DNA from: Nitrospirota bacterium
GTDB taxonomy: Bacteria; Nitrospirota; Thermodesulfovibrionia; UBA6902
Direction: 5' to 3'
DNA: 64,000 nucleotides
Assembly: GCA_016234115.1 (NCBI GenBank)
Contig: JACRHD010000018.1
Coordinates: 20,724 to 84,723, forward strand
Shown here: positions 1 through 64,000 of the stretch, piece by piece
Layout: every line of letters starts with the position of its first letter
How positions within the stretch are numbered: the first letter of the stretch is position 1
The notes under the pieces: generated by a model
The model's database searches: none
What the model was told of the DNA's origin: nothing
Seen by the model: the letters and a program-made list of their open reading frames with translations, nothing else
Position numbers and translations under genes: made by a program

Positions 1-276
1 GACATAGATGAGCTGCTGGAATGGGCGCAGGTATGGCTGCGGGACCTGGCTGTCTTCAAGGCTACAGGCCGCGCGGACCTGCTCATCAACAGCGACAGGG
101 AAGGCGAGATAAAGGCGCTCGTTCAGGGGGCCGCCCTGAAGGGGATACTCAAATTGGCGCAGGAAATTTATAATATCAGAGTAAACACGCGTTTTAACTT
201 AAACGAAAAACTTACCCGGAATTACACGGGTCTTTTAATAAGGAAAAGGTTGGGAAGACTGAATGCAGGAAAATGA
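1..276 (+). CDS. holB: 3' end of probable DNA polymerase III subunit delta' (5'-truncated by window)
   Basis: Frame 1 is open from base 1 to TGA at 274-276 (ELLEWAQVWLRDLAVFK...FNLNEKL), resembling the HolB C-terminus. holB-ricT-metG is a conserved gene order. Confidence 0.6.
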   Translation, partial: DIDELLEWAQVWLRDLAVFKATGRADLLINSDREGEIKALVQGAALKGILKLAQEIYNIRVNTRFNLNEKLTRNYTGLLIRKRLGRLNAGK

Positions 277-1342
277 TAACGCTTTAGAGTTGGGCGCCGC
301 CTCTGAAACATCCGACAAGACCTCGGTAGTCGGCATACGGTTCAGGGCGTGCGGCAAGGTCTATACATTTGAGGCCGGCGATATTGAGTTGTCGCCGGGA
401 ACAAAGGTTGTTATTGAGTCCGACATGGGATTAAGCGTCGGCACCGTTGCAACATCGAAATATACGGTGGAGCCCCCCCGGGAGCCGTTCAAGAAAGTCA
501 TCAGGGTCGCTTCTGAAAAGGATTTCGAGGCAATCCGGGACAACCGCGCCTTTCAGGATGAAGCGAGGGCGTTTTGTGTCATCCGGGTAAGAGAGCTGAA
601 CCTGCCCATGAAGATAGTTACGACCGAGATCACGCTCGACAGGAAGAGACTGATCTTTTATTTTACGGCGGACGGCAGGATTGATTTCAGGGAGCTCGTG
701 CGGGACCTCGCCTCGAAATTCAAGACCCGCATTGAGATGAGGCAGATAGGGGTGCGGGACGAAGTGAAGCTTTTAGGCGGCATAGGTGTTTGCGGCAGGC
801 AGACGTGCTGCAACCTCTTCCTGACGAATTTTGAGCCGGTCACCATAAAAATGGCAAAGCAGCAGGACCTGTCGATCAACCAGAGCAAGCTCTCCGGGAT
901 CTGCGGCAGGCTTATGTGCTGCCTCGGATACGAATGCAGGGACGGGTGGGACAGGGAAACATCCCGTGAAGAGACCGGGACCGGGGAGGCCTCAGAGACA
1001 GGTCCTGAGGAGGCGGATTCAGGGACCGTCGGCGAAGGCGAAACACGGTTGAGCGCGGACCAGACCTCCTCCGAAGAGGCGCTTGCGGAACGCGGCCGCG
1101 CGGAACAACCACGCAAAGAACAGACCGCAGCCGCTCCCGGAGACAGAGATGCAGGAAGAAGGCATTCAAGGCGGGGCCATCGAAGACATAAAAAGCCCAT
1201 GCAGGACAAACCCGCGCAGGACAGGCCGGTAAATGAAAGACCTCAGCAGAAAGAGGCTGCTCAAAAAACTGAAGGTGAAGAGAAGGGAAAGGCGTTCAAC
1301 CGGCGCAGGAGGTTCTGGAAAAAGAAGAAGACGGAACAATAG
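263..1342 (+). CDS. ricT: PSP1-domain / RicT (YaaT) family regulatory Fe-S protein with long charged C-terminal tail
   Basis: Motifs VGIRF, FYFTADGRIDFRELVRDLA, RIEMRQIGVRDE, GGIGVCGRQTCC, KLSGICGRLMCCL. Confidence 0.9.
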   Translation: MQENDNALELGAASETSDKTSVVGIRFRACGKVYTFEAGDIELSPGTKVVIESDMGLSVGTVATSKYTVEPPREPFKKVIRVASEKDFEAIRDNRAFQDEARAFCVIRVRELNLPMKIVTTEITLDRKRLIFYFTADGRIDFRELVRDLASKFKTRIEMRQIGVRDEVKLLGGIGVCGRQTCCNLFLTNFEPVTIKMAKQQDLSINQSKLSGICGRLMCCLGYECRDGWDRETSREETGTGEASETGPEEADSGTVGEGETRLSADQTSSEEALAERGRAEQPRKEQTAAAPGDRDAGRRHSRRGHRRHKKPMQDKPAQDRPVNERPQQKEAAQKTEGEEKGKAFNRRRRFWKKKKTEQ

Positions 1343-1355
1343 AGGACAGGAGATC

Positions 1356-1440
1356 GTAGTAAGTAGTTAGTAGTTAAGGGGTCCGCTTAGAGAAACTTTC
1401 CCTCCCCTTAACTACTAACTACCTAACTACGTAACTACTA
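1356..1440. repeat. Heptamer-array inverted repeat (TAGTTAG/TAGTAAG arm, CTAACTA arm)
   Basis: gtagtaagtagttagtagttaagggg ... ccccttaactactaactacctaactacgtaactacta, between ricT stop and metG ATG. Confidence 0.9.
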
Positions 1441-1446
1441 ATTTAA

Positions 1447-3516
1447 ATGGAACAAAGACCGGCAAATAAATTTTATATCACCACTCCCATCTACTACGTC
1501 AACGACGTCCCGCACATCGGGCATGCCTACACGACCGTTGCCGCCGACATCCTTTCGCGTTACAACAGATTAAGGGGGAAAGAGGTGTTTTTCCTGACCG
1601 GGACGGATGAGCACGGCCAGAAGGTCGAGAAGGCCGCGCAGGGAAGGGGACTTTCCCCCAAAGAGCATGCCGACCGGATGGTTGAGAATTTCAAGGCCCT
1701 CTGGAGAAAACTGAATATCTCAAATGACGCCTTCATCCGCACTACCGATCCGGAACATATCAAGACTGTGCAGGGACTCATACAGATTCTCTGGGACAAC
1801 GGGGAGATAGAAAAGAGGCAGTACGCCGGATGGTATTGCACCCCTGATGAGCGGTTCTGGACAGAGAAAGCCCTGGTCGGGGGGAACTGCCCTGATTGCG
1901 GACGGCCTGTTGAGCAGATACAGGAGGAGAACTATTTCTTCCTGATGTCGAAGTACCAGGTCAGGCTCATTAAATATATTGAAGACAACCATTCGTACAT
2001 CCTTCCGGACACGCGCAGGAACGAGGTGCTGGGATTTCTAAAGAACAACACCCTTGGAGACCTCTGCATATCGAGGCCGAAGGCGAGACTCGCATGGGGG
2101 ATTCCCTTTCCTTTTGACGAGGCCTTTGTGACTTATGTCTGGTTTGACGCGCTGGTGAACTATTTTTCCGCAACACGCTACCTTGCCCCGCAAAAAGGAG
2201 AGGGTCAGGGGTCAGGGGTCAAGGGTCAGGAAGAACCACTTAACTCGTCACTCGTCACTCGTCACTTGTCACTTGATTGGTGGCCCGCGGACCATCATCT
2301 TGTGGGAAAAGACATCCTGACCACTCACGCCGTCTACTGGTCTACAATGCTCATGGCGCTGAAGTTCCCCCTCCCTCAAAATATCTTTGCCCACGGCTGG
2401 TGGACCGTTGAAGGGAAGAAGATGTCAAAGTCTTTAGGCAATGTTGTGGACCCGAATGAAATGGTCGAAAAGTACGGGGCCGACGCCTTCAGGTATTTCC
2501 TCTTCAGGGAAGTGCCGTTCGGTTTAGACGGTAATTTCTCCGAAGAGGCCTTGGTGAACCGGATCAATACCGACCTCGCCAACGACCTCGGGAATTTGCT
2601 GAGCCGTACATTGACGATGATTGAAAAATACAGAAACGGCAAAATTCCTGCACCGGTAGACAGTAAAGACCGTGATGGACTGGAAAAGAGAATTAAGGCA
2701 TGGTTCGCTGCTGATTCAACAACTTCGATTTACAGGAGTTATGATGAATTCTTGAGACAACTGCAATTTAATAATGCACTCGCGCAGTTATGGAAAATTA
2801 TTGGTGAATTAAATGAATACATCGCTTCCTCAGAGCCGTGGAAAGTAAAAGATGAGGAGATGCTTTCCAATATACTTTTTACTCTTGCCGAATCACTTCG
2901 GCTTATTGCGGCTTATATTTATCCTTTCATGCCCTCCGCGGCTAATGCCGTTTGGGAACAACTCGGTATAAGGAAAGAAATAGGAGACATCAAGTTGGAT
3001 GACATTGCGAAGTGGGGTGGCCTGGCGCCCGAAACGAAAATAGAAAAAGGAAAACCGCTTTTTCCAAGGATAGATTTGAAAAAGGAAACATCTGTTGAAA
3101 AAATCCCCCTTGCTCCCCCTTTGACAAAGGGGTATTTAAAGGGTTCCCCCCCGTTGAAAAAGGGGGGTGAGGGGGGATTTTTTGATACAGACAATCTTAT
3201 CGCCATAGAAGACTTTGCAAAGGTGCAACTGAAAATAGGTAAAGTCCTTCAGGCGGAGCGTGTGCCCAAGTCGAACAAACTCATCAAACTTCAGGTCGAT
3301 ACCGGCGAGACCAGACAGGTGGTCGCGGGGATCGGGCAGGTGTATGCGCCTGAAGCTTTGATCGGCAAGAGTATCGTTGTCTTGACGAATTTAAAACCCG
3401 CAAAGCTCATGGGAGTCGAGTCGCAGGGCATGCTCCTTGCGGCAACGGACAGCGAAGGGGCGCTGTCGATTCTTGTTCCGGAGAAGGATGTGAAAGAAGG
3501 GGCGAAGATAAAATAG
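1447..3516 (+). CDS. metG: Methionine--tRNA ligase with C-terminal tRNA-binding (Trbp111-like) domain; carries two repeat-derived inserts
   Basis: PHIGH and KMSKS motifs, Zn knuckle CPDC, C-terminal LKPAKLMGVESQGMLLAA. Confidence 0.98.
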   Translation: MEQRPANKFYITTPIYYVNDVPHIGHAYTTVAADILSRYNRLRGKEVFFLTGTDEHGQKVEKAAQGRGLSPKEHADRMVENFKALWRKLNISNDAFIRTTDPEHIKTVQGLIQILWDNGEIEKRQYAGWYCTPDERFWTEKALVGGNCPDCGRPVEQIQEENYFFLMSKYQVRLIKYIEDNHSYILPDTRRNEVLGFLKNNTLGDLCISRPKARLAWGIPFPFDEAFVTYVWFDALVNYFSATRYLAPQKGEGQGSGVKGQEEPLNSSLVTRHLSLDWWPADHHLVGKDILTTHAVYWSTMLMALKFPLPQNIFAHGWWTVEGKKMSKSLGNVVDPNEMVEKYGADAFRYFLFREVPFGLDGNFSEEALVNRINTDLANDLGNLLSRTLTMIEKYRNGKIPAPVDSKDRDGLEKRIKAWFAADSTTSIYRSYDEFLRQLQFNNALAQLWKIIGELNEYIASSEPWKVKDEEMLSNILFTLAESLRLIAAYIYPFMPSAANAVWEQLGIRKEIGDIKLDDIAKWGGLAPETKIEKGKPLFPRIDLKKETSVEKIPLAPPLTKGYLKGSPPLKKGGEGGFFDTDNLIAIEDFAKVQLKIGKVLQAERVPKSNKLIKLQVDTGETRQVVAGIGQVYAPEALIGKSIVVLTNLKPAKLMGVESQGMLLAATDSEGALSILVPEKDVKEGAKIK
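2201..2275. repeat. In-frame heptamer arrays within metG (RGGGTCA x4, then ACTCGTC/ACTTGTC x4)
   Basis: Encodes EGQGSGVKGQEEPLNSSLVTRHLSL between YFSATRYL and WWPADHHLVGKDI. Confidence 0.9.
3100..3182. repeat. Double-hairpin CCCC..GGGG palindrome, in frame in the metG linker
   Basis: aaatcccc-[cccctttgacaaagggg]-[ccccccgttgaaaaagggggg]-ggggattt. Same architecture at 47474-47553; related copies at 54981-55050, 17881-17910 and 5611-5635. Confidence 0.85.
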
Positions 3517-3533
3517 AACAGGGCGTTGGCTTT

Positions 3534-3604
3534 GTAGCGTTGGGGTTTATCCCCGACGTTTATACCCAATAAGGATCGCCCCCAGTAAATGAGGGCGCTA
3601 CTAC
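3534..3604. repeat. REPIN-like doublet of GTAG-type REP hairpins
   Basis: GTAGcgttggggtttatccccgacg ... cgcccccagtaaatgagggcgctaCTAC: two hairpins with terminal GTAG/CTAC. Confidence 0.65.
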
Positions 3605-3620
3605 AAAAAAGGAAATTAGA

Positions 3621-4067
3621 ATGTCTGCGAAAGTTATCTCCATCAACATAAGCGACAAAAAAGGCGTGAGGAAGAAGGCCGTTGAGACGGCGCTGTTGAG
3701 GGAGAATTACGGGATTGAAAACGACGCGCACGCCTCCGAGACATGGCACAGGCAGGTGAGCCTCCTTGCTCTTGAAAGCATTGACAAGATGCGGGCAATG
3801 GGGCTGAAAGTCGGCCCCGGAGATTTCGCTGAGAATATTACTACTGAAGGCATTGATCTCGTAGTCCTTCCGGTGGGCACTAAAATGACTATCGGTGCGA
3901 AAGTAGAAGCGGAGGTCAGCCAGATCGGCAAGGTATGTCATACGCGCTGTGCTATTTATCATCAGGCAGGCGATTGCGTAATGCCGAAAGAAGGGATCTT
4001 CGTCAAGGTCCTCAAAGGCGGGACGATAAAAGCAGGAGACGAGATAAAAGTAGTTGGTAGCAAGTAG
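3621..4067 (+). CDS. MOSC domain-containing protein
   Basis: GIENDAHA, RQVSLL, PGDFAENITT, QIGKVCH, CVMPKEGIFVKVLKGG. Confidence 0.9.
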   Translation: MSAKVISINISDKKGVRKKAVETALLRENYGIENDAHASETWHRQVSLLALESIDKMRAMGLKVGPGDFAENITTEGIDLVVLPVGTKMTIGAKVEAEVSQIGKVCHTRCAIYHQAGDCVMPKEGIFVKVLKGGTIKAGDEIKVVGSK

Positions 4068-4142
4068 TTAGTAGCTAAGGGAAGGAGGCTTATCCAGTCT
4101 TATTTTTCCCCCCTAACTACTAACTACTTGCTACTAACTACT
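4050..4142. repeat. Heptamer-array inverted repeat (TAGTTGG/TAGCAAG/TAGTTAG) overlapping the MOSC stop codon
   Basis: gtagttggtagcaagtagttagtagctaaggg ... ccctaactactaactacttgctactaactac. Confidence 0.9.
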
Positions 4143-4150
4143 GTACTTTT

Positions 4151-4642
4151 ATGATAACCGTGGCAATCCTTACATTAAGCGATAAAGGCTCAAAGGGTGA
4201 GCGGGTGGATGCGAGCGGTCCGGCAATAGAGAAAATGATGAAAAAGATGGATGCAAAGGTCGTCAGTTGTGATATTCTCCCTGATGAAAAGGCCTTGATT
4301 AAGAAGAAGCTTCTTTCCTTGTGCAATAAAGTGGACCTGGTTTTGACCACCGGCGGCACCGGTCTGTCTCCGAGGGATGTAACGCCTGATGCCACGATGG
4401 AAGTTATTGAACGTGAGATACCAGGGATAGCGGAAGCCATGCGGTCTGAGGGACTGAAGAAGACACCTTTTGCCATGCTTTCAAGGGCGGTTGCCGGGGT
4501 AAGGGGAAAGACCCTCATTATCAACCTGCCGGGGAGTCCGAAGGCGGTCTGGGAAAATCTCGCTGCAATACTCGATGTGCTGCCGCATGCAGTTGAGAAG
4601 ATAAAGGGAAGCCAAAAAGACTGTGGGTGTAGTAATATATAA
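4151..4642 (+). CDS. mogA: Molybdopterin adenylyltransferase, MogA/MoaB family
   Basis: LTLSDKGSKG, DASGPAI, TTGGTGLSPRDVTPDAT, INLPGSPKAV. Confidence 0.9.
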   Translation: MITVAILTLSDKGSKGERVDASGPAIEKMMKKMDAKVVSCDILPDEKALIKKKLLSLCNKVDLVLTTGGTGLSPRDVTPDATMEVIEREIPGIAEAMRSEGLKKTPFAMLSRAVAGVRGKTLIINLPGSPKAVWENLAAILDVLPHAVEKIKGSQKDCGCSNI

Positions 4643-4713
4643 AGTTAAGAGTTTAGAGTTTGGAGTTTAGTAACGACTTTTTCCAGACTCTTAACTCTAT
4701 ACTCCAAACTCTG
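4642..4713. repeat. Heptamer-array inverted repeat (GAGTTTA/GAGTTTG)
   Basis: aagttaagagtttagagtttggagtttag ... agactcttaactctatactccaaactct. Confidence 0.85.
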
Positions 4714-4721
4714 TTTTTATT

Positions 4722-5462
4722 ATGTCAAACGTCGGATACATAGGCGCGTTTTTGGGCGGGGTGCTCTCGTTTCTGTCGCCGTGCGTGCTGCCGCTTATTC
4801 CCTCGTATGTCTCATACATCACCGGGATATCTTTTGAAGATTTCAAGACCGGGGATAAGGCGTTAATAAGAAGGCTGACCCTTGTAAATTCCTCAGCCTT
4901 TGTCGCCGGCTTCTCCACGGTCTTCATTCTGTTAGGCATATCGTCTTCCTATATAGGGGCCCTCTTCTCGGTTTATTACGACCAGATAAGGATCATCGGC
5001 GGGATAATAATTATTGTCTTCGGCCTCTACGTTATGGGTGTTCTTAAACTGAACTTCCTTATGGCGGACAAACGGGTGCATCTCAAGTCCAAGCCGAGGG
5101 GGGTTTTGGGTTCCCTCGTTGTCGGGCTCACCTTCGGCGCGGGCTGGACGCCGTGCATAGGCCCGATATTAGGTTCAATCCTGCTTATCGCGGGCACAGC
5201 GGGCTCGGCCATGTACGGTTTTAAACTGTTGCTTGTTTATTCCCTGGGACTTGCGATCCCGTTTATCACCACGTCTCTTCTGATCAATATCTTCCTCAGC
5301 CACTTCAGCGCCATCCAGAAATATATGAGAATAATTATGATCGCAAGCGGACTGCTGCTCATCTCTTTCGGGATAATCCTTCTTACCGATTCGGTGCACA
5401 TACTTTTAAGCGTTGCGCCTGATCTGGGGGTTGAAGAGATGATCAGCACTCATCCAAAGTAA
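4722..5462 (+). CDS. ccdA: Cytochrome c biogenesis thiol-disulfide transporter CcdA
   Basis: SFLSPCVLPLIP and GWTPCIGPIL cysteine motifs, six hydrophobic segments. Confidence 0.92.
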   Translation: MSNVGYIGAFLGGVLSFLSPCVLPLIPSYVSYITGISFEDFKTGDKALIRRLTLVNSSAFVAGFSTVFILLGISSSYIGALFSVYYDQIRIIGGIIIIVFGLYVMGVLKLNFLMADKRVHLKSKPRGVLGSLVVGLTFGAGWTPCIGPILGSILLIAGTAGSAMYGFKLLLVYSLGLAIPFITTSLLINIFLSHFSAIQKYMRIIMIASGLLLISFGIILLTDSVHILLSVAPDLGVEEMISTHPK

Positions 5463-5652
5463 CGTAAAAAATCGCCACAGAGAACACAGAGAAAATTCCT
5501 TACAAAAGATATCATTGCATTGCAAGTCGCGGCCCCTGTCGGAATGCGTGATCTGGCCTACACATTTCAAAGTTTTGTTGAAACCTATTTTACCGTATGA
5601 AATGTGTAGTCCCCCCCCCGCCAAGGGGGAGGGAAACATCGGAGAAGAGTTT

Positions 5653-6816
5653 CTACACAGTCTTTATATCCTGGTCCTCCACCGCAAACCCGTTTTTGCG
5701 CATGAAGGTCGGGACGTCGAGATAGCCTTCGTCATTCGCCTTCAGCGTTTCTTTTGAAAGGACCCTGTACGATCCCTTCAGACTGATATCGCTTGCAGCA
5801 GCAGGTTTCCACTTATCGAGCGTAGGCATGACGGCCTTCGGCTTTTCCTCGAAGCCGGTGGCGATTACGGTGACCGTTATCCTGTCGTCGAGGTCCTGGT
5901 CGATTACAGAGCCGAATATTATCTCTGCGTCGTCGTGCACGGCGTCCCTGATAAGGCTTGCCGCTTCGTTGACCTCGTGAAAGGAGAGGGAGGAACCTCC
6001 AGTGATGTTTATCAAAACGCCTTTGGCGCCATCAATGGAGGTTTCCTCCAACAGGGGGCTTGTGATTGCCATCTTGGCGGCAAGGGTCGCCCGGTCTTCG
6101 CCGTTTGCGCTTCCGATGCCTATGAGCGACCTGCCGCTGTTTGCCAGGATGGTCTTTATGTTTGCAAAGTCGTGATTGATGAGTCCGGGTACCAGGATCA
6201 AATCCGAGATGCCCCTTACCGACTGCCTCAGTACGTCATTGGCCAGGTTGAGGGCCTGAAGCCATGTTGTGTCCTTGTCCGAAATATTCAGCAGTCTCTG
6301 GTTATGAACGACGATAATAGAATCAACGTGCTTCTGGAGCTCTTTTATCCCCTGCTCCGCATGCTTCGCCCTTTTGTTGCCTTCAAAAAGAAACGGCTTC
6401 GTAACGACCGCTGTCGTAAGCACGCCTAATTCCCTTGCGATCTCGGCAACGACCGGGGACGCCCCGGTGCCGGTCCCTCCGCCCATACCCGCTGTAATAA
6501 ATATCATGTCCGCGCCCCTGAGCGCGTCTTCGATCAGGACACGGTCTTCCATTGCCGCGTCCCTGCCTATCTCCGGCCTTGCCCCTGAGCCCAGTCCCTT
6601 GGTCAGTGAATTGCCTATCTGAACTTTCTGGTGGGCCAGGGAAAGTTCAAGCGCCTGGGAGTCCGTATTGACGGCGATAAACTCCACCCCCTGCAGATTG
6701 GAAGCGATCATGCTGTTGACGGCATTGCTTCCCCCTCCGCCCACACCCACGATCTTGATCTTAGCTGGGTTGTTAGTGTAATTGTTCTGTACCTCTTCAA
6801 GCTCAAAAATTTTCAT
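5653..6816 (-). CDS. ftsZ: Cell division protein FtsZ
   Basis: GVGGGGSNAV, GMGGGTGTGA tubulin signature, C-terminal LDVPTFMRK. Confidence 0.99.
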   Translation of the reverse strand: MKIFELEEVQNNYTNNPAKIKIVGVGGGGSNAVNSMIASNLQGVEFIAVNTDSQALELSLAHQKVQIGNSLTKGLGSGARPEIGRDAAMEDRVLIEDALRGADMIFITAGMGGGTGTGASPVVAEIARELGVLTTAVVTKPFLFEGNKRAKHAEQGIKELQKHVDSIIVVHNQRLLNISDKDTTWLQALNLANDVLRQSVRGISDLILVPGLINHDFANIKTILANSGRSLIGIGSANGEDRATLAAKMAITSPLLEETSIDGAKGVLINITGGSSLSFHEVNEAASLIRDAVHDDAEIIFGSVIDQDLDDRITVTVIATGFEEKPKAVMPTLDKWKPAAASDISLKGSYRVLSKETLKANDEGYLDVPTFMRKNGFAVEDQDIKTV

Positions 6817-6911
6817 ATAGTTCTCCTTTCTTAAAAATGTTTATTTAATTGTTTCTTTTCTGATTTTTTTTTTACTAATGAGGTCATAATTAAAGACACA
6901 TGAATTGGTCC

Positions 6912-7052
6912 GTCATGCCCGAAGCCTGCCCTCGAATGTCTTAGTCGGGGGTTCTTAATCGGGCATCCACCCTTCGACAGGCTCAGGGTGACAAGCTTGT
7001 CATGGTGAGCCTGTCGAACCATGGATTCCCGCTTACTGACTGCGGGAATGAC
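6912..7052. repeat. Nested palindromic element: GTCATGCCC..GGGCATCC / GGATTCCC..GGGAATGAC outer element with a CTTCGACAGGCTCA inner element
   Basis: Outer arms match 11254-11318. Inner 6970-7023 is the reverse complement of 50531-50584 at 50/54 nt. Confidence 0.85.
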
Positions 7053-7098
7053 AACTAATATGTCGTTAGTTATGAGCTCCATAGTCGATGACAACCAG

Positions 7099-7131
7099 TA
7101 TCTTGAATTTTCAATCTTAAATTTAAAATTC
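7099..7131. repeat. Degenerate heptamer half-array (AAATTTA/AAATTCA-like) at the ftsA stop
   Basis: tcttgaattttcaatcttaaatttaaaattc. Confidence 0.55.
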
Positions 7132-8410
7132 ATCCCTTGAACCATCCGCTCATCCTCGACTTGATTCCATGAAATATACCGCCGTCGTTCAGTCCCTGCT
7201 CCGCAATATACGCGTCCGCCTCCCGAAGCGCCAGTCCGATCCCCGCCGAATATGAAGGGTCGCCGATTATGTCCGGCTCTCCCTCAATCCCTGACGGGGC
7301 CGCTATCCGGACAGGGAGATCGAGTATGTTCTCAGCCATAATATCCATGCCCTGCATCATGACCGTCCCGCCTGTCAGTACCACGCCCGAGTTCAGCAGG
7401 CTGTGAAGGCCCTTGCCGGTTATCTCCTCTCTTATGAGAGTGAACAATTCTTCTGCGCGGGGCTGCAGAATTTCAACGAGATGCGTCCTCGGCATCGTTT
7501 TGCCCGGCCTTCCTTCGCTGTTGCCTATTTGAAGCTCGTCTCCCGCATTAATCAGTGAGAGCATTGTGCAGCCGTGTTCCCTTTTTACCTGCTCTGCTTC
7601 CTGGAAAGGGAGCCTCAAGCCTATCGCAACGTCATTCGTAAAATTGCCGCCTCCCACCGACAGCACCGAAAAATGGGACATCTGTCCCTCCCGGAAAAGG
7701 GCGATATCAGTCGTTCCGCCGCCGATATCTATAAGCGCGACGCCGATGTCTTTCTCGTCGGGCGTAAGGACGGCTTCGGCAGTTGCAACAGGCTGGAATA
7801 CGACATCGGAGACCTCAAGCCCCGCCTTTTCACAGCACTTGACCAGGTTCTGTATCGATGACGCGGAGCCGGTAATAATCTGCGCCTTTGCCTCGAGCCT
7901 CACCCCTGCCATCCCGCGGGGGTCGGTTATGCCTCCATGTCCGTTTATGATAAATTCGGACGGGACCACATGGAGTATCTCCCTGTCAAACGGGGTAGCA
8001 ACGGCCCTTGCGGCGTCGATGACCATATCGACGTCTCTTTGACCTATCTCCTTTTCCTTGACCGCGATGACGCCCTGACTTGAAATAAAGCCGACGTGAC
8101 TGCCTGTAATACCAACACTCACGGTTTTTATGTCGATTCCCGTTGCCTCTTCGGCCCTCCGCACGGCCTCCCTGATCGAATCCACCGCCTGCTCGATGTT
8201 GATGACGACGCCTTTTTTGATGCCCTTTGAAGGCGCATATCCCGCGCCGATGATACTGACACTCCGGTTTACGGATCGCCCGTTTGCGCCTGATTGTTTG
8301 AGAAGGCGGACCTCCGCCGCAATGGCGCATACCCTCGAAGAGCCGACATCGAGCCCCACGACGAGCCTGCTGTTTTTTACCGCTACATCTTTGATAAATC
8401 CGAATAGCAT
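7130..8410 (-). CDS. ftsA: Cell division protein FtsA
   Basis: VVGLDVGSS, KGIKKGVVINIEQA, DIGGGTTDIA, VLTGG. Confidence 0.97.
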   Translation of the reverse strand: MLFGFIKDVAVKNSRLVVGLDVGSSRVCAIAAEVRLLKQSGANGRSVNRSVSIIGAGYAPSKGIKKGVVINIEQAVDSIREAVRRAEEATGIDIKTVSVGITGSHVGFISSQGVIAVKEKEIGQRDVDMVIDAARAVATPFDREILHVVPSEFIINGHGGITDPRGMAGVRLEAKAQIITGSASSIQNLVKCCEKAGLEVSDVVFQPVATAEAVLTPDEKDIGVALIDIGGGTTDIALFREGQMSHFSVLSVGGGNFTNDVAIGLRLPFQEAEQVKREHGCTMLSLINAGDELQIGNSEGRPGKTMPRTHLVEILQPRAEELFTLIREEITGKGLHSLLNSGVVLTGGTVMMQGMDIMAENILDLPVRIAAPSGIEGEPDIIGDPSYSAGIGLALREADAYIAEQGLNDGGIFHGIKSRMSGWFKG

Positions 8411-8427
8411 AATATAATTCTTTTCCT

Positions 8428-8493
8428 ATCCACAGATTACACAGATTATCACAGATTTTTTAAGGATTTTTTTAATCTGCGAAATCTGTGGAT
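8428..8493. repeat. Nonamer-array inverted repeat (CACAGATTA)
   Basis: atccacagattacacagattatcacagatt ... aatctgcgaaatctgtggat. Confidence 0.85.
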
Positions 8494-8509
8494 CATCCTT
8501 TTTATTCTC

Positions 8510-9343
8510 CTACGAGATCTTCTTCTCCTTTTTATCCTTCTCCGCCACCTTCGCCTTCACCTTATCTTTCACTTTGTCCTTATCTTTCTCTTTCTCCATC
8601 CTTACAGGCTTAACGATGACGGAATCCTTGAACCTCAGGTCGATGTACTGGACCGGCACCCCCCTTTTTTCCAGTTCGGGTTCGAGCTCCAGCCACCTGT
8701 CGAATTTTTCAGCGTACTGCCCGTAGCCGACCATGATAAATTCCCCGTCGATATTGGCCGTAAGGCCGTATGTTTCAATTCCTATTTCCACGCTCTGTTT
8801 GTCGGCAATGATGTTTTTCACTGTCAGGGCCTCCACAAGCTTCATCGCCTCCGTCATGACCTTCTTATACCTCGGATCGATGTCCTTAAGCACCGGGAGA
8901 AACGGCACGGCCTGTCCCCCCAGGGCTTCCATAATGCCGCCTCCTTCGTTAACGAGAAACATCTCTCCCTCATAACTCAGCAGGGCCTTCGGAGAAGCCT
9001 CTTCAATATTCATCACGAGCGTGCCGGGAAGGAGCCATCGCAGCGAGGCGTTTTTGATCCAGGCATTGCGCCTCAGCCTTGTGTCGATTTCTTTCAGGCT
9101 GATGTTCAACAACGGCTCGCGCCTGATGTTCAACAACTCCTCTATATCTCTTTTATCGAGATGATTATTGCCGGAGACCCGGATATCCCTGACATAAAAA
9201 GCCGTTGCAAGGAACCAGGTCCCGGCGACAATACCCGCGGCAAGGACGCCTATCGCAGAGAAGAAGATCGTCCTCCTGAAGTATATTGCCGCTTTCCCCT
9301 GACGCTGTGAAGCCGGTTTTCTCCTGCTATTCCTTGATCGCAA
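8510..9343 (-). CDS. ftsQ: Cell division protein FtsQ/DivIB
   Basis: Basic N-terminus, one TM, POTRA-like VSGNNHL...WIKNASLRWLLPGTL, YIDLRF; position in dcw cluster. Confidence 0.85.
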   Translation of the reverse strand: MRSRNSRRKPASQRQGKAAIYFRRTIFFSAIGVLAAGIVAGTWFLATAFYVRDIRVSGNNHLDKRDIEELLNIRREPLLNISLKEIDTRLRRNAWIKNASLRWLLPGTLVMNIEEASPKALLSYEGEMFLVNEGGGIMEALGGQAVPFLPVLKDIDPRYKKVMTEAMKLVEALTVKNIIADKQSVEIGIETYGLTANIDGEFIMVGYGQYAEKFDRWLELEPELEKRGVPVQYIDLRFKDSVIVKPVRMEKEKDKDKVKDKVKAKVAEKDKKEKKIS

Positions 9344-10268
9344 GACGTAATATCTCCTCTACAAGATCGTTAAAGCTCAGGCCCGCGGACTTTGCTATTT
9401 TCGGCAGCAGACTCGTAGTGGTCATGCCCGGCAGGGTATTTACCTCAAGGATATGAGGGACATTGTTGTCGTCAATCCGCAGGTCCACCCTGCTCGCCCC
9501 CGAGCATCCCAGCGCCGTGTGTGCCTTCATGGCGATTTCTTTTGCCTTCTCATATGTAGCATCATCAATCTCCGGCGGGATTATATAGTCTGTAAGTCCC
9601 GACGTGTACTTTGCCTCATAATTATAAAATTCAAGCGAAGGCCTCACCTCGACCCCTCCCATGGCCTTCTGTCCCAGCACCCCGATGTGGACCTCTTTGC
9701 CGGGGATGAATTTCTCGATCATCACCCTTTGATCAAAAGCAAAGGCCTTCTCAAGATTTGGCTGGAGGTCTTCCACTTTTTTGACAATGCTTACCCCTAC
9801 GCTCGACCCCTCTGCAACGGGCTTCACCACCCAGGGCAAAGTAAAGTCTATGACCGGAAGATCAACCGTTTTTTGAGTTTTACCCTTTGCCTTTTGCCGC
9901 GCTATCACAAACGGCGCTACGGGCAATCCGTGATATATAAAAATCTTTTTTGACGCTTCCTTGTCCATGGCAAGCGCTGAGGCCAGCACCCCGGAGCCGG
10001 TATACGGGATCCCCAGCACCTCAAGCATCCCCTGGATAGCGCCGTTTTCGCCGATGCCGCCGTGCAGGGCCAGGAAGGCGACCTTCACCTTATCTTTCTT
10101 CAGGGCGTTGACCACGTCCTTGCTGATATCAATCGGCACTGAGTTGTAACCGAGCTCCTGCAGGCCCTGGTAAATCGCAAGCCCGCTCCTGATGGAGATG
10201 TCCCTCTCCGAGGACTCACCCCCCATCAGTACGCCTATTCTTTTAGCTGTAACCAGATTCTTTGTCAT
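9327..10268 (-). CDS. ddl: D-alanine--D-alanine ligase
   Basis: MGGESSERDIS, LHGGIGENG, VKPVAEGSSVG, EVNTLPGMT. Confidence 0.97.
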   Translation of the reverse strand: MTKNLVTAKRIGVLMGGESSERDISIRSGLAIYQGLQELGYNSVPIDISKDVVNALKKDKVKVAFLALHGGIGENGAIQGMLEVLGIPYTGSGVLASALAMDKEASKKIFIYHGLPVAPFVIARQKAKGKTQKTVDLPVIDFTLPWVVKPVAEGSSVGVSIVKKVEDLQPNLEKAFAFDQRVMIEKFIPGKEVHIGVLGQKAMGGVEVRPSLEFYNYEAKYTSGLTDYIIPPEIDDATYEKAKEIAMKAHTALGCSGASRVDLRIDDNNVPHILEVNTLPGMTTTSLLPKIAKSAGLSFNDLVEEILRLAIKE

Positions 10269-10286
10269 GTTCTTTCACCACCAATC

Positions 10287-10325
10287 AATTTCAAATCTCA
10301 AATTTGAAATTTGAAATTTTAAATT
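10287..10325. repeat. Heptamer palindrome (AAATTTC/AAATCTC) at the murB stop
   Basis: aatttcaaatctcaaa|tttgaaatttgaaatt. Confidence 0.75.
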
Positions 10326-11248
10326 TTCCCGATAATCTTTATCTCCGGCTCAAGGACCACACCGCTGTGTTGCCCGACCTTTTCCTTTACTTTCTCCATG
10401 AGCGCCACAAAGTCCCTGCACGTCGCCGCGCCCTTATTGATAAAATAATTCGCGTGGAGCATGCTCACCTCGACTTCCCCGGTCCTCATGCCTTTGCACC
10501 CTGCCGCTTCTATCAGCCTCCCCGCCGCGTCCCCTTCCGGGTTTCTGAAGACGCATCCGGCGGAAGGCTCTCCCAACGGCTGTGTCTCTTTCTTCCTCCT
10601 CAGAAACTCTTTCATGCGCCCTGATATCGCGTCGGGGTTGTCTTTTGTCAGCGCGATATTGCCGCTGAGGATCACAAGATCAGCCGGAAGATTTGAGCTC
10701 CGGTATGAAAATTTCAGTTCATCCTTCTTCAGTATTGAAAGCTCTCCCTTCATATTCATTACCGCGAGGGACACAAGCAGGTCTTTCAGCTCCGTTCCGA
10801 AGGAACCGGCGTTCATATATACGGCCCCGCCGAAATATCCGGGGATGCCCGCAAGCGCCTCCATGCCCGAGCAGCCGTTTTTTTGCGCGAAGTTCAGAAG
10901 GCCCGAAAGCGGCACGCCTGCCCCTGCAAACAGGACCGCCTTCTGTTCATCGGCCTCTCTGGTAAATTCAATGCTCCTGAAGGCCTTCAGCGATATTACG
11001 ACGCCTTCGATGCCGCCATCTCCGGCAAGGACGTTCGTCCCCGCGCCGATGACCTGCACAGGCACATTCTCTCTGCCAGCGGCAAGCAGCGCGTATTTCA
11101 GGGACACAGGGTCTTCGGGAAACAGCATTATCTCCGCAGGCCCGCCTATCCTCAAGGACGTATGCGCCGAGAGGGGCTCGTCGTACCTTATCTCACCCCT
11201 GAATGAAAGCTTGTCGAATATCTCTCTTATAGTCATGCAATATTTCAT
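10319..11248 (-). CDS. murB: UDP-N-acetylenolpyruvoylglucosamine reductase
   Basis: HTSLRIGGPA, GAGTNVL, MNAGSFG, PSAGCVFRNP, LEPEIKIIG. Confidence 0.96.
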   Translation of the reverse strand: MKYCMTIREIFDKLSFRGEIRYDEPLSAHTSLRIGGPAEIMLFPEDPVSLKYALLAAGRENVPVQVIGAGTNVLAGDGGIEGVVISLKAFRSIEFTREADEQKAVLFAGAGVPLSGLLNFAQKNGCSGMEALAGIPGYFGGAVYMNAGSFGTELKDLLVSLAVMNMKGELSILKKDELKFSYRSSNLPADLVILSGNIALTKDNPDAISGRMKEFLRRKKETQPLGEPSAGCVFRNPEGDAAGRLIEAAGCKGMRTGEVEVSMLHANYFINKGAATCRDFVALMEKVKEKVGQHSGVVLEPEIKIIGKI

Positions 11249-11253
11249 TGGTC

Positions 11254-11318
11254 GTCATGCCCAAAGTCCTTAATCGGGCATCCATTTTCCCTGGATTCCC
11301 GCCTTCGCGGGAATGACA
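11254..11318. repeat. REPIN-like doublet containing ATTCCC-N8-GGGAAT (same consensus as Neisseria dRS3)
   Basis: gtcatgcccaaagtccttaatcgggcatcca ttttccc tggattcccgccttcgcgggaatgac. Confidence 0.8.
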
Positions 11319-11319
11319 G

Positions 11320-12774
11320 CTATTTTTCATTTTGAATCTTTGAATCTTGAATTCTGAATTTTAAATATTCCTCCCCTATCTTCCACACATCGCCCGCCCC
11401 TAAAGTCAACAGCATGTCCCCTTCTCTGAGCTCACCACCGAGATAGGGCAGGATGTCGTCCCTGTCCTTTATATATTCAATATCCATACTTGTCTTTTTG
11501 ATCCCGTTGAACAGGGCCTCCGAGCTGATCCCCTCTATCGGCTGCTCCCCGGCAGCATAAATATCCATCAGCACCACCTTGTCCGCGTCGGCAAAGGCGT
11601 AGAAGAAATCAGTGAGAAGGTCCCTGGTCCTCGTATACCTGTGAGGCTGAAAAACAACTACCAGTCTGGGGTCTGGAGTTCGGAGTTTGGAGTTTTCCTT
11701 TTCTAAACTCCGGACTCCCGGCTCCGGACTCTGCCTTATCGCGTCTTTCGCTGCTTTAAGAGTAGCCATGATCTCCGCGGGATGATGCCCGTAATCATCC
11801 ACCACCCTGACGCCGGAGACGACACCTTTCATCTCGAAACGCCTCTGGACCCCGCTGAAATTCCTCAAGGCCTCCCGCACGTCTTCAGTGTCCATTTTCA
11901 GCTCATTGGCCACAGCGATAGCGGCGAGGCAGTTGCATACGTTATGGGCGCCAAGAAGCGGGATTTCAAAAGCGCCGATGGATTTTCCGTTGAGCGCCGC
12001 CTCGAATTTTGTACTGAATCCGTCCGTCATGACATCCCTTGCAACAAGATCGAGCCGCTCGCTCAGTCCGTAGGTAATAAACCTGCGCGTGACCTTCGGC
12101 AGAAGCTCTTTTATGTGTTCATTGTCACCGTTGAGAATTGAAAGCCCGTAAAACGGTATCTTGTTTATAAATGAAAGGAAGGCGTTTTTTATTTCATCAA
12201 TGGTCCTGAAATAGTCCATATGCTCCCTGTCGACGTTTGTTACGACCGCGATTGTGGGCGAGAGTTTCAAAAAGGAACCGTCGCTCTCATCCGCTTCCGC
12301 CACCAGGAATTCGCCCTGACCGAGTTTCGCGTTGCTGCCGATACCTTTCAGCTTACCCCCGATCACAACAGTCGGATCGAACCCGCCTCCGGCAAGGACG
12401 CTCGCTACCAGCGAAGTGGTCGTAGTCTTGCCGTGAGCGCCGGCAATGAGCACGCCGTACTTCATCCGCGCAAGCTCCGCTAACATCTCGGCCCTCGGGA
12501 TTACGGGAATGGACAGTTTACGCGCGGCCTCGACTTCGGGGTTATAAGGAGAGACAGCCGACGAAGTCACGACCACGTCGGCGTCTTTTATATTCTCCGC
12601 CGTGTGTCCGATACTGATGTTAAGGCCCATCTCCTTCAGCCTGATTGTAGTCTCCGACTCTTTCAGGTCCGAACCGGAAACCTCGTAACCGAGATTATGA
12701 AGGACCTCGGCAATGCCGCTCATCCCGACGCCGCCTATCCCGATAAAATGCACTTTCTCAAAATGTTTGTACAT
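11320..12774 (-). CDS. murC: UDP-N-acetylmuramate--L-alanine ligase, with internal and C-terminal repeat-derived inserts
   Basis: HFIGIGGVGMSG, GAHGKTTTT, EADESDGSF, DDYGHHP, FQPHRYTRT. Confidence 0.98.
   Translation of the reverse strand: MYKHFEKVHFIGIGGVGMSGIAEVLHNLGYEVSGSDLKESETTIRLKEMGLNISIGHTAENIKDADVVVTSSAVSPYNPEVEAARKLSIPVIPRAEMLAELARMKYGVLIAGAHGKTTTTSLVASVLAGGGFDPTVVIGGKLKGIGSNAKLGQGEFLVAEADESDGSFLKLSPTIAVVTNVDREHMDYFRTIDEIKNAFLSFINKIPFYGLSILNGDNEHIKELLPKVTRRFITYGLSERLDLVARDVMTDGFSTKFEAALNGKSIGAFEIPLLGAHNVCNCLAAIAVANELKMDTEDVREALRNFSGVQRRFEMKGVVSGVRVVDDYGHHPAEIMATLKAAKDAIRQSPEPGVRSLEKENSKLRTPDPRLVVVFQPHRYTRTRDLLTDFFYAFADADKVVLMDIYAAGEQPIEGISSEALFNGIKKTSMDIEYIKDRDDILPYLGGELREGDMLLTLGAGDVWKIGEEYLKFRIQDSKIQNEK
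11330..11365. repeat. Heptamer half-array (RATTCAA) forming the MurC C-terminus FRIQDSKIQNEK
   Basis: ttttgaatctttgaatcttgaattctgaattttaaa. Confidence 0.75.
11668..11733. repeat. In-frame heptamer inverted repeat within murC (GGAGTTY / RRACTCC)
   Basis: Encodes QSPEPGVRSLEKENSKLRTPDP just before RLVVVFQPHR. Confidence 0.9.
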
Positions 12775-12778
12775 GTCT

Positions 12779-13960
12779 TTATGAGGGTCCGGGGTCCGGG
12801 GTCCAGGGTCCGGTTTCCCCTGACCCTTGCCCCTTGACCCTTGACCCCTCTATCCTATATTCCGTCTTTTTTTTTAATAGTCCCATCATAAGCTCAACAA
12901 TCTTCCCCGCTGCGTCCACATTGCCGAGAGATTTGCTGGCGCGCTCTATCGCAGCTATGGCGTCGGGGTCCTCAAGAAGATATTTCACGATATCAGCGAG
13001 GGTCTTGCCGTTGAGGTCCCTTTCGAGTATCATCTGCGCTGCCCCGGCGTCCCACAGTTTTCTCGCGTTGATTTCCTGGTGATTGGCCGCGGCAAAGGGA
13101 AACGGGACCAGTATCGCGGCCTTTCCGCACGCCGTAAGCTCGGCAAGGGTAGTTGCCCCGGCGCGTGAGATAATCAGGTCCGCAGCCGCGTAGGCGTCGG
13201 CCATATCATAAGCAAACGGAATGACCGTTCCCCTGAATTCCCGGTACCGGTAGGCCTCCCTGACAGCGTCAAGCTCTCTCTCTCCCGTCTGATGCAGAAA
13301 CTGTATACGGTCCCTGAAAGGCTCGAGGTACGCCAGGGCCTCGCTGACGGCCTTATTGATACTGCTTGAACCCAGGCTGCCGCCGAATACAAATATGGTA
13401 AAGAGGTCCCTGTCGAGGCTGAATATTTCGCGTCCCCTTTCCCGGTCTCCGGTCAATATCTCCGTCCTGACGGGATTGCCGGTAAGAAATGTCTTTTCAG
13501 GAGGAAAGAACTCTATACTTTCATGATACGTCACAGCCACGGTGTCGACGAACTTCCCTAAAATCCTGTTGGCAAGCCCGGGGAGCGTATTCTGCTCATG
13601 AATTATTGTGAGGATACCCATCATCGAAGCGCGTAAAACAAAGGGGCCGGAACTGTAACCGCCCACGCCCAATACGAGGTCCGGCCGGAACTCCTTCAGT
13701 ATCCTGCCTGAGTCTTTCAGCGACAGCGGGACAGTAAAAAGCGATTTTGCGGTATGGACGATGTCTTTCCCGACGAGTCCTTCAGACCTGATGAAGCGGA
13801 TTTCGTATCCTTCTTTGGGAATTATCTTCGCCTCCATCCCCTTCGCGGTGCCGACAAACGTGATCTTCGCCCCCGCAACCGCCTTCCCGAATTCCCGCGC
13901 CACGGCGATCGCCGGGAAGATATGACCGCCTGTTCCGCCTCCTGCAATTAAAATATTCAT
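12779..13960 (-). CDS. murG: Undecaprenyldiphospho-muramoylpentapeptide beta-N-acetylglucosaminyltransferase
   Basis: AGGGTGGHIFP, HEQN, GNPVR, GGSLG, ISRAGATT. Confidence 0.98.
   Translation of the reverse strand: MNILIAGGGTGGHIFPAIAVAREFGKAVAGAKITFVGTAKGMEAKIIPKEGYEIRFIRSEGLVGKDIVHTAKSLFTVPLSLKDSGRILKEFRPDLVLGVGGYSSGPFVLRASMMGILTIIHEQNTLPGLANRILGKFVDTVAVTYHESIEFFPPEKTFLTGNPVRTEILTGDRERGREIFSLDRDLFTIFVFGGSLGSSSINKAVSEALAYLEPFRDRIQFLHQTGERELDAVREAYRYREFRGTVIPFAYDMADAYAAADLIISRAGATTLAELTACGKAAILVPFPFAAANHQEINARKLWDAGAAQMILERDLNGKTLADIVKYLLEDPDAIAAIERASKSLGNVDAAGKIVELMMGLLKKKTEYRIEGSRVKGQGSGETGPWTPDPGPS
12784..12866. repeat. Heptamer inverted repeat forming the MurG C-terminal tail (GGGTCAA / GGACCCY)
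   Basis: Encodes TEYRIEGSRVKGQGSGETGPWTPDPGPS-stop. Confidence 0.9.
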
Positions 13961-15120
13961 CTTCGCCTTCTCACGTAATAATCATTTGTCATAAAATTGT
14001 CCGCATTCGCGCCCTGCACGGTTGTCCTGTTTTCATTTCTCTTTGAAATATTAATCAGTATTCCCGCTGCCGCCATGTTGATGAGAAGCGCAGAGCCCCC
14101 ATAACTTATAAAAGGCAGCGGCAGCCCCTTGGTCGGCATCAAGCCGGTCGTTACCGCAAAGTTGATAAGGACCTGGACCCCTATCATCATAGTCATTCCG
14201 GTCGCAAGGAAATAACTGAAAGGATCACAGGTCCTGTTGGCGACCCTGATCCCTTTTATGAATAACCAGAAAAAAAGGACAAGCACCGCTGCGGCGCCTA
14301 TCAACCCTAATTCCTCGCCGATCAGGGAAAAGATAAAATCCGTATGGACTTCAGGGAGAAAATACAGCTTCTGTTTGCTTCCGCCGGGACCGAGCCCGAA
14401 TACGCCCCCGTTTCCGAAGGCGATAAAAGACTGAATAAGCTGGAACCCGCTGCCCTGCGGGTCTTTCCACGGGTTGGTGAAGCTCATTATTCTCTTCATC
14501 CTGTATGACGATGAGGCGACAAGATAAAAAATGGCCGGAAGTGAGAGCAGGAACATCGCGCCCACGTACCTGAGCCTTACGCCCCCCACAATCAGGAGCC
14601 CCAGGGTGAGAATGCCGAGGCTCATTACCGCCCCAAAATCCGGCTGCATTATAATAACGAGCTGAAAGACCAGCATGACGCCGATGGGGACCAGTATGCC
14701 GTAGCGGAAGTCTTTCATCCTGTGAATGTTCCTGTCCATATAGTGGGCGAGGAAAAAAACCATCACTATCTTTACAAACTCCGAAGGCTGAAACGTCGTG
14801 GGCCACAACCTCAGCCACCTCCTGGCGCCGTTGGCGGAAATCCCTATGCCGGGCACAAATACCAGCAGCAGCAGCGCCAGGCCGGTCCCCATAAGCACAT
14901 AGACAAAGTCCCTCGGCCTTTGATAGTCCATATGTGACAGAAGGACCATCGCGATGGTCCCTATAAATACGGTAAAGAGATGGCTAACCAAATAATGAAA
15001 ACTGTTGCCGTGCTTGTTCATGGACATCAGCACAGTGGAGCTGTAGACCATGAGTATGCCGACGCATAAAAGAGCGGCAACCAGAATTATTATTGTCCTC
15101 GTGTCCTTATTATTTGTCAT
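13957..15120 (-). CDS. ftsW: SEDS family peptidoglycan glycosyltransferase FtsW
   Basis: GARRWL, QPSEFVK, QPDFG, LPEVHTDFIF, KGLPLPFISYGGS. Confidence 0.96.
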   Translation of the reverse strand: MTNNKDTRTIIILVAALLCVGILMVYSSTVLMSMNKHGNSFHYLVSHLFTVFIGTIAMVLLSHMDYQRPRDFVYVLMGTGLALLLLVFVPGIGISANGARRWLRLWPTTFQPSEFVKIVMVFFLAHYMDRNIHRMKDFRYGILVPIGVMLVFQLVIIMQPDFGAVMSLGILTLGLLIVGGVRLRYVGAMFLLSLPAIFYLVASSSYRMKRIMSFTNPWKDPQGSGFQLIQSFIAFGNGGVFGLGPGGSKQKLYFLPEVHTDFIFSLIGEELGLIGAAAVLVLFFWLFIKGIRVANRTCDPFSYFLATGMTMMIGVQVLINFAVTTGLMPTKGLPLPFISYGGSALLINMAAAGILINISKRNENRTTVQGANADNFMTNDYYVRRRR

Positions 15121-15135
15121 TAATTTCTTTTCCTT

Positions 15136-15200
15136 GTAAGGGCGACCCGGCGGGTCGCCCCTACGCTAAACTCTTAACTCTTGACTCTTGACTCTTGAAC
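15136..15200. repeat. GTAG-type REP hairpin with adjoining GAGTCAA heptamer arm overlapping the murD stop
   Basis: Minus strand: gagtcaa gagtcaa gagttaa gagttta gc GTAGGGGCGACCCGCCGGGTCGCCCTTAC. Confidence 0.85.
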
Positions 15201-16700
15201 CAGCTTCACCGCTTCCTTGAATTTCCTGCCCCTGTCTTCGAAATCCTTAAACATATCGAAGCTCGCGCACCCTGGCGACAGCAGTACGACATCTCCGGGA
15301 GACGCCTTTGCCATAGAAAGGTCAACCGCCGCCTGAAGGTCCCCTGCAATGAGGGTCTCCGTTACGCCTCCCAATGCCTCTTCAATCTTGTCTTTTGCCT
15401 TGCCGATTAAAACCAGGGCCTTCACTTTCCGCCTGACCAGGTCCCTCAGGACCGAGAAATCGCTCCCCTTGTCAAGCCCTCCCATAATTAAAATTACATC
15501 ATCAAGCCCCTCCAATGACTTAAACACAGCGCCGATGTTTGTCCCTTTGGAATCGTTAATGAACCTGACGCCTCCGACCTCGCCGGCAAATTCGAGCCTG
15601 TGTTCGAGACCCGGAAAACTCTTCAATACGTTTGCAATAGCGTCCGGGGGACATCCCGCTGAAAGGGCAACCAGGGCGGCCGCCATAGCGTTTTCGATAT
15701 TGTGAACACCCTGGATTTTTATCTCATTCTGAGATATAAGTGGGAAGTGAGAAGTGGGAAGTTGGAAGTGGGACGAATTGCAATAAATCATTCCGTCTTT
15801 CAAATAAACGCCCTCGACTTCTTTCATGCGACTGAAATAAAGTATTTTGGGTAATTTTTTACTTCTGACTTTCAACTTCTCAGTCCTCACTTTTTCTAAT
15901 ACATCATCAGCATTAAGGACCAGAAAATCATCGTGAGTCTGATTTTCAAAGATCCTCGCCTTGGCCTCGATGTACTCTTCCATGTTTTCATATCTGTCAA
16001 GATGGTCGGGCGTAATGTTGAGAACAGCCGCGATCTTCGGCCTGAATTCGTTAATTGTCTCGAGCTGGAAACTGGATATCTCGGCAACAATATAATCAAG
16101 AGGCAAGGGACGTGGACTTTCCCCTGACCCTTGACCCATGACCCTTGCCCCTGCCTTTAATATCTCCTCAGACAAGGCAATTCCTATGTTCCCTCCCAAC
16201 AGCGTACCGAACCCCGCCTCTTTCAGCATGAGGTCAACAAGCATGGTGGTTGTCGATTTCCCATTGGTGCCGGTAATGCCTATGAAGAAGGGGCAAGGGG
16301 CAAGGGGCAAGGGGCCGGGAGATCCATGACCCTTGACCCATGCCCCTTGACCCATTTGTTTAATCGCCTGATACGCGAGTTCGAGTTCGCCGATCACCGG
16401 GATGCCCTTTATTCTCGCGCGTTCGGGTACATGGGATTTTAGAGGCACTCCGGGGCTTATTATTATCATGTCGGCAGAGTCGATAATTTCATCCGGATCA
16501 TCACCGGTTAATATATTTACAGACGGCAGCAGTCTCTTAATATGGGCTTCAAGCGCACTTCTTGATTTACTGTCGGTAATTGTGACTTCAGCGCCTAACG
16601 CGGAGAGAAGGTTTGCCGCGCCCGTACCGCTTCGCGCAAGCCCGACTACTACGATGTTTTTACCTTTAAATGTCATTTCCTGTTTTTCCATTTGTATCAT
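15174..16700 (-). CDS. murD: UDP-N-acetylmuramoyl-L-alanine--D-glutamate ligase, with five repeat-derived segments
   Basis: VVGLARSG, ITGTNGKSTT, EISSFQL, GLEHRLE, NDSKGTN, LSPGCASFD. Confidence 0.98.
   Translation of the reverse strand: MIQMEKQEMTFKGKNIVVVGLARSGTGAANLLSALGAEVTITDSKSRSALEAHIKRLLPSVNILTGDDPDEIIDSADMIIISPGVPLKSHVPERARIKGIPVIGELELAYQAIKQMGQGAWVKGHGSPGPLPLAPCPFFIGITGTNGKSTTTMLVDLMLKEAGFGTLLGGNIGIALSEEILKAGARVMGQGSGESPRPLPLDYIVAEISSFQLETINEFRPKIAAVLNITPDHLDRYENMEEYIEAKARIFENQTHDDFLVLNADDVLEKVRTEKLKVRSKKLPKILYFSRMKEVEGVYLKDGMIYCNSSHFQLPTSHFPLISQNEIKIQGVHNIENAMAAALVALSAGCPPDAIANVLKSFPGLEHRLEFAGEVGGVRFINDSKGTNIGAVFKSLEGLDDVILIMGGLDKGSDFSVLRDLVRRKVKALVLIGKAKDKIEEALGGVTETLIAGDLQAAVDLSMAKASPGDVVLLSPGCASFDMFKDFEDRGRKFKEAVKLVQESRVKS
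15738..15895. repeat. Pair of five-heptamer arms in murD (AAGTGGG-type 15738-15772; ACTTCTC-type 15861-15895)
   Basis: Encode SHFQLPTSHFPL and KVRTEKLKVRSK. Confidence 0.8.
16098..16156. repeat. In-frame heptamer inverted repeat in murD
   Basis: Encodes GARVMGQGSGESPRPLPL before DYIVAEISSFQL. Confidence 0.85.
16290..16354. repeat. In-frame heptamer inverted repeat in murD
   Basis: Encodes MGQGAWVKGHGSPGPLPLAPCP immediately before FFIGITGTNGKST. Confidence 0.9.
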
Positions 16701-16712
16701 TCTGTATGTTCA

Positions 16713-16770
16713 CATGGGCAAGTCACCGACTCGCCCCTACCAAACTCTAAACTCTAAACTCTTGACTCTG
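16713..16770. repeat. GTAG-type REP hairpin abutting a GAGTTTA heptamer arm after the mraY stop
   Basis: Minus strand: gagtcaa gagttta gagttta gagtttg GTAGGGGCGAGTCGGTGACTTGCCCATG. Confidence 0.85.
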
Positions 16771-16775
16771 CCTTT

Positions 16776-17858
16776 TCACCTGACCTTCAATGTCGTCAAA
16801 CTCAGCAGCGCCAAAACAATCCCGACAATCCAGAACCGGATGATCACCTTGGGCTCCGGCCAGCCCATCACCTCGAAATGATGGTGTATAGGCGCCATCT
16901 TGAATACTCTTTTACCTGTAAGCTTAAACGATGTAACCTGGATAATAACCGAGAAGGTCTCAATAACAAATATGGCGCCGACAACCGCCAAAATGATCTC
17001 CTGCTTTGTTATCACCGCGAGGGTCCCTAACGCGCCCCCTAATCCGAGGGAGCCCACATCACCCATAAAAACGTCGGCGGGATAGCTGTTGTACCAGAGG
17101 AAACCGAGGGCCGCGCCGAACATCGCACCGCAAAAAACCGTAAGCTCTCCCGTGCCCGGCAGATAAAGGACCTGAAGGTATTGTGAAAATCCCGCATGCC
17201 CCGAGATATAAACGAATACTGCATTTGCAAGAGAAGCGACACCCACGAGACCTATCGCCAGACCGTCTATTCCATCCGTAAGGTTCACGGCGTTAGAGGA
17301 CCCTACTATTACGAGTATTATGAAAGGGATATAAAACCACCCCAGATCGATCAGCCATTTCTTGAAAAAAGGGATGCTCAGTTTGGCGATATAAATGTCA
17401 TTGGGATCGAAATAAAATACAAAGCCTATCAAAAGCGCAAGGAGGATCTGCGCGCCGAACTTGTACCAACCCTTCAGTCCCTTGGGGTTTTTCTTGATCA
17501 CCTTCAGGTAATCATCCGTCAGCCCTATAAGCCCGAAACCGACGATTGAGAAGACCATGATCAGGACAAATTTATTGCTCAGGTCCCCCCACAGCAGCAC
17601 GCTCGTCACAATAGACAAGATAATGATTACTCCGCCCATTGTCGGAGTGCCTTCCTTTTTCAGGTGTGTCCGGGGGCCGTCATCTCTGACATACTGGGTC
17701 ATGCTCAGCTTTCTGAGTTTTTTAATGATCGCCGGGGCGAATATAAACGTTATAAACAATGAAGTAATAATGGCGAGAGCCGTCCTGAAGGTAATGTACC
17801 TGAATACATTAAGGGCCGAATAGGAATCGTGAAAATAATAGAGCAGTTTATACAGCAC
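16776..17858 (-). CDS. mraY: Phospho-N-acetylmuramoyl-pentapeptide-transferase
   Basis: KEGTPTMGG, DDYLK, SNAVNLTDGIDGL, VFMGDVGSL, MAPIHHHFE; GTG start. Confidence 0.98.
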   Translation of the reverse strand: MLYKLLYYFHDSYSALNVFRYITFRTALAIITSLFITFIFAPAIIKKLRKLSMTQYVRDDGPRTHLKKEGTPTMGGVIIILSIVTSVLLWGDLSNKFVLIMVFSIVGFGLIGLTDDYLKVIKKNPKGLKGWYKFGAQILLALLIGFVFYFDPNDIYIAKLSIPFFKKWLIDLGWFYIPFIILVIVGSSNAVNLTDGIDGLAIGLVGVASLANAVFVYISGHAGFSQYLQVLYLPGTGELTVFCGAMFGAALGFLWYNSYPADVFMGDVGSLGLGGALGTLAVITKQEIILAVVGAIFVIETFSVIIQVTSFKLTGKRVFKMAPIHHHFEVMGWPEPKVIIRFWIVGIVLALLSLTTLKVR

Positions 17859-17942
17859 GTCTTCCCCCCGCGCCGACTCGAAAATCCCCCTCTTTTAAAA
17901 AGGGGGGGAAGTCTTTTACATATTTCTTTGTGATCAATCGAC

Positions 17943-19328
17943 TCACGTTGATAATCCTCTTATAATCCGCTCGGCTATTTTTTCCATCTTCATGGATCTT
18001 GATCCCTTTACCAGCACGGTATCTCCTTCTTTCAACAGGGTCATGATGCCTTCCGCAGCCTCTTCCGAATCTCTGAAGGTGTAAATTTCGGGACCGGTCT
18101 TTTTTTCTTTGATGTTTATGCAATCTTCCGCGGCCATACTCATCATCCGGCCGACGGCCATAAACACATCAACGCCTGCCCCTGATATCATCCTGCCGAG
18201 TTCTTTGTGGGCGTCGTCTGAAAATTCATCGAGCTCACCCATATCGCCCAGCACGGCGACCTTTCTTCCCAGGGCAGCCACCCGGATGGTCTCTTTCAGC
18301 GACTCTTCCATGGATGACGGGTTGGCATTGTAAGAATCATTTATCAAAGTTATTCCTTTTATCTTCCTGATCTCGAACCTCATCTTGCAGGCGCTGAAGG
18401 CTTCAAGCGCCGCCTTTATTTCCTCCAGGGGAACTCCTAAGGAAAAGCCCGCGGCAGCGGCAGCGAGCGCGTTATATACGTTAAACTTTCCATGCACGCT
18501 CAAATTTATGGGTATGCTGCCCGATTCTCTGAATTCCAGCGTAAACCCTGTCCCGCTTTCAGTGGCCCTGACCCCTTTGGCCATGACATGGGCCTCATTA
18601 TTTATTGAAAAGGTAATGACGTCGCCGTTGAATCTGCCCGCTTCGGCAAGCCCTTCCATTAAAAATCCGTCATCGGCATTGACCGCGGCAACTTGGAGTC
18701 CGTGCAGGATTTCGAGTTTTGCGTTCCGGACTGCTTCATGACTGCCGAGCCTGCCTAAATGGGCGGTCCCTATATTGGTAATTATTCCGTGTGTCGGGAC
18801 CGCTATCTCGCATAACCTTTTTATCTCCCCCGGGGCGTTCATCCCCATTTCAAGGACCACGGCCTCGTGGATATTCTCAAGCCTCGTCAGGCTCAGCGGC
18901 AAACCGATATGGTTATTCAGGTTGCCCTCGTTTTTAAGGGTCCTGAATCTCCTTGAGAGGACCGCGTACACCATTTCCTTTGTCGTCGTCTTTCCGCTGC
19001 TGCCTGTTATGGCGATTACCGGGACGTCCTTCTTCATCCGCATGAAATGGGCGAAATCCTGCAACGCGCTCAGCGTGTCCTTCACCCGGATTATCACCTT
19101 GCCCTTCGGCAGCGCTCCCTGCATTGACGACACCACCGCGCCGTCTCCTTTCAAAAGGGCCTTATCCAGGAAGGCATGCCCGTCGAAGTTATCGCCGCGC
19201 AGGGCAAAAAATATCTCTCCTTCCGCTATCGTCCTGGAATCTATCGAGACGCCGCTGAAGGCCATCGAACGTCCCGATAACAATTCTCCGCCTGTTGCCT
19301 TGAGAATGTCGTCTACGGTTATTGACAT
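17943..19328 (-). CDS. murF: UDP-N-acetylmuramoyl-tripeptide--D-alanyl-D-alanine ligase
   Basis: ITGSSGKTTTK, NLNNHIGLP, LEMGMN, NDSYNANP, VLGDMGELD, VKGSR. Confidence 0.97.
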   Translation of the reverse strand: MSITVDDILKATGGELLSGRSMAFSGVSIDSRTIAEGEIFFALRGDNFDGHAFLDKALLKGDGAVVSSMQGALPKGKVIIRVKDTLSALQDFAHFMRMKKDVPVIAITGSSGKTTTKEMVYAVLSRRFRTLKNEGNLNNHIGLPLSLTRLENIHEAVVLEMGMNAPGEIKRLCEIAVPTHGIITNIGTAHLGRLGSHEAVRNAKLEILHGLQVAAVNADDGFLMEGLAEAGRFNGDVITFSINNEAHVMAKGVRATESGTGFTLEFRESGSIPINLSVHGKFNVYNALAAAAAGFSLGVPLEEIKAALEAFSACKMRFEIRKIKGITLINDSYNANPSSMEESLKETIRVAALGRKVAVLGDMGELDEFSDDAHKELGRMISGAGVDVFMAVGRMMSMAAEDCINIKEKKTGPEIYTFRDSEEAAEGIMTLLKEGDTVLVKGSRSMKMEKIAERIIRGLST

Positions 19329-19410
19329 AATTCAAAATTCAACATTCAAGATTCAAAACCGGACATTCAGACAAGCTTAATCTTGAATGTTGAATTTTGA
19401 ATCTTGAATT
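19329..19410. repeat. Near-perfect heptamer inverted repeat (AATTCAA/CATTCAA/GATTCAA) spanning the murE stop to the murF ATG
   Basis: aattcaaaattcaacattcaagattcaa ... aatcttgaatgttgaattttgaatcttgaatt; gives MurE the tail IQDSKFNIQD. Confidence 0.92.
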
Positions 19411-20933
19411 GCTTTTTTTATGACCTCCTCATCGCTGAAGTGATGTCTCACTCCCTTAATCTCCTGGTAATTCTCATGGCCCTTGCCGGCAACAAGCACC
19501 GTGTCTCCGTCCTTTGCCATGAAGACCGCCTCCCTGATGGCCTCCGACCTGTCGGGCCGGACCGAATAATTGCCGCGCACGCCTTTTAATATGTCATCTA
19601 TTATTGCCCCCGGCTCTTCATTCCTGGGGTTGTCCGAGGTGACAATTACAAAATCACTGAGCTCCGATGCAACCGCGCCCATCAGGGGCCTCTTGGTCCT
19701 GTCCCGGTTGCCGCCACATCCGAAGACCGTTATCAACCGTCCCTTTGTCAGGGGTCTTGCCGCCTGTAAAAGTTTTTTCAGGGCGTCATCCGTGTGCGCA
19801 TAATCGACAATACACAGAAAGCCCTGCCCTTCGTCTATGTTTTCAAACCGGCCGGTTACAGGCCTCGTGTTCATGATCCCGGTCCGTATCGCCGTCTCAC
19901 TCATACCCAGAGAATACGCAATCCCCGCTGACATCAGGATATTGTAAACATTAAACATGCCGATCAACTGTGATTCAACCCTGAACCCTCCAGCCGGCGT
20001 CTTTATGTCAAACGATACGCCGCGCAATCCCTTCCCGTGTACGGGCGGGGTCACCCCGCCCCTACTTCTTGCCCCTTGCCCCTTGCCCCTTGCCCCTGTT
20101 TCTATGTTTTCCGCCCGTATCATCGCTCCTTCTTCAAGACCGCAGGTTGTGACCTCGCAGTCAAGGCTTTGAGCCAGAGGCCGCAGCCTCGGGTCATCCC
20201 AATTCAATACGGCAGTTCCGCCCGGGGCAAGATAATTGAATATCCTGCTCTTGGCGCGGAAGTATTCGTCCATGGTGCCGTGGAAATCGAGGTGGTCTTG
20301 CGAGAAATTGGTAAAGGCCGCTGTCTTAAAAGCGCATCCCTCTATCCTTTTAAGGGCCAGCGCGTGGGAAGAAACCTCTAATACCGCGTAATCCATCCTA
20401 TTATACACCATTTCACTCAGGCACCTTTGCAGGTCCAGGGACTCCGGCGTCGTATGCGATGCCGGGACCTCTTCTTCCCCGGTGATATAACAGATGGTTC
20501 CCATAAGGCCCGCCCTCTTTCCTCCGGCGTTCAGTATATTTCTTGTAATAAAGCTCGTTGTCGTCTTCCCGTTCGTTCCTGTAATTCCGATCAGTGATAA
20601 ACTCCTGGAGGGGTTTCCGTAAAAGGCGGCAGAGACGAGCGCGAGCGCTTCCCTGCTGTCGGTCACTTCAACGAAAGCAACGTTTTTTTGAATGGCGAAT
20701 GGTCCTGCGTCTTTTAAATCCGCCGCCGCCTTTTCCGAGACAATGGCAACAGCCCCCCTGTTTACCGCATCTCTAATGTAATCATGGCCGTCAACGGACA
20801 ACCCCCTGACAGCCACGAAGAGATAACCGTCTCTTACGGTCCTTGAATCATAAGCGATCCCCCTGATCTCGGCGTCTGGAGGTCCGGCCCTCCGTCTTAC
20901 GCTGAGACCCTCTGATAGTTTCGATATCGTCAT
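19377..20933 (-). CDS. murE: UDP-N-acetylmuramoyl-L-alanyl-D-glutamate--2,6-diaminopimelate ligase
   Basis: ITGTNGKTT, TTPES, EVSSHAL, DHLDFH, DYAHT, GCGGNRD, DNPR (meso-DAP type), GKGHE. Confidence 0.98.
   Translation of the reverse strand: MTISKLSEGLSVRRRAGPPDAEIRGIAYDSRTVRDGYLFVAVRGLSVDGHDYIRDAVNRGAVAIVSEKAAADLKDAGPFAIQKNVAFVEVTDSREALALVSAAFYGNPSRSLSLIGITGTNGKTTTSFITRNILNAGGKRAGLMGTICYITGEEEVPASHTTPESLDLQRCLSEMVYNRMDYAVLEVSSHALALKRIEGCAFKTAAFTNFSQDHLDFHGTMDEYFRAKSRIFNYLAPGGTAVLNWDDPRLRPLAQSLDCEVTTCGLEEGAMIRAENIETGARGKGQGARSRGGVTPPVHGKGLRGVSFDIKTPAGGFRVESQLIGMFNVYNILMSAGIAYSLGMSETAIRTGIMNTRPVTGRFENIDEGQGFLCIVDYAHTDDALKKLLQAARPLTKGRLITVFGCGGNRDRTKRPLMGAVASELSDFVIVTSDNPRNEEPGAIIDDILKGVRGNYSVRPDRSEAIREAVFMAKDGDTVLVAGKGHENYQEIKGVRHHFSDEEVIKKAIQDSKFNIQD
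20039..20098. repeat. In-frame GGGGCAA x4 arm plus GTAG REP hairpin within murE
   Basis: Encodes GARGKGQGARSRGGVTPPVH; minus strand ...gggcaag aa GTAGGGGCGGGGTGACCCCGCCCGTAC. Confidence 0.9.
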
Positions 20934-22729
20934 CTACTGACAAGGTAAATCCTGTTCTCATCCTGTTCCATAGGGACATCAAGATATGCAAACGCATGTT
21001 CAACAATATTCTTAAAGACAGGGGCCGCTACAAGTCCTCCGTACGTCGCCCCCTGCGGTTCATAAACAACTACGATGAGCGCTATCCTCGGATTGTCCGC
21101 AGGAGCAAACCCCACAAACGAACTTACAAACCTGCTCCTGGAATAATGGCCTGTCGCGGGGTCGAATATCTGGGCAGTGCCTGTCTTGCCGGCCACGAAA
21201 TTTCCCTTGACCGAGGCCCTCTGCGCCGTGCCCCCTTCCTCCACAACAGTCTTCAGGATGTTCCGCATAGTCGCGGCGGTCTTTTCGGAGATGATCCTTC
21301 TCTCCGCAACAGGGGCGTTCTTTTTAAGGACCTCCCCCGCAGGGGAAATTATCTCCGATACTATGTAAGGTTTCATCAGGTTGCCGCCGTTTGCAATGAC
21401 CGAATACGCCCGAAGCATTTGCAGGGGGGTCATGCCTATCTCCTGTCCGATGGACATGGCCGCAAGGGACGTGCCCGACCAGTTTTTCACCCCCCTGAGG
21501 ATGCCTCTTACTTCCCCGGGAAAATCTATGCCCGTCTTCTCCCCGAACCCGAACTTTTTAAGATAATCATGATATTTCGCCGCCCCGAGCCTCATCCCGA
21601 TCTTTACGGCCCCGACGTTGGAAGATTTCTGTATGACCTCCTGAAAGCTGAGCACGCCGTGCCTGTGGACATCATGGATCGTCTTGCCGCCTACTGTAAT
21701 GGCCCCTGCCGAGGCATCGAACATGTCGCCCGTCCTGACGACTTTTTCTTCTAACGCCGCGGACGCAAGCACGGACTTCATAGTCGAACCGGGCTCGTAT
21801 ATATCAGTTATCGCCCGATTGCGCTTCTCCTCTCCGTCCGCCGCCGCCGGGGTGTTTGGGTCGTATGTGGGCCTGTTGGCGAGGGCAAGGATTTCACCTG
21901 TCATCGGGTCCATCATTATCGCTACGGCGGCCTTCGCCTTGCGCTCTTCCATGGCTGCCGTCAATTCCCTCTCGACAATATACTGAAGTCCCTCGTCAAT
22001 GGTCAGAATAATGTTATTTCCGGGCACTGTCTCCCTGATGTCGCCGGCAAGGCTCCTGCCGCGCGCATCTACCCCAACCGACACGCTTTTGACCTCGCCC
22101 TTCAGATATTCATCGTAAACAAGCTCTATCCCCGCAATACCCTTGTCGTCGATATTTGAGAAACCGAGTATGTGAGAAGCTGTCTGCCCTTTAGGATAAT
22201 ATCGTTTCGGCTCGGTCACAAAGCCGATCTCGCCCTCCTTGAGAGGCGAACGGAGACCTTCCAGTTTGCGGCTTGTTTCCAGGTCCACTCTCCGGGCAAG
22301 CCATGCGAAACCCTTTCCCTTTTTTTTCTGCAATAACCCGTTTATCTCTCCCGAAGGGACATTTATTATAGGGGCAATCTGCGAGGCCAACTGGTTATTG
22401 TTTTTAACCTTGACCGGTACCGCGTAAAGAGAATCCGTCTCGATATTGGTGGCCATCTCCTTCAGGTTCCTGTCCCATATTATTCCCCTCTGGGGGGTCA
22501 GCGTCTTTTCACGAATATACTGCTGGGCCGCCCTTTCGGAGAGCTTTTCATGGTCCAGTACCATGAGGTCCACAAGGCGGAACAGGATTACGCCGAATCC
22601 GAAAAGGATCACCGTAATAATTACAATTCCCCTTTTACGGCTGTTCTCAAGCGGCAGTCGCTTCGTATCTTCGTCCCAAAGCTTCCTTTCATCGGCCTTT
22701 TGGACTTTTAGCATTCTCCTTCTAATCAT
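20930..22729 (-). CDS. ftsI: Class B penicillin-binding protein (FtsI/PBP3)
   Basis: One N-terminal TM, RGIIWDRN, SxxK (GSTMK), SSN, KTG. Confidence 0.93.
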   Translation of the reverse strand: MIRRRMLKVQKADERKLWDEDTKRLPLENSRKRGIVIITVILFGFGVILFRLVDLMVLDHEKLSERAAQQYIREKTLTPQRGIIWDRNLKEMATNIETDSLYAVPVKVKNNNQLASQIAPIINVPSGEINGLLQKKKGKGFAWLARRVDLETSRKLEGLRSPLKEGEIGFVTEPKRYYPKGQTASHILGFSNIDDKGIAGIELVYDEYLKGEVKSVSVGVDARGRSLAGDIRETVPGNNIILTIDEGLQYIVERELTAAMEERKAKAAVAIMMDPMTGEILALANRPTYDPNTPAAADGEEKRNRAITDIYEPGSTMKSVLASAALEEKVVRTGDMFDASAGAITVGGKTIHDVHRHGVLSFQEVIQKSSNVGAVKIGMRLGAAKYHDYLKKFGFGEKTGIDFPGEVRGILRGVKNWSGTSLAAMSIGQEIGMTPLQMLRAYSVIANGGNLMKPYIVSEIISPAGEVLKKNAPVAERRIISEKTAATMRNILKTVVEEGGTAQRASVKGNFVAGKTGTAQIFDPATGHYSRSRFVSSFVGFAPADNPRIALIVVVYEPQGATYGGLVAAPVFKNIVEHAFAYLDVPMEQDENRIYLVSR

Positions 22730-22811
22730 GTTCGTCCCAAAGTATTATTATTCTGTCATTCATTAAGACCTTCAGAAACTTATTTATATTGTTCCCTCTT
22801 AACCCTTCTCC

Positions 22812-22873
22812 CGGGGTCAAGGGAAGAAGTTAAGTGATTTTACCCTTGACCCTTGCCCCCGGACCCTTGACCC
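22812..22873. repeat. Heptamer inverted repeat (GGGTCAA) after the ftsL stop
   Basis: ggggtcaaggg ... cccttgacccttgcccccggacccttgaccc. Confidence 0.8.
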
Positions 22874-22875
22874 TT

Positions 22876-23205
22876 TTATTTCAACGACGCCTTATACGGT
22901 CCTGCCGCAGGCGTTCTCTTGACGTAAAATACATTTTCCCTCACAGGGAGGGTCATCCCGAGCCGGTCCACCGCGACCCTTTCTATCTTCTCAGTCGAGT
23001 AAAGACTTGCCCTCTGCGCAACCACCATCTTCCTTTCGCGCACATGCTCCACCCGGAGCCTGTCAAGCTCCCCCAACTCATATTCAAGATTTATCACCGC
23101 GGCCTTCAGCCATACAATCGCAAAAAGGCAGAATATGAAATATAACGGGAAACAAAACATCAGCAGGCCCTTTTTCCTGCTGTTTTTCACTCTCGGCCTG
23201 CTCAT
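22876..23205 (-). CDS. ftsL: Cell division protein FtsL-like
   Basis: Basic N-terminus, TM, coiled coil, ERVAVDRLGM; between rsmH and ftsI. Confidence 0.75.
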   Translation of the reverse strand: MSRPRVKNSRKKGLLMFCFPLYFIFCLFAIVWLKAAVINLEYELGELDRLRVEHVRERKMVVAQRASLYSTEKIERVAVDRLGMTLPVRENVFYVKRTPAAGPYKASLK

Positions 23206-24077
23206 ACTCTCTCCCCAACCCTGAGCTTCGCGCTCCTTGATGAAGGGTTTAATATTTGTTCCTCACGGCCCGGCGCCAGAGGCTTTTTGGTTATTATGTT
23301 AAATACGCCTTCCTTTGCAAGTTTTCTGAATGCATGCTTTACAATCCTGTCTTCCAGTGAATGATATGAAAGGACACAGAATCTGCCACCCGTCTCCAGC
23401 AGGTCCGCCCCGGACTGAATTGCAGTCGACAGTTCTTCGAGTTCCCTGTTTACCTCGATCCTGATCGCCTGGAAAGTCCTCGTTGCAGGATGTATCCTGC
23501 CTTTTCTGCCCACAGCTTTCTCAATGATTCCGGCTAACTCCATGCATGTCCGGACCGGGCTTTTGTCCCTCGCGCGGACAATCGCCTTTGCTATTTTCCT
23601 GCTGAACCTCTCTTCGCCGTACTTCCAGATGATGTCCGCAAGGTCGCGTTCGGTATATCCGTTTATGACTTTTTCAGCGGTAAGGCCCCGGCCCTGGTCC
23701 ATCCTCATGTCAAGGGGCTCGTCTTTCAGAAAACTGAAGCCCCTGCCCTCTGCCTTCAGTTGCATGGTTGACACTCCTGCGTCAAGGACGATGCCGTTCA
23801 CCCTGAAAAAGCCCAGACCGTTGACGACCGCCCCCATGTTGGAGAAATTTTCTTTCACAAGATGAACGCTGTCGTATTCTTTTAAACGCTCCTTTGCAAT
23901 TTCAAGGGCGCTCTCATCCCTGTCAAGCCCTATCAACGTACATCCCTGGGCGCTGCGGAGTATGTCTTCCGCATGCCCGCCGGCGCCGACGGTGGCGTCG
24001 ACGTATATACCGTCCTGTCGAGGCTGAAGCATTTTAACTACCTCCTCCGGCATTACCGGTATGTGCCTTGCATGCAT
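23202..24077 (-). CDS. rsmH: 16S rRNA m4C1402 methyltransferase
   Basis: HIPVM, DATVGAGGH, RGFSF, PLDMRMD, HPATRTFQAIRIEVN, SRSAKLR. Confidence 0.98.
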   Translation of the reverse strand: MHARHIPVMPEEVVKMLQPRQDGIYVDATVGAGGHAEDILRSAQGCTLIGLDRDESALEIAKERLKEYDSVHLVKENFSNMGAVVNGLGFFRVNGIVLDAGVSTMQLKAEGRGFSFLKDEPLDMRMDQGRGLTAEKVINGYTERDLADIIWKYGEERFSRKIAKAIVRARDKSPVRTCMELAGIIEKAVGRKGRIHPATRTFQAIRIEVNRELEELSTAIQSGADLLETGGRFCVLSYHSLEDRIVKHAFRKLAKEGVFNIITKKPLAPGREEQILNPSSRSAKLRVGERV

Positions 24078-24530
24078 CTAAAGCCCGTATCCCGCCAGCT
24101 TTCCTTCTACCGCCTGTTGGTCCACGCCTGAAAGGTCCGTGACCGAATCCCATGCCTTTCTGTTCCACAATTCTATCTTCTCAAGTTGTCCGACAATGAC
24201 GATATCTCCGTTTATGTCCGCATCTTCCCTGAGGGCGGCCGGGACCAGGATCCTGCCTTGCCTGTCGAGATCGCACTCCGTTGCCGAGGCAATTACTTTC
24301 CTTTTAAAAAGCTTGACGTCCGGGTCCATCCTGGGGAGAGACCTTACCTTCTCTTCAAGGACGTTCCATTCTTCCTGGGGGTAAATGTGGAGGCAACTGT
24401 CAAACAGCGCGTTGGTAATCATAAGCTTTGTGTTATAATGATCAAAAATAATTTTTCTCAAAGGAGAAGGCATGATTATTCTGCCTTTTGGATCAACGGT
24501 ATAATAATATTTTCCTGAAAATGATGGCAT
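24078..24530 (-). CDS. mraZ: Division/cell wall cluster transcriptional repressor MraZ
   Basis: DPKGRI and DRQGRILVP SpoVT/AbrB repeats, ELW. Confidence 0.96.
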   Translation of the reverse strand: MPSFSGKYYYTVDPKGRIIMPSPLRKIIFDHYNTKLMITNALFDSCLHIYPQEEWNVLEEKVRSLPRMDPDVKLFKRKVIASATECDLDRQGRILVPAALREDADINGDIVIVGQLEKIELWNRKAWDSVTDLSGVDQQAVEGKLAGYGL

Positions 24531-24536
24531 CTTAAA

Positions 24537-24560
24537 CCACTATCCTCCACTATTTACCAC
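24537..24560 (-). promoter_or_regulatory. Three GTGG direct repeats at 10-bp period (MraZ operator-like)
   Basis: Minus strand GTGGtaaata GTGGaggata GTGGtttaag ATG, directly upstream of mraZ. Confidence 0.7.
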
Positions 24561-24651
24561 ATACGATAAGTATATGGAGGCAATGGGTTCTTGTCAAGGG
24601 AAAAATTACTACTATATTTTGTGTCTTATTGCAGGAAGATATACTGTAAGT

Positions 24652-24735
24652 AGCGGTCAGCGATCAGCAATCAGCAATCAGTCGGAATCGACCGAGGATC
24701 TTTTGCTGAGAGCTGATTGCTGAACGCCGGCAGCT
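24652..24735. repeat. Heptamer inverted repeat (AGCRATC / TGCTGAN) upstream of xerD
   Basis: agcggtcagcgatcagcaatcagcaatcag ... tgctgagagctgattgctgaacg. Confidence 0.85.
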
Positions 24736-24746
24736 ATTAAAACTTT

Positions 24747-25622
24747 ATGGTCGATATCATAGAAAGGTTCCTGTCTTATCTGACAATCGAAAAAGGACTT
24801 GCATCGAACACAATAGAAGCGTACAAAAGAGACCTGCGTAAATTCAGCGCTTATCTCAGCGAGGCGGGGAAAGATATAACGGACTTCGGCCGCGGCGATA
24901 TCCTTTCCTTCATAAGCCGTCTCCGGGATTCCGGAAACCAGACTGCCACCCTTGCAAGAAACATATCCGCACTGCGTGGCTTATGCAAATTCATGCTCAT
25001 TGAAAAAATCATCTCGGAAGACCCGGTTGAAAACCTCGCCGCGCCCAAGGGCTGGAAAAGGGTCCCGAAAATAATCGGCGTCGAAGACGTCTCCTCCCTG
25101 CTCAGAAAACCTGCCGGGGAGAAATTCTCCCTCAGGGACCAGGCCATCCTTGAGATACTTTATTCATGCGGCCTGAGGGCCAGTGAAGTGATAAACATGA
25201 AAGTCAGCGACATAAATTTTGAAGCCGGCTTTATAATCATTTTAGGGAAAGGGTCCAAGGAAAGGGTCGTGCCGGTGAATGAGACGGCGCTGGAGACCAT
25301 AAAAAAATATATCGGGGAGTTGCGACCGGCCCTCCTCAATAAAAAAACAAGTCCCTTTCTGTTCCTGCGAAAAGGCGGAAAACCGATGACGAGGCAGAGA
25401 CTGTGGCAGTTGATAAAGACCTACTCCGGGGGACTGCCGGTCAGCGTCTCTCCTCACACCCTCAGGCACTGTTTTGCGAGTCACCTGCTGGACGGGGGCG
25501 CGGACCTGAGGGCGCTGCAGAAAATGTTGGGGCACGCGGACATATCCACAACACAGATATACACAAAAGTCACGCCCGAACGGCTGAGGAAAATTCATAA
25601 GGAATTCCATCCCAGGGGATAG
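24747..25622 (+). CDS. xerD: Site-specific tyrosine recombinase XerD
   Basis: GLASNTIEAYKRDL, GLRASE, GKGSKER, HTLRHCFASHLL, LGH, TTQIYT. Confidence 0.93.
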   Translation: MVDIIERFLSYLTIEKGLASNTIEAYKRDLRKFSAYLSEAGKDITDFGRGDILSFISRLRDSGNQTATLARNISALRGLCKFMLIEKIISEDPVENLAAPKGWKRVPKIIGVEDVSSLLRKPAGEKFSLRDQAILEILYSCGLRASEVINMKVSDINFEAGFIIILGKGSKERVVPVNETALETIKKYIGELRPALLNKKTSPFLFLRKGGKPMTRQRLWQLIKTYSGGLPVSVSPHTLRHCFASHLLDGGADLRALQKMLGHADISTTQIYTKVTPERLRKIHKEFHPRG

Positions 25623-25798
25623 TATAAATCCCTCTTGAATCTTTTGACATGAATCTTGTATCCTGCATCATTTACTGATATCCTTTGGGTAACAGCATTT
25701 CATTATTACCGATACTGTTATGAAGAATGCAACAGCGCAGGGTACGCACTTTCCCCCTGTGCGCTTTACTGAGATAATATCTTACGGGAGGACAACGC

Positions 25799-28225
25799 AT
25801 GCTACGAAAGGTGACAAAAGAGGAGCTTTACAAATGCTGTGAACCGTCTGAAATGCCGTTCAGCACAACTGATGAAATTTCTCCCCTGAAAGAAACCATA
25901 GGACAGAAAAGGGCTCTGAACGCCCTGAGGTTCGGTCTCGGGATCGACAGTCACGGATTCAACATATATATCCTCGGCGAAAGCGGCACCGGAAAGATGA
26001 CGACGATCAGGAAGATACTGGAAGAAAAAGCGGCGAACGAGCCGGTGCCTGCCGACCTGTGTTATGTTTATAACTTCAAGAACCCGGATATGCCGCGCGC
26101 CCTCAGCCTGCCCCCCGGGACGGGACTCGCCTTACACAAAGACATGGACGAGCTTATTACCGCTCTCAGGCAGGAGATACCCAAAATATTCGAATCAAAA
26201 GAATATGAAAAGCAGCGCTCCAAGCTGCTCGAAGATTTCCAGCAAAAACAGAAGAAATTTTTTTCCGACCTTGAAGAAGAGGCGAAGGCAAAGGATTTTA
26301 CTCTGCGGAAGACGGTCAGCGGACTCGTCCTCCTCCCTGTCAAGACAACGGGCGAGACCCTGAGTGAAGAAGAATATGAGGCGCTCGAGCCGAAAGTGAA
26401 GGAGAAGATCGAGGCCATAGGCAGGGAGCTTCAGGAAAAACTCGATGACGTGATACGGATCGTCAGGGAAGAGGAAAAGAAGATCAAGGACATGATGACG
26501 CAGCTCGAGCGCGAGGCCACGCTGTCGTCCGTGGGACACAGGATTGACGAGCTGAAAAGCAAATATAAGTACCATGAAAACGTCATTAATTATCTCGAAG
26601 AGGTAAAAGAGGACATCCTCGCGCACCTTGATGATTTCAAGGCGCAGGAAGAACAGGCGGCCCCGCTCCCCTTTATGAAGCCCGCAAAGACGGAGCCGTC
26701 GTTTGTCAGGTTCGTCGTGAACGTTTTTGTAAATAACAGTGAATTAAAAGGCGCCCCTGTTGTGATTGAAAGCAACCCTACGTATTACAATCTCTTCGGA
26801 AGGGTCGAGCACAAGGTGCAGTACGGAATTGCCGTGACCGATTTCACTATGATAAAAACAGGCTCTCTCCAGGCGGCCAACGGGGGCTATCTGGTAGTGG
26901 ACGCGCTGGAGATGCTGAAGAATATTTTCGCCTATGACGCGCTTAAAAGGACGATAAAGGACAAGGTAATAAAGATAGAAGACGTATGGGAGCAATACCG
27001 CCTGATCTCGACGGTCACGTTAAGACCGGAGGCCATTCCTTTCAACGTAAAGATTATCCTTGTAGGCAGCCCGCGTCTTTATTATCTCCTTTACAATCTT
27101 GACGAGGAATACAGAGAGCTGTTCAAGGTGAAGGCGGACTACGAAAACCGCATGGATAGAAATCCGGAGAACATGCTCAGGTATGCAAGCTTCATCAAGA
27201 CGAAATGCGACGAACGGGGGCTAAAGCCCTTTGATAAAGGGGCGGTCGCAAAGATCATCGAATACGGCTCGCGGTTGGCGGGACATCAGCTCAAGCTGTC
27301 GGCAAAATTCAGCGACGTAGCCGACCTCCTCAGAGAAGCGGACTACTGGGCCGGGGAAAAGAAAAACGGCGCCGTGACCGCGGAAGACATTGAGAAGGCC
27401 CTGGAGGAAAAGACATATCGTTCAAACAAGGTTGAACAGAAGATACTGGAAGCCACCCAGGAAGGGACCATCCTCATGGATACCGAAGGCGCGGTGGCGG
27501 GACAGATCAACGGGCTCTCCGTGCTCGATCTCGGGGATTACAGTTTCGGCATGCCTTCGAGGATCACTGCAAAGAGTTACGCGGGCAGGGCCGGAATTGT
27601 AAATATAGAGAGAGAGACAAAGATGAGCGGCAGGATACATGAAAAGGCGATACTGATACTTACCGCCTACCTCGGCGCCAAATACGCAGTGAAGCATTCT
27701 CTCAGCCTTACAGCGTCCCTGACTTTCGAACAATTATACGGCGGTATCGAAGGGGACAGCGCCACCTGCGCCGAGGTCTACGCGCTCTTAAGCAGCATAT
27801 CCGGCGTGCCGATAAAGCAGTCCTTCGCCGTAACGGGTTCGATGAACCAGCATGGAGAGGTGCAGCCCATCGGCGGGGTGAATGAAAAAATAGAAGGCTT
27901 TTTTGAAGTCTGCAAGCTCAGCGGACTCAACGGGCAGCACGGCGTCATTATCCCGAAACGCAACCTGCTGAACCTGATGCTGAAAAAAGAAGTGACCCTT
28001 GCCGTGGAAGGCGGGAAATTCAATATCTATTCGATTGAAAACGTGGAAGACGGTATAGAAATTCTCACGGGAATGCAGCCGGGTGAAATGCAGCCTGACG
28101 GGACATACCCTGAAGGTACATTCAATTATCTTGTGGCCAAAAGACTGAAAGAGCTTGCTGACGCGCTGAAGGGCGAGAAGGCCGAAGGCAAGAATGACGA
28201 GAAGAAGAAGGAAAACCCGGACTAA
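25799..28225 (+). CDS. Lon-family (LonC-type) AAA protease
   Basis: Walker A GESGTGKMT, coiled-coil insertion, Lon protease domain GDSA (Ser) and GGVNEKIEG (Lys). Confidence 0.88.
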   Translation: MLRKVTKEELYKCCEPSEMPFSTTDEISPLKETIGQKRALNALRFGLGIDSHGFNIYILGESGTGKMTTIRKILEEKAANEPVPADLCYVYNFKNPDMPRALSLPPGTGLALHKDMDELITALRQEIPKIFESKEYEKQRSKLLEDFQQKQKKFFSDLEEEAKAKDFTLRKTVSGLVLLPVKTTGETLSEEEYEALEPKVKEKIEAIGRELQEKLDDVIRIVREEEKKIKDMMTQLEREATLSSVGHRIDELKSKYKYHENVINYLEEVKEDILAHLDDFKAQEEQAAPLPFMKPAKTEPSFVRFVVNVFVNNSELKGAPVVIESNPTYYNLFGRVEHKVQYGIAVTDFTMIKTGSLQAANGGYLVVDALEMLKNIFAYDALKRTIKDKVIKIEDVWEQYRLISTVTLRPEAIPFNVKIILVGSPRLYYLLYNLDEEYRELFKVKADYENRMDRNPENMLRYASFIKTKCDERGLKPFDKGAVAKIIEYGSRLAGHQLKLSAKFSDVADLLREADYWAGEKKNGAVTAEDIEKALEEKTYRSNKVEQKILEATQEGTILMDTEGAVAGQINGLSVLDLGDYSFGMPSRITAKSYAGRAGIVNIERETKMSGRIHEKAILILTAYLGAKYAVKHSLSLTASLTFEQLYGGIEGDSATCAEVYALLSSISGVPIKQSFAVTGSMNQHGEVQPIGGVNEKIEGFFEVCKLSGLNGQHGVIIPKRNLLNLMLKKEVTLAVEGGKFNIYSIENVEDGIEILTGMQPGEMQPDGTYPEGTFNYLVAKRLKELADALKGEKAEGKNDEKKKENPD

Positions 28226-28866
28226 AAGACCGGCAGGGCGAGTTTTTCATTGAGGTACCGGAGATGTTTCTTTAAGAATCTCAACTCCGCGATCGTGTCG
28301 ACGTCATACCAGAACGGAAGCAGGAAGAGACTTACATCAAGCGGCTCCAGATTATCAAGCGTCTTGTTCAGCACTCCAGACGAATCCCATGGGATATCGC
28401 GGAATATCCCTGGAGTTATCTTTTTCTTCGCGCCTATCAGGTACAGGCCGCCGTCACAGCAGGGACCCAGAACAAAGTCATGCCTTTCCAGGGCGGTAAA
28501 CGCCTTCCTTATATAATTCATCGGTATCGTCGGGCTGTCGCTGCCGATCAATACTATCGAGGAATGGCCCTTTTTAAAATAATCCTGGAACGCATGAACG
28601 ATCTTCTCGCCGAGATCTTTGCCACGCTGATCAAATCTTTTCAGATTGTATTTCCCGGCAATTTCGCGCAGGAAGTCATGTTCCGCTGAAGGCGCGCAAC
28701 CCAGGAGCCTGTCTACTCCCTTAAGCCGCGAGCACCGGGACACTATCCCGGTCACAAAGGCCTTGTAAATCTCTGTGACCTTTTCCGGTTCCAGATCAGT
28801 CTGCAATCTCGTCTTCACCGTCCCCGGCACCGGCGCTTTGACAAAGGTAATGAGGGCTTTTTTCAT
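28222..28866 (-). CDS. DUF2064 / TIGR04282-family glycosyltransferase-like protein
   Basis: FVKAPVPGTVKTRL, QRGKDLGEKI, IGSDSP, LGPCCDGGLYLIG, WYDVDT. Confidence 0.8.
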   Translation of the reverse strand: MKKALITFVKAPVPGTVKTRLQTDLEPEKVTEIYKAFVTGIVSRCSRLKGVDRLLGCAPSAEHDFLREIAGKYNLKRFDQRGKDLGEKIVHAFQDYFKKGHSSIVLIGSDSPTIPMNYIRKAFTALERHDFVLGPCCDGGLYLIGAKKKITPGIFRDIPWDSSGVLNKTLDNLEPLDVSLFLLPFWYDVDTIAELRFLKKHLRYLNEKLALPVF

Positions 28867-28909
28867 GAGTTAGTTATAATGCCCGAATCCGGTAAGTCCC
28901 TGAAAAACA

Positions 28910-28984
28910 TGGTGGGCGATGAGGGTATCGAACCCACGACCTCTTCCGTGTGAAGGAAGCGCTCTCCCACTGAGCTAATCGCCC
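28910..28984 (-). tRNA. tRNA-Val(CAC)
   Basis: GGGCGATTAGCTCAGTGGGAGAGCG CTTCC TT CAC AC GGAAG AGGTC GTGGG TTCGATA CCCTC ATCGCCC ACCA; full cloverleaf, encoded CCA. Confidence 0.95.
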
Positions 28985-29403
28985 TCGGCGGCATTAATTA
29001 AAGATTATAAGGAAACCCGCTGTTTAAATCAAATGTTCCGTGATATGGATTACGAATCATTTTATCTCTATCTGTTAAGATGAAATTATGCTGACTGAGA
29101 AATTGCTCACACTGTGTTACTTGAAGGATTTTTTACAACGCATTAAGAAAATCGTAAAAAAAGATTCTCTTGACAACAGGGGGATTTATCTGATTTCATT
29201 AATTGGCGTTGAAAGTTTGTATAATCGGAGTTCTTTTTGATATGATCTGTACGATTAATAATTGTTCTATTGGAAATAGCAATGGTGAAAGTATAAGGTT
29301 TAAGGATTTAATAATTTTTCCCGATAAAGTCACTATATAAAGGGCGCAATATGTAACACGATAAAACTGATGAGAAAAAATAATTATATAGTGAGAGCAG
29401 ACG

Positions 29404-29448
29404 AGACCATCTTAAGGCTGAGACACGCCGTCAAGATGGTCTTTTTTC
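29404..29448 (+). terminator. Terminator-like hairpin in the pilM leader
   Basis: Perfect 10-bp stem agaccatctt/aagatggtct, inner ggc-tgagacac-gcc hairpin, followed by a T run. Confidence 0.55.
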
Positions 29449-29475
29449 ATACCTTGTTAAATAAGGAGAGGAACG

Positions 29476-30534
29476 ATTATTAACATATTCGGGAAAAAAG
29501 GGATTGTCGGACTTGATATCGGCTCCAGGCACATCAAGGCCGTTCAACTAAAAGAAGTCAGAGGGAAATATCACCTTGAGCGCCTGGGAATTACCACCCT
29601 TGAACCCGAACTGATTGTAGATGGTTCCATACTTGATTCAGCCCGCGTCATCGAAGCGATCAAGGGACTGATCGCGAATACCAACATCAAGGTGAAGGAC
29701 GTCACTTTATCTCTTTCAGGCCATTCTTCGGTAATTATAAAAAGGGTGTCCCTCCCTGAGATGTCGGAGGATGAACTGGGCGAATCGATAAAATTTGAGG
29801 CAGAGCAGTATATTCCGTTCGATATCGAAGACGTTAACCTCGACTTTCAGATACTCGGTCTGGCCGATAAGGCAAATATGATGGATGTCGTTATCGTTGC
29901 CGCAAAGAAAGACAAGATAAACGAGTACGTGACGGTGGCCAAAGAAGCGGGACTGTCTCCCGTTATTGTCGATGTCGATGCGTTCGCTCTTGAAAATATG
30001 TACGAACTCAATTACGAAGTGAAGCAGGATGAGAATGTGGCTATTGTCAATATCGGGGCAAGTATGATCAATATCAACATCCTGAAGGGAGGGGGGTCAG
30101 TCTTTACAAGAGACAGCGCTGTCGGCGGCAATCTGCATACCGAGGCCTTGCAAAAGGAATTTACCATATCATATGCCAGCGCGGAAAAGCTGAAACAGGA
30201 AGGCTCTATGGAGGGGATTTCCAAAGAGGATGTTGCTGCGGCGCTGACCTCTGCCTCGGAAGACATAATTGCGGAAATCTCCCGTTCGTTCGATTATTTC
30301 AGGGACACTACAAACTATGAGAATATCAACGAGATACTATTATGCGGGGGAGGGGCGCTTACCGAGGGGTTTGTCTCTATGCTGGCAGAGAAATCCGGAA
30401 TAAATGTCAGGATGGTAGAGCCCCTTAAGAATATCCATGTCCCGGACTCTTTCGACAGGGAATACTTAAGTAAGGTTGAGCCCGTCATATCCGTCGCCGT
30501 AGGGCTGGCCTTAAGGAGCTTAGGGGACAAATGA
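29476..30534 (+). CDS. pilM: Type IV pilus assembly protein PilM (start inferred at ATT; ORF track starts late at 29692)
   Basis: In-frame IFGKKGIVGLDIGSRHIKAVQL upstream of 29692; FEAEQYIPF, VDVDAFAL, NIGAS, CGGGA, VAVGLALR. Confidence 0.9.
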   Translation: MINIFGKKGIVGLDIGSRHIKAVQLKEVRGKYHLERLGITTLEPELIVDGSILDSARVIEAIKGLIANTNIKVKDVTLSLSGHSSVIIKRVSLPEMSEDELGESIKFEAEQYIPFDIEDVNLDFQILGLADKANMMDVVIVAAKKDKINEYVTVAKEAGLSPVIVDVDAFALENMYELNYEVKQDENVAIVNIGASMININILKGGGSVFTRDSAVGGNLHTEALQKEFTISYASAEKLKQEGSMEGISKEDVAAALTSASEDIIAEISRSFDYFRDTTNYENINEILLCGGGALTEGFVSMLAEKSGINVRMVEPLKNIHVPDSFDREYLSKVEPVISVAVGLALRSLGDK

Positions 30535-31061
30535 TAAGAATAAATCTGCTCCCGACAAAAAAGGCGATAAAAATACCCCCTGTCTTTTCTTACGGCATGG
30601 CCGCCGCCGTTATATTGGTGATCGTCCTTTTGGCATCCGGCGTTTACCTCTCTAATAAGGTTTCAGGAATGCAGGCCGATGTGAAGACCAAGGAAAAGAG
30701 GCTGGAGGAACTGAAGAAGGCGATACTGGAAATCCAGAACTATGAGAAATACAATCAGGAGGTAAGAGAGAAGACCCAGATAATCGAGCAATTAAAAAGG
30801 AACCAGGTCGTGCCGCTGAGACTCCTTGACGGAGTGAGCGAAATGCTTCCAAACGGAGTGTGGCTTACGTCTCTTACAGACAAGGACGGAGTTGTAAGTA
30901 TAGAAGGGTATGCCCATACGAATTATGATCTGGTCGGATATGTCCAGAACCTTAAGGGGGCCAAATACTTTACGGACGTTATGCTGGTGGAATCCCGGCA
31001 GACGGCGATCGAATCGGTTTCTGTTTACAAATTCAAGCTCACATTCAGGATCAAAGGGTAG
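30531..31061 (+). CDS. pilN: Type IV pilus assembly protein PilN
   Basis: MIRINLLP motif, TM, coiled coil, LPNGVWLTSL. Confidence 0.92.
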   Translation: MIRINLLPTKKAIKIPPVFSYGMAAAVILVIVLLASGVYLSNKVSGMQADVKTKEKRLEELKKAILEIQNYEKYNQEVREKTQIIEQLKRNQVVPLRLLDGVSEMLPNGVWLTSLTDKDGVVSIEGYAHTNYDLVGYVQNLKGAKYFTDVMLVESRQTAIESVSVYKFKLTFRIKG

Positions 31062-31066
31062 AGAAT

Positions 31067-31747
31067 ATGGCGATCAATATAAACATAAATTTCAGCAGAG
31101 TAAAAAAACTTCCTGTGAAATTACAGGTCCTGATAGTGGCGATACCCTGTCTTGTGCTTCTCGCGCTGTTTATATTTCTTGTTCTCCTGCCGAAACATAA
31201 GGAAATCCGTACGCTCGATGCCAGGATAGCAAAACTGAACCAGGAGATTGCCGGCAGCGAAGCCATGGTCAAGAGACTTGACGTGCTGATCGAAGAAAAT
31301 AAAATGTTAAAAACAAAATTGGCGAAATTGAAGGAGCAGCTTCCAGAGGAGAAAGAGGTATCCGAGCTTTTGAGGCAGACCTCCGAATTGGGGCTCCAAT
31401 CAGGGCTGGAAATACTCTTATGGAGACCGGAGGCAAAGAAGACAAGCCCGGACTATCTTTATGTTGAAATACCCGTAAAGGTCGAAGTGCTGACGGGATA
31501 TCATAATCTCGGTGTCTTTTTCAGCCATATCAGCCGGTTGCCGCGTCTTGTGAATATTTCCGGCATCGAGCTGCGCGTCAAGGAGAAGAAGGGCGCCGGG
31601 GAAGGCGACATCACTGCCGCGTTTACCGCGCGTACATTCGCCTCCGTAAGCCCTGAAGAACTGAGCAGGATGAAAGCCGCGGAGCCTGTAAAGGACCCGA
31701 AAGGGCAGGGCGCGTCAAAGGGCCAGGCGGCGCCGGAGAAAAAATGA
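31067..31747 (+). CDS. pilO: Type IV pilus assembly protein PilO
   Basis: LPEEKEVSELL, YHNLGVFFSHISRLPRLVNI. Confidence 0.92.
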   Translation: MAINININFSRVKKLPVKLQVLIVAIPCLVLLALFIFLVLLPKHKEIRTLDARIAKLNQEIAGSEAMVKRLDVLIEENKMLKTKLAKLKEQLPEEKEVSELLRQTSELGLQSGLEILLWRPEAKKTSPDYLYVEIPVKVEVLTGYHNLGVFFSHISRLPRLVNISGIELRVKEKKGAGEGDITAAFTARTFASVSPEELSRMKAAEPVKDPKGQGASKGQAAPEKK

Positions 31748-32292
31748 AAACTAAGGATAAACACATAAAATTTGCCGCGGCCTTACTGTCCGTATCGCTG
31801 CTTCTTATCCCGGTCCTGCATGGATGCAAGAAGAAGACGCCGCCTGCCAAGCCCGGAGCTACCCAGGGCGAAACAGGGCAGCCGGTCGCGTCCCTGGCCA
31901 GGCAACCGGAGGCGGCAGTAGTGGAAACCGTACAGGAAGAAGGTTACATTTATCAGCCTGGAGACCGGAGGGACCCTTTCGTACCTCTCATCGTACCGAC
32001 CCAAAAAGCTGAAGCGAAAGGGACCCCGGCGGCACGGTTAGGCACTCTTGAAAGTTATGATATCACTGAATTTGCATTATTGGCTATCGCCAAGAAAGGC
32101 GACAAATATTATGCGCTCCTTATTACGCCCGACAACAGGTCTTTCACGGTATATAAAGGATCGGGCATCGGATTACATAAGGGGCGTGTCGAAGACATTT
32201 CGGGCGGCAAAGTCGTATTAGTTGAATACTCAAAGGATTTCAGAGGAGACTTGCGGCCCAAACAAATAATTTTAGAATTAAAAGAGAGGTAA
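31744..32292 (+). CDS. pilP: Type IV pilus assembly lipoprotein PilP
   Basis: Lipobox LHGC, RRDPF, LESYDITEFAL, GLHKGRV. Confidence 0.88.
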   Translation: MKTKDKHIKFAAALLSVSLLLIPVLHGCKKKTPPAKPGATQGETGQPVASLARQPEAAVVETVQEEGYIYQPGDRRDPFVPLIVPTQKAEAKGTPAARLGTLESYDITEFALLAIAKKGDKYYALLITPDNRSFTVYKGSGIGLHKGRVEDISGGKVVLVEYSKDFRGDLRPKQIILELKER

Positions 32293-32296
32293 AATA

Positions 32297-34006
32297 ATGC
32301 GAATCGGGAAATGCTTTTTATATTTTATGGTCTTATTGATCGGGGGCCTTCCGGTGTTTGATGCCCTGGCGCAAGAGCATCCGGAGATTAAGAGTATAGA
32401 GGTACAGGACCGTAACGGGACCACCGAAATTAAAATAATATCAAGCGCTCCCTTTAATTATATTGTCGACAAGGAATCCGACCCGTATCAGGTTATCGTC
32501 GAACTGCAGAATATGGAACTGGGCGAATTTCGGGAGAAGATGATCGTCAACAAGGCCGGCGTATCGGAGATAATACCCATGCAGGACCGGAGTTCATCCG
32601 GTATCTCCAAATTAAAGATTGCCCTGACAGTGCCTGCAGATGTCGAGCCGGAGTATGTGGACAACACCCTTATTCTTACCTTCATGAACCCGGAACATGC
32701 TGAATCCATGAATGCGCCGGGGGAGACGGAAGAGGCGTCATCCGTGGAGACAGAGGAAAGGAAGCCTTTTGAAACCAGGGAATACGTAGGTGAGAAGATC
32801 AATATTGATTTCCAGGAGGCGGACCTTGTCCATATCTTCAGGCTTATCGCGGATATAAGCGGTTATAACATCGTCGTGAGTCCTGAGGTAAAGGGCAAAT
32901 TTTCCATGAAGCTCATCGACGTGCCGTGGGACCAGGCCCTTGATGTGATACTTAGAAATTATGGTCTTTCCAAGACACTGGACGAGAACATCATTCGTAT
33001 AGCGCCGACTGCCGTAATCGCCAAGGAGGAAGAAGAAATCGCTCAGGCAAAAGAGTCCCAGGAAAAATCCGGCAATCTCGTCACTAAGGTATACGCGATC
33101 AATTATGCCAACGTTGATGAGGTCAAAAGATCGGTTGAGACGGCCAAGATACTTTCAAAGCGGGGGTTCATCAGCGCTGATGCAAGGACAAGCTCCGTCA
33201 TCATCAAAGACGTTGAAAAAATGCATACTGAATTTGGGACCATCATCGAGGCGCTCGATGTCCCGACTCCCCAGGTCAGCATTGACGCGAAGATTGTGGA
33301 AGTCAATACTACTTATTCAAAGGAACTCGGGATACAATGGGGAGCGCTTGCTAAGCCCAATCCCCAGTCACAGATTTCAGGCACGAACCTCACTACCGCC
33401 AACGGTTTCTTCTCCGGCAATCCTTTGCTGGTAAATCTTCCCGCTGCCGTTAGTCCGGGGTCGGGAGGCGCAATAGGGATAGGCTATATATCCGCAGGCA
33501 TTCTGAGGTCAATCGACATACAGCTTTCCGCGCTGGAATCCATCGGTAAAGGCAAGGTGGTCTCAAGCCCGAGGGTAATGACAATGGACAACCAGAAAGC
33601 GAAGATCCTGCAGGGCAAGAAAATCCCATATGAGACAATTTCTCAGGAAGGGACGCAGACCGCGTTTGTCGATGCGGCGCTGGAGCTTACGGTTACTCCT
33701 CACATAACGCCTGAAGGGACCATTCTCATGAATATCGATACGAAAAAGAATGAAGCGGATTTTTCCAATGTTTCTTTCAACGGCGTGCCCACCATAAATA
33801 CCAACGAGCTCTCAACGCAGGTATTGATAAAAGACGGAGACACGCTGGCCTTAGCCGGGATACTGAAGACAATATATTCAAAAGACTCGACAGGCGTGCC
33901 TAAATTGAGAACGATACCAGGCTTCGGATGGCTGTTCAAGAAAGAAGAAAAGACGGAAGACTCAACCGAGCTGATGATTTTTATAACTCCGAGGATAGTG
34001 AAATGA
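32297..34006 (+). CDS. pilQ: Type IV pilus secretin PilQ
   Basis: AMIN-like N-terminus, YVGEKINIDFQEADL, VPWDQALD, QVSIDAKIVE, IPGFGWLFK, ELMIFITPRIV. Confidence 0.95.
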   Translation: MRIGKCFLYFMVLLIGGLPVFDALAQEHPEIKSIEVQDRNGTTEIKIISSAPFNYIVDKESDPYQVIVELQNMELGEFREKMIVNKAGVSEIIPMQDRSSSGISKLKIALTVPADVEPEYVDNTLILTFMNPEHAESMNAPGETEEASSVETEERKPFETREYVGEKINIDFQEADLVHIFRLIADISGYNIVVSPEVKGKFSMKLIDVPWDQALDVILRNYGLSKTLDENIIRIAPTAVIAKEEEEIAQAKESQEKSGNLVTKVYAINYANVDEVKRSVETAKILSKRGFISADARTSSVIIKDVEKMHTEFGTIIEALDVPTPQVSIDAKIVEVNTTYSKELGIQWGALAKPNPQSQISGTNLTTANGFFSGNPLLVNLPAAVSPGSGGAIGIGYISAGILRSIDIQLSALESIGKGKVVSSPRVMTMDNQKAKILQGKKIPYETISQEGTQTAFVDAALELTVTPHITPEGTILMNIDTKKNEADFSNVSFNGVPTINTNELSTQVLIKDGDTLALAGILKTIYSKDSTGVPKLRTIPGFGWLFKKEEKTEDSTELMIFITPRIVK

Positions 34007-34082
34007 GTTCTCTTAAGTTGACGATGACACGTGACGATAAGAGTAAAGTAATGAATTCGGCAAATCGAGAAGTAGAAAAATC

Positions 34083-34571
34083 ATGTTTGGAGGCAAAATG
34101 AGAACACTTACTGTTCCTTTAATGATAGTGGCCCTGTTTTTGATATTATCCGCCTGCGGGGGTGGGGGCGGCGGCGTCGACGCCCCGGCTGAGAGCACTC
34201 TTACCACCAGCGTCGCTTCAATATCCGTGGAATTTGCGGAGACTGATCCTTATAGCTGCAGCATCGTAGATTCTTTTGTAATCAGCGCCAAGACTGCAAG
34301 TGGAATCCCGCTTAATAATGTAACCCTGACGATATTTTTCCCGTATGCGCAGCCGTACGGGTCTATTCAGTTGTATGACGGAAACCCCGCGTCCGGGGCC
34401 CCTGCCAAAGATGCGCCGATGACTGTAACAACTGATGAGAATGGGATATATATCCTTTACTTTACATATTGCGGAGGGGGAGGCGTAGAATATAAATCCG
34501 ACTTCACTGTCACTTCAGGTGCCCTCTTTGAAGCTGTGACATTCGAAGTAAAGAAAGTTTCGGATGCTTAG
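34083..34571 (+). CDS. Hypothetical lipoprotein, beta-rich (Ig-like), downstream of pilQ
   Basis: Lipobox LSAC followed by GGGGG; TTDENG motif typical of Ig-like domains. Confidence 0.6.
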   Translation: MFGGKMRTLTVPLMIVALFLILSACGGGGGGVDAPAESTLTTSVASISVEFAETDPYSCSIVDSFVISAKTASGIPLNNVTLTIFFPYAQPYGSIQLYDGNPASGAPAKDAPMTVTTDENGIYILYFTYCGGGGVEYKSDFTVTSGALFEAVTFEVKKVSDA

Positions 34572-34594
34572 CAGCAGCTAATTAGAAAATGCGC

Positions 34595-34629
34595 AAACAA
34601 AAATACCCCTTACCGGGGTATTTTTGTTT
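34595..34629. terminator. Bidirectional intrinsic terminator-like palindrome
   Basis: aaacaaaaatacccc ttacc ggggtatttttgttt. Confidence 0.7.
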
Positions 34630-34708
34630 GCCGTCGTCCATGCTTCGGCAGCCACCTTTACTTCCCTATTCATTTCTAATAACATAGAAGCAAAAAGTCA
34701 CACATCCT

Positions 34709-35959
34709 ATGCTTGAAAAATTAAGATACCTGACAACGGGTGAGTCACACGGGCCGGCTTTGATTTGCGTAATCGAGGGAGTCCCGTCCAATCTTTCTTT
34801 ATCCGGAGAAGATATTGACAGGGACCTTATCAGGAGGCAAAGAGGCTACGGCAGAGGCGGCAGGATGAAAATAGAATCCGACCACGCTCAAATCATGTCC
34901 GGCGTCCGTCACGGTAAAACACTCGGCTCTCCGATATCCCTGCTTATTGAAAATAAAGACTGGGAGAATTGGCGTCACATCATGAATCCTGAACCTGCGG
35001 GGGAGATTCATGAATCGCCCCTGCAAAACCAATCCCCAATCTCCAATCCCAAATCCCAACCTGTTACCCGCCCGCGTCCGGGACACGCGGACCTTGCGGG
35101 AGCCCTGAAATATAACACTCATGACATGCGCAATATCCTTGAACGCTCAAGCGCCCGCGAAACTGCCGCGAGGGTGGCGGCCGGAGCAGTGGCGAAGAAG
35201 TTCCTCGCTGAATTCAATATACGGATTGTCAGCTATGTAACTGAGATAGGGGGAATAAAGGGGCAAGGGGCAGGGGTCAAGGGGCAAGGGGCAGAAAAGA
35301 ATTTGTTAGCGCTATTTAAACAAGCGGAAGCGTCTCCGGTCAGATGTCCTGATAAGGAAGCTGAAATGAGAATAATTAAAAAAATCGATGAGGCCATGAA
35401 AAGGGGCGATACCCTTGGCGGGGTTTTTGAGGTGATGGCATTTGGGGTCCCGGCGGGACTCGGCAGCCATACACAATGGGACCGGAAGCTCGACGCGAAA
35501 CTGTCGTCCTCTCTGATGAGTATCCAGGCGATTAAAGGTGTCGAGATAGGACTCGGGGTCGAGATGAGCAGGCGGTGTGGATCGGAGGTTATGGATGAAA
35601 TATTCTATAAAGGGTCAAGGGTCAGGGGGCAAGGGTCAGGATTCTACAGAAAGACGAATAATGCCGGAGGCATCGAGGGCGGAATGAGCAACGGTATGCC
35701 TATTATGGTCAGGGCCGCGATGAAACCGATACCTACCTTGAAAAAGCCGCTGGCCTCTGTGGACGTCATTACCAAAAAGCCGTTCACGGCTGCATATGAA
35801 AGATCGGATGTGTGCGCGGTGCCTGCTGCATCGGTTATCGGAGAGGCTGTAACGGCAATAGCGATTGCAGACAGCTTCCTTTGCAAGTTCGGCGGCGACA
35901 GCATGGAAGAAGTCAGGAGAAATTACGAAGGGTACATGAAGCAGACGGGTAAATTCTGA
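34709..35959 (+). CDS. aroC: Chorismate synthase, with three repeat-derived inserts
   Basis: [55 protein letters not shown]. Confidence 0.98.
34997..35059. repeat. Decayed REP hairpin plus CAATCCC heptamer arm, in frame in aroC
   Basis: gcgggggagattcatgaatcgcccctgc aaaa ccaatcc ccaatct ccaatcc caaatcc; encodes [21 protein letters not shown]. Confidence 0.8.
35260..35294. repeat. In-frame GGGGCAA/GGGGTCA half-array in aroC
   Basis: Encodes [12 protein letters not shown]. Confidence 0.85.
35611..35640. repeat. In-frame AGGGTCA half-array in aroC
   Basis: Encodes [11 protein letters not shown] between DEIFY and [10 protein letters not shown]. Confidence 0.85.
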
Positions 35960-35963
35960 AATC

Positions 35964-37556
35964 ATGAAAATCGTTCTGACAGGCTTTATGGGAACAGGCA
36001 AGACCTCGGTCGGCAGAGAGCTCTGCAGAAAGTTGGGCTGCCGGTTTATAGACACCGATGCGATGATAGAGGAGCGGGAAGGGATGCCGGTTTCTCTTAT
36101 TTTCAAAAAGAAGGGCGAGGACTATTTCCGTAAGATCGAGCATGATGTGGTTGCGGAAGCGGCTCAATGCAACAATATTGTCATCGCTACCGGCGGGGGC
36201 GTCATCAAGAGTAAAAAAAATCTGGACAATCTCGGCCGGAGGGGGTCCATCATCTGGCTTAAGGCGGACCCTGATATAATTCTCAAACGCGTTATGACGG
36301 AGGGCGGGAAAAGGCCCCTGCTCGAAGTTGAAGAACCTCTCAAGGAAATAAACAGGCTGCTTACGGAGAGACTGCCTCTTTACAGGCAGGCGGACGCGTC
36401 TGTCGATACCAATTATATAACTCCGGAAGAAGCGGCGCAGGAAATAATTGAAATGCTCGGACTCGATTCGGAGATTGTGAAGGTTGACCTGAAGGAGAGA
36501 AGTTATGACATCCTTATCGGCAGCAAGGTCCTTCGGAAACTCGGTCTCAGGTTGAAGGAGTTCAGACCGTCAAAGGTCGCGATTATCAGCAACAAGACGG
36601 TATTCCCTCTCTATAAAGACATTGTGCTGAATTCACTGAATGAATACGACATAAGACCGGAGGTCATTCTTATTCCGGACGGCGAAGAATACAAGGATAT
36701 TGCCTGGGCATTACATATACACGGAGAACTTCTGAAGGCGAGATTCGACAGGAGCGGGCTTCTGATCGCCCTCGGAGGGGGAGTCGTCGGAGATATTACA
36801 GGTTTTGTGGCATCAACATACATGAGAGGCATCCGGTATGCGCAGGTTCCGACCACCCTGCTTGCTCAGGTTGACAGCTCGGTCGGGGGCAAGACGGGCG
36901 TAAATCATCCCCTGGGCAAGAACATGATAGGCACATTTTATCAGCCGTCCCTGGTCCTGATTGATGTCGATACATTGCGGACCTTGCCAAAAGGAGAGTT
37001 TTACGCCGGGCTGGCGGAGATAATAAAATACGGCGTGATATACGACAGCGGGCTTTTTGATTATCTCGAAAACAACAGGGAAAATATCCTTTCACTCGGA
37101 GACGGCATAATCCGTATAATCAGGCGCTCGTGTGAAATAAAGGCCGGCGTGGTATCGGAGGATGAAAGGGAAGCGGGGTTAAGGGCGATTTTAAATTTCG
37201 GGCATACTATCGGACATGCGGTGGAAACGGTCACTGCATACAAAAAGTACCTGCACGGCGAGGCTGTTGCAATCGGCATGTGCGCGGCCGCTTATCTGGC
37301 GGTCAGGAAGAAGATATTCAGAAGAAAAGATGCGGAGAGGATCAGGAATCTTATAGAGTCATACAAGCTGCCGTGCGCAATGCCGGAGGACATCAGTATC
37401 GATGCAATCATCAGCGCCATGGAAATAGATAAGAAGGTCAAAGAAGGCAGGCTTACATTCATACTCCCCGAATCCATTGGAAAGGTCAGAATCGAAAAGG
37501 ACGTGGACAGGGAAGAGATAAGAAAAATACTCGCTTCGACCATCGCTGCGTCCTGA
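35964..37556 (+). CDS. aroB: Bifunctional shikimate kinase / 3-dehydroquinate synthase (AroK-AroB fusion)
   Basis: N-terminal GFMGTGKT, TGGG, RPLL; C-terminal GGGVVGD, DSSVGGKTG, EIIKYG, NFGHTIGHA, LHGEAV, DKK. Confidence 0.93.
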   Translation: MKIVLTGFMGTGKTSVGRELCRKLGCRFIDTDAMIEEREGMPVSLIFKKKGEDYFRKIEHDVVAEAAQCNNIVIATGGGVIKSKKNLDNLGRRGSIIWLKADPDIILKRVMTEGGKRPLLEVEEPLKEINRLLTERLPLYRQADASVDTNYITPEEAAQEIIEMLGLDSEIVKVDLKERSYDILIGSKVLRKLGLRLKEFRPSKVAIISNKTVFPLYKDIVLNSLNEYDIRPEVILIPDGEEYKDIAWALHIHGELLKARFDRSGLLIALGGGVVGDITGFVASTYMRGIRYAQVPTTLLAQVDSSVGGKTGVNHPLGKNMIGTFYQPSLVLIDVDTLRTLPKGEFYAGLAEIIKYGVIYDSGLFDYLENNRENILSLGDGIIRIIRRSCEIKAGVVSEDEREAGLRAILNFGHTIGHAVETVTAYKKYLHGEAVAIGMCAAAYLAVRKKIFRRKDAERIRNLIESYKLPCAMPEDISIDAIISAMEIDKKVKEGRLTFILPESIGKVRIEKDVDREEIRKILASTIAAS

Positions 37557-37609
37557 TTTCAGGCGGCCGGCTCAAAGGGGACGGCTTTTTTCTGCCGGGT
37601 GAAATCGCG

Positions 37610-38965
37610 TTATTCCTTTATGCTGTATTTATGCATCTTCCTGTAGAGGGTGGCAAGGTCGATACCGAGCTCATGAACAACAAGCTCTTTGTTGCCCTTA
37701 TTTCTCCTCAGGGAATTAGTGATGACTTCCCTTTCATACTCGGACACCATTGATTTAAGGGGATGGAGCGGGGTATCCTCGGCAGCCGGCTCGCTGCCTG
37801 TTATCAGCTTTACGGGCAGGTCATTTATAGTAATTGTTTGCCCGGAGGAAAGAATGATCGCCCTCTCGATGACATTTCTCAACTCCCTTACGTTGCCGGG
37901 CCATTTATAGGAAATCAGGGCCTTCATGGCGTGCTGATCAAACTCCTTGATATTAGCGCCTGACGTACCTGTCAGCACATTCAAGAAATGGCTCACGAGA
38001 ATAGGGATGTCATCAGCCCTTTGTCTGAGGGGGGGGACCTTTATTTCAATGACATTCAACCTGTAATAGAGATCCTCTCTGAAAGTTTTTTCATTTATGC
38101 ACGCTTCAATGTCCTTGTTCGTTGCCGAAATAATACGGACATCCACTGTCTTCTTTTTTGTATCTCCCAGAGGCATCACCTCGCCTGATTCAAGCACCTT
38201 GAGGAGTTTCGACTGCACGATCATCGGCATGTCCCCTATCTCATCAAGAAACAGGGTGCCTCCGTCGGCCATCACTATCAGGCCTGGCTTGTCGGTTGTT
38301 GCGCCGGTAAAGGCGCCTTTTTTATAACCGAAGAGCTCCGACTCGAGCAGGCCTTCAGGTATCGCTGCGCAGTTCAGCGACATAAAAGCCATGTCTCTTC
38401 TCGGACTCGTACAGTGGATCGTCTCCGCGACAAGTCCCTTGCCTGTTCCGCTTTCTCCGGTAATAAGGACATTGGCGGTCGTGGGGCCGACTTTCTCAAT
38501 GGTCTCGAATATCTTCGAAATGGACTCCGACAAACCTACGATCTCCTTGCAGCCGAATTGCTGGCTCAGTTGCCTTCTCAGCTTCATATTTTCAAATGAG
38601 AGCTTGCTGTGCTCAAGTATCCGGCCTATCGTCAGCTTTATCTCATCGTGCATAAAGGGTTTGACGATATAATCAGCGGCCCCCAGTTTCATGGCCTCGA
38701 CTGCCGACTCCACTGAGCCGAAAGCAGTTATCATTATTACCGGAACGGGCTGACTTATCTTCTTTGATTGCTCCAAAACGCCGAACCCGTCGAGTCCGTC
38801 CATCTTAATGTCCGTTATTACGAGGTCGAATTCCCCGTTTTTCAGCTTATCGACCGCTTCGATCCCGTTGGAGGCGGTCTCTACGGAGTACCCCTCCCCG
38901 GACAGGACAAACTCAAGCGCCCTCCGGATGTCCCGTTCGTCGTCAACTATAAGAATTTTATTCAT
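37610..38965 (-). CDS. Sigma-54-dependent (NtrC-family) response regulator; start placed at MNKILIVDDE
   Basis: Receiver (DD, DIKMD, KPF), GESGTGK, GAFTGA, FREDLYYRL, WPGNVREL, C-terminal HTH. Confidence 0.95.
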   Translation of the reverse strand: MNKILIVDDERDIRRALEFVLSGEGYSVETASNGIEAVDKLKNGEFDLVITDIKMDGLDGFGVLEQSKKISQPVPVIMITAFGSVESAVEAMKLGAADYIVKPFMHDEIKLTIGRILEHSKLSFENMKLRRQLSQQFGCKEIVGLSESISKIFETIEKVGPTTANVLITGESGTGKGLVAETIHCTSPRRDMAFMSLNCAAIPEGLLESELFGYKKGAFTGATTDKPGLIVMADGGTLFLDEIGDMPMIVQSKLLKVLESGEVMPLGDTKKKTVDVRIISATNKDIEACINEKTFREDLYYRLNVIEIKVPPLRQRADDIPILVSHFLNVLTGTSGANIKEFDQHAMKALISYKWPGNVRELRNVIERAIILSSGQTITINDLPVKLITGSEPAAEDTPLHPLKSMVSEYEREVITNSLRRNKGNKELVVHELGIDLATLYRKMHKYSIKE

Positions 38966-40952
38966 CTTCAATATCCCCTGCAGGCAGGTTGACGGAAAAA
39001 ACACTTCCCATGCCTTCCTGGCTGTCGGCCTTTAATTCGCCGCCGAATCTCTTGATGATCTCATAACTGATTGAGAGACCCAGCCCTGTTCCTTTCTCCT
39101 TTGTTGTAAAAAAGGGGTCGAATATCTTGTTGAGGGCGTCCGCCGGTATCCCCATCCCCGAATCCATGTACTGGACGATGACGGAATTATTTTCCCTCAT
39201 GCTCCTGACCGTTATAGTCCCTTTCCCGTCAGGAATTGCGTCAGCGGCATTCAGCATTAAATTGATGAAGACCTGCACGAGATAATTTTCATCTACATAA
39301 ACGGAAGGAATGCCGACAGATAATTCCTTGATTATTCTGATGTCCTTGAGCTTGTTGTCATACTTGACGATATCAAGGGTGGATTCAATCAGGTGATTTA
39401 TATTGCAGTGCCTGAGGTCCATTTCAGGGAGTTTCGAGAGACGGGACATCTGGCTGACAATACCGGAGATCCGCATGATGTGATGGTATATCGTATCAAG
39501 GCTTTCCTTGGTGAAATCATCATCAGCCTTGGATTTCAGTATCTGGGCAAAAGAAGAAATGGAGGTCAGGGGATTTCCTATTTCATGCGCGACACCGGCG
39601 GCAAGCCTGCCCAGGGCCGCCAGTTTTTCCGAATGCATGATGCCGGCTTCGAGCTTCTTGACCTCGGTGACGTCCTGTATCAGCTTGAGCACGCCTATAA
39701 TGTACCCGTCCTTGTCCTTTACGGGCGCCGATGTAACATCAAATGTGCGGCCTTTCCGGCCAAAAAGATCTGCAAATGTATCGTGAAAAATATCCCCCGG
39801 CAAGTCCTCATATTTTGCCTTGACGGGAAACACGACACCGCAGTCGAATCCCTCAACATTTCCGGCCCATTCCCTCAGGGTCTTATTGATCCACAGTATC
39901 TTATGGTCCTTGTCCAGCAGCATCAGCCCTGAGCCTATGGCGCTGACTATGGTGTCGAGCTTCTGTTTTTCGAGCAGGACGGCCTCCTTTGCTTCCTTCT
40001 CGGTCTTCATGCGCCTCCTGTTTATGAGTATCACAACAGAGGCGCCCAAAAAGACCGTCGCAAAAATCGCAACCACGAGCCATGAATAAAGCTTCATACT
40101 CCTCTCCGTTATGGAAATGACTTCGGTATACGGAGAGGATATGCAGATAATCCACGATGTCTTGCCGATATTCACCTTTGAAAAAGCCAGCACCTTGTCT
40201 TCCCGGCTCGGAGCTATGTACCGGCCGAATTCGACATCGCCCTCTAAGACCTTCTTTTCCAGCTCGAAAGACTCGTGGCACCCGAAACACTTTTCATCGG
40301 CGTGATACAGATTGTTTCCTACCATTCCCGGCTGGGTCGGATGAAATATGAGCGTTCCGGAGCCGTCCATCATCCACGCATACCCGCGATCGCCTGATTT
40401 GATGGGCGAAAGGAATTTCTCGCTGATTGTATTGATGTTGATGGTGATGAGAATCAGGCCGAGCAGTTTCCCGTCTTTCCTGACCGGAGTCGTCATCCTT
40501 AATTTCATATCGTCCCTGAGCATATCCTCAAAAAAATACACTTCACCTTCCGGCAGCCTTTCATTCAGTTGCAGCAAATTACTGAAATCCTTCAGCGGGA
40601 CCGGGTCTTGCACGGATGTAAATACCGCTTCTCCCGCTTTATTGAAGACAGTAAAGATAATGTCTAAATTGAATTCCGCCTTTTCAAAGGAGGAGGCAAT
40701 AAATGCCTTTATGCCTTCGTCCTTATAAACCCCCTTTTCCGCCAACAGCTTCGCAACAGATATGGTCTCCACAACCAGATGAGTAATAGTACTGTTGATT
40801 GAATCAGCTATTGTCTTGGCGATAAGCAGTTGCTGTTTATTGTGCTGTATCGCCAGCTCATCGCGAAGGCTTTCATGAAAAATGACGTTCAATGTGATAA
40901 GTAGAGAAACAAGGAATACAAAGATAGCCAGTATTATTATCTTGCTTCTCAT
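38958..40952 (-). CDS. Sensor histidine kinase with periplasmic Cache-like domain containing CxxCH
   Basis: Two TMs, YAWMMDGSGTLIFHP (Cache), CFGCH, AHEIGNPL H-box, N/G1/F/G2 boxes. Confidence 0.92.
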   Translation of the reverse strand: MRSKIIILAIFVFLVSLLITLNVIFHESLRDELAIQHNKQQLLIAKTIADSINSTITHLVVETISVAKLLAEKGVYKDEGIKAFIASSFEKAEFNLDIIFTVFNKAGEAVFTSVQDPVPLKDFSNLLQLNERLPEGEVYFFEDMLRDDMKLRMTTPVRKDGKLLGLILITININTISEKFLSPIKSGDRGYAWMMDGSGTLIFHPTQPGMVGNNLYHADEKCFGCHESFELEKKVLEGDVEFGRYIAPSREDKVLAFSKVNIGKTSWIICISSPYTEVISITERSMKLYSWLVVAIFATVFLGASVVILINRRRMKTEKEAKEAVLLEKQKLDTIVSAIGSGLMLLDKDHKILWINKTLREWAGNVEGFDCGVVFPVKAKYEDLPGDIFHDTFADLFGRKGRTFDVTSAPVKDKDGYIIGVLKLIQDVTEVKKLEAGIMHSEKLAALGRLAAGVAHEIGNPLTSISSFAQILKSKADDDFTKESLDTIYHHIMRISGIVSQMSRLSKLPEMDLRHCNINHLIESTLDIVKYDNKLKDIRIIKELSVGIPSVYVDENYLVQVFINLMLNAADAIPDGKGTITVRSMRENNSVIVQYMDSGMGIPADALNKIFDPFFTTKEKGTGLGLSISYEIIKRFGGELKADSQEGMGSVFSVNLPAGDIEDE

Positions 40953-41092
40953 AGCTGAAAATATGCTAATTTTACCCGAGCGTCAATTTCAGAGGGTTGG
41001 GGTGTTAAGTTCCTTTTTTCACCGCTTTTTCGCTCCCTTAGTATATCATACCCCCTTTCGCCCATGTGCGTGCCCGGCTTATCAGTAGTATT

Positions 41093-41188
41093 AGCATCAT
41101 CTGTGCCAGGTTAAAACTGATTGATCTTTAAACAAAACTGCGAAAATAAATTTGCGATATTGCAAATTGATCCGCAAAGATGCGAATA
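41093..41188 (-). promoter_or_regulatory. Sigma-54 promoter plus palindromic upstream activator sites (module 1)
   Basis: TGGCACAGATGATGCT at 41108-41093; AAATTTGCGATATTGCAAATT at 41148-41168. Confidence 0.75.
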
Positions 41189-41268
41189 ATCTTGCTCAAA
41201 AAATAGCGGGGGATAGAATTCTCTCCTCCCCCGCATGAATTAACCGGCCCGTTATTTCGGGACAATCT

Positions 41269-41607
41269 TTATTGTTTATCCCTGTGTTCAGCCACAATCT
41301 CTTCCTTCTTTGCCTCGGCTGCTATCCTGGCGGAATCGATAAAATAACCGATCGTCCATCCGATAAGTCCGGGCACCGTTATATAAGCAACTGCGGATAC
41401 CGCAATTCCCGCTAACATGGACACCGCAAGCGCTATCCTCGGCAGAAGCGCTCCCCCAAGCGGCGCCCCCGTGACTGCCTGAATAATCTTCAGTCCTATC
41501 ACCCCGCCGATCAGGGAACCTGGAAGCAGTCCTGCGATGACGAACAATACAACACCTGTTCCAATTCCGATATATAATCCTTTTGTTGCCGTCTCTCGTG
41601 GTTTCAT
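41269..41607 (-). CDS. Small glycine-rich membrane protein (paralog 2)
   Basis: RBS aggaaagga; GLLPGSLIGGVIG and PRI motifs shared with neighbour. Confidence 0.8.
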   Translation of the reverse strand: MKPRETATKGLYIGIGTGVVLFVIAGLLPGSLIGGVIGLKIIQAVTGAPLGGALLPRIALAVSMLAGIAVSAVAYITVPGLIGWTIGYFIDSARIAAEAKKEEIVAEHRDKQ

Positions 41608-41627
41608 TTCCTTTCCTCCAGTATTAC

Positions 41628-41957
41628 TTAGTGATTGTTGACCGCCTCATTGGAGCCGGTTTTCTTCTCTCTCCATGCTTCAGGATCAATGACCAAACCG
41701 ATCAGATATCCCAGCGAGGCTGTGCCGGCAACACAGATTACGGCAGCCAGAAGAATTCCACTCAGCATCCCGACGGCGACTATTATTCTCGGGAAGATAC
41801 CAGGCGCAACCGGCGCTCCGAAGATAGCGCCCGATATGTTAATGCCTATCACCCCCCCTATGAAAGAACCATAAAGAAGGCCGAACAGGGCAAAAAGGGC
41901 AAGGCCTATTCCAGCTCCTATATAAGAAAGATTCTGAGACACCGTTCTTTTCATCAT
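41628..41957 (-). CDS. Small glycine-rich membrane protein (paralog 1)
   Basis: RBS aggaggagg; GLLYGSFIGGVIG and PRI motifs; directly downstream of a sigma-54 promoter. Confidence 0.8.
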   Translation of the reverse strand: MMKRTVSQNLSYIGAGIGLALFALFGLLYGSFIGGVIGINISGAIFGAPVAPGIFPRIIVAVGMLSGILLAAVICVAGTASLGYLIGLVIDPEAWREKKTGSNEAVNNH

Positions 41958-41998
41958 TTTATTCCTCCTCCTTCTTATTGTTTAACTGTAATTGATAA

Positions 41999-42093
41999 TG
42001 CATTAATCGTTCCAGCACATAATTCATTGAAATTAAATCATAATTGATTTGAAAATTTTGCAGCATCGCAAATTCTCTTGCATTTCCGCTAAT
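41999..42093 (-). promoter_or_regulatory. Sigma-54 promoter plus upstream activator sites (module 2)
   Basis: TGGAACGATTAATGCA at 42014-41999; AATTTTGCAGCATCGCAAATT at 42054-42074. Confidence 0.72.
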
Positions 42094-42163
42094 GGTTACT
42101 GATTTATTCGGGTGTGATGGGGAGATTAAGAAGGCATGAGGCACAAGAATCAAAGACACCGAC

Positions 42164-42245
42164 CCGCAAAGACGCAAAGAACGCGAAGTGATTCTTAAAA
42201 AAAGAATTTAACGGTTATTTCTTTGCACTCTTCGCGCCTTTGCGG
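42164..42245. repeat. Nonamer-array inverted repeat (CGCAAAGAM), preceded by a degenerate heptamer arm at 42132-42159
   Basis: ccgcaaagacgcaaagaacgcgaag ... ctttgcactcttcgcgcctttgcgg. Confidence 0.85.
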
Positions 42246-42252
42246 TAAAAGT

Positions 42253-43026
42253 TCATTTACTTATATGGCACTTGCCGCAGTCATCCACTGATGAAGCAAT
42301 GTTCCCATTATGGCACGAACCGCAGTATTTGCCTTTGTTCATGGCATCCATTGTCATCTTCCCTGCTGTCTTCTTCATGCCGAACAGACCGGGATGACAA
42401 TTATCACAGGAAAAAGCGGAGGTATGAAATGCATGGCTGAATGCAGCGTCTCCGATGCCTTCCACCCTGTAGTTAAGCTCTTTGTCAAAGCTTTTCATGC
42501 TATGACATCTTGCGCATTCAGAAGAAGGAAACGCCTCTTTCCCATTGTGACAGGCCCCGCAATATTCGCCGTTATCAATATCTTTCATTGCCACGCGGGC
42601 GGTCCCCGCGCTCATCAGGAATATCCAGGGATGGCATTTCCTGCAGTTGTATCTTGATGCGTGCAGGTCGTGGTTGAACAAGGAAGGCAGCGGCGTCCTG
42701 TTAAAATTTATGACCTTTACCGCATGGCAGTTGCTGCAGATATTTTTATTTACGGTCAAATGCTTATGCCCGGCGGCGTCATGACACTGGTTGCAGTGAT
42801 GGCCTTTATTCATATGTATCTGGTGGGAAAAAATGCCCTTTTGGGGCGCGCCGGAAAACTCCTGGTAAGAGTGACATTTGAAACAGGGTAATCCCCCCAC
42901 TGCCTCATCCAGTGAGATTACGTTCACCGGGGGCTCTTCAGCCTTTCCTCCGGATGTCTCATCCATGACAGGAGAACAGCCGATTATAACTAAAGCGGCG
43001 ATAACAGCAAATGCGGCCCGTCTCAT
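42253..43026 (-). CDS. Nonaheme cytochrome c lipoprotein (three c7-like triheme domains)
   Basis: Lipobox IIGC; 9 CxxCH (CFKCH, CNQCH, CSNCH, CRKCH, CGACH, CARCH, CDNCH, CGSCH, CGKCH); FSH motifs. Confidence 0.88.
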   Translation of the reverse strand: MRRAAFAVIAALVIIGCSPVMDETSGGKAEEPPVNVISLDEAVGGLPCFKCHSYQEFSGAPQKGIFSHQIHMNKGHHCNQCHDAAGHKHLTVNKNICSNCHAVKVINFNRTPLPSLFNHDLHASRYNCRKCHPWIFLMSAGTARVAMKDIDNGEYCGACHNGKEAFPSSECARCHSMKSFDKELNYRVEGIGDAAFSHAFHTSAFSCDNCHPGLFGMKKTAGKMTMDAMNKGKYCGSCHNGNIASSVDDCGKCHISK

Positions 43027-43745
43027 TTATCATCCCCTTCTTTTTCCCCGAACTCAAGTTCATACTCGAGGGGGTGTTCATGCTTCATTTCTTTCAGTGT
43101 GATTTTACCAGTAAGCCATACCGTGTTCATGGGGAACTTGTCCCACTTCAGATGCTCATTGTAGAAGTGAAAGAAGAGAATGAACACGATGGCAAGAAGC
43201 GCCTCATCACTGTGCATGATGGAGATCATGTCCCATATCCAGTTTACACTCCAGGCCGGGAAGAGATACGACGCTTCCACAGGGAATGTAAGAAAAAGCC
43301 CTGACAGCCCGATGATCGCCATGCCCCAGAAGACCGCCCAGTAGTCAAATTTATGTATATAGCTGAATCTGCCGAACCTCGGTTTTTCCCTGCTTGCGCC
43401 CGTGAAATACATCATATTTTTTATGGCGTCCGTTAAATCCTTAGGCATTGGAATGAGTGTCGTATCTTTATGGAACCTTATCCGGCCCGACAATATCTTC
43501 CGTACCATATATACGATGTGCCAGATAAAATCGATCAGCATCGTAATGCCCGCAACACGATGTATTATGCCCGCTGTTTTGGGCCCGCCCCACATGCGTA
43601 TCCACCATTGCGACTGTTCGACATGGGGATATTTAAGCGCCCATCCGGTGAAGGCCAATAGTAAGAATGTCGTGAAAAGAACTATGTGCTGGGTCCTCTC
43701 GAGAACATTGAACCGGAGATATTCCCTTGGAAGCTCTTTATTCAT
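43023..43745 (-). CDS. Cytochrome b subunit (FdnI / Ni-hydrogenase CYTB fold), CbcB-like
   Basis: RFNVLERTQH, four TMs with conserved His, KFDYWAVFWG, HEHPLEY. Confidence 0.88.
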   Translation of the reverse strand: MNKELPREYLRFNVLERTQHIVLFTTFLLLAFTGWALKYPHVEQSQWWIRMWGGPKTAGIIHRVAGITMLIDFIWHIVYMVRKILSGRIRFHKDTTLIPMPKDLTDAIKNMMYFTGASREKPRFGRFSYIHKFDYWAVFWGMAIIGLSGLFLTFPVEASYLFPAWSVNWIWDMISIMHSDEALLAIVFILFFHFYNEHLKWDKFPMNTVWLTGKITLKEMKHEHPLEYELEFGEKEGDDK

Positions 43746-44673
43746 GGTGCTCCTCCTTCCCTTTTCTGAAGAACCTGTCCCTTATTTCCGAATACGTCTC
43801 CAGCAGCACATGTCCGACGATAAACAGAAACGTGCCTAACAGAAGCAATATCAGGCCCTTTTCAAAATAGTAAGGTACAGGATTGTCCTTGCCGATAGGT
43901 TTATGTGTAATGGCCGTAACGAATTTCTTTGTAGCGCCCTCATGGCATTTCCCGCAGGTCTCCATCCTGTTGTCCCATGCGACCGGCGACTTGGGGTCGT
44001 CCCACTTCCTGATATCGTGATAGCCGTGGCATTGAACGCAGGTAGGCGCGTTCTCGTGCCCGAGGATATATTTTTTGCCGTGAAAGCTTTCATAATACCT
44101 CTCAAGGATGTGGGTCCCGAAACCGTATTCTTTTGCCAGTTCTTCTTTTTCATGGCACTCTCCGCATCCCTTCACCACATTCACCCTGTTGGCCGGTGAG
44201 GCGGTGTCGGACTTCGGCAAGATGTAATGGGGAGAACCGTGACAATCCGTGCATACCGCTCCGGCAGACTGTTTCTTGTCTATGATATTCATCCCGTGGA
44301 TACTTTCTTTCCACGAGTTATAAATATCTCCGTGACACTCCGCGCAGGCCGCAACAGCCACAGGATCGACCTTCGCCTTGTGCGACATATTGCTTGCCAG
44401 GGCAGCCACGTCCGCGGGAATATCTCCCTGCGCCTGAGGCTGGTGAGGATTGGCGCCGAATTGCTTGTGGCATGAAATGCAATCGATTCCTCCATGGACG
44501 GATTGAGAATACTTCTCACTGTCCACATTGACGTCTACAAGTCCTTTTTCTGCCTTGATCTTTCCTTTCATGGCGCTATGACAGGCGAGACAACCGAAGG
44601 TACTGCCCCCTGCTGAATCAGCAAGACATAGCACAAGTATCCATAAAGAAGCTATTAGACAAACCCTTCTCAC
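43738..44673 (-). CDS. Heptaheme cytochrome c with C-terminal membrane anchor, CbcA-like
   Basis: Signal peptide; 7 CxxCH (CLACH, CISCH, CAECH, CTDCH, CGECH, CVQCH, CGKCH); C-terminal TM. Confidence 0.9.
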   Translation of the reverse strand: MRRVCLIASLWILVLCLADSAGGSTFGCLACHSAMKGKIKAEKGLVDVNVDSEKYSQSVHGGIDCISCHKQFGANPHQPQAQGDIPADVAALASNMSHKAKVDPVAVAACAECHGDIYNSWKESIHGMNIIDKKQSAGAVCTDCHGSPHYILPKSDTASPANRVNVVKGCGECHEKEELAKEYGFGTHILERYYESFHGKKYILGHENAPTCVQCHGYHDIRKWDDPKSPVAWDNRMETCGKCHEGATKKFVTAITHKPIGKDNPVPYYFEKGLILLLLGTFLFIVGHVLLETYSEIRDRFFRKGKEEHHE

Positions 44674-44736
44674 GAGACCTCCCTTACTGAATATTTAAGA
44701 TTCTGTTTAGATGCTATAGAAAGATAGCCTTGAAAA

Positions 44737-44832
44737 AGCATTAACCATGCCAGAATAAAACTAATTGATCTTTAAGCAAAATTGCAATAATAAATTCGCA
44801 CTATTGCAAATTTATTTGCACTTCCGCGAATT
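44737..44832 (-). promoter_or_regulatory. Sigma-54 promoter plus upstream activator sites (module 3)
   Basis: TGGCATGGTTAATGCT at 44752-44737; AAATTCGCACTATTGCAAATT at 44792-44812. Confidence 0.78.
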
Positions 44833-45074
44833 AATGATTTGATTTGGAACAATTTGAGGCGGACAAATGTATAACTACCGGCAAGTATGACGGAAAAAGC
44901 CGCCAAGTGCCGTTCAGTAAGGTCGTTCGATTGCTAAGACAATTGCAAAAATATACATCTGGAAAAATATTTTCAATGGCCCTCTCAAAACATACCCTGC
45001 TGGGGTGGCAACGCATTTCAAATGAGCCGTCAAAGGCCGAAATTGACTCATGCCGACCGGTAAAAGTAAGATAA

Positions 45075-46079
45075 ATGGCAGCAATGCCGATGCATATATC
45101 AGTTTATTTTGATACCTATCCGGGGATGTACATGGCCCAGGCGTTTTGCCATTCGGTCATAGCCTTTATTATGGTCGAGAGGGCCATAACATTGTGGAAA
45201 ATAAACAGCCCGTTAATAAGACAGAGGTTCGGCCTCCTCGTCATTTTATTGCCGATTTTTTCGTTTCCATTGTATCAATTGATAAATCCGGACAGGGCAT
45301 CAATTGCCTTCAGATTAGGGGCGCTTTTTGATATCAACAGATGGTTGAATCTCGAATTGGGAGGGGTTCCGCTCGGGGCGTTATTCATCATCATAGTATT
45401 TGTCACGACACTGATTTTTCTGCTCCAGGAAATGGTCCCCGTCCTGAGACATACCTTCGAGTCAAAAAGGTCCGGGCTGCATGCAGCAGGATCTGATAAT
45501 AATCCCGCGGTCACCCGGGCCGTCGAGCAGCTTTCAGCAGAAAAGCCGGATATATTCACCCTTGACGACGATGAGTTCATACTGTTTTCATCGACGGGGA
45601 AAAATCCCGCCATCTTCATATCAACAGGGATAATAGAAACACTGAGTGCGGAACAACTGCGGGCGGTCGTCGCCCACGAGATAGCACATATAAAGAGAAA
45701 CAGAAAACCTCTTCTCCTGATGGCGTTTCTTTTGAGGATGACGATGTTTTTCAATCCCGTGGTGCTGCTGGAATTCAGGAGAATCGTGCAGGAAGAAGAA
45801 AAAATATGCGATGATATGGCGGTCCTTTCGACAAAAGACCCTGCTGCGCTGTCTGAGGCCCTGCAGAAGCTTTATTACAGGGATGACGTAACCAACCCCC
45901 TGCAACTGAGGAGATTTTCAGGGATGAGAGACTCTCTTGAAGAATACAGTCATAACGTGCAGATAGGGAACCGGATTGCAAGACTCGAATATTCTCCTGT
46001 TCACGGGAAAGACGGGAAATGGGCTGAATTAATAGTCACTGTTATAATCATCGTGGGGATAAATTACTTTGTCGTATAA
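45075..46079 (+). CDS. Membrane zinc metalloprotease, M56 (BlaR1-like)/M48 family
   Basis: N-terminal TMs, EQLRAVVAHEIAHI (HExxH), EEEKICDDMA, LSEALQKL. Confidence 0.82.
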   Translation: MAAMPMHISVYFDTYPGMYMAQAFCHSVIAFIMVERAITLWKINSPLIRQRFGLLVILLPIFSFPLYQLINPDRASIAFRLGALFDINRWLNLELGGVPLGALFIIIVFVTTLIFLLQEMVPVLRHTFESKRSGLHAAGSDNNPAVTRAVEQLSAEKPDIFTLDDDEFILFSSTGKNPAIFISTGIIETLSAEQLRAVVAHEIAHIKRNRKPLLLMAFLLRMTMFFNPVVLLEFRRIVQEEEKICDDMAVLSTKDPAALSEALQKLYYRDDVTNPLQLRRFSGMRDSLEEYSHNVQIGNRIARLEYSPVHGKDGKWAELIVTVIIIVGINYFVV

Positions 46080-46100
46080 TTACCATGCGGAGAACAGACC

Positions 46101-46661
46101 ATGAATAAAAGGATCCTGAGTCTCATTTATTTTCTGATTACGGTTGTAATCCTTGTTGCGGCCATAAAGATCATCAACTACCTGCCGATGGTTATCCAGG
46201 CAGGCACCATAAGGGAATACCATAGTATCGAAGAAGTCAGGTCAAAGCTGAATATAAAAGATATCTATATCCCAACTTATTTCCCCCAGGGACTCGTCTG
46301 GCCTCCATCCCTGGTCCTTGCCCAGGATAAACCCTTTACAGCGGTGATAACAGAATTCAAAAAAGCAGGTAAGGAAGCCCCTGCCCTGATCTTGTCGCAG
46401 AGCGCGTCCGCAACTTTCAGGACAGATGAGAAAATCAGGCTGCGGGGAATCAAGGAAAAAATCAGCTATCCTCTTAAGGGAAGAAACATGATGCTGGAGG
46501 CCGGCGTGTGCGACAACGAGGAGCCCTGCAGCCGGATAACATGGGCTGAGGGAAGATACACGATTACCGTCACTGCAAAGTCGGAGCCTCCGGACCTCCT
46601 GAAGATCGCGGAGAGCATGGTCCACCGACTTCCGACACGCGGCAGGCATGAAAAAAATTAG
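46101..46661 (+). CDS. Hypothetical protein with N-terminal membrane anchor
   Basis: RBS ggagaa, single TM, co-oriented with the peptidase. Confidence 0.7.
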   Translation: MNKRILSLIYFLITVVILVAAIKIINYLPMVIQAGTIREYHSIEEVRSKLNIKDIYIPTYFPQGLVWPPSLVLAQDKPFTAVITEFKKAGKEAPALILSQSASATFRTDEKIRLRGIKEKISYPLKGRNMMLEAGVCDNEEPCSRITWAEGRYTITVTAKSEPPDLLKIAESMVHRLPTRGRHEKN

Positions 46662-46737
46662 TGACAAGTGCCGAGTAACAAGTGACATGTGCTAAAAGAA
46701 CTACTCGTCACTTGTTACCTGTTACTCGTTACTTCAC
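46660..46737. repeat. Heptamer inverted repeat (RAGTRAC / GTYACTY) between convergent genes
   Basis: agtgacaagtgccgagtaacaagtgaca ... actcgtcacttgttacctgttactcgttact. Confidence 0.88.
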
Positions 46738-47460
46738 TTATCGCTCCATTTTCATTTTAAGCGCGATGAGGGCGAGGATTCCCGTCATAAACAATATACC
46801 GCCGGCAAGGGCCCAGACTGCGCCGGGCTCCCTGCTGATCTGAAGGAGGACCGCCTCCGGGTATGCCCGCAGGTCCTTCACATTGATATTAAACCCCATC
46901 TGCGTGGAAGGACTGTTCGGCGCAATCATATCGGTCAGAAACAATCTGCCGTCTTTCAGGTATTCAATGCCGACCTTCCAGTCTGTGATATATCCATAGG
47001 GGTCCGACCGGATGTTTATTTCTTTCACCCTCAGGACCGCGTCATCGGAAATCCTGAGCATATCGCCTTCCGCCGCAACTGCCGTTGCCTGATAACTTCC
47101 GGCTGCGCTCAGCAGATGAGCGAGCAGGATAAAAAGGAACCCGATATGGATTATCTGCGGAGAGATCAGGAGCAGCCATTGCGTGACCTTGCGCTTTTTT
47201 ACGAGCGATTCAATACTGCAAAAAAGCGTGTTGACGGCAAGGACGGACAGGAGCCCGATCGACCCCCACAGCCACCACGTAATATTCCCCGGCTGTTTCT
47301 GCAGCCACTCAAGCATCGGGACAGAATGGATACTCTGGAATTCATTCTGCCCCGGCATGATGACCGCGCCCGCAAGCATCAGAGCCAGCATGAAGCCGAG
47401 CAGCCACAGGGTTGTGCGGAGGGACAGGAAAAAGTTTGTAATGTTTTTTATAATTAACAT
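46738..47460 (-). CDS. resB: ResB/Ccs1-like cytochrome c biogenesis protein (system II)
   Basis: FFLSLRTTL, NTLFCS, IIHIGFL, SPNSP, SREPG; adjacent to ccsA. Confidence 0.7.
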   Translation of the reverse strand: MLIIKNITNFFLSLRTTLWLLGFMLALMLAGAVIMPGQNEFQSIHSVPMLEWLQKQPGNITWWLWGSIGLLSVLAVNTLFCSIESLVKKRKVTQWLLLISPQIIHIGFLFILLAHLLSAAGSYQATAVAAEGDMLRISDDAVLRVKEINIRSDPYGYITDWKVGIEYLKDGRLFLTDMIAPNSPSTQMGFNINVKDLRAYPEAVLLQISREPGAVWALAGGILFMTGILALIALKMKMER

Positions 47461-47473
47461 CTTAATTATCCAT

Positions 47474-47553
47474 AAAATCTCCCCTGCCCCCTCTTTTCCA
47501 AAGAGGGGAATTGATGGTCCCCCTTTGAAAAAGGGGGATTAAGGGGGATTTTT
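47474..47553. repeat. Double-hairpin CCCC..GGGG palindrome (intergenic copy of the metG linker element)
   Basis: aaaatctcccc-[cccctcttttccaaagagggg]-[ccccctttgaaaaaggggg]-ggggatttt. Confidence 0.8.
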
Positions 47554-47571
47554 CAGTAATTCATAACCTTA

Positions 47572-48339
47572 TTAAAAACTGTGCGAGCTCTTCATCAGAA
47601 GGCTCACACCCAGGTACGTGAACATGGTTATTACAAATCCGGCGATCCCGAGATACGCCATCGGGCGGCCAAGCCACCAATTCCTAAGGCGGGCGTGGAG
47701 ATACAAACTGTAAAAGGTCCACAAGATACTGGTCCACAACTCCTTCGGCGTCCAGAGCCAATAGGTGCCCCATGCCAGATATGCCCATATGCCGCCGAAT
47801 ATCATTGATAATGTAAACAGGCAATAACCCATAAGCGCCGCCCTGTACTGCAAGCCTTCCGATATGCTGTCTCGTCGTGGACCATTCAGCGCTTCCCCTT
47901 CGGGCCCGGCATCCGTTACCGCCGGGGAGGAGGAACTCAAATATATATACCCGAGTATCGCGGCGACGCCGAAGAGCGCATACGACATAAACGCCAGAAC
48001 CACATGACATTCAAACCAGAATGTCTTGAGCACGGGAGGCAGGGGGGCGTTATGTTTTCCGGAGACCATCACAAATACGGTAAGAACGGACGTCAATACC
48101 ATTACAGCGTCAAAGAACCGTTTCCTGTCCTTCAGGAGAAAACCGAACGGTATGGAGAATGCGGCAATTGAAGCCGAGAGAAAAATTATCGTGTCATGAG
48201 GACCGACAAGCGGCAGCCGTCCGAGCTCCGTTCCGCGCAATACTATGTAAACAACCTGAAGAATGAGACCCGCGTAGAGCAACGGTCTTTTCCAGAGGGC
48301 AAAAAGGTAGGAGGCCAGAGAAAGGGCAAGAAGCGTCAT
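47572..48339 (-). CDS. ccsA: Cytochrome c biogenesis protein CcsA/ResC
   Basis: PPVLKTFWFECHV, WWD-like GGIWAYLAWGTYWLWTPKELW, YLHAR. Confidence 0.93.
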   Translation of the reverse strand: MTLLALSLASYLFALWKRPLLYAGLILQVVYIVLRGTELGRLPLVGPHDTIIFLSASIAAFSIPFGFLLKDRKRFFDAVMVLTSVLTVFVMVSGKHNAPLPPVLKTFWFECHVVLAFMSYALFGVAAILGYIYLSSSSPAVTDAGPEGEALNGPRRDSISEGLQYRAALMGYCLFTLSMIFGGIWAYLAWGTYWLWTPKELWTSILWTFYSLYLHARLRNWWLGRPMAYLGIAGFVITMFTYLGVSLLMKSSHSF

Positions 48340-49697
48340 TGCACGGGGAGGATAAAATAGAAATTGTTCCCGTACTGGGTGGCCTCGTACCCCGCCGCTC
48401 CGCCGTGTATCTCGACGGCGTTTCTGATAAACGACAAGCCGTGCCCCGTGCCGGGATGGCTCGAGACATTGCTGCCGCGATAACCCTCGTCAAATAATTT
48501 GTCGCGCTCTTCAGGCGGGACATGCGGGCCGGTGCTGAAGACATTATATTTGACCCCGTCCTTTCCGGGTCCGAAATAATCTTTCAGGATTTCATGTCCG
48601 TAGGTTATGTATTTCACGATCTCCCCGGCATCCGTAGTAACGGTCTGTGTATACTTCACCGCGTTGGAAAACAGGTTGGCATAGACCTGCGCGATCAGGC
48701 CTACATCCACCACGGTAATGATCTCCGCTTCAGGTATGCCGCTCAGACGGTCATTCACTGATATGCCCATTTTTTTGAACTGTTCAACATACCTCTCTAA
48801 CTGGGGCTGAACAACGTCCTTGAGCATATCACATGGCTTAGTGCGGAGCGTGAGGCGGCCCTGATCAAAATGGCTCTTCCGGAACAGTGTCTCGATGAAC
48901 AGGCTCATGTTCCTGTAATGTTTCTCAATGTTCTCCAGCTCCGTCGTCAATCCCTGGTTTATATCGCTCAATTCCTTAAGGAAATTTTTCATGCACGCCT
49001 CATCGCACTGGCCGCCGGAGGACTTTTCAGCAAAGACCTTTTCCATCTCGATATTCTTTATTATCTTCCTTTTCAGTCCCCTCAGAAACAACTTATATAC
49101 CATGTTAGGGACTATGATATTGTGCTCGATGTCCGCCACAAGAGACCGTATAAACCTCAGGTGTTCAATGTTTTTCTCTACGAGGAACCTGTTGTGGATA
49201 TTAAACCCGATACGGTTGGCGTACTTCTGGAAAAACATCTCCCGGTGCTTGTCGATATTCCTTGCCGGGTAAATCTCCAGCAGTCCCAGCACGTCATCTT
49301 CTATATCAAAAGGGAGCTGGTCCATCAGCGGCTCCTTGCCCCTGATCGTCAGGACCAGACTGTCCCTGACCGTATAAAACGGCTGTTCGCCCGGCCTCAT
49401 ATCTTCCGGAGGCGGAGTAGACAATTCAAAGCCGCCGTTTTCCGTCTTGGCGACAAGGGTCAGGGCGTTGAGTTTGGGCTCGACGATATAAAGTCGCGCC
49501 TCGACACTGAAAAAACTCTTCGGGACCGCAACGCACATGGCGTAGAAATCTTCGATATTGTCGATTTCCTGCGCAAGGTCGAAAAAGCTCTTGAAGGCGC
49601 TGTTCTCCGTCTGTGTGAAATTGTAATCGAGGTAATCAATTTTCTTCCCCTCGATCCGGTTGTAAATGTATTCCATGCCTGTCATGACGACGTTCAA
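48336..49697 (-). CDS. Cytoplasmic sensor histidine kinase-like protein (atypical boxes)
   Basis: EHNIIVP H-box-like, ANLFSNAVKY N-box, GTGHGL G2 box; no TM. Confidence 0.7.
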   Translation of the reverse strand: MNVVMTGMEYIYNRIEGKKIDYLDYNFTQTENSAFKSFFDLAQEIDNIEDFYAMCVAVPKSFFSVEARLYIVEPKLNALTLVAKTENGGFELSTPPPEDMRPGEQPFYTVRDSLVLTIRGKEPLMDQLPFDIEDDVLGLLEIYPARNIDKHREMFFQKYANRIGFNIHNRFLVEKNIEHLRFIRSLVADIEHNIIVPNMVYKLFLRGLKRKIIKNIEMEKVFAEKSSGGQCDEACMKNFLKELSDINQGLTTELENIEKHYRNMSLFIETLFRKSHFDQGRLTLRTKPCDMLKDVVQPQLERYVEQFKKMGISVNDRLSGIPEAEIITVVDVGLIAQVYANLFSNAVKYTQTVTTDAGEIVKYITYGHEILKDYFGPGKDGVKYNVFSTGPHVPPEERDKLFDEGYRGSNVSSHPGTGHGLSFIRNAVEIHGGAAGYEATQYGNNFYFILPVQ

Positions 49698-49770
49698 TAA
49701 ATTATTAAATATTACCTGCCTTTAATCCAATTTATATTACCACATTTTATCATTTCATTTGAAATCGCCG

Positions 49771-50514
49771 TCAAACTCTTTTCAGCCGCCCCTGTCCGAG
49801 GATTTCCTTCAGCTCCGGCGTGTAACCGGAGTCCGCTTCATATATATATAACGGCGGAGAGACCTTGAGCCACGCGCCTGAACCTTTGACCGCTTCAAGC
49901 AGGACCATCCTGGCTTCTCCCCCTGCCTTCGAATGCACAAATCTGATCTTCTTGGGTTCAAGACGCGACTTCTGCAGAAGGCTTATGAGCTCGGCGAGTC
50001 TGAAGGGGTGATAAATCATGAAGAACTTGCCTGAATGTTTGAGCAGTCGGGCGGCCGTTTTGACCAGCTCAGGGAGAGTTATCACAATCTCGTGCCTTGC
50101 AACGGCCCTCTCCTCGTATGCGCTCAACCGCCCCGTTTCAGTCTTCCGAAACGGCGGGTTCGTGAACACAAAATCGAATGAATTCGCCGCAAAGATTTTT
50201 TTCAGGTCCTTCATGTCCTTCTCAAGTATCTCGACCCTGCCCTCAAGGTCATTCAGACTCACGTTTCTCCTGGCGCGTTCGGCAAGGTTCTTCTGGATCT
50301 CGACCGCGATTATCCCTGAATGTTTCAGCCTCTTCGCAAGGAGGATGGAGATGATGCCGGAGCCCGCGCCTAATTCAATGCCCTTTTCAAGACGCTTGGC
50401 TGAGATGAAGTATTCAAGAAGCAGCGCGTCTATGCTGAACCGGTAGCCGTCTTTCGCCTGGAACAATTTTATGTCCTTGATGCTGTCAAGCGTTTCACCG
50501 GGATTCGGCTTCAC
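49771..50514 (-). CDS. trmN6: tRNA1(Val) (adenine(37)-N6)-methyltransferase family
   Basis: GYRFSIDALLL, ELGAGSG, TNPPF, ARHE. Confidence 0.85.
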   Translation of the reverse strand: MKPNPGETLDSIKDIKLFQAKDGYRFSIDALLLEYFISAKRLEKGIELGAGSGIISILLAKRLKHSGIIAVEIQKNLAERARRNVSLNDLEGRVEILEKDMKDLKKIFAANSFDFVFTNPPFRKTETGRLSAYEERAVARHEIVITLPELVKTAARLLKHSGKFFMIYHPFRLAELISLLQKSRLEPKKIRFVHSKAGGEARMVLLEAVKGSGAWLKVSPPLYIYEADSGYTPELKEILGQGRLKRV

Positions 50515-50530
50515 ATCATTTCCTTCGGCT

Positions 50531-50584
50531 CATGGTTCGACAGGCTCACCAAGACAAGCCTGTCATCCTGAGCCTGTCGAAGGA
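50531..50584. repeat. Palindromic TTCGACAGGCTCA..TGAGCCTGTCGAA element
   Basis: Stand-alone copy of the inner element at 6970-7023. Confidence 0.85.
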
Positions 50585-50589
50585 TGCCC

Positions 50590-51255
50590 CTATTGATTCT
50601 CAAGTTCGGGCAGCACCTTCAACACTTCATCAAACCGGTCGATTATAAAATCAGCGTCCATCAGGACCTCCCTGCTGCGGAAGCCATAGGTAACGGCTAT
50701 GGTTGCGACCCCTGCCGCCCTTCCGGCTTCAACGTCATAATTGCTGTCGCCGATCATCACGGCCTCATCTCGCGCCGCGCCGAACCGTTGCAGGAGCTTT
50801 AATATGGGGACCGGCGAAGGTTTCTTCTCAGGCACGCTGTCGCTGCCGAAGACGACGTCAAAATATTGCAGGATACCGAGCCCCGCAAGTATCTGCCTCG
50901 AAAACAGCTCTCTCTTGTTCGACACCACGGCCTTCCTGTAATTACCTAACTGCGGGAGGGTCTCTTTTACATGCGGATAGAGTTCAGTATTATCAAGGAG
51001 GTGTTCCGAATAGAATTTGAGAAAGCGGTCCACGACGACCTCCTTCGCGGATTCCGCGTTGTTATGAAAGATCTCCGAGGAAGAGATGAGGGTTTCCAGC
51101 AGCTTTGAAATGCCGGAGCCGACCATCGCCTTTGTCTCTTCAATAGAATATATTCTCTGCGAAAAGGGCTTCACTGCGTAATTGATCGCGTCGGCGATGT
51201 CCTGAGACGTGTCCGTAAGCGTGCCGTCAAGATCGAATATAAGAAGTTTCAGCAT
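50590..51255 (-). CDS. gph: HAD-family hydrolase (phosphoglycolate phosphatase-like)
   Basis: FDLDGTL, SNK, KKPSP, MIGDSNYD. Confidence 0.8.
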   Translation of the reverse strand: MLKLLIFDLDGTLTDTSQDIADAINYAVKPFSQRIYSIEETKAMVGSGISKLLETLISSSEIFHNNAESAKEVVVDRFLKFYSEHLLDNTELYPHVKETLPQLGNYRKAVVSNKRELFSRQILAGLGILQYFDVVFGSDSVPEKKPSPVPILKLLQRFGAARDEAVMIGDSNYDVEAGRAAGVATIAVTYGFRSREVLMDADFIIDRFDEVLKVLPELENQ

Positions 51256-51359
51256 TGAAAATAATTCCTTTCTGCCGTGTCAAAAGAATTATTATACCTG
51301 AATCCGGGCGGGAAGTGACGCGAAGTCTGAGGGTTTTCGCGATTCAGCATCTCGTATTA

Positions 51360-52028
51360 TTAATACGAAACGATGAGAGCCGTGTAACCTTCGTCTGCAA
51401 GCCGTGACGCAATTGTGTAGGCGTTGTCACGGTTGTCATACCTGCCCATTCTCACCCTGTAGAAGGTCCGGTCGTCCTTGAAAAAGGTCGCCAGATAAAC
51501 GCTGTCGTATTTTAATTCGAGTCCCTGTTTGAGCCTGTCCGCGTTGGCCTTTTCGGTAAAGGAGCCTAACTGGATCGTCACCGCGCCCGACGGCAGCGAA
51601 GGTGAAAATGCTATCCGCTTAACATACCGCATGTCCCTGCCGAGATGCTCGATCTTCACTCTCCCGACCCCCTTGTTTGCCATCTCTATTTCCCGCGCGG
51701 CCCCGTATGAAAGGTCAAGGTCCCTTCCGGCAATAAAAGGCCCCCTGTCGTTTACGGTCACGACAACCGACTTATCAGTGTCCGGATTGGTGACGCGCAG
51801 CCTCGTCCCGAAGGGCATCTCCTTGTGCGCGCACGTCAAACCGTACATGTCATACCTCTCACCCGACGAAGTCGGCCTCCCGTGAAAATCCTGCCCGTAC
51901 CACGAGGCGGTGAGGTAGCCGTCTCTTTGAGGACGATATTCGGGAGATGGCAGAGAGGCGCAGGAGGAGAGGAGGATGGTGAGCAGGAGGATTGAAAGAT
52001 ATTTTGTTTTTATATTTATATTAACCAT
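51360..52028 (-). CDS. rlpA: Septal ring lytic transglycosylase RlpA (DPBB + SPOR) lipoprotein
   Basis: Lipobox LSSC, ASWYG, TCAHKEMPFGT, VNDRGPF, DLSYGAA, C-terminal SPOR. Confidence 0.93.
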   Translation of the reverse strand: MVNINIKTKYLSILLLTILLSSCASLPSPEYRPQRDGYLTASWYGQDFHGRPTSSGERYDMYGLTCAHKEMPFGTRLRVTNPDTDKSVVVTVNDRGPFIAGRDLDLSYGAAREIEMANKGVGRVKIEHLGRDMRYVKRIAFSPSLPSGAVTIQLGSFTEKANADRLKQGLELKYDSVYLATFFKDDRTFYRVRMGRYDNRDNAYTIASRLADEGYTALIVSY

Positions 52029-52099
52029 GCGTTCGATTGTTGTGTCATTCTCGCGACAGCGGTAATCCGGATGCTATTCTAAGCATCTTCTGTCACCGA

Positions 52100-52804
52100 T
52101 TAAGTCGCCTGCAATCTCTCGACTTCTTTTATGATTTCTTCAATAACTTCAACGTTGTATATCTTTTTCTTTTTTCCTGATTTGACAGAGTAAATGAAAA
52201 AGACTTGTCCACCGAACTTCTTCCTGAACTTCTCGTGATTGACTTCGTGCATCTTGATCCATTGATACTGGTTCAATGACTGACCGGAAGATATTGGTTT
52301 AATTTGAAGACCGATATATTTATCATTTACTTGAATGAAGAAATCAACGTTGCAGGATCTGTCCCATTCATCAGGTGCGGGTTGGATCTTGACGCCGAGA
52401 ACAGACTCAAGCTGCCCATATATTGTATCAATCTCAGATTTGTATCCTTCGTAGGTTCTATTTAGTACAAGATTGTATGCATAATCAATGCATTCTTCTT
52501 CTTCGATAGCGTCCAGTTCACTTTGAACAACTTCTGCTAATTTCACATAAAGCTTTTGCCCCAAATCCCTGATGTATTCTCTCGTAATCTTCGCGCCGTT
52601 TTTCTTTTTCTGCTCAGCGTTTTTAAAATAAAAATCATCCCAATCTTTAAAAGATGTCGGCGCGCACTTTCTTATCAATTCTGAAGTAGGACCAACGCTA
52701 TGGGCCTTATTCAAGCCCCACCGGTTCATTCCGTAGTTGAGTAATGTCTCCCTTTTGAATTTCAGATTTTTGCCCTCGCTGCCTGATATCCATTCTTTTG
52801 ACAT
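52100..52804 (-). CDS. MjaI-family type II restriction endonuclease
   Basis: SVGPTSELIR, RTYEGY, APDEWDRSCNVDFFI, GLQIKP (PD-(D/E)xK variant). Confidence 0.78.
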   Translation of the reverse strand: MSKEWISGSEGKNLKFKRETLLNYGMNRWGLNKAHSVGPTSELIRKCAPTSFKDWDDFYFKNAEQKKKNGAKITREYIRDLGQKLYVKLAEVVQSELDAIEEEECIDYAYNLVLNRTYEGYKSEIDTIYGQLESVLGVKIQPAPDEWDRSCNVDFFIQVNDKYIGLQIKPISSGQSLNQYQWIKMHEVNHEKFRKKFGGQVFFIYSVKSGKKKKIYNVEVIEEIIKEVERLQAT

Positions 52805-52806
52805 TA

Positions 52807-54081
52807 TTATCCCCTCAGTTCCAGAAATTTATCTTTGTATTTAAAATTCAGAGAAGTATTTACTTCAGTCAGCCCGCTTTTAATAAGATGCGCGTTAATG
52901 AATGTTTTATTCTGCAGATAAAGGTAGCACAACAGATTGCCGCAATCATCATATTTGAAAGTATCAAATTTCAGGAATACCTTTTCGCCTTTCAACTTCG
53001 TCTCTAAAAACTTAAGCGCCTGACCGTTTATCTCCTTCTTCTCCTTAATACCTATTAACCTGACTTTCAGATCGTTATTAAGGATTAAAACTTCAGGGCT
53101 GACTATTTCCTTTACTGAATAGTAAGTTTCTCTTTGATGAGATGAACCGTTGTCTATCTTCGATCCGAATTGCAATTTTTTAGGATCGATCTTCTTGTCA
53201 AACTTAACAGGGTCTTTGAACACATAGGGCAGTTCGCTAATTCTTGTTCTGTAATCGCTTTCTTTCTTTTGTTGAATGATTATCGTAAAGTCTTTTTCAT
53301 TCCTGCGTATCTTTAGCTTTTCCTTAATAACGGGCAGGAACTCTTTATTGACTTCATAGCCGACGGAGTTTCTTCCAAGATTTCTTGCCGCAAGACACGT
53401 TGTCCCGCTTCCAAGAAATGGATCAAGCACTGTATCGCCGACAAAGCTGAACATCCTTATCAACCGCTTCGGCAGCTCTTCGGGAAACATTGCAAGGTGT
53501 TTGTCCTGTTTTTCACCGGCGAAATTCCAGTGACCGTAAAAATACTCATTCCATTCTTTTGTAGTAAGTTTGGATTTTTCTTTTATCTCCCTGCTTACCT
53601 TCGGCGGATCGCCAAGCTTCTTGAAGATTAGAATAAATTCGTAGTCCAACTTGATAATACCGTTCCGTGGGTAAGGAAAAGACCCCATGATCGTCGCGCC
53701 ACCTGTTGTATTACATGTTGTAACCTTTTGCCAGATAATCGCGCCCATGTAATCAAAGCCGATGGTTTCACAGAACTTGATGATCTCCTCTCTTATAGGG
53801 ATGATTTTGTACCTTCCGTAATAGACAGAGCGGGCAAATTGGTCGCCGATGTTTACGCATAAACGGCAGCCGTTATGGAGGACTCTGTAGCATTCGTTCC
53901 AGACAAGGTTCAGATTATTGATGTATTCCTCATAGGTATCATTGAAACCTATCTGGCTTCCGTTACCGTAGTCTTTTAATTGCCAGTAGGGAGGGGAGGT
54001 AATGATGAGATGAACGGATTCATCTTGAAGTTCGGTCATTTGCCGGCTATCGCCGATGGTGATGGTGGTGTTAAGATTCAT
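52807..54081 (-). CDS. N4-cytosine/N6-adenine DNA methyltransferase (beta class) with C-terminal thermonuclease-like domain
   Basis: TSPPY, HLAMFPEELP, DPFLGSGTT; C-terminal VRLIGI, DDCGNLLCYLY, INAHLIKSGL. Confidence 0.88.
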   Translation of the reverse strand: MNLNTTITIGDSRQMTELQDESVHLIITSPPYWQLKDYGNGSQIGFNDTYEEYINNLNLVWNECYRVLHNGCRLCVNIGDQFARSVYYGRYKIIPIREEIIKFCETIGFDYMGAIIWQKVTTCNTTGGATIMGSFPYPRNGIIKLDYEFILIFKKLGDPPKVSREIKEKSKLTTKEWNEYFYGHWNFAGEKQDKHLAMFPEELPKRLIRMFSFVGDTVLDPFLGSGTTCLAARNLGRNSVGYEVNKEFLPVIKEKLKIRRNEKDFTIIIQQKKESDYRTRISELPYVFKDPVKFDKKIDPKKLQFGSKIDNGSSHQRETYYSVKEIVSPEVLILNNDLKVRLIGIKEKKEINGQALKFLETKLKGEKVFLKFDTFKYDDCGNLLCYLYLQNKTFINAHLIKSGLTEVNTSLNFKYKDKFLELRG

Positions 54082-54944
54082 TTCTTACGTTTATACCTTT
54101 CAGGAAGCAATCCTAATGCTCGATTCGCTGGGGGAATAGCATAATCAGTAGATATGGCAGGAAGATCGTTTATTAGTGCCTTATCTAATAATCCTAATCC
54201 AATAGAAGGATTAGAGGCTCGTTTCTTTTCTTGTTGTTCCTTTTCATGTCTGGCTAATTTCCGTCCAATATTAATCAACTGATATCCCCCGTCAATATTT
54301 TGAAGACTTGGACGGTAATATTGAGCAAGTCCTTTTTCAGTAAGATCAATTTTTACAAAGTTGATATCTTGCTCAGACATGTTATATTTTGACTTTAACA
54401 GATTCTTAAATTCAGTATGCGTGATAAAGAAATCGGGTTCAGCGCTGAGATCAAAACAAATCTTTCTAAGTATTTCATCAATTGATTCCGCATATTTTGC
54501 AATATCTATCGCAGGTATTTTTTGTTCTTTCTTTTTGTTGCCAAACCAGCCTGCCAACTTCAAATCTTTGATAAGCACTGTAATAGCCTTAATAATTGAC
54601 CTGATATTGTTACGATCAAACTTTATGTGAGGTTTTTGATCAATGGTTGCGACATTACAGTTTTTCTCTACCAAGTAAATTACCTTTTCGGGTATAAATT
54701 TTTTTGCGAGTCCCATTTCAAGAGAAACGCTTGAGGAAGGGGAGCTTTCGGTCCGAGGAGTAACCAGGAAAATTGCTCCGTCAGCAGAATCAAAAAAATA
54801 TTTTTCTTTATCTTGAAGAGTGTTGCCTCTATTAGGCGCTAAAGGAATCATTTCGATAATTACTTCAAGCTCGTTAAGAAAATCCTTAACGTCTCGTGCT
54901 AAGTCTTCTTCTTGGGTATCATATAAAAGTAGAATATTGTTCAT
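54078..54944 (-). CDS. TIR-like domain protein with unknown C-terminal domain; start placed after RBS ggagg
   Basis: GNTLQDK, DGAIFLVTP, SVSLEMG, VIYLVE resemble the CAP12/PycTIR-type TIR. The first 25 aa of the ORF-track call derive from a palindrome. Confidence 0.6.
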   Translation of the reverse strand: MNNILLLYDTQEEDLARDVKDFLNELEVIIEMIPLAPNRGNTLQDKEKYFFDSADGAIFLVTPRTESSPSSSVSLEMGLAKKFIPEKVIYLVEKNCNVATIDQKPHIKFDRNNIRSIIKAITVLIKDLKLAGWFGNKKKEQKIPAIDIAKYAESIDEILRKICFDLSAEPDFFITHTEFKNLLKSKYNMSEQDINFVKIDLTEKGLAQYYRPSLQNIDGGYQLINIGRKLARHEKEQQEKKRASNPSIGLGLLDKALINDLPAISTDYAIPPANRALGLLPERYKRKK

Positions 54945-54980
54945 GCGTCCTCCTTCTGATGCCTCCCGTTTTGGTAATCT

Positions 54981-55085
54981 AAAAATCTCCACTTCCCCTT
55001 TTTTCAGAGAGGGGATCACACCCCCTTAATCCCCTCTTGATAGAGGGGAGACAAAAAACAGGGACACTATTGCTCGTGTCCCTGG
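54981..55085. repeat. Cluster of CCCC..GGGG and GGGACAC..GTGTCCC palindromes at the cassette edge
   Basis: ccccttttttcagagagggg; cccctcttgatagagggg; agggacactattgctcgtgtccct. Confidence 0.7.
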
Positions 55086-55175
55086 GGGTGCGTTTCTTAT
55101 TGAATGAAGCTTTGTATATGCTATCTGACATTTAATCTATTTCTCTATGCCTCCGTGTCCTCTGTGGTTATTCAG

Positions 55176-57509
55176 CTAACTGCACTTCGTAAACCCGCAG
55201 TCCCTGCACACGGCGCAGCCGCCTTCGTGCTCTACTGCGCCGCCGCAGTCGGGGCAGGCGCCGCAGAAGAGGACGCGCTCTTTTTCTGCGAGCCCGGGCT
55301 TTTCAGCCTCCTTCGCGTGCGAGCCGTTTCCATTGCCGCTGCCGTTACTCTTGTTCCCGACTTCGGCATATCTCTCGATGGCCTTTGATATCGCGTCCGA
55401 GCAGGATGAGATCTTCCCGCCGTTGGCCCATGCGGGGCTGTGGCAACTGATGCCTTTGAGCTGTTTGGCAAGCTCGTCCGGCTCGATGTTGCTTCTGAGG
55501 GCGAGACTGACAAGCCTTCCGATCGCCTCTGCCTGGCTTGAAGCACACCCCCCGGCTTTGCCCATCTGGGTGAACAACTCGAAGAGGTTGCCTTTCTCAT
55601 CTTCATTTATCGTTACATAGAGATTGCCGCATCCCGTCTTCATGAGCCTTGTCGTTCCCTTGATGACCTCGGGGCGTTTCTTGGGGGTGATTTTAACGGG
55701 TTCCTCGGGTCTGGGTTCCACGCTTTGCTGCACATGTTCTGTCCTGGTCTTCCCTGTTGAGAGCACCTGCTCTTCCCTTGAGCCGTCTCTGTAAACAGTG
55801 ACGCCTTTGCAGCCGAGGCCGTACGCAAGGAAATAAACGTCTTCCACGTCCTTGGGAGAGGCGTCGTGGGAGAAGTTCACTGTTTTTGACACGGCGTTGT
55901 CCACGTGCTTCTGGAAGGCGGCCTGTGTCCTTATGTGATCAAGCGGCGATATGTCATGCGCTGTAATGAAGACCTTTTTTACATCGTCAGGGACCTCGTC
56001 GATGCCGTGCAGGCTCCCCTTTTCCGCGATCTTGTCGATAAGCTCCCTGCTCCAGAAGCCCCTTTCTTTCGCGATGCTCTCAAAATGGGGATTGACCTCG
56101 TAGAGTTTTGTGCCCTCAAGGACATTGCGCACAAAGGCCACTGCGAACAACGGCTCTATTCCGCTTGAACAGCCCGCTATGATTGAGAGGGTCCCGGTCG
56201 GCGCAATTGTCGTGGTCGTGGCATTTCTCAGGGGGGTCCTGTCCCTGTAGACGCTTATGTCGAAATTCGGGAAGGTCCCCCGCTCATCAGACAGGAACGA
56301 GGACTGTCTTTTACTTTCCGCATTGATGAATTTCATGACTTCGTTGGCAAGCTTCGCGGCGTCCTCTGAATTGTAAGGTATGCCAAGCTGTATCAGCATA
56401 TCCGCCCACCCCATAACGCCGAGACCTATTTTCCTGTTTGCCTTGGTCGCCTCTTCAATTTTTTTCAGCGGATACTTGTTGATGACTATAACGTTGTCGA
56501 GAAAATGCACGGCGCGATGCACCGTATCCCGCAGGGAGTCCCAGTCTATGTGTGCGTGATAATCCGCAGCGGCCCTGTCGCCTTCCGTATAAGGCGCATT
56601 AGTGACGAATTTTGCGAGGTTGATCGAGCCTAAATTGCAGGACTCGTAAGCAAGAAGAGGCTGCTCCCCGCACGGATTTGTGCTTTCGATCTGTCCGGCC
56701 GAAGGGGTAGGATTGGACTGGTTCATCCTGTCAAGGAATATAATCCCCGGCTCCCCGTTCTTCCATGCGTGCTGCACTATCAGATTGAACACTTCACGCG
56801 CCCTGACCCTGCGCACGGGTTTCTTTGAGTGGGGATTTATCAGGTCGTATTCTTCGTCTCTTTCCACTCCCTTCATGAAGGCGTCGGTTATGCCTACGGA
56901 CAGGTTGAAATTGTTCAGCCTGGAATCGTTGTCTTTTGCGGATATGAAATCGATGATGTCAGGATGGTCCACGCGCAGGATGCCCATGTTTGCGCCTCTC
57001 CTGGTGCCCCCCTGCTTAATTGCCTCTGTCGCCGAATCAAAGACCGTCATGAACGAAATCGGCCCTGAAGAGACCCCCTTGGTCGAGCCGACGATATCGC
57101 CTTTCGGCCTGAGGTTGGAAAATGAAAAACCCGTTCCGCCGCCCGACTTGTGGATCAGGGCCGCATTTTTGACCGCATCGAAAATGGACTCCATTGAATC
57201 ATCCACAGGGAGAACAAAGCACGCCGACAACTGGCCAAGCGACTTTCCGGCGTTCATAAGGGTGGGACTGTTAGGGAGAAACTTCAGAGAGCTCATAAGA
57301 TTGTAAAATCCGTCTTCTACGTATTTGACCTCCGCCTCGGACTTCGCATAATTCAGTTCCACCGATGCGACAGCCCTCGCGACCCTCCTGAAAAGCTCCT
57401 CGGGGGTTTCGACAATCCTGCCCTCTTCGTCTTTTTTCAGATATCTCTTTTCCAGGACTTTTTGAGCGCTTTGTGTCAGGTCGAGTTGAGTTGAGATTGT
57501 CTCCGCCAT
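55176..57509 (-). CDS. nrdJ: Class II (B12-dependent) ribonucleotide reductase with C-terminal TSCPD and Zn-ribbon domains
   Basis: [60 protein letters not shown]...CRDCG. Confidence 0.95.
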
Positions 57510-57602
57510 AATTCCTCCCTTAATGTAAAATGAAGGTTGTTAATTTATAAGATGTTTTTTAATAATGAATTGCCCTGTATTGACATGATTGGATATTTCA
57601 TA

Positions 57603-57648
57603 CCCCTTATTTAGAGGTTCGTGAAAAATTAAACCACAATATGTTGTA
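57603..57648. promoter_or_regulatory. Tandem NrdR boxes upstream of nrdJ
   Basis: CACAATATGTTGTA (57635-57648) and CCCCTTATTTAGAG (57603-57616), offset 32 bp. Confidence 0.75.
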
Positions 57649-57949
57649 TAGTGTCAAGCGAAAAATGCGTTTTTTACAACTCTTTGATTTTAATAAAAAT
57701 TTATTGTGGAAATCGGGTTGATGAAATGTGAATAGGACAGCGATGAATAAAATGGCCGAAACACCGCATGCGAATACCGGCGGGTTACAAATAATCTCCT
57801 TGCTTTGAAGATGTTTTTCAATTATGCCTCCCACAGTACGATATATTTGTGAATAATCCGGGTTCATTTCAGCTTCCCTTGTGTCAAGTTTTTTGTTCAG
57901 GTAAGATTATCATGCAGGATGTTTTCATATTAACTATGCGCGTAAAAAC

Positions 57950-58687
57950 ATGGACATAAACTCTCTCGGCAGCATAACATTCGACCTTAATTTTCTTACC
58001 GCCCTTGCCAGCATAGTGATAATCGACCTGATCCTGGCAGGGGACAACGCGGTGGTCATCGCAATGGCGGTCCGGTCTCTGCCTGCGGAGCAAAGGAAAA
58101 AGGGGATATTTTACGGGGCGGGCGCCGCTGTATTGCTGCGGGTGATGGCGACCTTTTTTGTGGCGCAGCTTCTGCAGATGAGTTTTATAAAATTAGCCGG
58201 CGGCATACTGATCACCTGGATAGCGGTAAAACTCTTTGTCGAGGGCGTGCCCGAAAATAATATAAAAAAAGAGGCCTCAACAATAGCGCAGGCAGTTAAG
58301 GTCATAGTCATCGCGGACATAACGATGGCCATCGACAACATGCTGGCAGTCGGAGGCGCCTCGCACGGCAACCTGTTTCTGCTCCTCTTTGGTCTGGGGT
58401 TAAGCATTCCCATGGTCGTATTTACGAGCAACCTGCTTTCCACGATGATGGACAAGTACCCTGTGATCATTTACATCGGCGCGGCCGTATTGGGCAAGGT
58501 CGGGGGGGAAATGATAATCACGGACCCTTTCGTCGTAAACATGTTTCAACCGGGCAAGGTGATAAAATACTCCACAGAGGCCGTCTTTGCAATCGGAGTC
58601 ATCTTTGCCGGGAAATATTATATGAAGTGGAAGGTGTCAAGGGAAGAGAGAGAGGAGCATGTTCATGAGAATAATAGTGAACAGTGA
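57950..58687 (+). CDS. TerC family (YjbE-type) membrane protein
   Basis: IDLILAGDNAVVIA, ADITMAIDNMLA, GLGLSIP. Confidence 0.92.
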   Translation: MDINSLGSITFDLNFLTALASIVIIDLILAGDNAVVIAMAVRSLPAEQRKKGIFYGAGAAVLLRVMATFFVAQLLQMSFIKLAGGILITWIAVKLFVEGVPENNIKKEASTIAQAVKVIVIADITMAIDNMLAVGGASHGNLFLLLFGLGLSIPMVVFTSNLLSTMMDKYPVIIYIGAAVLGKVGGEMIITDPFVVNMFQPGKVIKYSTEAVFAIGVIFAGKYYMKWKVSREEREEHVHENNSEQ

Positions 58688-58753
58688 ATAGAATTCGGAT
58701 GAATGAGGCTTTTGCCTGTTTACCGTTCACTATTCACTAACAACTATTCACTA
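58675..58753. repeat. Heptamer inverted repeat (YAGTGAA / TTCACTA) overlapping the terC stop
   Basis: tagtgaacagtgaatag ... cgttcactattcactaacaactattcacta. Confidence 0.85.
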
Positions 58754-58767
58754 ATCAAGGAGACATC

Positions 58768-59565
58768 ATGGCTATATTAACCATATCGAGGGAGTTCGGC
58801 AGCGGCGGCAGGGAAATCGGGCAGGCGGTGGCCTCGCTTCTGAATTATGAGTATGTAAACAAGCAGAGACTATTGGCGGATTTAAAGGCCGTCGGCAGTG
58901 AATGGGAGAAGTGGGGAAGAGAACTCGACGAGCATAGTCCTACTGTATGGGAGAAGTATGACTGGTCGTTCCGGGGTTTTTCCGCGCTGATTCAGAGCGC
59001 CATACTCGACCGCGCGCTTGGAGGGAAAGCGGTGATCATGGGAAGGGGCGGGAATTTTCTGCTCCGCGATATACCGTCTGCGCTGAGGGTGCGCGTCGTC
59101 GCGCCGCTTGAAAAGAGACTTGAGCGGATTATGATGCGTGAATCGGTCGACAGGGACACTGCAAAATGGCTGGCTGAAAAAACAGATAATGAAAGGGCCG
59201 GCTTTATACGCTCAATATACGGCAAAGAGTGGGACGATCCGGATGCATATGACATAGTATTCGATACGGGAAAGCGTAATGAAGAAGAGGTGATAAAGAT
59301 CATAAGAGACAATCTCCTCGAAAAGGAAGAGTCCACGTCCGGGACGGAGACACTGAGGATGCGCGCCGAAGCCGCAAGGGTCAAGGCCGGGCTTCTGACA
59401 AATCCTGAATTATTTATACCGACACTCGATGTCTTTTGTGATGAAGGCGGCATTGTCCTACGAGGTGTCGTACACAGCGCGAAGGAACATAAGGCCGTTG
59501 AAGAAGAGGCGCGGAGACTGGAGAAGGACCTGCCCGTCAGGTGCGAGCTACACTACAGGAAATGA
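58768..59565 (+). CDS. Cytidylate kinase-like family protein with C-terminal BON-like domain
   Basis: ILTISREFGSGG, VIMGRGG, YDIVFDT, C-terminal VLRGVV. Confidence 0.82.
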   Translation: MAILTISREFGSGGREIGQAVASLLNYEYVNKQRLLADLKAVGSEWEKWGRELDEHSPTVWEKYDWSFRGFSALIQSAILDRALGGKAVIMGRGGNFLLRDIPSALRVRVVAPLEKRLERIMMRESVDRDTAKWLAEKTDNERAGFIRSIYGKEWDDPDAYDIVFDTGKRNEEEVIKIIRDNLLEKEESTSGTETLRMRAEAARVKAGLLTNPELFIPTLDVFCDEGGIVLRGVVHSAKEHKAVEEEARRLEKDLPVRCELHYRK

Positions 59566-60398
59566 TGGAGACGGGAAAATTCAACAGGCTGAAGGTCCTC
59601 AGGGAAGTCGATGCGGGGGTGTACCTTGACGACGAAGAACTCGGCGAGATACTCCTGCCGCGCAGTTATGTTCCCGAAGGCTGCAAGACCGGCGATACGG
59701 TCGAGGTCTTTATTTATTACGACTCCGAAGACCGGCTTGTTGCCACTACTGAGCGGCCTTACGCCATGGTCGGCGAATTTGCGTTTCTGAAGGTTGTTGA
59801 AGTTAATCCCGTCGGGGCCTTCCTCGACTGGGGACTGCCAAAAGACCTGCTCGTGCCTTTCAGCGAGCAAAGGCACAGGATGGAAGAGGGCAAATCCTAC
59901 ATCGTCTTCATCTACTTGGACGACAGGACCGGCCGTATCGTCGCTTCCCCGAAATTAAACAAGTTCCTTGACAAACATCTGTTGGAATTTCAGGAAGGGC
60001 AAGGCGTCGAATTGCTCATTTACGACCAGACCGGGATGGGATACAAGGCCATTATCAATAACTCCGGCCGGGGGGTGCTTTATAAGAACGAGGTGTTTCA
60101 GACCTTAAACAAAGGACAACGTATAACCGGTTTTATCAAGAAGGTGCGGGCGGACGGAAAGATAGACCTCCGCCTGCAAAAACCCGGCTATGAAAATATC
60201 GATGACGCAGCAGGGAAAATTATGGACAAGCTTAAGGCGCGGGGCGGGTTTATTGCCGTAACCGACAAAAGCTCTCCTGATATCATCTACGACTTATTCT
60301 GCATGAGCAAGAAAACGTACAAAAAGGCGGCAGGCGCCCTGTACAAAAAACGGCTCATTACTATCGGGAGTAACGGGATAACACTTCTCAGTAAATAG
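59562..60398 (+). CDS. cvfB: S1-domain RNA-binding protein, CvfB/YitL family (start at ATG overlapping the upstream TGA)
   Basis: GVYLD, DSEDRL, GAFLDWGLPKDLLVPFSEQ, SKKTYKKA. Confidence 0.9.
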   Translation: MMETGKFNRLKVLREVDAGVYLDDEELGEILLPRSYVPEGCKTGDTVEVFIYYDSEDRLVATTERPYAMVGEFAFLKVVEVNPVGAFLDWGLPKDLLVPFSEQRHRMEEGKSYIVFIYLDDRTGRIVASPKLNKFLDKHLLEFQEGQGVELLIYDQTGMGYKAIINNSGRGVLYKNEVFQTLNKGQRITGFIKKVRADGKIDLRLQKPGYENIDDAAGKIMDKLKARGGFIAVTDKSSPDIIYDLFCMSKKTYKKAAGALYKKRLITIGSNGITLLSK

Positions 60399-60412
60399 AC
60401 AGGTCCTGCCGG

Positions 60413-60514
60413 CTATTTATTTCGCTTCTTTTCCAGCTTTGCCAGCTTCTTCTCTTTGGCCGTCTTCTGCGGTTTCTTCTTGGACTCTTTTTTTACCTCT
60501 TGCGACTTTGCCAT
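60413..60514 (-). CDS. 33-aa lysine-rich small protein (not in ORF track)
   Basis: RBS aggaggc, then MAKSQEVKKESKKKPQKTAKEKKLAKLEKKRNK-TAG. Confidence 0.7.
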   Translation of the reverse strand: MAKSQEVKKESKKKPQKTAKEKKLAKLEKKRNK

Positions 60515-60553
60515 ATTCGTTGCCTCCTTGGAACATTCAGATTTAAAATAATA

Positions 60554-61042
60554 TCATTTCTCTTTGTAGCTATCAACATCTCTGTAACGAACAGTGAGGC
60601 CTTTGAGGAAATTCCTCAGAAACTGGTCTCCGCATTCTTTATAATTCCTGTGCCCCGCCTTTCTGAACAGCGCGTTCAGTTCATGCCCTGATATATCTAC
60701 CCCGGCCAGATTTAAAACCGCGATCATATCATCCTCTTTCAATTCCAGCGCAATTCTCAGTTTTTTCAGGATGGCATTATTTGTTAAAGGCGAGTCCTGT
60801 TTCTTCGGCTGGTCCGGTGCGGTTTCCTTCCTGCCTCTTTTATGAATAATCAACCCGTCTAAAAAACTTCCCATGACCTTATCGTCGCACTCAACATAAC
60901 CTTCGTCGAATTCTTTTTTAAGAAGGGCGGTCAAAGCGGCCTGATCGAGTTCATGCCCGGCAAGTTTGAATATCCCGATCATCGTTGAGTCGTTGATATC
61001 CAGGGCGTACCGGAGCCTGCGTAGTATGTCGTTGTTTGTCAT
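60554..61042 (-). CDS. yehS: DUF1456 / YehS family protein
   Basis: MTNNDILRRLRYAL, FLDGLI, NNAILKKLRIAL, CGDQFLRNFLKGL. Confidence 0.9.
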   Translation of the reverse strand: MTNNDILRRLRYALDINDSTMIGIFKLAGHELDQAALTALLKKEFDEGYVECDDKVMGSFLDGLIIHKRGRKETAPDQPKKQDSPLTNNAILKKLRIALELKEDDMIAVLNLAGVDISGHELNALFRKAGHRNYKECGDQFLRNFLKGLTVRYRDVDSYKEK

Positions 61043-61081
61043 CGGTTCAAACAGTTCAAGCAGCTCGAACAGGTCAAGCGG
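61043..61081. repeat. Degenerate nonamer array filling the whole aminotransferase-yehS spacer
   Basis: acagttcaa gcagctcga acaggtcaa gcggttaca. Confidence 0.65.
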
Positions 61082-62257
61082 TTACAATATCTTTCTGATC
61101 CTGGAGAACGCCTCTTCTATGATCTCCGGTTCGGGCAGGAACGTGGTCCTGAAGTACACTCCATCTTCCTGTCTGCCGAAGCCTGAGCCGGGGACAAAGA
61201 CGACCCCTTCCTTAAGCGCGGCGCGCACGAATTCGATGTCTTTTTTCCATTTCTTCGTTTCTATCTTTATGAAGGCGTAGAACGCGCCTTTGGGGACAGG
61301 GAATGACAGCGGCAGTTTTCCGGCCATCTTCACGAACGTGTCTCTCCTTTCAAGCAGCTTCTTCCTCTCGTCAGCGACATACTGGGGGTATGACGGATCC
61401 GTTATTGCCGAAGCGGCGGCCTTCTGGTATTCCCAGTTCACGGAGAGGCGCTGATTGCACAACAGGAAGAAGGCATTCTTGACCTCCGACCATTTGTCGC
61501 CGTGAAACGCTACCCATCCTATCCTTGCCCCTGTATAGTTGAAGTCCTTGGAGAGCGAGCTTCCGTATATAAACGGTATCTTGTCCCTCGCCACTTTCCT
61601 GAAGTCTATGTATTTGCCCTCTAATATGAGCTGGTCGTAAGACCCGTCGTAAAATATGGGGACGTCGTACTCGGCGCAGAGCTTTACAACCTCTTCGAGG
61701 TTCTTTTCGGAATAGACGGCCCCCAGAGGATTATTCGGGTTGATTATCACCATGGCCTTTGCGCCCTCGATCTTCTTGGCGAGGTTTGCCACGTCTATCT
61801 GGCCGTCGGCGTCATGTCTGTAAAAGACGCTGTCGCCCTCGAACTGTTTTGCCTTGCTCAGGTAAAGCGGGTATACCGGATTGGGGAGAAGGACCTTCTC
61901 TCCGAATCCTACGAACGAGTGAAAGAAAAAGTCTATCCCTTCGGTGAGGCCCGCGACGGCAAACACGTCCTCAGGCCTGCATTTCTCGATCTTCGCCACC
62001 GCATTTCTGAACTGCTCGTCGCCTTCGGAAGGGGCGTAACCTTTCCAGTTTTCGTCGAGCGCGCTTTTGACGCGTTCAGTTATTACGCTGAAAGGCTGAA
62101 AGCCGTACTGGGGCGGGTCTCCGATGTTGAGGTAAATCATCTTCTTGCCCTTCGCCTCCTCGCGCTTGGCCTCCATAACGATGTCTCTTATCGGGTAGCT
62201 TACAACATTCATCCTCTCCGTCGGCCTGTATGGTAATTGTCTTCTCAGATGTAACAT
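61082..62257 (-). CDS. PLP-dependent aminotransferase class I/II (alanine aminotransferase-like)
   Basis: LNIGDP, GYAPSEG, INPNNPLG, DGSYD, SLSK, GARIGW, GAFY, PGSGFG. Confidence 0.92.
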   Translation of the reverse strand: MLHLRRQLPYRPTERMNVVSYPIRDIVMEAKREEAKGKKMIYLNIGDPPQYGFQPFSVITERVKSALDENWKGYAPSEGDEQFRNAVAKIEKCRPEDVFAVAGLTEGIDFFFHSFVGFGEKVLLPNPVYPLYLSKAKQFEGDSVFYRHDADGQIDVANLAKKIEGAKAMVIINPNNPLGAVYSEKNLEEVVKLCAEYDVPIFYDGSYDQLILEGKYIDFRKVARDKIPFIYGSSLSKDFNYTGARIGWVAFHGDKWSEVKNAFFLLCNQRLSVNWEYQKAAASAITDPSYPQYVADERKKLLERRDTFVKMAGKLPLSFPVPKGAFYAFIKIETKKWKKDIEFVRAALKEGVVFVPGSGFGRQEDGVYFRTTFLPEPEIIEEAFSRIRKIL

Positions 62258-62451
62258 ATCATCATCCTCTTTTTATTTTATGTTTTTCTCTCAAAGGGCG
62301 GGGTTAGAAGATATTGAACTTTGTTATTGATCTTGCCACCCGCTCCATATAGTTTCTATATCTTTAAGAGATAACGATATTATAGCAGGATCTCTGTCTA
62401 AATATTTCGCCGTCCTTTTCTGCCCGATGATATACGAGATGAAAGGCTGAC

Positions 62452-62760
62452 TTAAGCTACTGCCTGTTTAAGATCCTTGATTGAATGGATGGATTTAAGC
62501 TCTTTGCCGTACTGCTTTTGCGCCTCTTCAATATCGTAGAGGGTCTGCAAATTCATCCAGAATTCCGCCTCGACCCCAAAGAATTTGCCAAGCTTGACAG
62601 CCGTTTCAGCCGTAATACTTCTCATCCCTCTGATAATCTGGCCCAACCTTGCTTGCGTAAGTCCGGTTTCTTTAGACAACCGATAAACAGATATGCCCAT
62701 CGGGACGAGAAATTCTTCTTTAAGGATTTCACCAGGGTGAATATTTTTTAAATGCCTCAT
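62452..62760 (-). CDS. higA: HigA family antitoxin (HTH-XRE)
   Basis: IHPGEILKEEFL, RSITAETA, FWMNLQ. Confidence 0.93.
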   Translation of the reverse strand: MRHLKNIHPGEILKEEFLVPMGISVYRLSKETGLTQARLGQIIRGMRSITAETAVKLGKFFGVEAEFWMNLQTLYDIEEAQKQYGKELKSIHSIKDLKQAVA

Positions 62761-62800
62761 AACGCCACCTCTTTAAATGTTATATACAATTAATTGCGGA

Positions 62801-63088
62801 TCAGTGATAATCCGTTATCTCTACGTCATGCGTATTTCCATCTTTCCATCTGAAACATATGCGCCATTGATCGTTGATTCTTATACTCCTCTGTCCTTCT
62901 CTGTTGCCTTTAAGTATTTCGAGTCTGTTATTCGGCGGTACCCTCAGGGTTTCAAGTGTCGTAGCAGCCGCAAGCATTCTCAGTTTGCGTCTTGCGATAT
63001 TATGAAGATTGGCCGGTAATTTTATTTTCTTTGAAAATCGACCTCTCCATATAAGCTCCGTCTCTTCATCCCCGAAGGATACTATCAT
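62801..63088 (-). CDS. higB: HigB / RelE-ParE family toxin (plasmid killer type)
   Basis: MIVSF, LRVPPNNRLEIL, SIRINDQWRICFRW, VEITDYH. Confidence 0.93.
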   Translation of the reverse strand: MIVSFGDEETELIWRGRFSKKIKLPANLHNIARRKLRMLAAATTLETLRVPPNNRLEILKGNREGQRSIRINDQWRICFRWKDGNTHDVEITDYH

Positions 63089-63382
63089 TTAACAATACTA
63101 TCTTGCAGGAAAGCAAAAGTCAATGTCCCCTTAACAGTCTGGAAGATAGGAAGATAGGGTGTGTTCTTGGTTCTGTGAACTTTCTCTGTGATAAAACAGA
63201 AACAAGAAGTTGAAGGAGTCAGAACGTCCCCAAAGTTCTGCACGAAAGTAGTTGAATTTGTGAATTGTGTAGACGCGACACCATATACTTGCTTTTCGGG
63301 GTCTGGGCTTGAAAATGTCCTCGGCTATTCCACTTTCCGTCCCTGACCCCGCTTGCTTCCGTCCATCTGGCGGTTCAAGAGC

Positions 63383-64000
63383 TCACTTCCCTTTTTTCCT
63401 CTTTTCTTCACACCATCTTACTCTTGATCTCGCAGAATCAATAAGGTAATCATACGTGTGAATGTCGATTGCTGAGCTTTGTACCATTTCTCGTCGTAAC
63501 TCATCAGTTGATTTATCGACATCTTTTCGCCGTCCAATAAGGATTAATCCTTTGACATTTGAATCAATGTCCGTTAGGCCTAATCCTTTTTTATTTCTTT
63601 CTCTAGTTGCATAGTCGCGACTACTTTTTATCCATGATCGCCAATCATGAATCTGTCTGATTGCATGAGTAAGGTCTTTTGTTGGGTCTCCTTTTTTGTT
63701 AAACATCTTAGCGTTCGGACTTTCCAACTCAACGGCAACCCAGTTAAAACCGTAAGAATGCCGTTCGCCAATAATAAAATCAGAAACGTATTCAGAGCCG
63801 AGTTTTTGTTTAGGTATCACCCAGCGACCTCCCCCGCCAACTAAGTGTTGTACAAGCAAAAGAGGAATTTCTGTCAATATTTTCTGCACATCTTCTTCCC
63901 TCTTTGCAGATTCAATTGCTGTTTCTAATTTAGTTAAATCACCATCGGTGAGATCATTCCACCACACATGAAATTCTCTCAAGGGATCGTCTCTAAGAAA
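63383..64000 (-). CDS. DUF4263 (Shedu SduA-like) nuclease-domain protein, 5'-truncated by the window
   Basis: EYVSDFII, WVAVELESP, AIRQIHDWR, LIIGRR-like LILIGRR, TYD; frame open to base 64000. Confidence 0.78.
   Translation of the reverse strand, partial: FLRDDPLREFHVWWNDLTDGDLTKLETAIESAKREEDVQKILTEIPLLLVQHLVGGGGRWVIPKQKLGSEYVSDFIIGERHSYGFNWVAVELESPNAKMFNKKGDPTKDLTHAIRQIHDWRSWIKSSRDYATRERNKKGLGLTDIDSNVKGLILIGRRKDVDKSTDELRREMVQSSAIDIHTYDYLIDSARSRVRWCEEKRKKGK

Follow-up and report, generated by a model that had tools for sequence, protein, structure and literature searches.

The period-7 arrays in the window (the whole 64,000-nt stretch analyzed, from a Thermodesulfovibrionia bacterium of the Nitrospirota and not from a cyanobacterium) are best read as long-lived, self-renewing microsatellites, and not as multiple copies of a single mobile element. 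Some 30 period-7 arms, spread over about 22 loci, are present in the window (Table 1). Their sites are limited in number and old, being operon junctions, C-terminal tails, and a few recurring positions in MurC/D/E, Ddl, MetG, and AroC; a Thermodesulfovibrionia clade has these sites in common.

Results

Abundance and Authenticity of the Arrays

TRF returned 35 rows of period 7 or 14, which merged into 30 arms at positions listed in an earlier, sequence-only reading of this DNA. Clear arrays are present at 22 of the 25 coordinates given there, and the loci at 7099 and 15861 are real arms, though degenerate; the locus at 42132 proved to be an inverted repeat built on octamers, with no heptamer array. 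A strict detector found nine near-perfect period-7 arrays in the window and none of period 5, 6, or 8–12, and it found no period-7 arrays in 30 dinucleotide shuffles. When we scanned for three consecutive KTSARRR units with at most 3 mismatches, we obtained 59 matches against 8.7 ± 3.3 expected (maximum 21). No period other than 7 is enriched, and the observation made in the sequence-only reading is confirmed.

It is extremely improbable that the arrays result from errors of assembly or binning, or that they are low-complexity sequence arisen by chance. Arrays do disturb assembly, in that short-read contigs break inside them, and both ends of an independent Logan contig fall within arrays. That contig is nevertheless 100% identical to the window over 16745–20090, hairpin 19329–19409 included; ORFs continue uninterrupted through arrays, array sites are shared at matching gene positions by dozens of independent MAGs and by metagenome contigs, and shuffles yield no arrays. 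The arrays did not arise through misassembly.

Units, Polarity, and Pairing

Units read on the purine strand match a loose consensus, K-T-S-A-R-R-R, with an information content of 4.85 bits (3.5–3.7 in controls). The sequence of the unit varies from locus to locus and among species, with many unit types in each genome, whereas the period and the polarity from purine-rich (R) to pyrimidine-rich (Y) arm are conserved. The proposal that period and polarity, not sequence, are conserved was therefore correct for period and polarity, but "not sequence" was overstated. Each array has 3–5 tandem units and more than five copies are rare: copy number plateaus at 3–4 and collapses after 5 (88, 68, 11, then ~0), which sets a sharp length ceiling of 4–5 units, or ~28–35 nt. 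Higher-order periods and blocks of 14 and 21 nt occur within arrays. Period 7 is preferred over 5, 6, 8, and 9, also between genes, and the same heptamer unit is found in 52 viral contigs as well.

The usual layout is a purine-rich array 5′, a short spacer, and a pyrimidine-rich array 3′. Of the 47 pairs of adjacent arrays in the clade, 29 are R→Y and none is Y→R, as had been noticed in the window; 13 are half-neutral and point the R→Y way (10 R→n and 3 n→Y), and the other five comprise two n–n, two R–R, and one Y–Y. None of 29 adjacent pairs in viral contigs is Y→R. About 40% of pairs are true, strong hairpins and about 60% are not good hairpins. Folding is far better than in shuffles for 10 of 12 paired elements in the window (z −2.5 to −8.8); the MetG pair falls short of this (z −1.4), because it combines two different heptamers.

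Location Relative to Genes

Most arms lie within ORFs, in frame and stop-free (MetG, MurC/D/E/G, AroC), a location that the sequence-only reading had not mentioned. The only intragenic versions found are in-frame, stop-free ones, and intragenic units show a depletion of stop triplets on the sense strand (0.23 versus 0.43 expected). Full-length models of MurD, MetG, AroC, and MurE match across the inserts, which appear as gaps in comparison with solved structures. At gene junctions, the upstream stop codon lies in or abuts the R arm and the Y arm ends 0–11 nt before the next ATG, which usually lacks its own SD. Three arms previously described as lone are followed by an adjoining GC-rich GTAGGGGCG...CGCCCCTAC hairpin.

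Table 1. Heptamer elements of the window, in order of position
Feature	Position	Strand	Structure (fold z)	Context
Hairpin	1356..1438	.	(GTAGTTA)x3, 32-nt spacer with inner AAGGGG/CCCCTT stem, (TAACTAC)x4; z −6.3	Intergenic, PSP1-like gene/metG; AGGAGA 3 nt 5′ of R arm; Y arm ends 8 nt 5′ of metG ATG (1447), no SD between
MetG in-frame insert	2202..2273	+	(GGGTCAG)x4, 12 nt, (ACTCGTC)x4; arms not complementary	Translation GEGQGSGVKGQEEPLNSSLVTRHLSL
Hairpin	4048..4142	.	(AGTAGTT)-type arms; z −8.8	R arm contains stop codon of upstream MOSC gene; Y arm ends 8 nt before ATG at 4151
Hairpin	4643..4712	.	(GAGTTTA)x4 / (AACTCTN)x4; z −5.1	Begins directly after stop of 4151–4642 gene; ends 9 nt before ATG 4722
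Degenerate R arm	7094..7128	-	TTCAAGA/TTGAAAA type	Around ftsA end (stop 7130–7132) and just downstream; within 104-aa ORF, probably spurious; GTCATTCCCGC-type mini-element farther downstream (core at 7042)
Array	10287..10326	-	(AAATTTC/AAATTTG)x5.7	murB stop/ddl start junction
R arm	11329..11366	-	(ATTCAAG/ATTCAGA)x5	MurC C-terminal tail, codes KFRIQDSKIQNEK*; GTCATTCCCGC-type mini-element follows
Hairpin	11663..11731	-	GGAGTTT/GGGGTCT-type arms; z −3.3	MurC, residues ~343–366
Hairpin	12785..12849	-	(GGGTCAA/GGGGCAA)x4, AAAC, (CGGACCC)x4; z −3.75	MurG C-terminal tail; stop 12779–12781, murC ATG 12774
R arm	15140..15198	-	(CAAGAGT)x4, then REP-like hairpin GTAGGGGCGACCCGCCGGGTCGCCC	MurD C-terminus and stop
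Split pair	15738..15895	-	R arm 15856–15895 (AAGTGAG/AAGTCAG type); Y arm 15738–15773 (CCCACTT type)	MurD; ~82 nt of native, conserved coding sequence lie between the arms
MurD insert 2	16098..16152	-	R arm (GGGTCAA type) and degenerate Y arm	15 aa, RVMGQGSGESPRPLP
MurD insert 1	16288..16355	-	Hairpin (ATGGGTC/AAGGGGC)x4.5 ... (CCCCTTG)x4; z −4.8	22 aa, MGQGAWVKGHGSPGPLPLAPCP; in the stretch just ahead of the P-loop
R arm	16705..16762	-	(AGAGTTT)x3, then imperfect GTAGGGGCG-type hairpin	mraY-murD junction
Hairpin	19329..19409	-	R arm (ATTCAAG)x4; z −7.95	murE-murF junction; R arm codes MurE tail (IQDSKFNIQD*); Y arm abuts murF ATG, 0-nt gap
MurE in-frame insert	20043..20097	-	(GGGGCAA)x4, then REP-like hairpin GTAGGGGCGGGGTGACCCCGCCC	Translation RGKGQGARSRGGVTPPV
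Hairpin	22812..22878	-	R arm (GGGTCAA/GGGGCAA)x4, short Y arm; z −2.5	Just past ftsL stop
Hairpin	24652..24735	.	(GGTCAGC/AATCAGC)x4 ... (GCTGATT); z −5.9	Divergent mraZ/xerC-like intergenic region; ends 11 nt before ATG 24747
Y-type array	35029..35057	+	(CCAATCC)x4	AroC; 12-aa insert versus Aquifex enzyme
R-type array	35258..35293	+	(AAGGGGC)x5	AroC; 15 residues, substituting for an equal-length loop with no added residues
R-type array	35610..35640	+	(AAGGGTC)x4	AroC; 6-aa insert (SRVRGQ)
Hairpin	46660..46740	.	(AGTGACA)x4 ... (TCGTTAC/TTGTTAC)x4; z −5.1	Between two convergent genes
Hairpin	58675..58757	.	(ATAGTGA/ACAGTGA) ... (TTCACTA)x4; z −5.8	Overlaps TerC stop; ends 10 nt before ATG 58768, SD present

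Conservation of Sites across the Clade

Like arrays occur in ~40 related genomes at 0.2–1.1 per kb, and almost none are present in Thermodesulfovibrio proper and outgroups. Recurrent orthologous sites across the clade number four in MurD, one in MurC, three in MurE, and one in Ddl, with none in FtsI, FtsA, or the MurF interior. Arrays lie at the position of the internal MurC hairpin in 13 of 33 clade genomes. Different heptamer arrays occupy the pre-P-loop site of MurD insert 1 in 20 of 37 clade genomes but in no Thermodesulfovibrio, and the site of MurD insert 2 holds arrays in 16 clade genomes. At the split MurD pair, TRF arrays are present in 18 clade genomes at the first site (17 of them R; TRF missed the degenerate arm of the window itself) and in 17 at the second (Y in 16). 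The orientation is kept at each orthologous site while the unit sequence varies among species.

Turnover of the Arrays

No copy-number differences were found between assemblies at 98.2%–99.99% identity, although consensus assemblies would hide unit-number polymorphism. Sister genomes, which the sequence-only reading had singled out as informative, revealed no filled/empty polymorphism at ≥98% identity, and no target-site duplications were found at the elements. Point substitutions are only ~2-fold denser in arrays, and rates are roughly neutral. At 91%–95% identity whole arms differ, some of them wholesale at only 5% divergence. Between genomes ~91% identical, one ORF has gained 21 nt (3 units), and unit changes between relatives are concerted. 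At one site in L036, a new Y arm looks as if the neighboring R arm had been copied in inverted orientation and amplified. Seven copies of a C6/G6 mini-palindrome, located at array sites of relatives, are new in L029 when it is compared with L028.

Identical units at distant loci make up 3.0% of within-genome pairs and 1.1% of between-genome pairs, and elements of the same type have unrelated spacers. These figures, with the lack of target-site duplications, bear out the suggestion that no single master element gave rise to them by copying. The window contains no transposase or RT.

Discussion

Paired, opposite-strand sites of 4–5 tandem hepta- or octanucleotides have been described in Geobacter metallireducens, where a 4x heptamer element is found both inside and between genes and IHF/HU binding has been proposed at the paired sites (PMC2700814). 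TAACTGA and mixed heptamer arrays lie beside start codons in Beggiatoaceae, cyanobacteria, and Bacteroidetes, with S1 and cold-shock proteins suggested as binders (PMC4679880), and in Nostoc, heptamer repeats influence how recF/recO reporters are expressed (bioRxiv 2022.06.06.494920). The Nitrospirota arrays resemble the heptamers known from cyanobacteria, Geobacter, and Beggiatoa; they share a T-S-A core with the Geobacter and Nostoc units. The sequence-only reading had set cyanobacterial STRR aside as a fixed-sequence family, but those repeats vary too. It had also recognized no described system that explains the arrays; close precedents do exist (G. metallireducens, TAACTGA, STRR), although none of those papers gives a mechanism.

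Several features would suit cis-regulatory binding arrays, in which a lineage-encoded protein whose modules each cover ~7 nt reads about four consecutive KTSARRR units. Candidates are single-strand nucleic-acid-binding proteins (cold-shock/OB-fold, ribosomal protein S1) and nucleoid proteins (IHF/HU); selection for binding, and for hairpins in competition with it, would maintain period, polarity, core motif, and length, and intragenic copies would be spill-over. The conserved core, the strand asymmetry, the length ceiling, and the conserved orientation per site agree with such a reader, as do the Y arms that end close to SD-less start codons (like TAACTGA arrays), the Nostoc reporter effect, and the proposed IHF/HU sites of Geobacter. 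We nonetheless regard it as rather unlikely: it is difficult to imagine a regulatory role for arms that mostly lie within housekeeping ORFs, the units are very diverse (only ~4.9 bits), most pairs are poor hairpins, and nothing in the window indicates a binding protein. Rickettsia palindromic elements lie in frame within genes, and the in-frame occurrence and hairpin-like architecture of the present elements recall nonautonomous mobile hairpins (REPIN/MITE-like) mobilized in trans by a transposase elsewhere in the genome, such as RAYT/Y1. In that case, the arms, once inserted, would diversify fast through slippage, and permissive sites would be invaded again and again. Elements 1356–1438 and 4048–4142 have arms and the inner AAGGGG/CCCCTT stem in common, identical units are ~2.7-fold commoner within than between genomes, three "lone" arms adjoin a REP-like GTAG plus GC-hairpin, the clearly mobile C6/G6 mini-palindromes insert at the same sites in relatives, and the same heptamer unit occurs in viral contigs. 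This origin is unlikely given the unrelated spacers, the absence of target-site duplications and of a transposase in the window, the huge unit diversity per genome with only a weak excess of shared units, the inheritance of site and orientation across the clade, and the absence of filled/empty polymorphism; moreover, a single hairpin insertion cannot yield the MurD R and Y arms that flank ~82 nt of native coding sequence in many genomes.

Taken at its strongest, the sequence-only reading implies a dedicated repeat-writing enzyme, which could be reverse transcriptase/telomerase-like, a primase-polymerase, or an HUH nickase. By template-directed or slippage-prone synthesis, it would add about four heptamers on either side of a hairpin or break. 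The period-7 preference, copy-number ceiling, and cross-phylum core motif go beyond generic slippage, the strict dyad polarity would correspond to a purine-rich nascent strand approaching the center on both sides, and whole arms are replaced at 95% identity. We consider such an enzyme very improbable, as the units are not fixed, which excludes a single template, the window encodes no candidate, the 14/21-nt blocks and gradual concerted changes resemble ordinary satellite evolution, and arrays are stable at 98%–99.99% identity. A dedicated generating mechanism is not required: old orthologous loci, 14/21-nt blocks, 3-unit ORF gains, and roughly neutral substitution rates fit slippage, conversion, and selection.

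We therefore tentatively favor, at somewhat less than an even chance, STRR-like heptanucleotide microsatellites, in which slippage and conversion renew old loci where they stand and selection filters them. Replication slippage and intra-array conversion would act on blocks of 1–3 units (concerted evolution). Now and then arrays would also change through deletions, through the copying of an arm in inverted form onto the opposite side, or through the arrival of other mini-palindromes; selection would do no more than filter the outcome. Neither a master copy nor a local transposase would be involved, as suggested by the low unit sharing, the many unit types per genome, and the lack of target-site duplications and of a transposase or RT in the window. 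Two observations weigh against slippage: near-identical assemblies show no unit-number polymorphism, though consensus assemblies would hide it, and arms differ wholesale at only 5% divergence. Generic slippage also leaves unexplained the preference for period 7 even between genes, the absence of Y→R pairs (47 clade, 29 viral), the retained T-S-A core common to Geobacter and Nostoc, and the plateau and collapse of copy number, which leaves room for a trans-acting factor.

For the host, intragenic microsatellites of this kind would be translated as tolerated G/Q/K/S-rich and P/L-rich inserts. At operon junctions the arrays have probably been co-opted: their hairpins would loop out, so that the stop codon (with the SD) stays near the start codon that follows. 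From this geometry alone, we infer that looping may preserve translational coupling, and perhaps mRNA stability.

Results

In the window, TRF returned 35 rows with a period of 7 or 14; merged, these give 30 arms at about 22 loci. The majority of the arrays (three to five tandem heptamers each) lie within 1356–24735, with three at 35029–35640, one near 46700, and one near 58726; higher-order periodicity at 14 and 21 nt is frequent. A strict detector found nine near-perfect arrays of period 7 in the window and none of periods 5, 6, or 8–12, and no near-perfect period-7 array appeared in 30 dinucleotide-preserving shuffles of the window. Three consecutive KTSARRR units (at most three mismatches) match the window 59 times, against 8.7 ± 3.3 expected. 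A sequence-only reading had claimed a family of period-7 inverted repeats here, and TRF and the pattern scan bore out nearly all of the loci that it listed. The arms at 7099 and 15861 are present and degenerate, and the locus at 42132 is an inverted repeat of octamer type that contains no heptamer array. This repeat (42132–42230) consists of units of about 8 nt (CGCAAAGA ... CTTTGCG) and is located between a cytochrome c gene and the 41583–42047 ORF. It could represent an octameric version of the heptamer elements (compare the octanucleotide class of Geobacter) or could simply be a terminator. Ten of 12 paired elements fold much better than shuffled sequence (z −2.5 to −8.8). The MetG pair at 2202–2273 folds no better than shuffles (z −1.4), because its two arms are made of unrelated heptamers. 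An Rfam search of the window returned a tRNA alone.

Among the genes of the window are the dcw cluster (mraZ to ftsZ), metG, a pil operon, aroC, aroK-aroB, genes for multihaem cytochromes, and nrdJ. Its closest MraY relatives (at most 89% identity) come from groundwater and subsurface MAGs of Nitrospirota/Thermodesulfovibrionia, which places the host outside the cyanobacteria. Across 16745–20090 the window is matched at 100% identity by an independent Logan contig, which includes the hairpin at 19329–19409 and has both of its ends within arrays. The arrays are thus real rather than artifacts of assembly, and they disrupt the assembly of short reads. No contig of the same species was found in metagenomes (the best match had 88% MraY identity), and an exact-protein look-up for strain-level variants gave one short contig and two proteins without a record. 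A plasmid BLAST with one hairpin returned murC homology only.

The arms are arranged with a strict polarity. Among 47 adjacent pairs from the clade (the array-bearing Thermodesulfovibrionia relatives of the window organism), 29 have the purine-rich (R) arm 5' of the pyrimidine-rich (Y) arm, 13 run the same way with one arm neutral, five are of other types (neutral-neutral, R-R, or Y-Y), and none is reversed, which upholds the purine-to-pyrimidine order proposed from the window. When 226 units were aligned over rotation and strand, the purine strand gave the consensus K-T-S-A-R-R-R with 4.85 bits, compared with 3.5–3.7 bits for letter-permuted units. Near-perfect arrays contain three (n = 88), four (n = 68), or five (n = 11) copies, and essentially none contains more. 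Complementarity reaches at least 80% in 19 of the 47 pairs and in 8% of mismatched controls, so true hairpins are common but not universal.

Of the eight hairpins that lie at junctions or between genes in the window, seven have a Y arm that ends 0–11 nt before the next ATG, and six of these seven have no SD between the Y arm and the ATG. The R arm at operon junctions extends over or abuts the upstream stop codon, or else it encodes the C-terminal tail of the upstream protein. A hairpin that bridges an SD to the ATG is suggested by two cases, metG (ATG at 1447) and the gene that starts at ATG 4151, downstream of the MOSC gene, but folding with the flanks included gave mixed results; we only weakly infer that in these two cases the hairpin brings the SD to the ATG. 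A role of the arrays as three-frame stop modules was rejected. As such modules at gene ends, junction arrays should be rich in sense-strand stop triplets, and these occur at 0.47 against 0.50 expected; antisense stop triplets are in excess, which reflects the TCA core. A role as outward −35 boxes (TTGAC) seems unlikely, since by our estimate from the unit PWM only a small minority of units (about 9%) carry TTGAC.

About 19 of the 30 arms in the window lie within ORFs, in frame and free of stop codons. The affected proteins are listed in the table together with the other features of the window; predicted peptides encoded by arrays in MurD, MetG, and AroC include GQGSGVKGQ and GSPGPLPLAPCP. The array-bearing proteins retain end-to-end matches to their family models. 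Compared with solved structures, the arrays add 22, 15, and about 10 residues to MurD; in AroC two of them add 12 and 6 residues and a third replaces a loop of equal length. Sense-strand stop triplets are depleted in intragenic units across the clade (0.23 against 0.43 expected) and the lengths of inserts preserve the reading frame, which argues that intragenic arrays are translated rather than bypassed.

Features of the window: proteins with arrays, accompanying repeats, and other genes
Feature	Position (nt)	Remarks
MetG		In-frame array-encoded segment GEGQGSGVKGQEEPLNSSLVTRHLSL
MurD		Arrays at three internal sites and the C-terminus
MurE		In-frame array
MurC		Array at one internal site and in the C-terminal tail
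MurG		Array in the tail
AroC		Arrays at three sites
REP-like element	15140–15160, 20043–20061, ~16705–16745	Also in the MurD loop of four relatives (L001, L003, L005, L009)
Second mini-palindrome family	3146–3180 (in metG), 17864–17908, 47519–47550, 5611–5629	
MITE-like element	~6820–7090 (ftsA-ftsZ gap), ~11250–11320 (murC-murB gap)	
XerC/D-like tyrosine recombinase	24747–25622	Divergent from mraZ; heptamer hairpin 11 nt 5' of ATG
tRNA gene	28913–28984 (−)	
Fused shikimate kinase-dehydroquinate synthase gene (aroK-aroB)	35964–37556	
MjaI-family endonuclease	52100–52804	R-M pair
N4/N6 DNA methylase with C-terminal SNase-like domain	52807–54081	R-M pair

We surveyed the distribution of the arrays at loci centered on mraY, 80 of them from genomes and 80 from metagenomes. 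Period-7 density is 0.2–1.3 per kb in most of the Thermodesulfovibrionia clade (a few clade loci have few or none), about 0–0.14 per kb in Thermodesulfovibrio proper, and about 0–0.2 per kb in the outgroups, Desulfuromonadales and Acidobacteriota. TRF gave 418 rows at period 7 and 112 at period 14 in the clade, and 44 and 8, respectively, in the outgroups. Arrays of period 8, too, are commoner in the clade than in the outgroups (111 and 45 rows), and inside an ORF of the relative L028 (~7633–7657) there is an octamer array, (AGTCTCCG)x4–5, that is 24 nt (three units) longer than in L029 and whose unit resembles the Geobacter class-2 repeat TCTCCGTS.

The array sites are not randomly scattered. 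Arrays occupy the stretch of MurD between ELELAYQ and ITGTNGKST in 20 of the 37 clade genomes; no outgroup has one there, and the units at this site vary by species (AAGTCAG, CAGGGAT/CCTACCC, AAAGAGC, GGTCAGA, AAGCGGC, ACAGAAT, and TAAGAGT/CATCACC). Three more sites in MurD, one in MurC, three in MurE, and one in Ddl each recur in 6–18 genomes; FtsI, FtsA, and the interior of MurF have none. Orientation is kept as well: R arms occupy one MurD site in 17 of 18 genomes, and Y arms occupy the following site in 16 of 17. The arms at these two sites form a split pair and are separated by about 82–104 nt of conserved native coding sequence, an arrangement that a single hairpin insertion cannot yield. 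A test for co-variation of the arms of this pair gave a complementarity of 0.68 within genomes, no excess over the 0.66 found across genomes, because the units there are conserved.

Comparison of close relatives showed how the arrays change. Unit numbers did not differ between assemblies that are 99.97–99.99% identical or in one pair that is 98.2% identical. Point substitutions in the latter pair are only about 2-fold denser in arrays than elsewhere, and the rate in arrays is roughly neutral. On these two observations we reject hypermutable, phase-variable contingency loci, and the arrays, unlike loci that switch genes on and off, lie in frame in housekeeping genes. At 95% identity (L035 and L036), the only two indels of at least 12 nt are both at arrays, and one R arm has switched its unit type wholesale while its partner arm is the same. 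With L027 as the outgroup, an arm at another array site has been lost in L035 and a new Y arm has appeared in L036; the new arm has the appearance of the adjacent R arm copied in inverted orientation and amplified. A loss best accounts for the single 69-nt difference at this level of identity. At about 91% identity (L028 and L029) there are many changes, including the replacement of whole elements and a gain of 21 nt (three units) within an ORF. Identical units at distant loci show a modest excess within genomes (3.0%) over that between genomes (1.1%), and the spacers of elements of the same type are unrelated. Filled and empty sites and target-site duplications, which the sequence-only reading had proposed to look for, were not seen: there was no filled/empty polymorphism between assemblies at 98% identity or more, and the flanks had no consistent duplication.

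Several other repeats accompany the arrays. Directly 3' (on the coding strand) of three lone R arms is an element made of GTAG, a GC-rich hairpin (GGGCG...CGCCC), and CTAC. It resembles a REP and may form a composite with the heptamer arm; the copy within the murE ORF is translated as RSRGGVTPPV. A second mini-palindrome family has a fixed sequence, AATCCCCCC..CCCCCCTTTnnAAAGGGGGG..GGGGGGATT, with the C-rich arm first. L029 has seven more copies of it than L028, including some at MurD sites where L028 has heptamer arrays, and the family has the look of a MITE that is active and also inserts in frame into genes (encoding PPLxKGG-type peptides). The two copies of a MITE-like element, TGTCATTCCCGC..GCGGGAATCC ... 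GGATGCCCGATTAAG..GGGCATGAC, each lie downstream of an (ATTCAAG)-type heptamer arm that ends the upstream gene, and an ORF across one of them (6831–7145, 104 aa) is probably spurious. A 27-nt palindrome, GCCTTCGACCCGAGCTCAGGCCGAAGG, is inserted in the middle of an array at the same junction in two genomes (L028, ~11500; L026, 11109–11135) and resembles the "small dispersed repeats" reported from within Nostoc heptamer repeats.

The exact 21-mer (TCAGAAG)x3 was found in 52 viral contig stretches from IMG/VR (L162–L213) with G+C contents from 0.35 to 0.70. Period 7 is the dominant tandem repeat in these contigs (206 rows), and many of them carry several different heptamer arrays, at up to 1–4 per kb. 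Eleven of the pairs in these unrelated contigs run from R to Y and none from Y to R, the other 18 being mixed or neutral. The phenomenon thus extends well past the clade, into phage or prophage DNA.

Discussion

The genome paper of G. metallireducens contains the closest description of such arrays: its "class 1-3 global regulator sites" are sites of four to five tandem octa- or heptanucleotides, usually paired on opposite strands, with variable spacing, and include five copies of MTYCTGA between proB and proA, while the element Gmet_H4, four copies of GGGACCG, is found at 49 places, some between and some inside genes (Aklujkar et al. 2009, PMC2700814). Unit number, the typical opposite-strand pairing, and the variable spacer agree with the elements studied here, which likewise occur both within and between genes. 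Reverse-complemented, the class-3 unit MTYCTGA gives the T-C-A-G-R-A-K form of our consensus; the unit PWM is compatible with it, and AAGTCAG arrays are common in the relatives of the window. The copies here cannot be aligned as one family, however, whereas each Geobacter class has one BLAST-recognizable consensus and tens of copies; dozens of unit types are present per genome here, and the window contains no exact GGGACCG array. Geobacter also belongs to another phylum, and its description includes neither polarity, conservation of orthologous sites, nor in-frame translation (PMC2700814).

TAACTGA repeats occur in Beggiatoaceae, cyanobacteria, and some Bacteroidetes as pyrimidine-type sets of two to six copies a few nucleotides upstream of mostly SD-less starts; they mix with "related 7 bp sequences" and, in Microcystis, with other heptamers (MacGregor 2015, PMC4679880). 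The copy range and the position just before SD-less starts recur here, and the arms upstream of metG and of the 4151 gene read TAACTAC, two bases away from TAACTGA (AC in place of GA). TAACTGA is, however, one fixed unit, almost always direct (with one indirect case) and nearly always intergenic (PMC4679880), whereas the present units vary, form inverted pairs, and are mostly intragenic, and the window has no TAACTGA array. Heptamer repeats near start codons in Nostoc alter reporter expression (bioRxiv 2022.06.06.494920), and our consensus is compatible with their TTCAAAA unit. REPINs, like the present elements, are short, dyad-symmetric repeats that can form hairpins and are dispersed in hundreds of copies, but they have a fixed sequence and are extragenic and RAYT-linked (Bertels & Rainey 2011, PMC3116915). 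No single palindrome is common to the copies here, most of which are intragenic, and they differ from MITEs in their flanks and in the lack of filled/empty polymorphism in closely related assemblies.

The STRR sequences of cyanobacteria, reportedly described by Mazel et al. in 1990, are tandem arrays of heptanucleotides that are dispersed over the genome and comprise several types of unit in each; Vioque reportedly found STRRs in 1997 inside an RNase P RNA gene, where two arms lengthen a helix. The present arrays share the dispersal, the several unit types, and the ability to lie within a functional gene. They differ in that their host is not a (heterocystous) cyanobacterium, and STRR1 (CCCCAGT), STRR2 (TTGGTCA), and STRR3 (CAACAGT) have no tandem copy in the window in any rotation on either strand. 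To our knowledge, in-frame protein-coding copies and strict polarity are not described features of STRRs. Small palindromic DNA in frame within conserved ORFs also recalls the Rickettsia palindromic elements, which, as Ogata et al. are said to have shown in 2000, are copies of defined 100–150-bp families that are translated and tolerated; the elements here have no conserved sequence or defined families and are built of 7-nt tandem units. Given the Geobacter, TAACTGA, and STRR precedents, the claim that the system is undescribed was too strong. What is distinctive is the lineage, the very large repertoire of units in each genome, the fact that most copies lie in frame in essential enzymes, the polarity rule, and the conservation of orthologous sites and their orientation.

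The arrays do not behave as copies of one master element. The account that we favor, though tentatively, is that they are old satellite loci, homogenized in place and filtered by selection. Slippage and conversion in blocks of one to three units would keep homogenizing each locus, and arms would now and then be copied in inverted orientation; within genes selection would require the reading frame and the absence of stops, and at junctions it would favor hairpins that loop out and hold stop and start codons together. Generic slippage does not account for four features: why 7 is preferred, why polarity around the dyad is strict, why the T-S-A core is conserved, and why arrays stop at about five units. 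These leave real room for a trans-acting binder or a dedicated writer. A binder with a 7-nt register, which would echo the S1/cold-shock and IHF/HU suggestions in the literature, is a possible but doubtful explanation. We regard an enzyme dedicated to writing the repeats, one kind of mechanism that the sequence-only reading had suggested, as very improbable.

A mobile origin of the REPIN or MITE kind is quite unlikely: it is weakened by the inheritance of sites and orientation and by the split MurD pair, and we keep it as an option for the initial spread. The window was also searched for machinery that might accompany the arrays. It contains no transposase, reverse transcriptase, or other candidate, none of about 40 scanned ORFs in its 64 kb encodes a RAYT, and only the XerC/D-like recombinase and the R-M pair were found. 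The latter, which adjoins a 313-aa ORF without a Pfam match, lies in a stretch of low G+C content (0.43, 52–56 kb) and is probably a horizontally acquired islet. It is conceivable, although we think it unlikely, that STRRs, the paired sites of Geobacter, TAACTGA arrays, viral heptamer arrays, and the present elements are footprints of one unrecognized cross-phylum system. A trans-acting factor with a 7-nt register, either a multi-module single-strand binder or a repeat-writing enzyme, would then create or maintain K-T-S-A-R-R-R arrays of about four units, always from R to Y around a dyad, and would thereby remodel parts of essential enzymes.

For work on Nitrospirota MAGs the arrays have practical effects: they break short-read assemblies, inflate protein lengths, and introduce spurious low-complexity segments, and they can lead gene calling and homology scores astray. 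For decades there have been reports of tandem heptamers from cyanobacteria, followed by others from Geobacter, Beggiatoaceae, and Bacteroidetes, but without a mechanism. The original observation was a good one, and the clade offers a rich natural experiment, with dozens of related genomes that have different units at the same gene positions and with rules that can be tested (period 7, the purine-to-pyrimidine dyad, the T-S-A core, and a ceiling of about four units). This data set renders the old question of the nature of heptamer repeats more tractable. It indicates that such repeats can persist, translated, within the essential enzymes MurD, MurE, MetG, and AroC, and if a dedicated factor exists, it would represent a new genome-structuring system.

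Follow-up and report, generated by a model that had tools for sequence, protein, structure and literature searches.

Heptanucleotide repeat arrays lie in frame inside conserved enzymes encoded by the DNA analysed here. They probably belong to a self-renewing family of heptamer arrays and hairpins found throughout the lineage, which would be tolerated and translated where loops and termini are permissive, with reading frame and stop codons acting as filters. All positions given below are those of the window, that is, the whole 64-kb stretch (64,000 nucleotides). The source genome is that of an uncultured, Thermodesulfovibrionia-like Nitrospirota.

With Tandem Repeats Finder (TRF), about 30 arrays of period 7 were detected in the interval from 1.3 to 35.6 kb. 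A strict scan of the window returned 24 segments of this period, where 20 triplet-block shuffles gave 0-1, and a second detector found 15 period-7 runs, with 0-1 for the other periods between 4 and 12. The original prediction had counted at least 14 heptamer-derived segments inside intact open reading frames; 14 strict segments indeed lie wholly within six conserved enzymes (MetG 2, MurC 2, MurG 2, MurD 3, MurE 2 and AroC 3), and every peptide it quoted was recovered at its place. Four further strict segments straddle gene ends, and segments beyond the 14 form the 3' ends of MurC, MurD, MurE and MurG. Arrays are about four times denser in intergenic DNA (60.7 nt per kb) than in coding DNA (14.8 nt per kb), with a size preference of about 4 units in the window, and the fold scan showed that about half of the elements are inverted array pairs with strong hairpins. 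The members within or at the ends of the six enzymes are as follows.

2191..2277, + strand: MetG internal insert QKGEGQGSGVKGQEEPLNSSLVTRHLSLD (TRF, strict scan, codon view).
11323..11366, - strand: MurC C-terminal tail FRIQDSKIQNEK (tail 11323-11358), an (ATTTTGA)-type array running into the stop codon (TRF, strict scan).
11668..11730, - strand: MurC internal insert SPEPGVRSLEKENSKLRTPDP, directly before FQPHRY (TRF, strict scan, fold).
12779..12855, - strand: MurG C-terminal extension EGSRVKGQGSGETGPWTPDPGPS (tail 12782-12850), an inverted array pair whose hairpin ends at the stop codon.
15166..15201, - strand: MurD C-terminal tail QESRVKS (tail 15177-15197), an (ACTCTTG) array spanning the stop codon (TRF, strict scan).
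15738..15773, - strand: MurD site s4 SHFQLPTSHFPL, (AAGTGGG)x5 on the + strand, sense CCCACTT.
15858..15893, - strand: MurD site s3 KVRTEKLKVRSK, a degenerate array of the (AAGTGAR) type whose length is conserved.
16098..16151, - strand: MurD site s2 GARVMGQGSGESPRPLPL, a G-rich array with a short complementary arm.
16286..16355, - strand: MurD site s1 MGQGAWVKGHGSPGPLPLAPCP (quoted peptide 16290-16355), an inverted pair forming a hairpin directly before the P-loop ITGTNGKST.
19326..19410, - strand: hairpin across the murE stop codon, its arms (pair I6) 100% complementary over 24 nt.
20040..20099, - strand: MurE internal insert GARGKGQGARSRGGVTPPV (quoted peptide 20040-20096), (AAGGGGC)x4 followed by the GC hairpin GGGGCGGGGTGACCCCGCCC (TRF, codon view, fold).
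34997..35059, + strand: AroC site a1, a 30-nt palindrome (34996-35025) followed by (CCAATCC)x4; pair I19.
35258..35294, + strand: AroC site a2 (quoted peptide 35258-35293), (AAGGGGC)x5.
35608..35641, + strand: AroC site a3 (quoted peptide 35609-35641), (AAGGGTC)x4.

The frames of these genes are intact, as had been claimed: MetG (residues 7-686 vs 9shc), MurD (9-497 vs 3lk7) and AroC (2-413 vs 1q1l) align over their full length with solved structures. Likewise, the inserts adjoin ITGTNGKST and FQPHRY without interrupting either, and the arrays presumably take no part in catalysis. The MetG insert is composed of (GGGTCAG)x4 at 2200-2230 and (ACTCGTC)x4.4 at 2239-2276, and forms no hairpin (fold z +0.36); segment 244-277 stands opposite 6 residues in 2csx, and the baseline at this site is 15 aa in 61 of 121 relatives, the 34-aa form being a minority. 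The MurC insert is an imperfect inverted array pair (I7; + strand units AGTTTGG / CGGACTC) with 79% complementarity and a fold z of -2.27; the site carries longer, different heptamer peptides in the relatives L002/3/4/6 and none in the outgroups. In MurG, whose C-terminus in relatives lies at or near LLKKK, the extension arms read GGGTCAA.. and GGACCCC.. in sense (fold -44.6 kcal/mol, z -4.21), with TGACCC avoided in the right arm. The MurE insert is limited to the subclade of the window and L001-L010, and is missing from L011 onwards and from the outgroups. Of the two hairpin arms at the end of murE, the sense one, (AATTCAA)n, codes for the MurE tail IQDSKFNIQD (19380-19409); the complementary, TGA-rich (TTGAATN)n arm falls within the spacer between murE and murF (hairpin fold -35.1 kcal/mol, z -7.1).

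MurD s1 consists of (GGGTCAA/GGGGCAT)x4 and (GCCCCTT)x4 (fold -43.1 kcal/mol, z -4.2) and corresponds to a 22-aa gap against 3lk7; s2, with a 15-aa gap and a fold z of -1.6, is hypervariable among relatives. Site s3 is only weakly periodic in the window (lag-7 identity 0.46), and relatives of the same length (19-21 aa) hold other units there (GGCGATA, CAAGGTT); s4 has a lag-7 identity of 0.81 and length modes of 13 and 20 aa, and the segment is missing from L036/40/52. Among 120 homologues, the MurD C-terminus has length modes of 5, 12 and 19 aa and AroC a2 those of 22, 29, 36 and 43 aa. AroC a1 adds 12 aa relative to 1q1l (length modes 19, 26 and 33 aa), and the hypervariable a3 adds 6 aa. 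The predicted placement in surface loops held in part: in the AF2 model of MurD (mean pLDDT 84), s1 (model residues 117-127) and s2 (186-193) are the only internal segments with pLDDT <50, low values that may partly stem from a heterogeneous alignment, but s3 is modelled as a helix (265-276) and s4 has a pLDDT of about 90.

The conserved enzymes do contain in-frame heptamer DNA, and most segments are extra relative to the outgroups, from which they are absent. The idea of newly inserted peptides nevertheless has to be narrowed, for AroC a2 (a gapless alignment to 1q1l, with an existing loop replaced and no net length change), MurD s3 and s4, and part of MetG overwrite existing loop; at s3 and s4, relatives without arrays possess a loop of comparable length. 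The sequences themselves are missing from orthologues that lack arrays, contrary to the refuting case named in the original prediction.

Outside the coding sequences, or at their junctions, the family has the following members.

1350..1445, + strand: (GTAGTTA)n / (TAACTAC)n hairpin upstream of metG, fold z -5.1, with 4-5 stop trinucleotides per arm.
4040..4150, + strand: intergenic (GTAGTTA)n / (CTAACTA)n hairpin, fold -53.6 kcal/mol, z -8.0; pair I3, 91% complementary.
4638..4718, + strand: intergenic (AGTTTAG)n / (ACTCTAA)n hairpin, fold z -4.3.
10280..10335, - strand: (AATTTCA)n palindromic array covering the murB stop codon and murB-ddl spacer, fold z -3.0; I18/I21.
16739..16769, - strand: intergenic (AAACTCT)x3 array, mraY-murD (TRF, strict scan).
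22839..22875, - strand: G-rich (AAGGGTC)-type array directly after the ftsL stop codon (TRF, strict scan).
24639..24748, + strand: intergenic (TCAGCAA)n array with inverted partner, mraZ-xerD; I2 (TRF, strict scan).

Since a 7-nt period passes through every frame, an array that is translated can contain no stop trinucleotide in any of the three sense frames. None of the 14 internal coding arrays has one, whereas 12 of 14 intergenic arrays contain 1-5. Inversion would put stops into 9 of the 14 coding arrays, and GGGTCA is always on the sense strand in intragenic copies; stop avoidance thus fixes array orientation and imposes mismatches on the second arm of a hairpin. Net length must also be a multiple of three, so that changes are seen as 21 nt (three units) or other 3n steps. 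As anticipated, close relatives differ by multiples of 3 nt: each of the 11 intragenic indels fits 3n, unlike two clear intergenic indels of 88 and 25 nt. Steps of 21 nt are markedly over-represented. Given these sequence constraints, the arrays are almost certainly translated as extra loops or tails. It is extremely improbable that the segments are missing from the mature proteins through RNA or protein removal or ribosome skipping, or that the genes are pseudogenes or assembly artefacts. Only for arrays that are read would one expect three stop-free frames and strictly 3n changes, segments of 21-90 nt are far below intein or group I/II intron size, and Rfam returned no RNA family there. Moreover, more than 360 orthologues are intact across the sites in independent NCBI, JGI, ENA and Logan assemblies, and the genes lie within a complete, syntenic dcw cluster. 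The analysis covered 64 kb of the genome, and further copies of these genes, or an enzyme associated with the arrays, may lie elsewhere in it.

The segments are not peculiar to this genome: the sites are common to a whole Thermodesulfovibrionia-like clade, with content turning over. More than 100 orthologues have the same sites filled, and the heptamer unit differs from species to species. At MurD s1, each insert-bearing relative has a different unit (AAGGGGC, GAGTTAT, GGGGTCA, AAGTTCA, GGCAAGA, CGGCAAT and others), and lag 7 is the best in 18 of 19 of them, whereas outgroups have 6 aa and no repeat; content is also species-specific at MurD s2, s3 and s4 and in MurC, MurE, AroC and MetG. L081 and L082 have unrelated s1 arrays, yet their murD genes are 92% identical, and pairs at 95-96% identity differ by indels of 21, 21, 21, 21 and 48 nt, confined to array sites. 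Over 39 independent close pairs, length change peaks secondarily at 7 aa (11 events, vs 4 at 6 aa and 6 at 8 aa). The sites of greatest complexity (MurD s1, s2 and AroC a3) lack a 7-aa periodicity in length. Judging from these alignments, the sites are old and inherited and their content is not, arrays having been lost, expanded or swapped for another unit family. Other small palindromes occupy the same sites in relatives.

That the inserts were selected as peptides, for example as adaptive flexible linkers or interaction loops for divisome or multi-enzyme assembly, seems very doubtful. MurD s3 and s4, with conserved length and residue pattern in many relatives (SEKLKVKSEK; hFxLPxSxFPL) and ordered models, would fit this, as would the recurrence of sites beside domain boundaries. 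Most sites, however, have no peptide conservation, even at 92-96% genome identity; composition tracks the DNA unit read in three frames rather than a protein motif, the spacers hold the same units, and s1 and s2 are modelled at low confidence.

Selection might instead act on the nucleic acid, with the peptides an unavoidable by-product of hairpins or G-quadruplexes serving as intercistronic stabilisers, attenuators, RNase sites or translation pauses in dcw and other operons. We consider this unlikely as the general explanation, though several observations agree with it. Hairpins are strong at gene junctions (murE/murF z -7.1, murG end z -4.2, murB/ddl z -3.0) and at three intergenic sites (z -4 to -8). 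Heptamer arrays account for 10 of the 11 G4 motifs in the window (shuffles give 1.7 motifs), and together with the preference for about 4 units this matches what has been described for GGGNATC repeats (PMC4692102). Site occupancy persists across deep divergence, and in L082 both arms co-vary upon unit change. Against this, many intragenic arrays lack a partner arm or fold, for example that of MetG (z +0.4), with fold z about 0 for MurD s4, AroC a1, AroC a3 and the MurD tail. From species to species there is no conservation of the unit sequence or of the structure, some nested relatives (P0021, P0112 and P0116) have individual sites empty, and the magnetotactic sister clade is entirely without arrays in the corresponding operon. 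Still, given the persistently occupied sites and the 7-nt DNA periodicity kept at the length-conserved s3 and s4, the DNA or RNA element itself could be selected.

Miniature mobile elements (MITE-, RPE- or REPIN-like), inserted as preformed units at hot spots, some of them genic, by a transposase encoded elsewhere, offer another account, which we find quite improbable. An 88-nt hairpin is wholly present in L085 and absent from L086, genomes that are 95% identical; small hairpins occur within 21-nt inserts (CCCGAATAACTCGGG, CGGAATCGATTTGTTCCG), unit families are common within one genome, the G-rich copies in MetG, MurD s2, MurG and AroC a3 are alike at their left-arm ends (AAGGGTCAGG...), and other palindromic repeats (including PPLxKGGxGGF) are found at the same sites in relatives. 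The copies nonetheless have only the 7-nt unit in common, with no full-length consensus and lengths from 21 to about 110 nt, and no clear target-site duplications were seen. In the 64-kb window, no transposase or RAYT-like gene was found either among 20 ORFs between 37.6 and 62.3 kb scanned with Pfam or among the genes that could be identified at 1-36 kb. Two cases point to growth in situ: in L082, the array ATACAGG continues the gene sequence GTGATACAGGA at its flank, and the empty site of L086 holds one copy of AACGGAC, the arm unit of L085.

The tolerated, self-renewing family that we favour would work as follows. The lineage would carry a genome-wide set of heptanucleotide arrays of about 4 units, many of them inverted pairs folding into hairpins. 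New arrays are apparently seeded from a local heptamer, as the two clear cases of L082 and L086 suggest, and the second arm may be made as an inverted copy. Unit-by-unit slippage inside an essential gene could not proceed without frameshifts, which counts against this reading; the molecular process may be slippage or fold-back synthesis plus ectopic conversion. Units would then be homogenised within a genome: among array pairs of one locus separated by more than 150 nt, 17.0% have a unit in common (≤1 mismatch) vs 5.8% between loci, an excess reached in 0 of 500 permutations, in a statistic dominated by few array-rich loci, the window included. Intragenic arrays would persist only at places in the protein that can accommodate added or changed residues (loops between domains or at the surface, linkers and C-termini), subject to two filters, a net length of 3n and zero stop trinucleotides in any sense frame, and the ribosome would read through them to give low-complexity peptides with a 7-residue period (GQGSGVK, SSLVTRH, SHFQLPT).

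Intragenic heptamer arrays have already been noted in Geobacter, Beggiatoaceae and cyanobacteria (PMC2700814, PMC4679880). New here are the clade-wide occupied sites with species-specific units, and the 21-nt indels or complete array replacement between genomes of 92-96% nucleotide identity. The parallel with Rickettsia palindromic elements drawn in the original prediction was understated: the likeness is closer than was proposed because about half of the elements are inverted pairs with strong hairpins. The heptamer repeats are a real, little-described relative of the Rickettsia palindromic elements.

Within the first 36 kb of the window, Tandem Repeats Finder returned about 30 period-7 arrays (1.3-35.6 kb), with copy numbers of 3.0-5.7 and about 4 units in most of them. 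The genes of this part are arranged as follows.

1447-3516, + strand: metG
5653-24530, - strand: complete division and cell-wall (dcw) cluster, in the order ftsZ, ftsA, ftsQ, ddl, murB, murC, murG, ftsW, murD, mraY, murF, murE, PBP gene, ftsL, rsmH, mraZ
after the dcw cluster: type IV pilus genes
34709-35959, + strand, after the dcw cluster: aroC

A strict scan recovered 24 period-7 segments in the window against 0-1 in 20 triplet-block shuffles, and a second detector gave 15 runs at period 7 and 0-1 at every other period from 4 to 12. Fourteen strict segments lie wholly inside six intact enzymes (MetG, MurC, MurG, MurD, MurE and AroC), further ones straddle the 3' ends of murB, murC, murD and murE, and arrays adjoin stop and start codons. 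The density was 60.7 array nt per kb in intergenic and 14.8 in coding sequence; as the spacers are about fourfold denser, coding sequence is still disfavoured. Despite this intergenic enrichment the coding share is unusually large, and more than half of the arrays in the 36 kb are inside essential genes.

Along the window, 23 of the 24 strict segments fall in 1-36000. In the remainder (36001-64000), whose genes include two-component regulators, multihaem cytochromes and ribonucleotide reductase, no more than weak inverted arrays were seen between genes (46660-46734 and 58673-58757).

When aligned to solved structures (PDB chains), the array-bearing enzymes were full length, and every peptide quoted in the original prediction of in-frame heptamer DNA was found in the window. 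Two of the MurD internal array sites, s1 (22 aa) and s2 (15 aa), are gaps against 3lk7, and MetG residues 244-277 stand opposite 6 residues of 2csx. Against 1q1l, the AroC array sites a1 and a3 add 12 and 6 aa, and a2 brings no change in length. The inserts were also correctly placed next to, and not within, conserved motifs, since the P-loop ITGTNGKST and FQPHRY are abutted and uninterrupted.

To see these sites in the fold, an AlphaFold2 model of MurD built with 56 homologues was used (mean pLDDT 84, pTM 0.85; model residue numbers are 3 lower than those of the ORF). Away from the ends of the protein, pLDDT falls below 50 only at 117-127, within s1, and at 186-193, within s2. The third site, s3, is modelled as a helix (265-276, pLDDT about 70-78), and s4 as a confident inter-strand loop with pLDDT about 90, so the proposal that inserts form low-confidence loops holds for s1 and s2 and not for s3 and s4. 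In the model, some inserts appear as floppy loops and others look integrated into the fold. At s3 and s4, the array-free relatives L019, L025 and L028 have loops that are similar in length but not periodic; both segments may therefore be either ancient inserts that decayed in the array-free relatives, or pre-existing loops that were overwritten later.

Because a 7-nt period traverses all three frames within three units, each array gives a peptide of 7-residue period, and an intragenic array needs to be free of TAA, TAG and TGA in every sense frame. Such trinucleotides were absent from 14 of 14 internal arrays, 12 of 14 intergenic arrays carried 1-5 of them, and 9 of the 14 coding arrays would gain stops on inversion. 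The stop-free requirement keeps GGGTCA-type units always on the sense strand. Their partner arms within genes are GCCCCTT or GGACCC, not the exact complement TGACCC, and the avoidance of TGACCC leaves the stems mismatched. Elements with a TGA-rich second arm, such as TTGAATN at murE, sit exactly across the stop codon, which explains the new C-termini of the original prediction.

Each element was folded as sense RNA and compared with shuffles, and the elements fell into two classes, inverted array pairs with long hairpins and single arrays without a fold.

1350-1445, 4040-4150 and 4638-4718, intergenic: inverted pairs with long hairpins
murB/ddl junction: inverted pair with a long hairpin
MurG tail: inverted pair, hairpin of -44.6 kcal/mol, z -4.2
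MurD s1: inverted pair, hairpin of -43.1 kcal/mol, z -4.2
murE stop codon: inverted pair, hairpin spanning the stop codon, z -7.1
MurC internal (z -2.3) and MurD s2 (z -1.6): weaker hairpins
MetG, MurD s4, AroC a1-a3 and MurD tail: single arrays, no fold

The hairpin was rejected as a universal feature, since about half of the intragenic arrays fold no better than shuffles. Arm complementarity was about 80% in coding and about 90% in intergenic hairpins, on a number of cases too small to test. Ten arrays match the G-quadruplex motif G3+N1-7 x4 as a motif match only, against 1.7 motifs in shuffles. An Rfam scan of the window gave no match at heptamer segments, the sole match at the gathering threshold being a tRNA gene (28913-28984, - strand).

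In a genome-collection scan, the closest MurD loci came from uncultured groundwater Nitrospirota / Thermodesulfovibrionia metagenome-assembled genomes (top 69% identical), and the nearest other MurD in the protein database is 75% identical to that of the window. Orthologues for site alignment were taken from the fetched loci. MurD has four variable internal sites and a variable C-terminus; these are filled in loci L001-L028 and empty in the distant Nitrospirota L036, L040 and L052 and in outgroups. At the DNA level, the unit at s1, just before the P-loop, differs in each species.

Window: GGGTCAA..GCCCCTT
L002: AAGGGGC x4
L003: GAGTTAT..CCCATCA
L005: GGGGTCA..AACCCCC
L012: AAGGGTC x4
L013: AAGTTCA x4.5
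L016: GGCAAGA..CGCCTAT
L018: CGGCAAT

The best lag at s1 was 7 in 18 of 19 insert-bearing relatives, and s2, s3 and s4 follow the same pattern of lag 7 and species-specific units. At s3 (19 aa) and s4 (13 aa) length is kept while units differ (AAGTGAA, GGCGATA, CAAGGTT), which would amount to overwriting in place. The other enzymes vary in similar positions: the MurC site before FQPHRY holds longer, different heptamer peptides in L002, L003, L004 and L006, the MurE insert is limited to the subclade of the window and L001-L010, and 120 AroC homologues show three hypervariable sites rich in heptamer-type peptides (e.g. ELRVKSLESKESELKT, GVRSQESGVRSQES, KTQNSKLKIQNS). The MetG loop is 15 aa long in 61 of 121 sequences, the common state, and the 34-aa heptamer form is found in a minority that includes the window. 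The finding of in-frame heptamer DNA is real, and broader than could be seen from the window by itself, the sites being common to a clade. Arrays are frequent in the loci of the window's clade, and no period-7 arrays were seen in the loci examined from the magnetotactic clade (L019-L030). Units were shared (at most one mismatch, arrays more than 150 nt apart) in 17.0% of within-genome pairs versus 5.8% between genomes, a within-genome value reached by 0 of 500 label permutations, which points to homogenisation or spread inside genomes.

The Nitrospiria-type murD loci (L031, L035, L043, L048, L051, L055, L056 and L064) have an abundant heptamer family of their own, with units AATGCGG / ATTGCGG / AATCCGA around murD.

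No close strain of the window genome was found, the top MurD, AroC and MetG relatives being 75-78% identical, and recent events were therefore followed in three other close pairs. In the turnover sample of 120 MurD homologues, inserts were identical in pairs above about 98% core identity, and at 93-96% identity differences were almost confined to the variable sites. Length differences in 39 independent pairs had a secondary peak at 7 residues (11 events, with 4 at 6 and 6 at 8). Length modes 7 residues apart were found at MurD s4 (13/20), the MurD C-terminus (5/12/19), AroC a2 (22/29/36/43) and AroC a1 (19/26/33). By the length-difference modulo test the 7-aa periodicity is absent at the most complex sites, MurD s1 and s2 and AroC a3; we claim no general 7-aa quantisation, and the excess is clear only at AroC a2, a1, MurD s4 and the C-terminus. 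The murD-region DNA of the close pairs differed as follows.

L083 and L084: 95.7% identical, 21-nt and 48-nt indels
L085 and L086: 94.8% identical, 21-nt and 12-nt indels
L081 and L082: 92% identical, 21-nt indel at s4, s1 array pair wholly replaced by another

Across the whole loci of the three pairs, 11 of 11 intragenic indels were multiples of 3, in agreement with the predicted filter for net 3n length, and a 25-nt indel was located in an intergenic array. We infer from these sequences that the intragenic arrays are translated, as stop-free arrays and strict 3n changes are to be expected of translated sequence. Neither excision nor ribosomal bypass nor pseudogenisation would lead one to expect this combination, and assembly artefacts and pseudogenes were considered and rejected. 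An intein or self-splicing intron was likewise rejected for segments of only 21-90 nt that are stop-free in all frames and have no Rfam match. Contingency loci are simple sequence repeats in coding sequence, where frameshifts switch surface or restriction-modification genes on and off. The window arrays share with them tandem repeats in coding sequence and a high indel rate, but they lie in essential genes, change in multiples of 3 and leave every retrieved orthologue in frame, and phase variation was rejected on this ground.

The mraY-murD spacer of L085 contains a complete heptamer hairpin of 88 nt (about 812-900) that is absent from L086, which is 95% identical, and the empty L086 spacer holds a single copy of the L085 arm unit AACGGAC. 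In addition, the array unit ATACAGG matches the murD codons that flank the array. These two cases suggest that arrays may grow from a local heptamer, with the partner arm as an inverted copy. A MITE would have terminal inverted repeats and a target-site duplication; here the inverted arms are the arrays themselves, GGGTCAGG flanks one 21-nt insert, and no consistent target-site duplication was seen at the 21-, 48- and 88-nt indels. A search of the 64-kb window, with Pfam scans covering 20 ORFs at 37.6-62.3 kb, found neither a transposase nor a RAYT.

In L081 and L082, mraY and murD are separated by an inserted gene for a D-Ala-D-Ala carboxypeptidase (Peptidase_S11; 1998-3038). Its first approximately 30 codons are heptamer arrays, AATTTCA/CACTGTT versus AAAGTTA/CTCTTAA.

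Other repeats, and one stretch of unusual composition, were observed in the window.

3098-3183, + strand: MetG residues 552-579, nested palindrome of about 85 nt, AAAAATCCCCC...CCCCCTTTGACAAAGGGG...GGGGGGATTTTT, arms 80% complementary
34996-35025, + strand: AroC residues 97-106, 30-nt palindrome TGCGGGGGAGATTCATGAATCGCCCCTGCA, with the CCAATCC array immediately after it
6956-7035 and 50531-50586: a different REP-like palindrome family (core GTCATCCTGAGCCTGTCGAAGGATG and complement), one copy in the ftsA/ftsZ spacer and one in the spacer that separates genes for a methyltransferase and a HAD hydrolase
8556-8597, - strand: FtsQ C-terminus, 18-nt / 6-nt tandem repeat giving a KDKDKVKDKVKAKV tail
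8428-8493: ftsQ-ftsA spacer, inverted pair of 9-nt repeats, CACAGATTA x2-3 and complement
31670-31747, + strand: PilO-like C-terminus, tail KDPKGQGASKGQAAPEKK
52100-54081, - strand: restriction-modification pair

Read in frame, the MetG palindrome gives KIPLAPPLTKGYLKGSPPLKKGGEGGFF, within the linker that precedes the C-terminal tRNA-binding domain, and PPLxKGGxGGF-type peptides recur in relatives' MetG linkers and AroC a1 sites; it is a second, non-heptamer repeat class, predicted to be translated in frame. The peptide of the AroC palindrome recurs in AroC and MetG of relatives, as do other palindrome-like peptides (GERPFARTK, RGQVLNLTPQ) at AroC/MetG sites. The FtsQ tail repeat has a 3n period and is distinct from the heptamer family, and the FtsQ tails of relatives differ greatly in length. 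The PilO-like tail is similar to G-rich heptamer peptides, its DNA (AAAGGGCAGGGCGCGTCAAAGGGCCAGGCG) is only vaguely periodic, and it may be a decayed heptamer array. The restriction-modification pair, an MjaI-type endonuclease and an N4/N6 DNA methylase fused to an SNase-like domain, occupies the window's lowest-GC stretch (GC 0.40), which looks like an acquired island.

The most likely explanation, which we hold with reasonable though not full confidence, is that the lineage as a whole carries heptamer arrays and hairpins of one self-renewing family. Permissive sites would tolerate its members, which would be translated there, and filters on frame and stop codons would shape them. It seems rather unlikely that a dedicated process writes and rewrites heptamer arrays and inverted arms at fixed "dock" sites in essential genes. 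Such a process would be seeded from a local heptamer, proceed by a fold-back or template-switching copy, and homogenise the arrays within a genome by conversion. If it existed, housekeeping enzymes that are otherwise conserved would gain hypervariable loops from it throughout Nitrospirota, and the arrays would be a new class of intragenic self-renewing micro-element and not passive microsatellite debris.

The tolerated and filtered array family would offer a repeatable route from non-coding repeat DNA to protein. Mur ligases, MetRS and chorismate synthase, which are old and essential, accept array peptides at few fixed positions, and the clade provides hundreds of natural "insertion experiments" at common sites. 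Given the range from disordered loops (MurD s1, s2) to seemingly integrated segments (the s3 helix, s4), the step from junk peptide to fold element could be compared directly across genomes. The 21-nt quanta, stop-free orientation and mismatched hairpin arms are testable signatures of selection on repeat dynamics. In practice, array loops lengthen proteins, reduce alignment and model confidence, and may mislead gene callers and metagenome assemblers. A literature search found no paper on heptamer or heptanucleotide repeats in Nitrospirota, and none on sites that persist among orthologues while their units turn over, on quantisation in 21-nt steps or on an arm asymmetry imposed by stop codons.

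The 21-nt hairpin-containing inserts of L082 and L085 look similar in kind to the small dispersed repeats (SDRs) of Nostoc punctiforme. These were reportedly described by Elhai et al. in 2008 (Genome Res 18:1484) as hairpin-capable elements of 21-27 nt inside heptamer arrays and conserved genes, and are said to have defined consensus sequences.

Rickettsia palindromic elements (RPEs, Ogata et al. 2000), named as precedent in the original prediction, are about 100-150 bp long and form ten families restricted to Rickettsia; within each family, the full-length consensus and the peptide it encodes are both conserved (PMC10969869). The functional likeness stands: both are palindromic repeats with many in-frame copies in unrelated housekeeping genes and further intergenic copies, and both add peptide at fold-compatible positions, here as in-frame, non-disruptive insertions of 14 arrays in six intact enzymes. 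The likeness does not extend to consensus, to the palindromy of many copies or to the host. Unlike RPEs, the window elements (21-110 nt) share no consensus of about 100-150 bp with a conserved peptide, only the 7-nt unit being repeated, and the unit at one site varies by species. About half of the intragenic copies are non-palindromic; MurD s1, the MurG tail and the MurE end have strong hairpins, with z of -4.2 to -7.1, those of MurC and MurD s2 are weak, and MetG, MurD s4, AroC a1-a3 and the MurD tail have none. The host is a member of the Nitrospirota, with its nearest loci in Nitrospirota / Thermodesulfovibrionia.

Heptamer repeats of other bacteria are closer in unit. Geobacter metallireducens has 49 copies of an "H4" element made of four GGGACCG heptamers, for which a role as regulatory RNA was put forward (PMC2700814); they resemble the window's G-rich arrays in having four G-rich heptamers each, but form a single unit family in one genome, and reading frame, orthologous sites and evolution were not analysed there. 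TAACTGA direct repeats of Beggiatoaceae, cyanobacteria and Bacteroidetes are mostly intergenic. In the draft genome of a member of the Beggiatoaceae, ORFs contain 10 sets in the stop-free orientation (peptide LSVISYQ), one of which falls in an RNA polymerase beta'-like protein, at a surface loop that varies; the orientation rule set by stop codons was noted in that study (PMC4679880). A single unit dominates that family, lying immediately before start codons, where it was proposed to act in translation, and its intragenic cases are rare and mostly in hypothetical proteins, whereas the window has many unit families, hairpin pairs and core enzymes as hosts.

Heptanucleotide long SSRs include the G4-forming GGGNATC repeats of Xanthomonas and Nostoc and the cyanobacterial STRR-type repeats, which are reported to be under-represented in coding sequence and were studied for regulatory or structural roles of the DNA (PMC4692102). 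They share with the window arrays the 7-nt unit, the preference for about 4 units, genome dispersal, gene-end enrichment, inverted pairs in some cases and a G-rich subclass with G-quadruplex potential; unlike for the window arrays, no shared sites, turnover or frame and stop filtering have been described for them. With head-to-tail 7-nt units above chance, dispersed and enriched at gene ends, and about 4 units with a G-rich subclass, the window elements belong to the heptanucleotide long-SSR phenomenon, and heptamer repeats, known in cyanobacteria, Beggiatoaceae, Xanthomonas and Geobacter, are now extended to Nitrospirota.

What the first reader, a model, noticed from the sequence alone, without database searches (positions are those of the whole stretch)
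15136..35059. Heptamer arms abut the GTAG end of REP hairpins at four loci
Seen: at 15136-15200, 16713-16770, 20039-20098 and 34997-35059 a heptamer arm runs up to a GTAGGGGCG..CGCCC-type hairpin with a 0-5 nt gap. The polarity is always the same: purine-rich arm, then GTAG (GCAG in the decayed aroC copy). The arm heptamer differs (GAGTCAA/GAGTTTA, GGGCAAG, GGGATTG), and two composites are in frame in murE and aroC. Established: the GTAG tetranucleotide beside a hairpin is the guide/recognition end for REP-associated tyrosine transposases (RAYT/TnpA-REP), which cut single-stranded DNA near it. Inference: REPs either insert preferentially into heptamer elements, replacing spacer and second arm, or the arrays are generated at RAYT cleavage sites. 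This would mechanistically link two repeat systems.
Basis: partly seen in the sequence, partly recalled or inferred. Interest (0 to 1): 0.72.

Follow-up and report, generated by a model that had tools for sequence, protein, structure and literature searches.

The report
REP hairpins abutting heptamer repeat arms
In this Nitrospirota genome, small GTAG-type REP hairpins sit head-first against one arm of the genome's abundant 7-base tandem-repeat elements far more often than chance allows, which suggests that one kind of small repeat lands in and partly replaces the other; this is a new twist on known REP behaviour, not a new kind of system.

Summary
Three exact GTAGGGGCG-headed hairpins and one decayed copy each have a period-7 array ending 1-4 nt before the GTAG head. 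The chance of this for three hairpins is about 1e-7.

The window comes from a Thermodesulfovibrionia-like Nitrospirota MAG. It carries about 0.3 heptamer arrays per kb, many of them in frame inside dcw genes and aroC. The hairpins belong to the pan-bacterial GTAG class of REPs.

In 795 kb from 82 related loci I found 253 arrays and about 30 such REPs:
- 16-17 REPs abut an arm, at 7 independent sites, always at the GTAG end.
- About 12-14 REPs have no arm.
- No clear REP has an arm at its tail.

Among about 160 such hairpins from other phyla, only one has an array nearby.

At orthologous codon positions, relatives show four alternative states: two-arm hairpin, single arm, REP only, and arm plus REP. 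Two sites give a direction. At murD-A a two-arm element came first. In the murE loop every lineage has the arm and only the window has the REP. In both, the REP arrived beside an existing arm and replaced the spacer and distal arm.

RAYT involvement is inferred. None was found in the window or in the clade sample. This is a new variant of REP target preference, of moderate interest.

The parts
15136..15164 (-). REP hairpin 1: GTAGGGGCGACCCGCCGGGTCGCCCTTAC, 13-bp stem. It lies between the murD stop codon and the ftsW start codon.
   Evidence: -13 kcal/mol, z = -4.5. The orthologous copy in L001 has no arm.
15167..15198 (-). Heptamer arm 1 (CAAGAGT x4, minus-strand sense), ending 2 nt before GTAG. 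It encodes the last 7 residues of MurD and its TAA stop codon.
   Evidence: Homologous AAAAGTK-type arms without a REP occur in L004 and L126.
16713..16740 (-). REP hairpin 2: GTAGGGGCGAGTCGGTGACTTGCCCATG, in the mraY-murD intergenic junction.
   Evidence: z = -4.0. Orthologous arm-plus-REP composites occur in L128, L126, L209, L210 and L211, with compensatory stem changes.
16742..16769 (-). Heptamer arm 2 (GAGTCAA GAGTTTA GAGTTTA GAGTTT), 1 nt from GTAG.
20039..20065 (-). REP hairpin 3: GTAGGGGCGGGGTGACCCCGCCCGTAC. It is a 27-nt in-frame insert (9 codons) in a MurE surface loop.
   Evidence: z = -3.7. It is absent from all 11 relatives at this site.
20068..20097 (-). Heptamer arm 3 (GGGGCAA x4), in frame in murE, ending 2-3 nt before GTAG.
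   Evidence: A homologous arm is present at this site in every relative examined.
34997..35024 (-). Decayed REP 4: GCAGGGGCGATTCATGAATCTCCCCCGC, in frame in aroC. It is antisense to the gene but on the same DNA strand as the other three.
   Evidence: hairpin no better than shuffles. L135 has an orthologous GCAGGGGC hairpin without an arm. The ATTCATGAAT stem subfamily recurs in L003, L209, L210 and L211.
35029..35057 (-). Heptamer arm 4 (GGGATTG-type on the minus strand, CCAATCC on the plus strand), in frame in aroC, 4 nt from GCAG.
16288..16355 (-). Two-arm heptamer hairpin element in frame in murD (site murD-A). This is the alternative state of a site that carries arm plus REP in L126, L209 and L211, and a stub plus REP in L003.
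16097..16152 (-). Arm plus spacer plus short second arm, in frame in murD (site murD-B). The site carries arm plus REP in L125, L126, L209 and L211, and REP only in L003, L004 and L212.
15738..15773 (-). Single arm in frame in murD (site murD-C). The same site carries REP only in L209 and L211.

Best explanation
Two families of small structured repeats live together in this Thermodesulfovibrionia-like genome.

(1) Heptanucleotide tandem arrays, about 4 units long, are usually paired as two complementary arms around a 5-30 nt spacer, forming long hairpins. They sit at a limited set of insertion-tolerant hot spots: intergenic junctions of the dcw operon and surface loops of MurE, MurD, MurC and AroC. 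They are old, vertically inherited and homogenised in place.

(2) GTAG-class REP hairpins have a conserved GTAGGGGCG head, a variable inner stem and a CGCCC(YTAC) tail. They are members of a pan-bacterial REP superfamily. Their stem subfamilies recur at different loci and in different genomes, so they move.

The composite arises when a REP integrates at the loop-proximal (3') end of one arm of a pre-existing heptamer element, with its GTAG head facing the arm. The spacer and distal arm are displaced and then lost.

The likely agent is a Y1 (RAYT / IS200-IS605-type) transposase working on single-stranded DNA. A long heptamer hairpin extruded on ssDNA offers a stem-loop junction that resembles the enzyme's natural REP/BIME substrate. 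The GTAG guide then fixes the orientation.

Shown: the non-random abutment, the polarity, the alternative states at orthologous sites, and the direction of change at two sites.

Inferred: the enzyme, the ssDNA intermediate and the stem-loop junction as the target.
For: - Abutment in the window is far from chance: P is about 1.6e-7 for three copies.
- In 795 kb of related loci, 16-17 composites occur at 7 independent sites, all with a 0-5 nt gap and the arm at the GTAG head. No clear REP has an arm at the tail. At 6 sites the proximal end is exactly GTAG and the distal end is not, which gives a one-sided P of about 0.016.
- Arrays greatly outnumber REPs (253 against about 30), and most arrays have no REP.
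- In the murE loop the arm is present in all 12 lineages, and the 27-nt REP only in the window, 2-3 nt after the arm.
- At murD-A, L004, L212 and L210 share a homologous arm-spacer-arm' element. Given the tree, two-arm is therefore ancestral for that clade. The group (L209,(L126,L211)) and, separately, L003 have a REP in place of spacer plus arm'. L209 still keeps an arm' remnant (CCCTTACCCCTC) after the REP.
- The same site carries different REP subfamilies in different genomes. One genome (L126, L209 or L211) carries the same subfamily at 2-3 nearby sites. This is what recurrent, genome-specific REP insertion predicts.
- The aroC composite and the L210:2308 composite are antisense to their host genes, yet lie on the same DNA strand as the dcw composites of the same genome. 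Orientation therefore follows the DNA strand rather than transcription.
- Literature: GTAG acts as a guide and recognition motif for ssDNA cleavage (PMC8266576). Some REP families are regularly nested in other palindromic repeats (PMC3733652).
- Exploratory: arm units next to REPs resemble the REP head (xxAGGGG / xTAG) more than arrays in general do. The mean is 4.2 of 7 matches against 2.7.
Against: - No RAYT (PF01797) gene was found in the window or in any of the 82 clade loci. The rest of the genome could not be searched.
- REP-only states exist at murD-B (L003, L004, L212), aroC (L135) and murD/ftsW (L001). There the order of events is ambiguous, or even suggests that the REP came first.
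- There is only one intermediate of the form arm-REP-arm' (L209), and that assembly has frameshifts.
- There are two ambiguous exceptions. L209:19282 has an arm 12-15 nt from the non-GCAG end. L127 murD-B has a decayed GTAG head followed 3' by a pyrimidine array.
- The independent sites are few (7), most lie in a single operon, and all the data are from MAGs.
- No conserved target motif is visible at the junctions.
Confidence: 0.5

Rival explanations
1. Arrays are seeded at the REP. Either a nick made by a RAYT 5' of GTAG, or replication stalling and slippage at the stable hairpin, tandemly duplicates the 7 nt just upstream of the head. The REP may later decay or be replaced by a fold-back copy of the arm, giving a two-arm element.
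For: - REP-only states alongside arm-plus-REP states occur at the same sites: aroC (L135 against the window), murD-B (L003, L004 and L212 against L125, L126 and L211), and murD/ftsW (L001 against the window).
- At murD-A, L003 has a single AAGTCAGAA before the REP where L126 and L211 have (TCAGCAG)3-4. This could be read as an expansion of local sequence.
- Each site has its own heptamer, as in-situ generation predicts.
- The polarity towards the GTAG end fits a cut made near the guide.
Against: - 253 arrays against about 30 REPs, and most arrays are far from any REP.
- The murE arm is present in all 12 lineages but the REP in only one.
- Only about 1 of 160 GTAG hairpins from other phyla has an array nearby, so RAYT/REP activity does not in itself make arrays.
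- REPs with GTAG at both ends (L211:9732) have an arm on one side only.
- Two-arm is the ancestral state at murD-A.
Confidence: 0.2
2. Safe-haven coincidence. In a compact genome, and inside essential genes, only a few positions tolerate insertions. Both repeat types therefore pile up independently at the same hot spots, and selection on reading frame, stop codons and hydrophilic peptides shapes their order. There is no mechanistic link.
For: - The same 5-7 sites are occupied in every lineage by one element or another. These include a third family of hairpins with a run of 5-7 C, a spacer and a run of 5-7 G.
- All intragenic copies keep the reading frame.
- About half of the clade's REPs have no arm.
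Against: - Gaps are always 0-5 nt and the arm is always at the GTAG end. The tolerant loops are 60-100 nt long, and four configurations of side and orientation are possible. At roughly 0.05-0.2 per site, 7 sites give 1e-5 or less.
- Two composites lie antisense to their genes and keep the same REP-relative polarity.
- Two composites are intergenic, where there is no coding constraint.
- A REP is never found inside an arm or on its 5' side.
Confidence: 0.15
3. The composite is a selected functional module, for example an unstructured purine-rich tract followed by a stable hairpin in the dcw mRNA that acts in processing, stability or translational coupling. On this view the arrangement is kept by selection and not produced by an insertion mechanism.
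For: - The mraY-murD composite is conserved in 6 lineages spanning the whole clade, with compensatory stem changes: AGTC..GACT, AGGC..GCCT and AGGCGGCGCCT.
- G:T pairs favour the GTAG strand. REPs are known to act as RNA elements (PMC3733652).
Against: - The same junction is occupied by unrelated elements in L001, L003, L004, L125 and L127.
- The composites in aroC and at L210:2308 are antisense to the mRNA.
- The arms differ in sequence and copy number.
- There is no Rfam match.
- The stem differences follow the REP subfamily of each genome, which fits replacement as well as compensation.
Confidence: 0.1

Closest known systems
GTAG-class REPs and their RAYT/TnpA-REP transposases (REPtrons), as in Nunvar 2010, Di Nocera 2013 (PMC3733652) and Corneloup 2021 (PMC8266576)
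   Same: - A 5' GTAG (or GYAG) tetranucleotide directly at the foot of a 20-40 nt imperfect palindrome.
- Subfamilies that differ by complementary stem changes.
- G:T pairs on one strand.
- Occasional in-frame intragenic copies.
- Presence in many phyla.
   Different: - They are singletons, not BIME or REPIN doublets.
- About half abut a heptamer array.
- Density is modest, about 30 in 795 kb.
- No cognate RAYT has been located.
REP families nested in other palindromic repeats (A. variabilis GTAG-15 dimers within long palindromes, T. roseum GTAG-23 within CCGSSCC..GGSSCGG; Di Nocera 2013, section read)
   Same: A REP family regularly associated with a second, hairpin-forming repeat that looks like its preferred target.
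   Different: - In those cases the REP sits in the middle of a fixed-sequence palindrome and both halves are retained.
- Here the partner is a variable-sequence period-7 array, only one arm is retained, and the junction is polar.
Cyanobacterial STRR (short tandemly repeated repetitive) heptanucleotide arrays (Mazel et al. 1990; from my own knowledge, not checked here)
   Same: Tandem heptamers of a few units, many different units per genome, often able to form hairpins, and also found inside genes (RNase P RNA). Some units are alike (GGTCA-containing and CCCCAAT-like).
   Different: - The phylum is different (Nitrospirota).
- In-frame occupation of essential protein genes.
- To my knowledge no REP association has been reported for STRRs.
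IS200/IS605 (IS608, ISDra2) target selection on ssDNA
   Same: The proposed logic is the same. A tetranucleotide guide 5' of a hairpin chooses the cleavage and integration site. Insertion is polar and strand-specific (PMC8266576, PMC6006769).
   Different: - Those elements insert 3' of a defined tetra- or pentanucleotide, whereas no conserved junction motif is seen here.
- No transposase has been shown.
Rickettsia palindromic elements (RPEs) inserted in frame in protein genes (Ogata/Claverie, cited in PMC3733652)
   Same: Palindromic repeats tolerated in frame in surface loops of essential proteins.
   Different: RPEs are 100-150 bp members of one family. Here the elements are 27-29 nt REPs plus 28-nt arrays, with rapid turnover of states at fixed hot spots.

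Membership tests
GTAG-class REP (REP/RAYT system) | Conserved GTAG (GYAG/GTRG) tetranucleotide 0-2 nt 5' of the palindrome | tested here: met
   Three exact GTAG heads and one GCAG. The same holds for the copies in relatives.
GTAG-class REP (REP/RAYT system) | Imperfect palindrome of 20-40 nt that folds as a stable stem-loop on one strand | tested here: met
   Copies 1-3 give -7.5 to -14.3 kcal/mol with z of -3.7 or lower. Copy 4 fails because it is decayed.
GTAG-class REP (REP/RAYT system) | Repeated family: the same element at many unrelated loci in a genome | tested here: inconclusive
   Stem subfamilies (ATTCATGAAT, AACGGCCGTT, AGGCGGTGCCT, GGGTTTNAAACCC) recur at different loci and in different genomes. 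Only 4 copies are visible in the 64-kb window, each of a different subfamily. The genome-wide copy number could not be obtained.
GTAG-class REP (REP/RAYT system) | A cognate RAYT (Y1 transposase, PF01797 / NF047646) in the same genome, typically flanked by the REPs | not testable with these tools
   None was found among 30 window ORFs scanned with Pfam, or in six-frame ORFs of all fetched loci searched with a RayT HMM. A RayT carrying such a hairpin in frame was found only in a Pedobacter locus.
GTAG-class REP (REP/RAYT system) | Extragenic location | tested here: not met
   Two of the four copies are in frame inside murE and aroC. Intragenic REPs are a documented minority behaviour (PMC3733652), so this does not exclude membership.
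BIME / REPIN | Two REPs in inverted orientation separated by a short linker, forming the mobile unit | tested here: not met
   All four window copies and nearly all clade copies are singletons.
Cyanobacterial STRR arrays | Tandem heptanucleotide repeats, several distinct units per genome | tested here: met
   27 period-7 TRF rows in the window. 253 arrays with many different units in 795 kb.
Cyanobacterial STRR arrays | Occurrence in (heterocystous) cyanobacteria | tested here: not met
   The best hits of the window's MurE are Nitrospirae/Nitrospiraceae MAGs, and the complete dcw operon organisation is shared with them.
Known structured RNA families (Rfam) | A match to a curated covariance model at the composites | tested here: not met
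   The only Rfam hit in the window is tRNA-Val at 28913-28984.

The most novel reading that the evidence does not exclude
The GTAG foot of a stable hairpin is where heptanucleotide arrays are born or extended. A Y1-transposase nick, or hairpin-stalled replication, repeatedly duplicates the 7 nt upstream. The two-arm heptamer hairpins that fill these genomes, and perhaps cyanobacterial STRRs too, would then descend from REP-seeded arrays. That would be a previously undescribed enzymatic route to tandem repeats, and it would give the two repeat systems a common origin.
Probability: 0.12. Interest if true: 0.85.

Novelty: new variant of a known kind. Interest (0 to 1): 0.56.

Why it matters
How REPs choose where to land, and where heptanucleotide (STRR-like) arrays come from, are both open questions.

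This clade offers a natural experiment. A handful of fixed hot spots, several of them inside essential genes, switch between four states: two-arm hairpin, single arm, REP only, and arm plus REP. Whenever a REP and an arm are both present, they are joined at a tight, polar junction. That makes a concrete hypothesis testable with existing assays, namely that a Y1 transposase targets the stem-loop junction of another hairpin repeat on ssDNA. It also gives dated examples of repeat-encoded peptides being added to and swapped in MurE, MurD and AroC loops.

If the link fails, the system is still a clean case of safe-haven stacking of small repeats.

Tried and rejected
1. The genome-wide test on the window's own genome failed. 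MurE is not on record for the look-up of encoding contigs. It served only as an out-group control, in which 1 of about 160 hairpins had a nearby array.
2. L055 (a Nitrospiraceae MAG) has two inverted REPs 475 bp apart and looked like a REP-flanked RAYT. It is leuS with two in-frame REPs.
3. The REP pair in L131 flanks ribH, not a transposase.
4. I looked for a RAYT with a regex, Pfam and an HMM. The only hit was a Pedobacter RayT. A homology search with it returned 5,520 hits, but the 120 listed were mostly Bacteroidota or unnamed, so it said nothing about Nitrospirota.
5. One-mismatch matches to GTAGGGGCG in the window are at chance level, and I dropped them. TTAGGGGCG at 11395 is coding sequence without a hairpin.
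6. Literature searches for heptamer repeats in Nitrospirae, for STRR, and for the motif itself gave nothing relevant.
7. I looked for a conserved target motif at the arm/REP junctions and found none. The junctions are T-rich in some cases, with no constant CT or CA.
8. The automatic census flagged one 'tail-arm' case (L126:14435). On inspection, the script had chosen the wrong strand because of a stem mismatch.
9. GC skew in the window follows gene strand and does not reveal the direction of replication.

Full report
**Context.** The window comes from a Nitrospirota (Thermodesulfovibrionia-like) MAG. Its MurE is at most 79% identical to proteins named 'Nitrospiraceae/Nitrospirae bacterium'. 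A complete dcw operon, mraZ to ftsZ, lies on the minus strand at about 5.6-24.5 kb. aroC lies on the plus strand at 34709-35959.

The window is saturated with period-7 tandem arrays. TRF reports 27 period-7 rows. Many form two complementary arms around a 5-30 nt spacer, giving long hairpins. Several are in frame inside murC, murD, murE, aroC and ORF 1447-3516.

**Checking the observation.**
- Exact GTAGGGGCG occurs three times, always on the minus strand, and each is the head of a 27-29 nt hairpin.
- These three fold strongly as ssDNA, with z from -3.7 to -4.5.
- The fourth, in aroC, has GCAG and a decayed stem (z = +0.13). A relative (L135) has a GCAGGGGC hairpin at the same codon position.
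- In each case a period-7 array runs to within 1-4 nt of the head.
- A random position in the window has such an array next to one given end with P = 0.0055. Three out of three therefore has P of about 1.6e-7.
- The murE and aroC composites are in frame. The arm of the first composite supplies the C-terminal 7 residues and the stop codon of murD.

**What the hairpins are.** The hits came from Chloroflexota, Cyanobacteria, Acidobacteriota, Geomonas, Clostridia and many others. In all of them the head and tail are conserved and the inner stem varies. This matches the GTAG super-family of REPs described in more than 80 species of 8 phyla, which includes subfamilies with complementary stem changes, G:T pairs and occasional intragenic copies (PMC3733652).

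GTAG is the recognition and guide-like motif of TnpA-REP/RAYT, which cleave ssDNA at CT or CA sites near the hairpin (PMC8266576).

One locus from the scan, from a Pedobacter, encodes a Y1 transposase. It scores 30 bits against PF01797 (cut-off 23) and 60 bits against NF047646, which is below that model's cut-off. It carries such a hairpin in frame within its own gene.

Of about 160 hairpins from these other phyla, only one has a heptamer array nearby (Oscillochloris, L121). REPs by themselves do not come with arrays.

**Clade census.** I assembled 82 non-redundant loci (795 kb) of relatives:
- eleven dcw loci obtained through MurE homologues;
- aroC loci from metagenomes.

They contain 253 period-7 arrays and about 30 GTAG-class REPs.
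- Sixteen or seventeen REPs abut an arm with a 0-5 nt gap.
- The composites fall at seven independent sites: the mraY-murD junction (window, L128, L126, L209, L210, L211), the murD C-terminus/ftsW junction (window), the murE loop (window), murD-A (L126, L209, L211), murD-B (L125, L126, L209, L211), the aroC loop (window), and a glycosyltransferase-9 gene (L210:2308).
- In every case the arm is at the head. At six sites the proximal end is exactly GTAG and the distal end is not, giving a one-sided P of about 0.016.
- About 12-14 REPs have no arm.
- No clear REP has an arm at its tail. The one automatic 'tail' call was a strand-choice artefact.
- Two cases are ambiguous. L209:19282 has an arm 12-15 nt from a GTAA end. 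L127 murD-B has a decayed head followed by a pyrimidine array.
- The aroC and L210:2308 composites are antisense to their host genes, yet lie on the same DNA strand as the dcw composites of their genomes. Polarity therefore follows the REP and the DNA strand, not transcription.

**Orthologous sites.** The same codon positions or junctions carry different states in different lineages. The states are two-arm hairpin, single arm, REP only, arm plus REP, and sometimes a hairpin made of a C run and a G run.

The arms at a given site are recognisably homologous across lineages, but they differ in unit sequence and copy number. At murE, for example, the units are GGGGCAA, GAGGCAA, GGAGTCA, CAGTCAG and GAAGTCA. 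The arms are therefore old and evolve in concert.

I built a neighbour-joining tree from 1,292 aligned residues of MurE, MurF and MraY. It allows two polarised inferences.
1. At murD-A, L004, L212 and L210 share a homologous arm-spacer-arm' element, so two-arm is ancestral for that clade. The group (L209,(L126,L211)) and, separately, L003 have a REP where spacer and arm' were. L209 still keeps an arm' remnant after the REP.
2. In the murE loop all 12 lineages have the arm, and only the window has the 27-nt REP, 2-3 nt after it.

Both inferences say the REP arrived next to an existing arm. Elsewhere the order is ambiguous: at murD-B, aroC and murD/ftsW, REP-only relatives exist. L001 carries the orthologous REP of composite 1 without the arm, while L004 and L126 carry the homologous arm without the REP.

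One site can hold different REP subfamilies in different genomes, and one genome often holds the same subfamily at two or three neighbouring sites. This is what recurrent insertion, or overwriting by each genome's currently active REP family, would produce.

**Interpretation.** GTAG-class REPs integrate preferentially, and in a fixed orientation, at the loop-proximal end of one arm of pre-existing heptamer hairpin elements, and the spacer and distal arm are lost.

A Y1/RAYT-type ssDNA mechanism is the natural candidate. The guide lies 5' of the hairpin, the outcome is strand-specific, and a long extruded hairpin would offer a REP-like stem-loop junction. This step is inferred.

An exploratory comparison suggests that arm units next to REPs resemble the REP head more than arrays in general do: 4.2 against 2.7 of 7 matches. 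This is post hoc.

The rivals:
- Seeding of arrays at REPs cannot explain the bulk of arrays, but it is not excluded locally.
- Pure hot-spot coincidence does not explain the 0-5 nt gaps and the single polarity.
- A selected RNA module fits the conserved mraY-murD composite but not the antisense copies or the replaced ones.

**Limits.**
- No RAYT was found in the window or in any clade locus, and the rest of the genome was out of reach.
- Independent sites are few, and most are in one operon.
- All sequences are from MAGs. One of them (L209) has frameshifts at these repeats.

**Novelty.** REPs nested in other palindromic repeats are known, and so are heptamer arrays (STRRs, from my own knowledge). 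I did not find a description of a polar REP-heptamer-arm junction, nor of the switching of states at in-frame hot spots in a Nitrospirota clade. I rate it a new variant of a known kind, of moderate interest.

Noticed in passing
window 1356-1438, 2202-2273, 4048-4142, 4643-4712, 11663-11731, 12785-12849, 16288-16355, 19329-19409 and others: The genome carries about 0.3 heptamer arrays per kb. Most form two complementary arms plus a spacer, giving long hairpins. Many are in frame in essential genes (murC, murD, murE, aroC, ORF 1447-3516). The insertion sites are conserved across a clade with only 60-80% protein identity, while the heptamer sequence and copy number change. This resembles cyanobacterial STRRs, but in Nitrospirota.
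   Followed up: partly
window 3114-3167, 17886-17906, 47488-47538, 55030-55049; L141, L150, L177, L197 (aroC loop); L003 and L004 (murE loop): A third repeat family: hairpins made of a run of 5-7 C, a T/A-rich loop and a run of 5-7 G (for example CCCCCCTTTG..AAAGGGGGG). They are intergenic in the window. In relatives they are in frame at the same aroC and murE hot spots, giving peptides such as PPFxKGG.
   Followed up: partly
L071 3366-3960 (Pedobacter sp., NZ_JAVHXT010000005.1): A RayT-like Y1 transposase gene (PF01797) carries a GTAGGGGCG-type hairpin in frame inside its own coding sequence (peptide ..GEHKGSPL..). Homologues vary in length from 187 to 275 aa, which suggests that such inserts are common in this family.
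   Followed up: partly
L055 976-998 and 1451-1473 (uncultured Nitrospiraceae, CAYMUX010000073.1): Two GTAG REP hairpins in inverted orientation, both in frame inside leuS.
   Followed up: yes
L121 about 2380-2450 (Oscillochloris sp., CAIXLU010000485.1): The only composite found outside Nitrospirota: a GATTGTG/GATTGCA heptamer array 10 nt from a perfectly palindromic GTAGGGGCGCGTCGCGACGCGCCCCTAC.
   Followed up: no
window 52100-55019 and 63383-63982: A low-GC segment (GC 0.43 at 52-56 kb) holds an MjaI-like restriction endonuclease gene (PF09568) next to two uncharacterised ORFs. Further on there is a Shedu SduA C-terminal domain protein and an HTH protein. This is probably a small defence island.
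   Followed up: partly
L209 14128-15627 and 20690-21533 (ERZ25039602 contig_11939): murD and ddl are each split into two ORFs exactly at REP or array inserts. At murD-B the REP head has lost one G. These are either homopolymer errors in the assembly or real frameshifts caused by the repeats.
   Followed up: no
L125 14790-14843 and L211 9700-9760: Nearly the same composite, (CAGTCAG)4 plus a G[TC]AGGGGCGAACGGCCGTTC.. REP, sits at murD-B in two genomes from opposite sides of the clade tree. This suggests either deep ancestry with many replacements or recombination between lineages.
   Followed up: no
window 24747-25622 and 28910-28984: A XerC/D-type tyrosine recombinase gene lies divergently next to mraZ in the window and in all relatives. 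tRNA-Val(CAC) is at 28910-28984.
   Followed up: no
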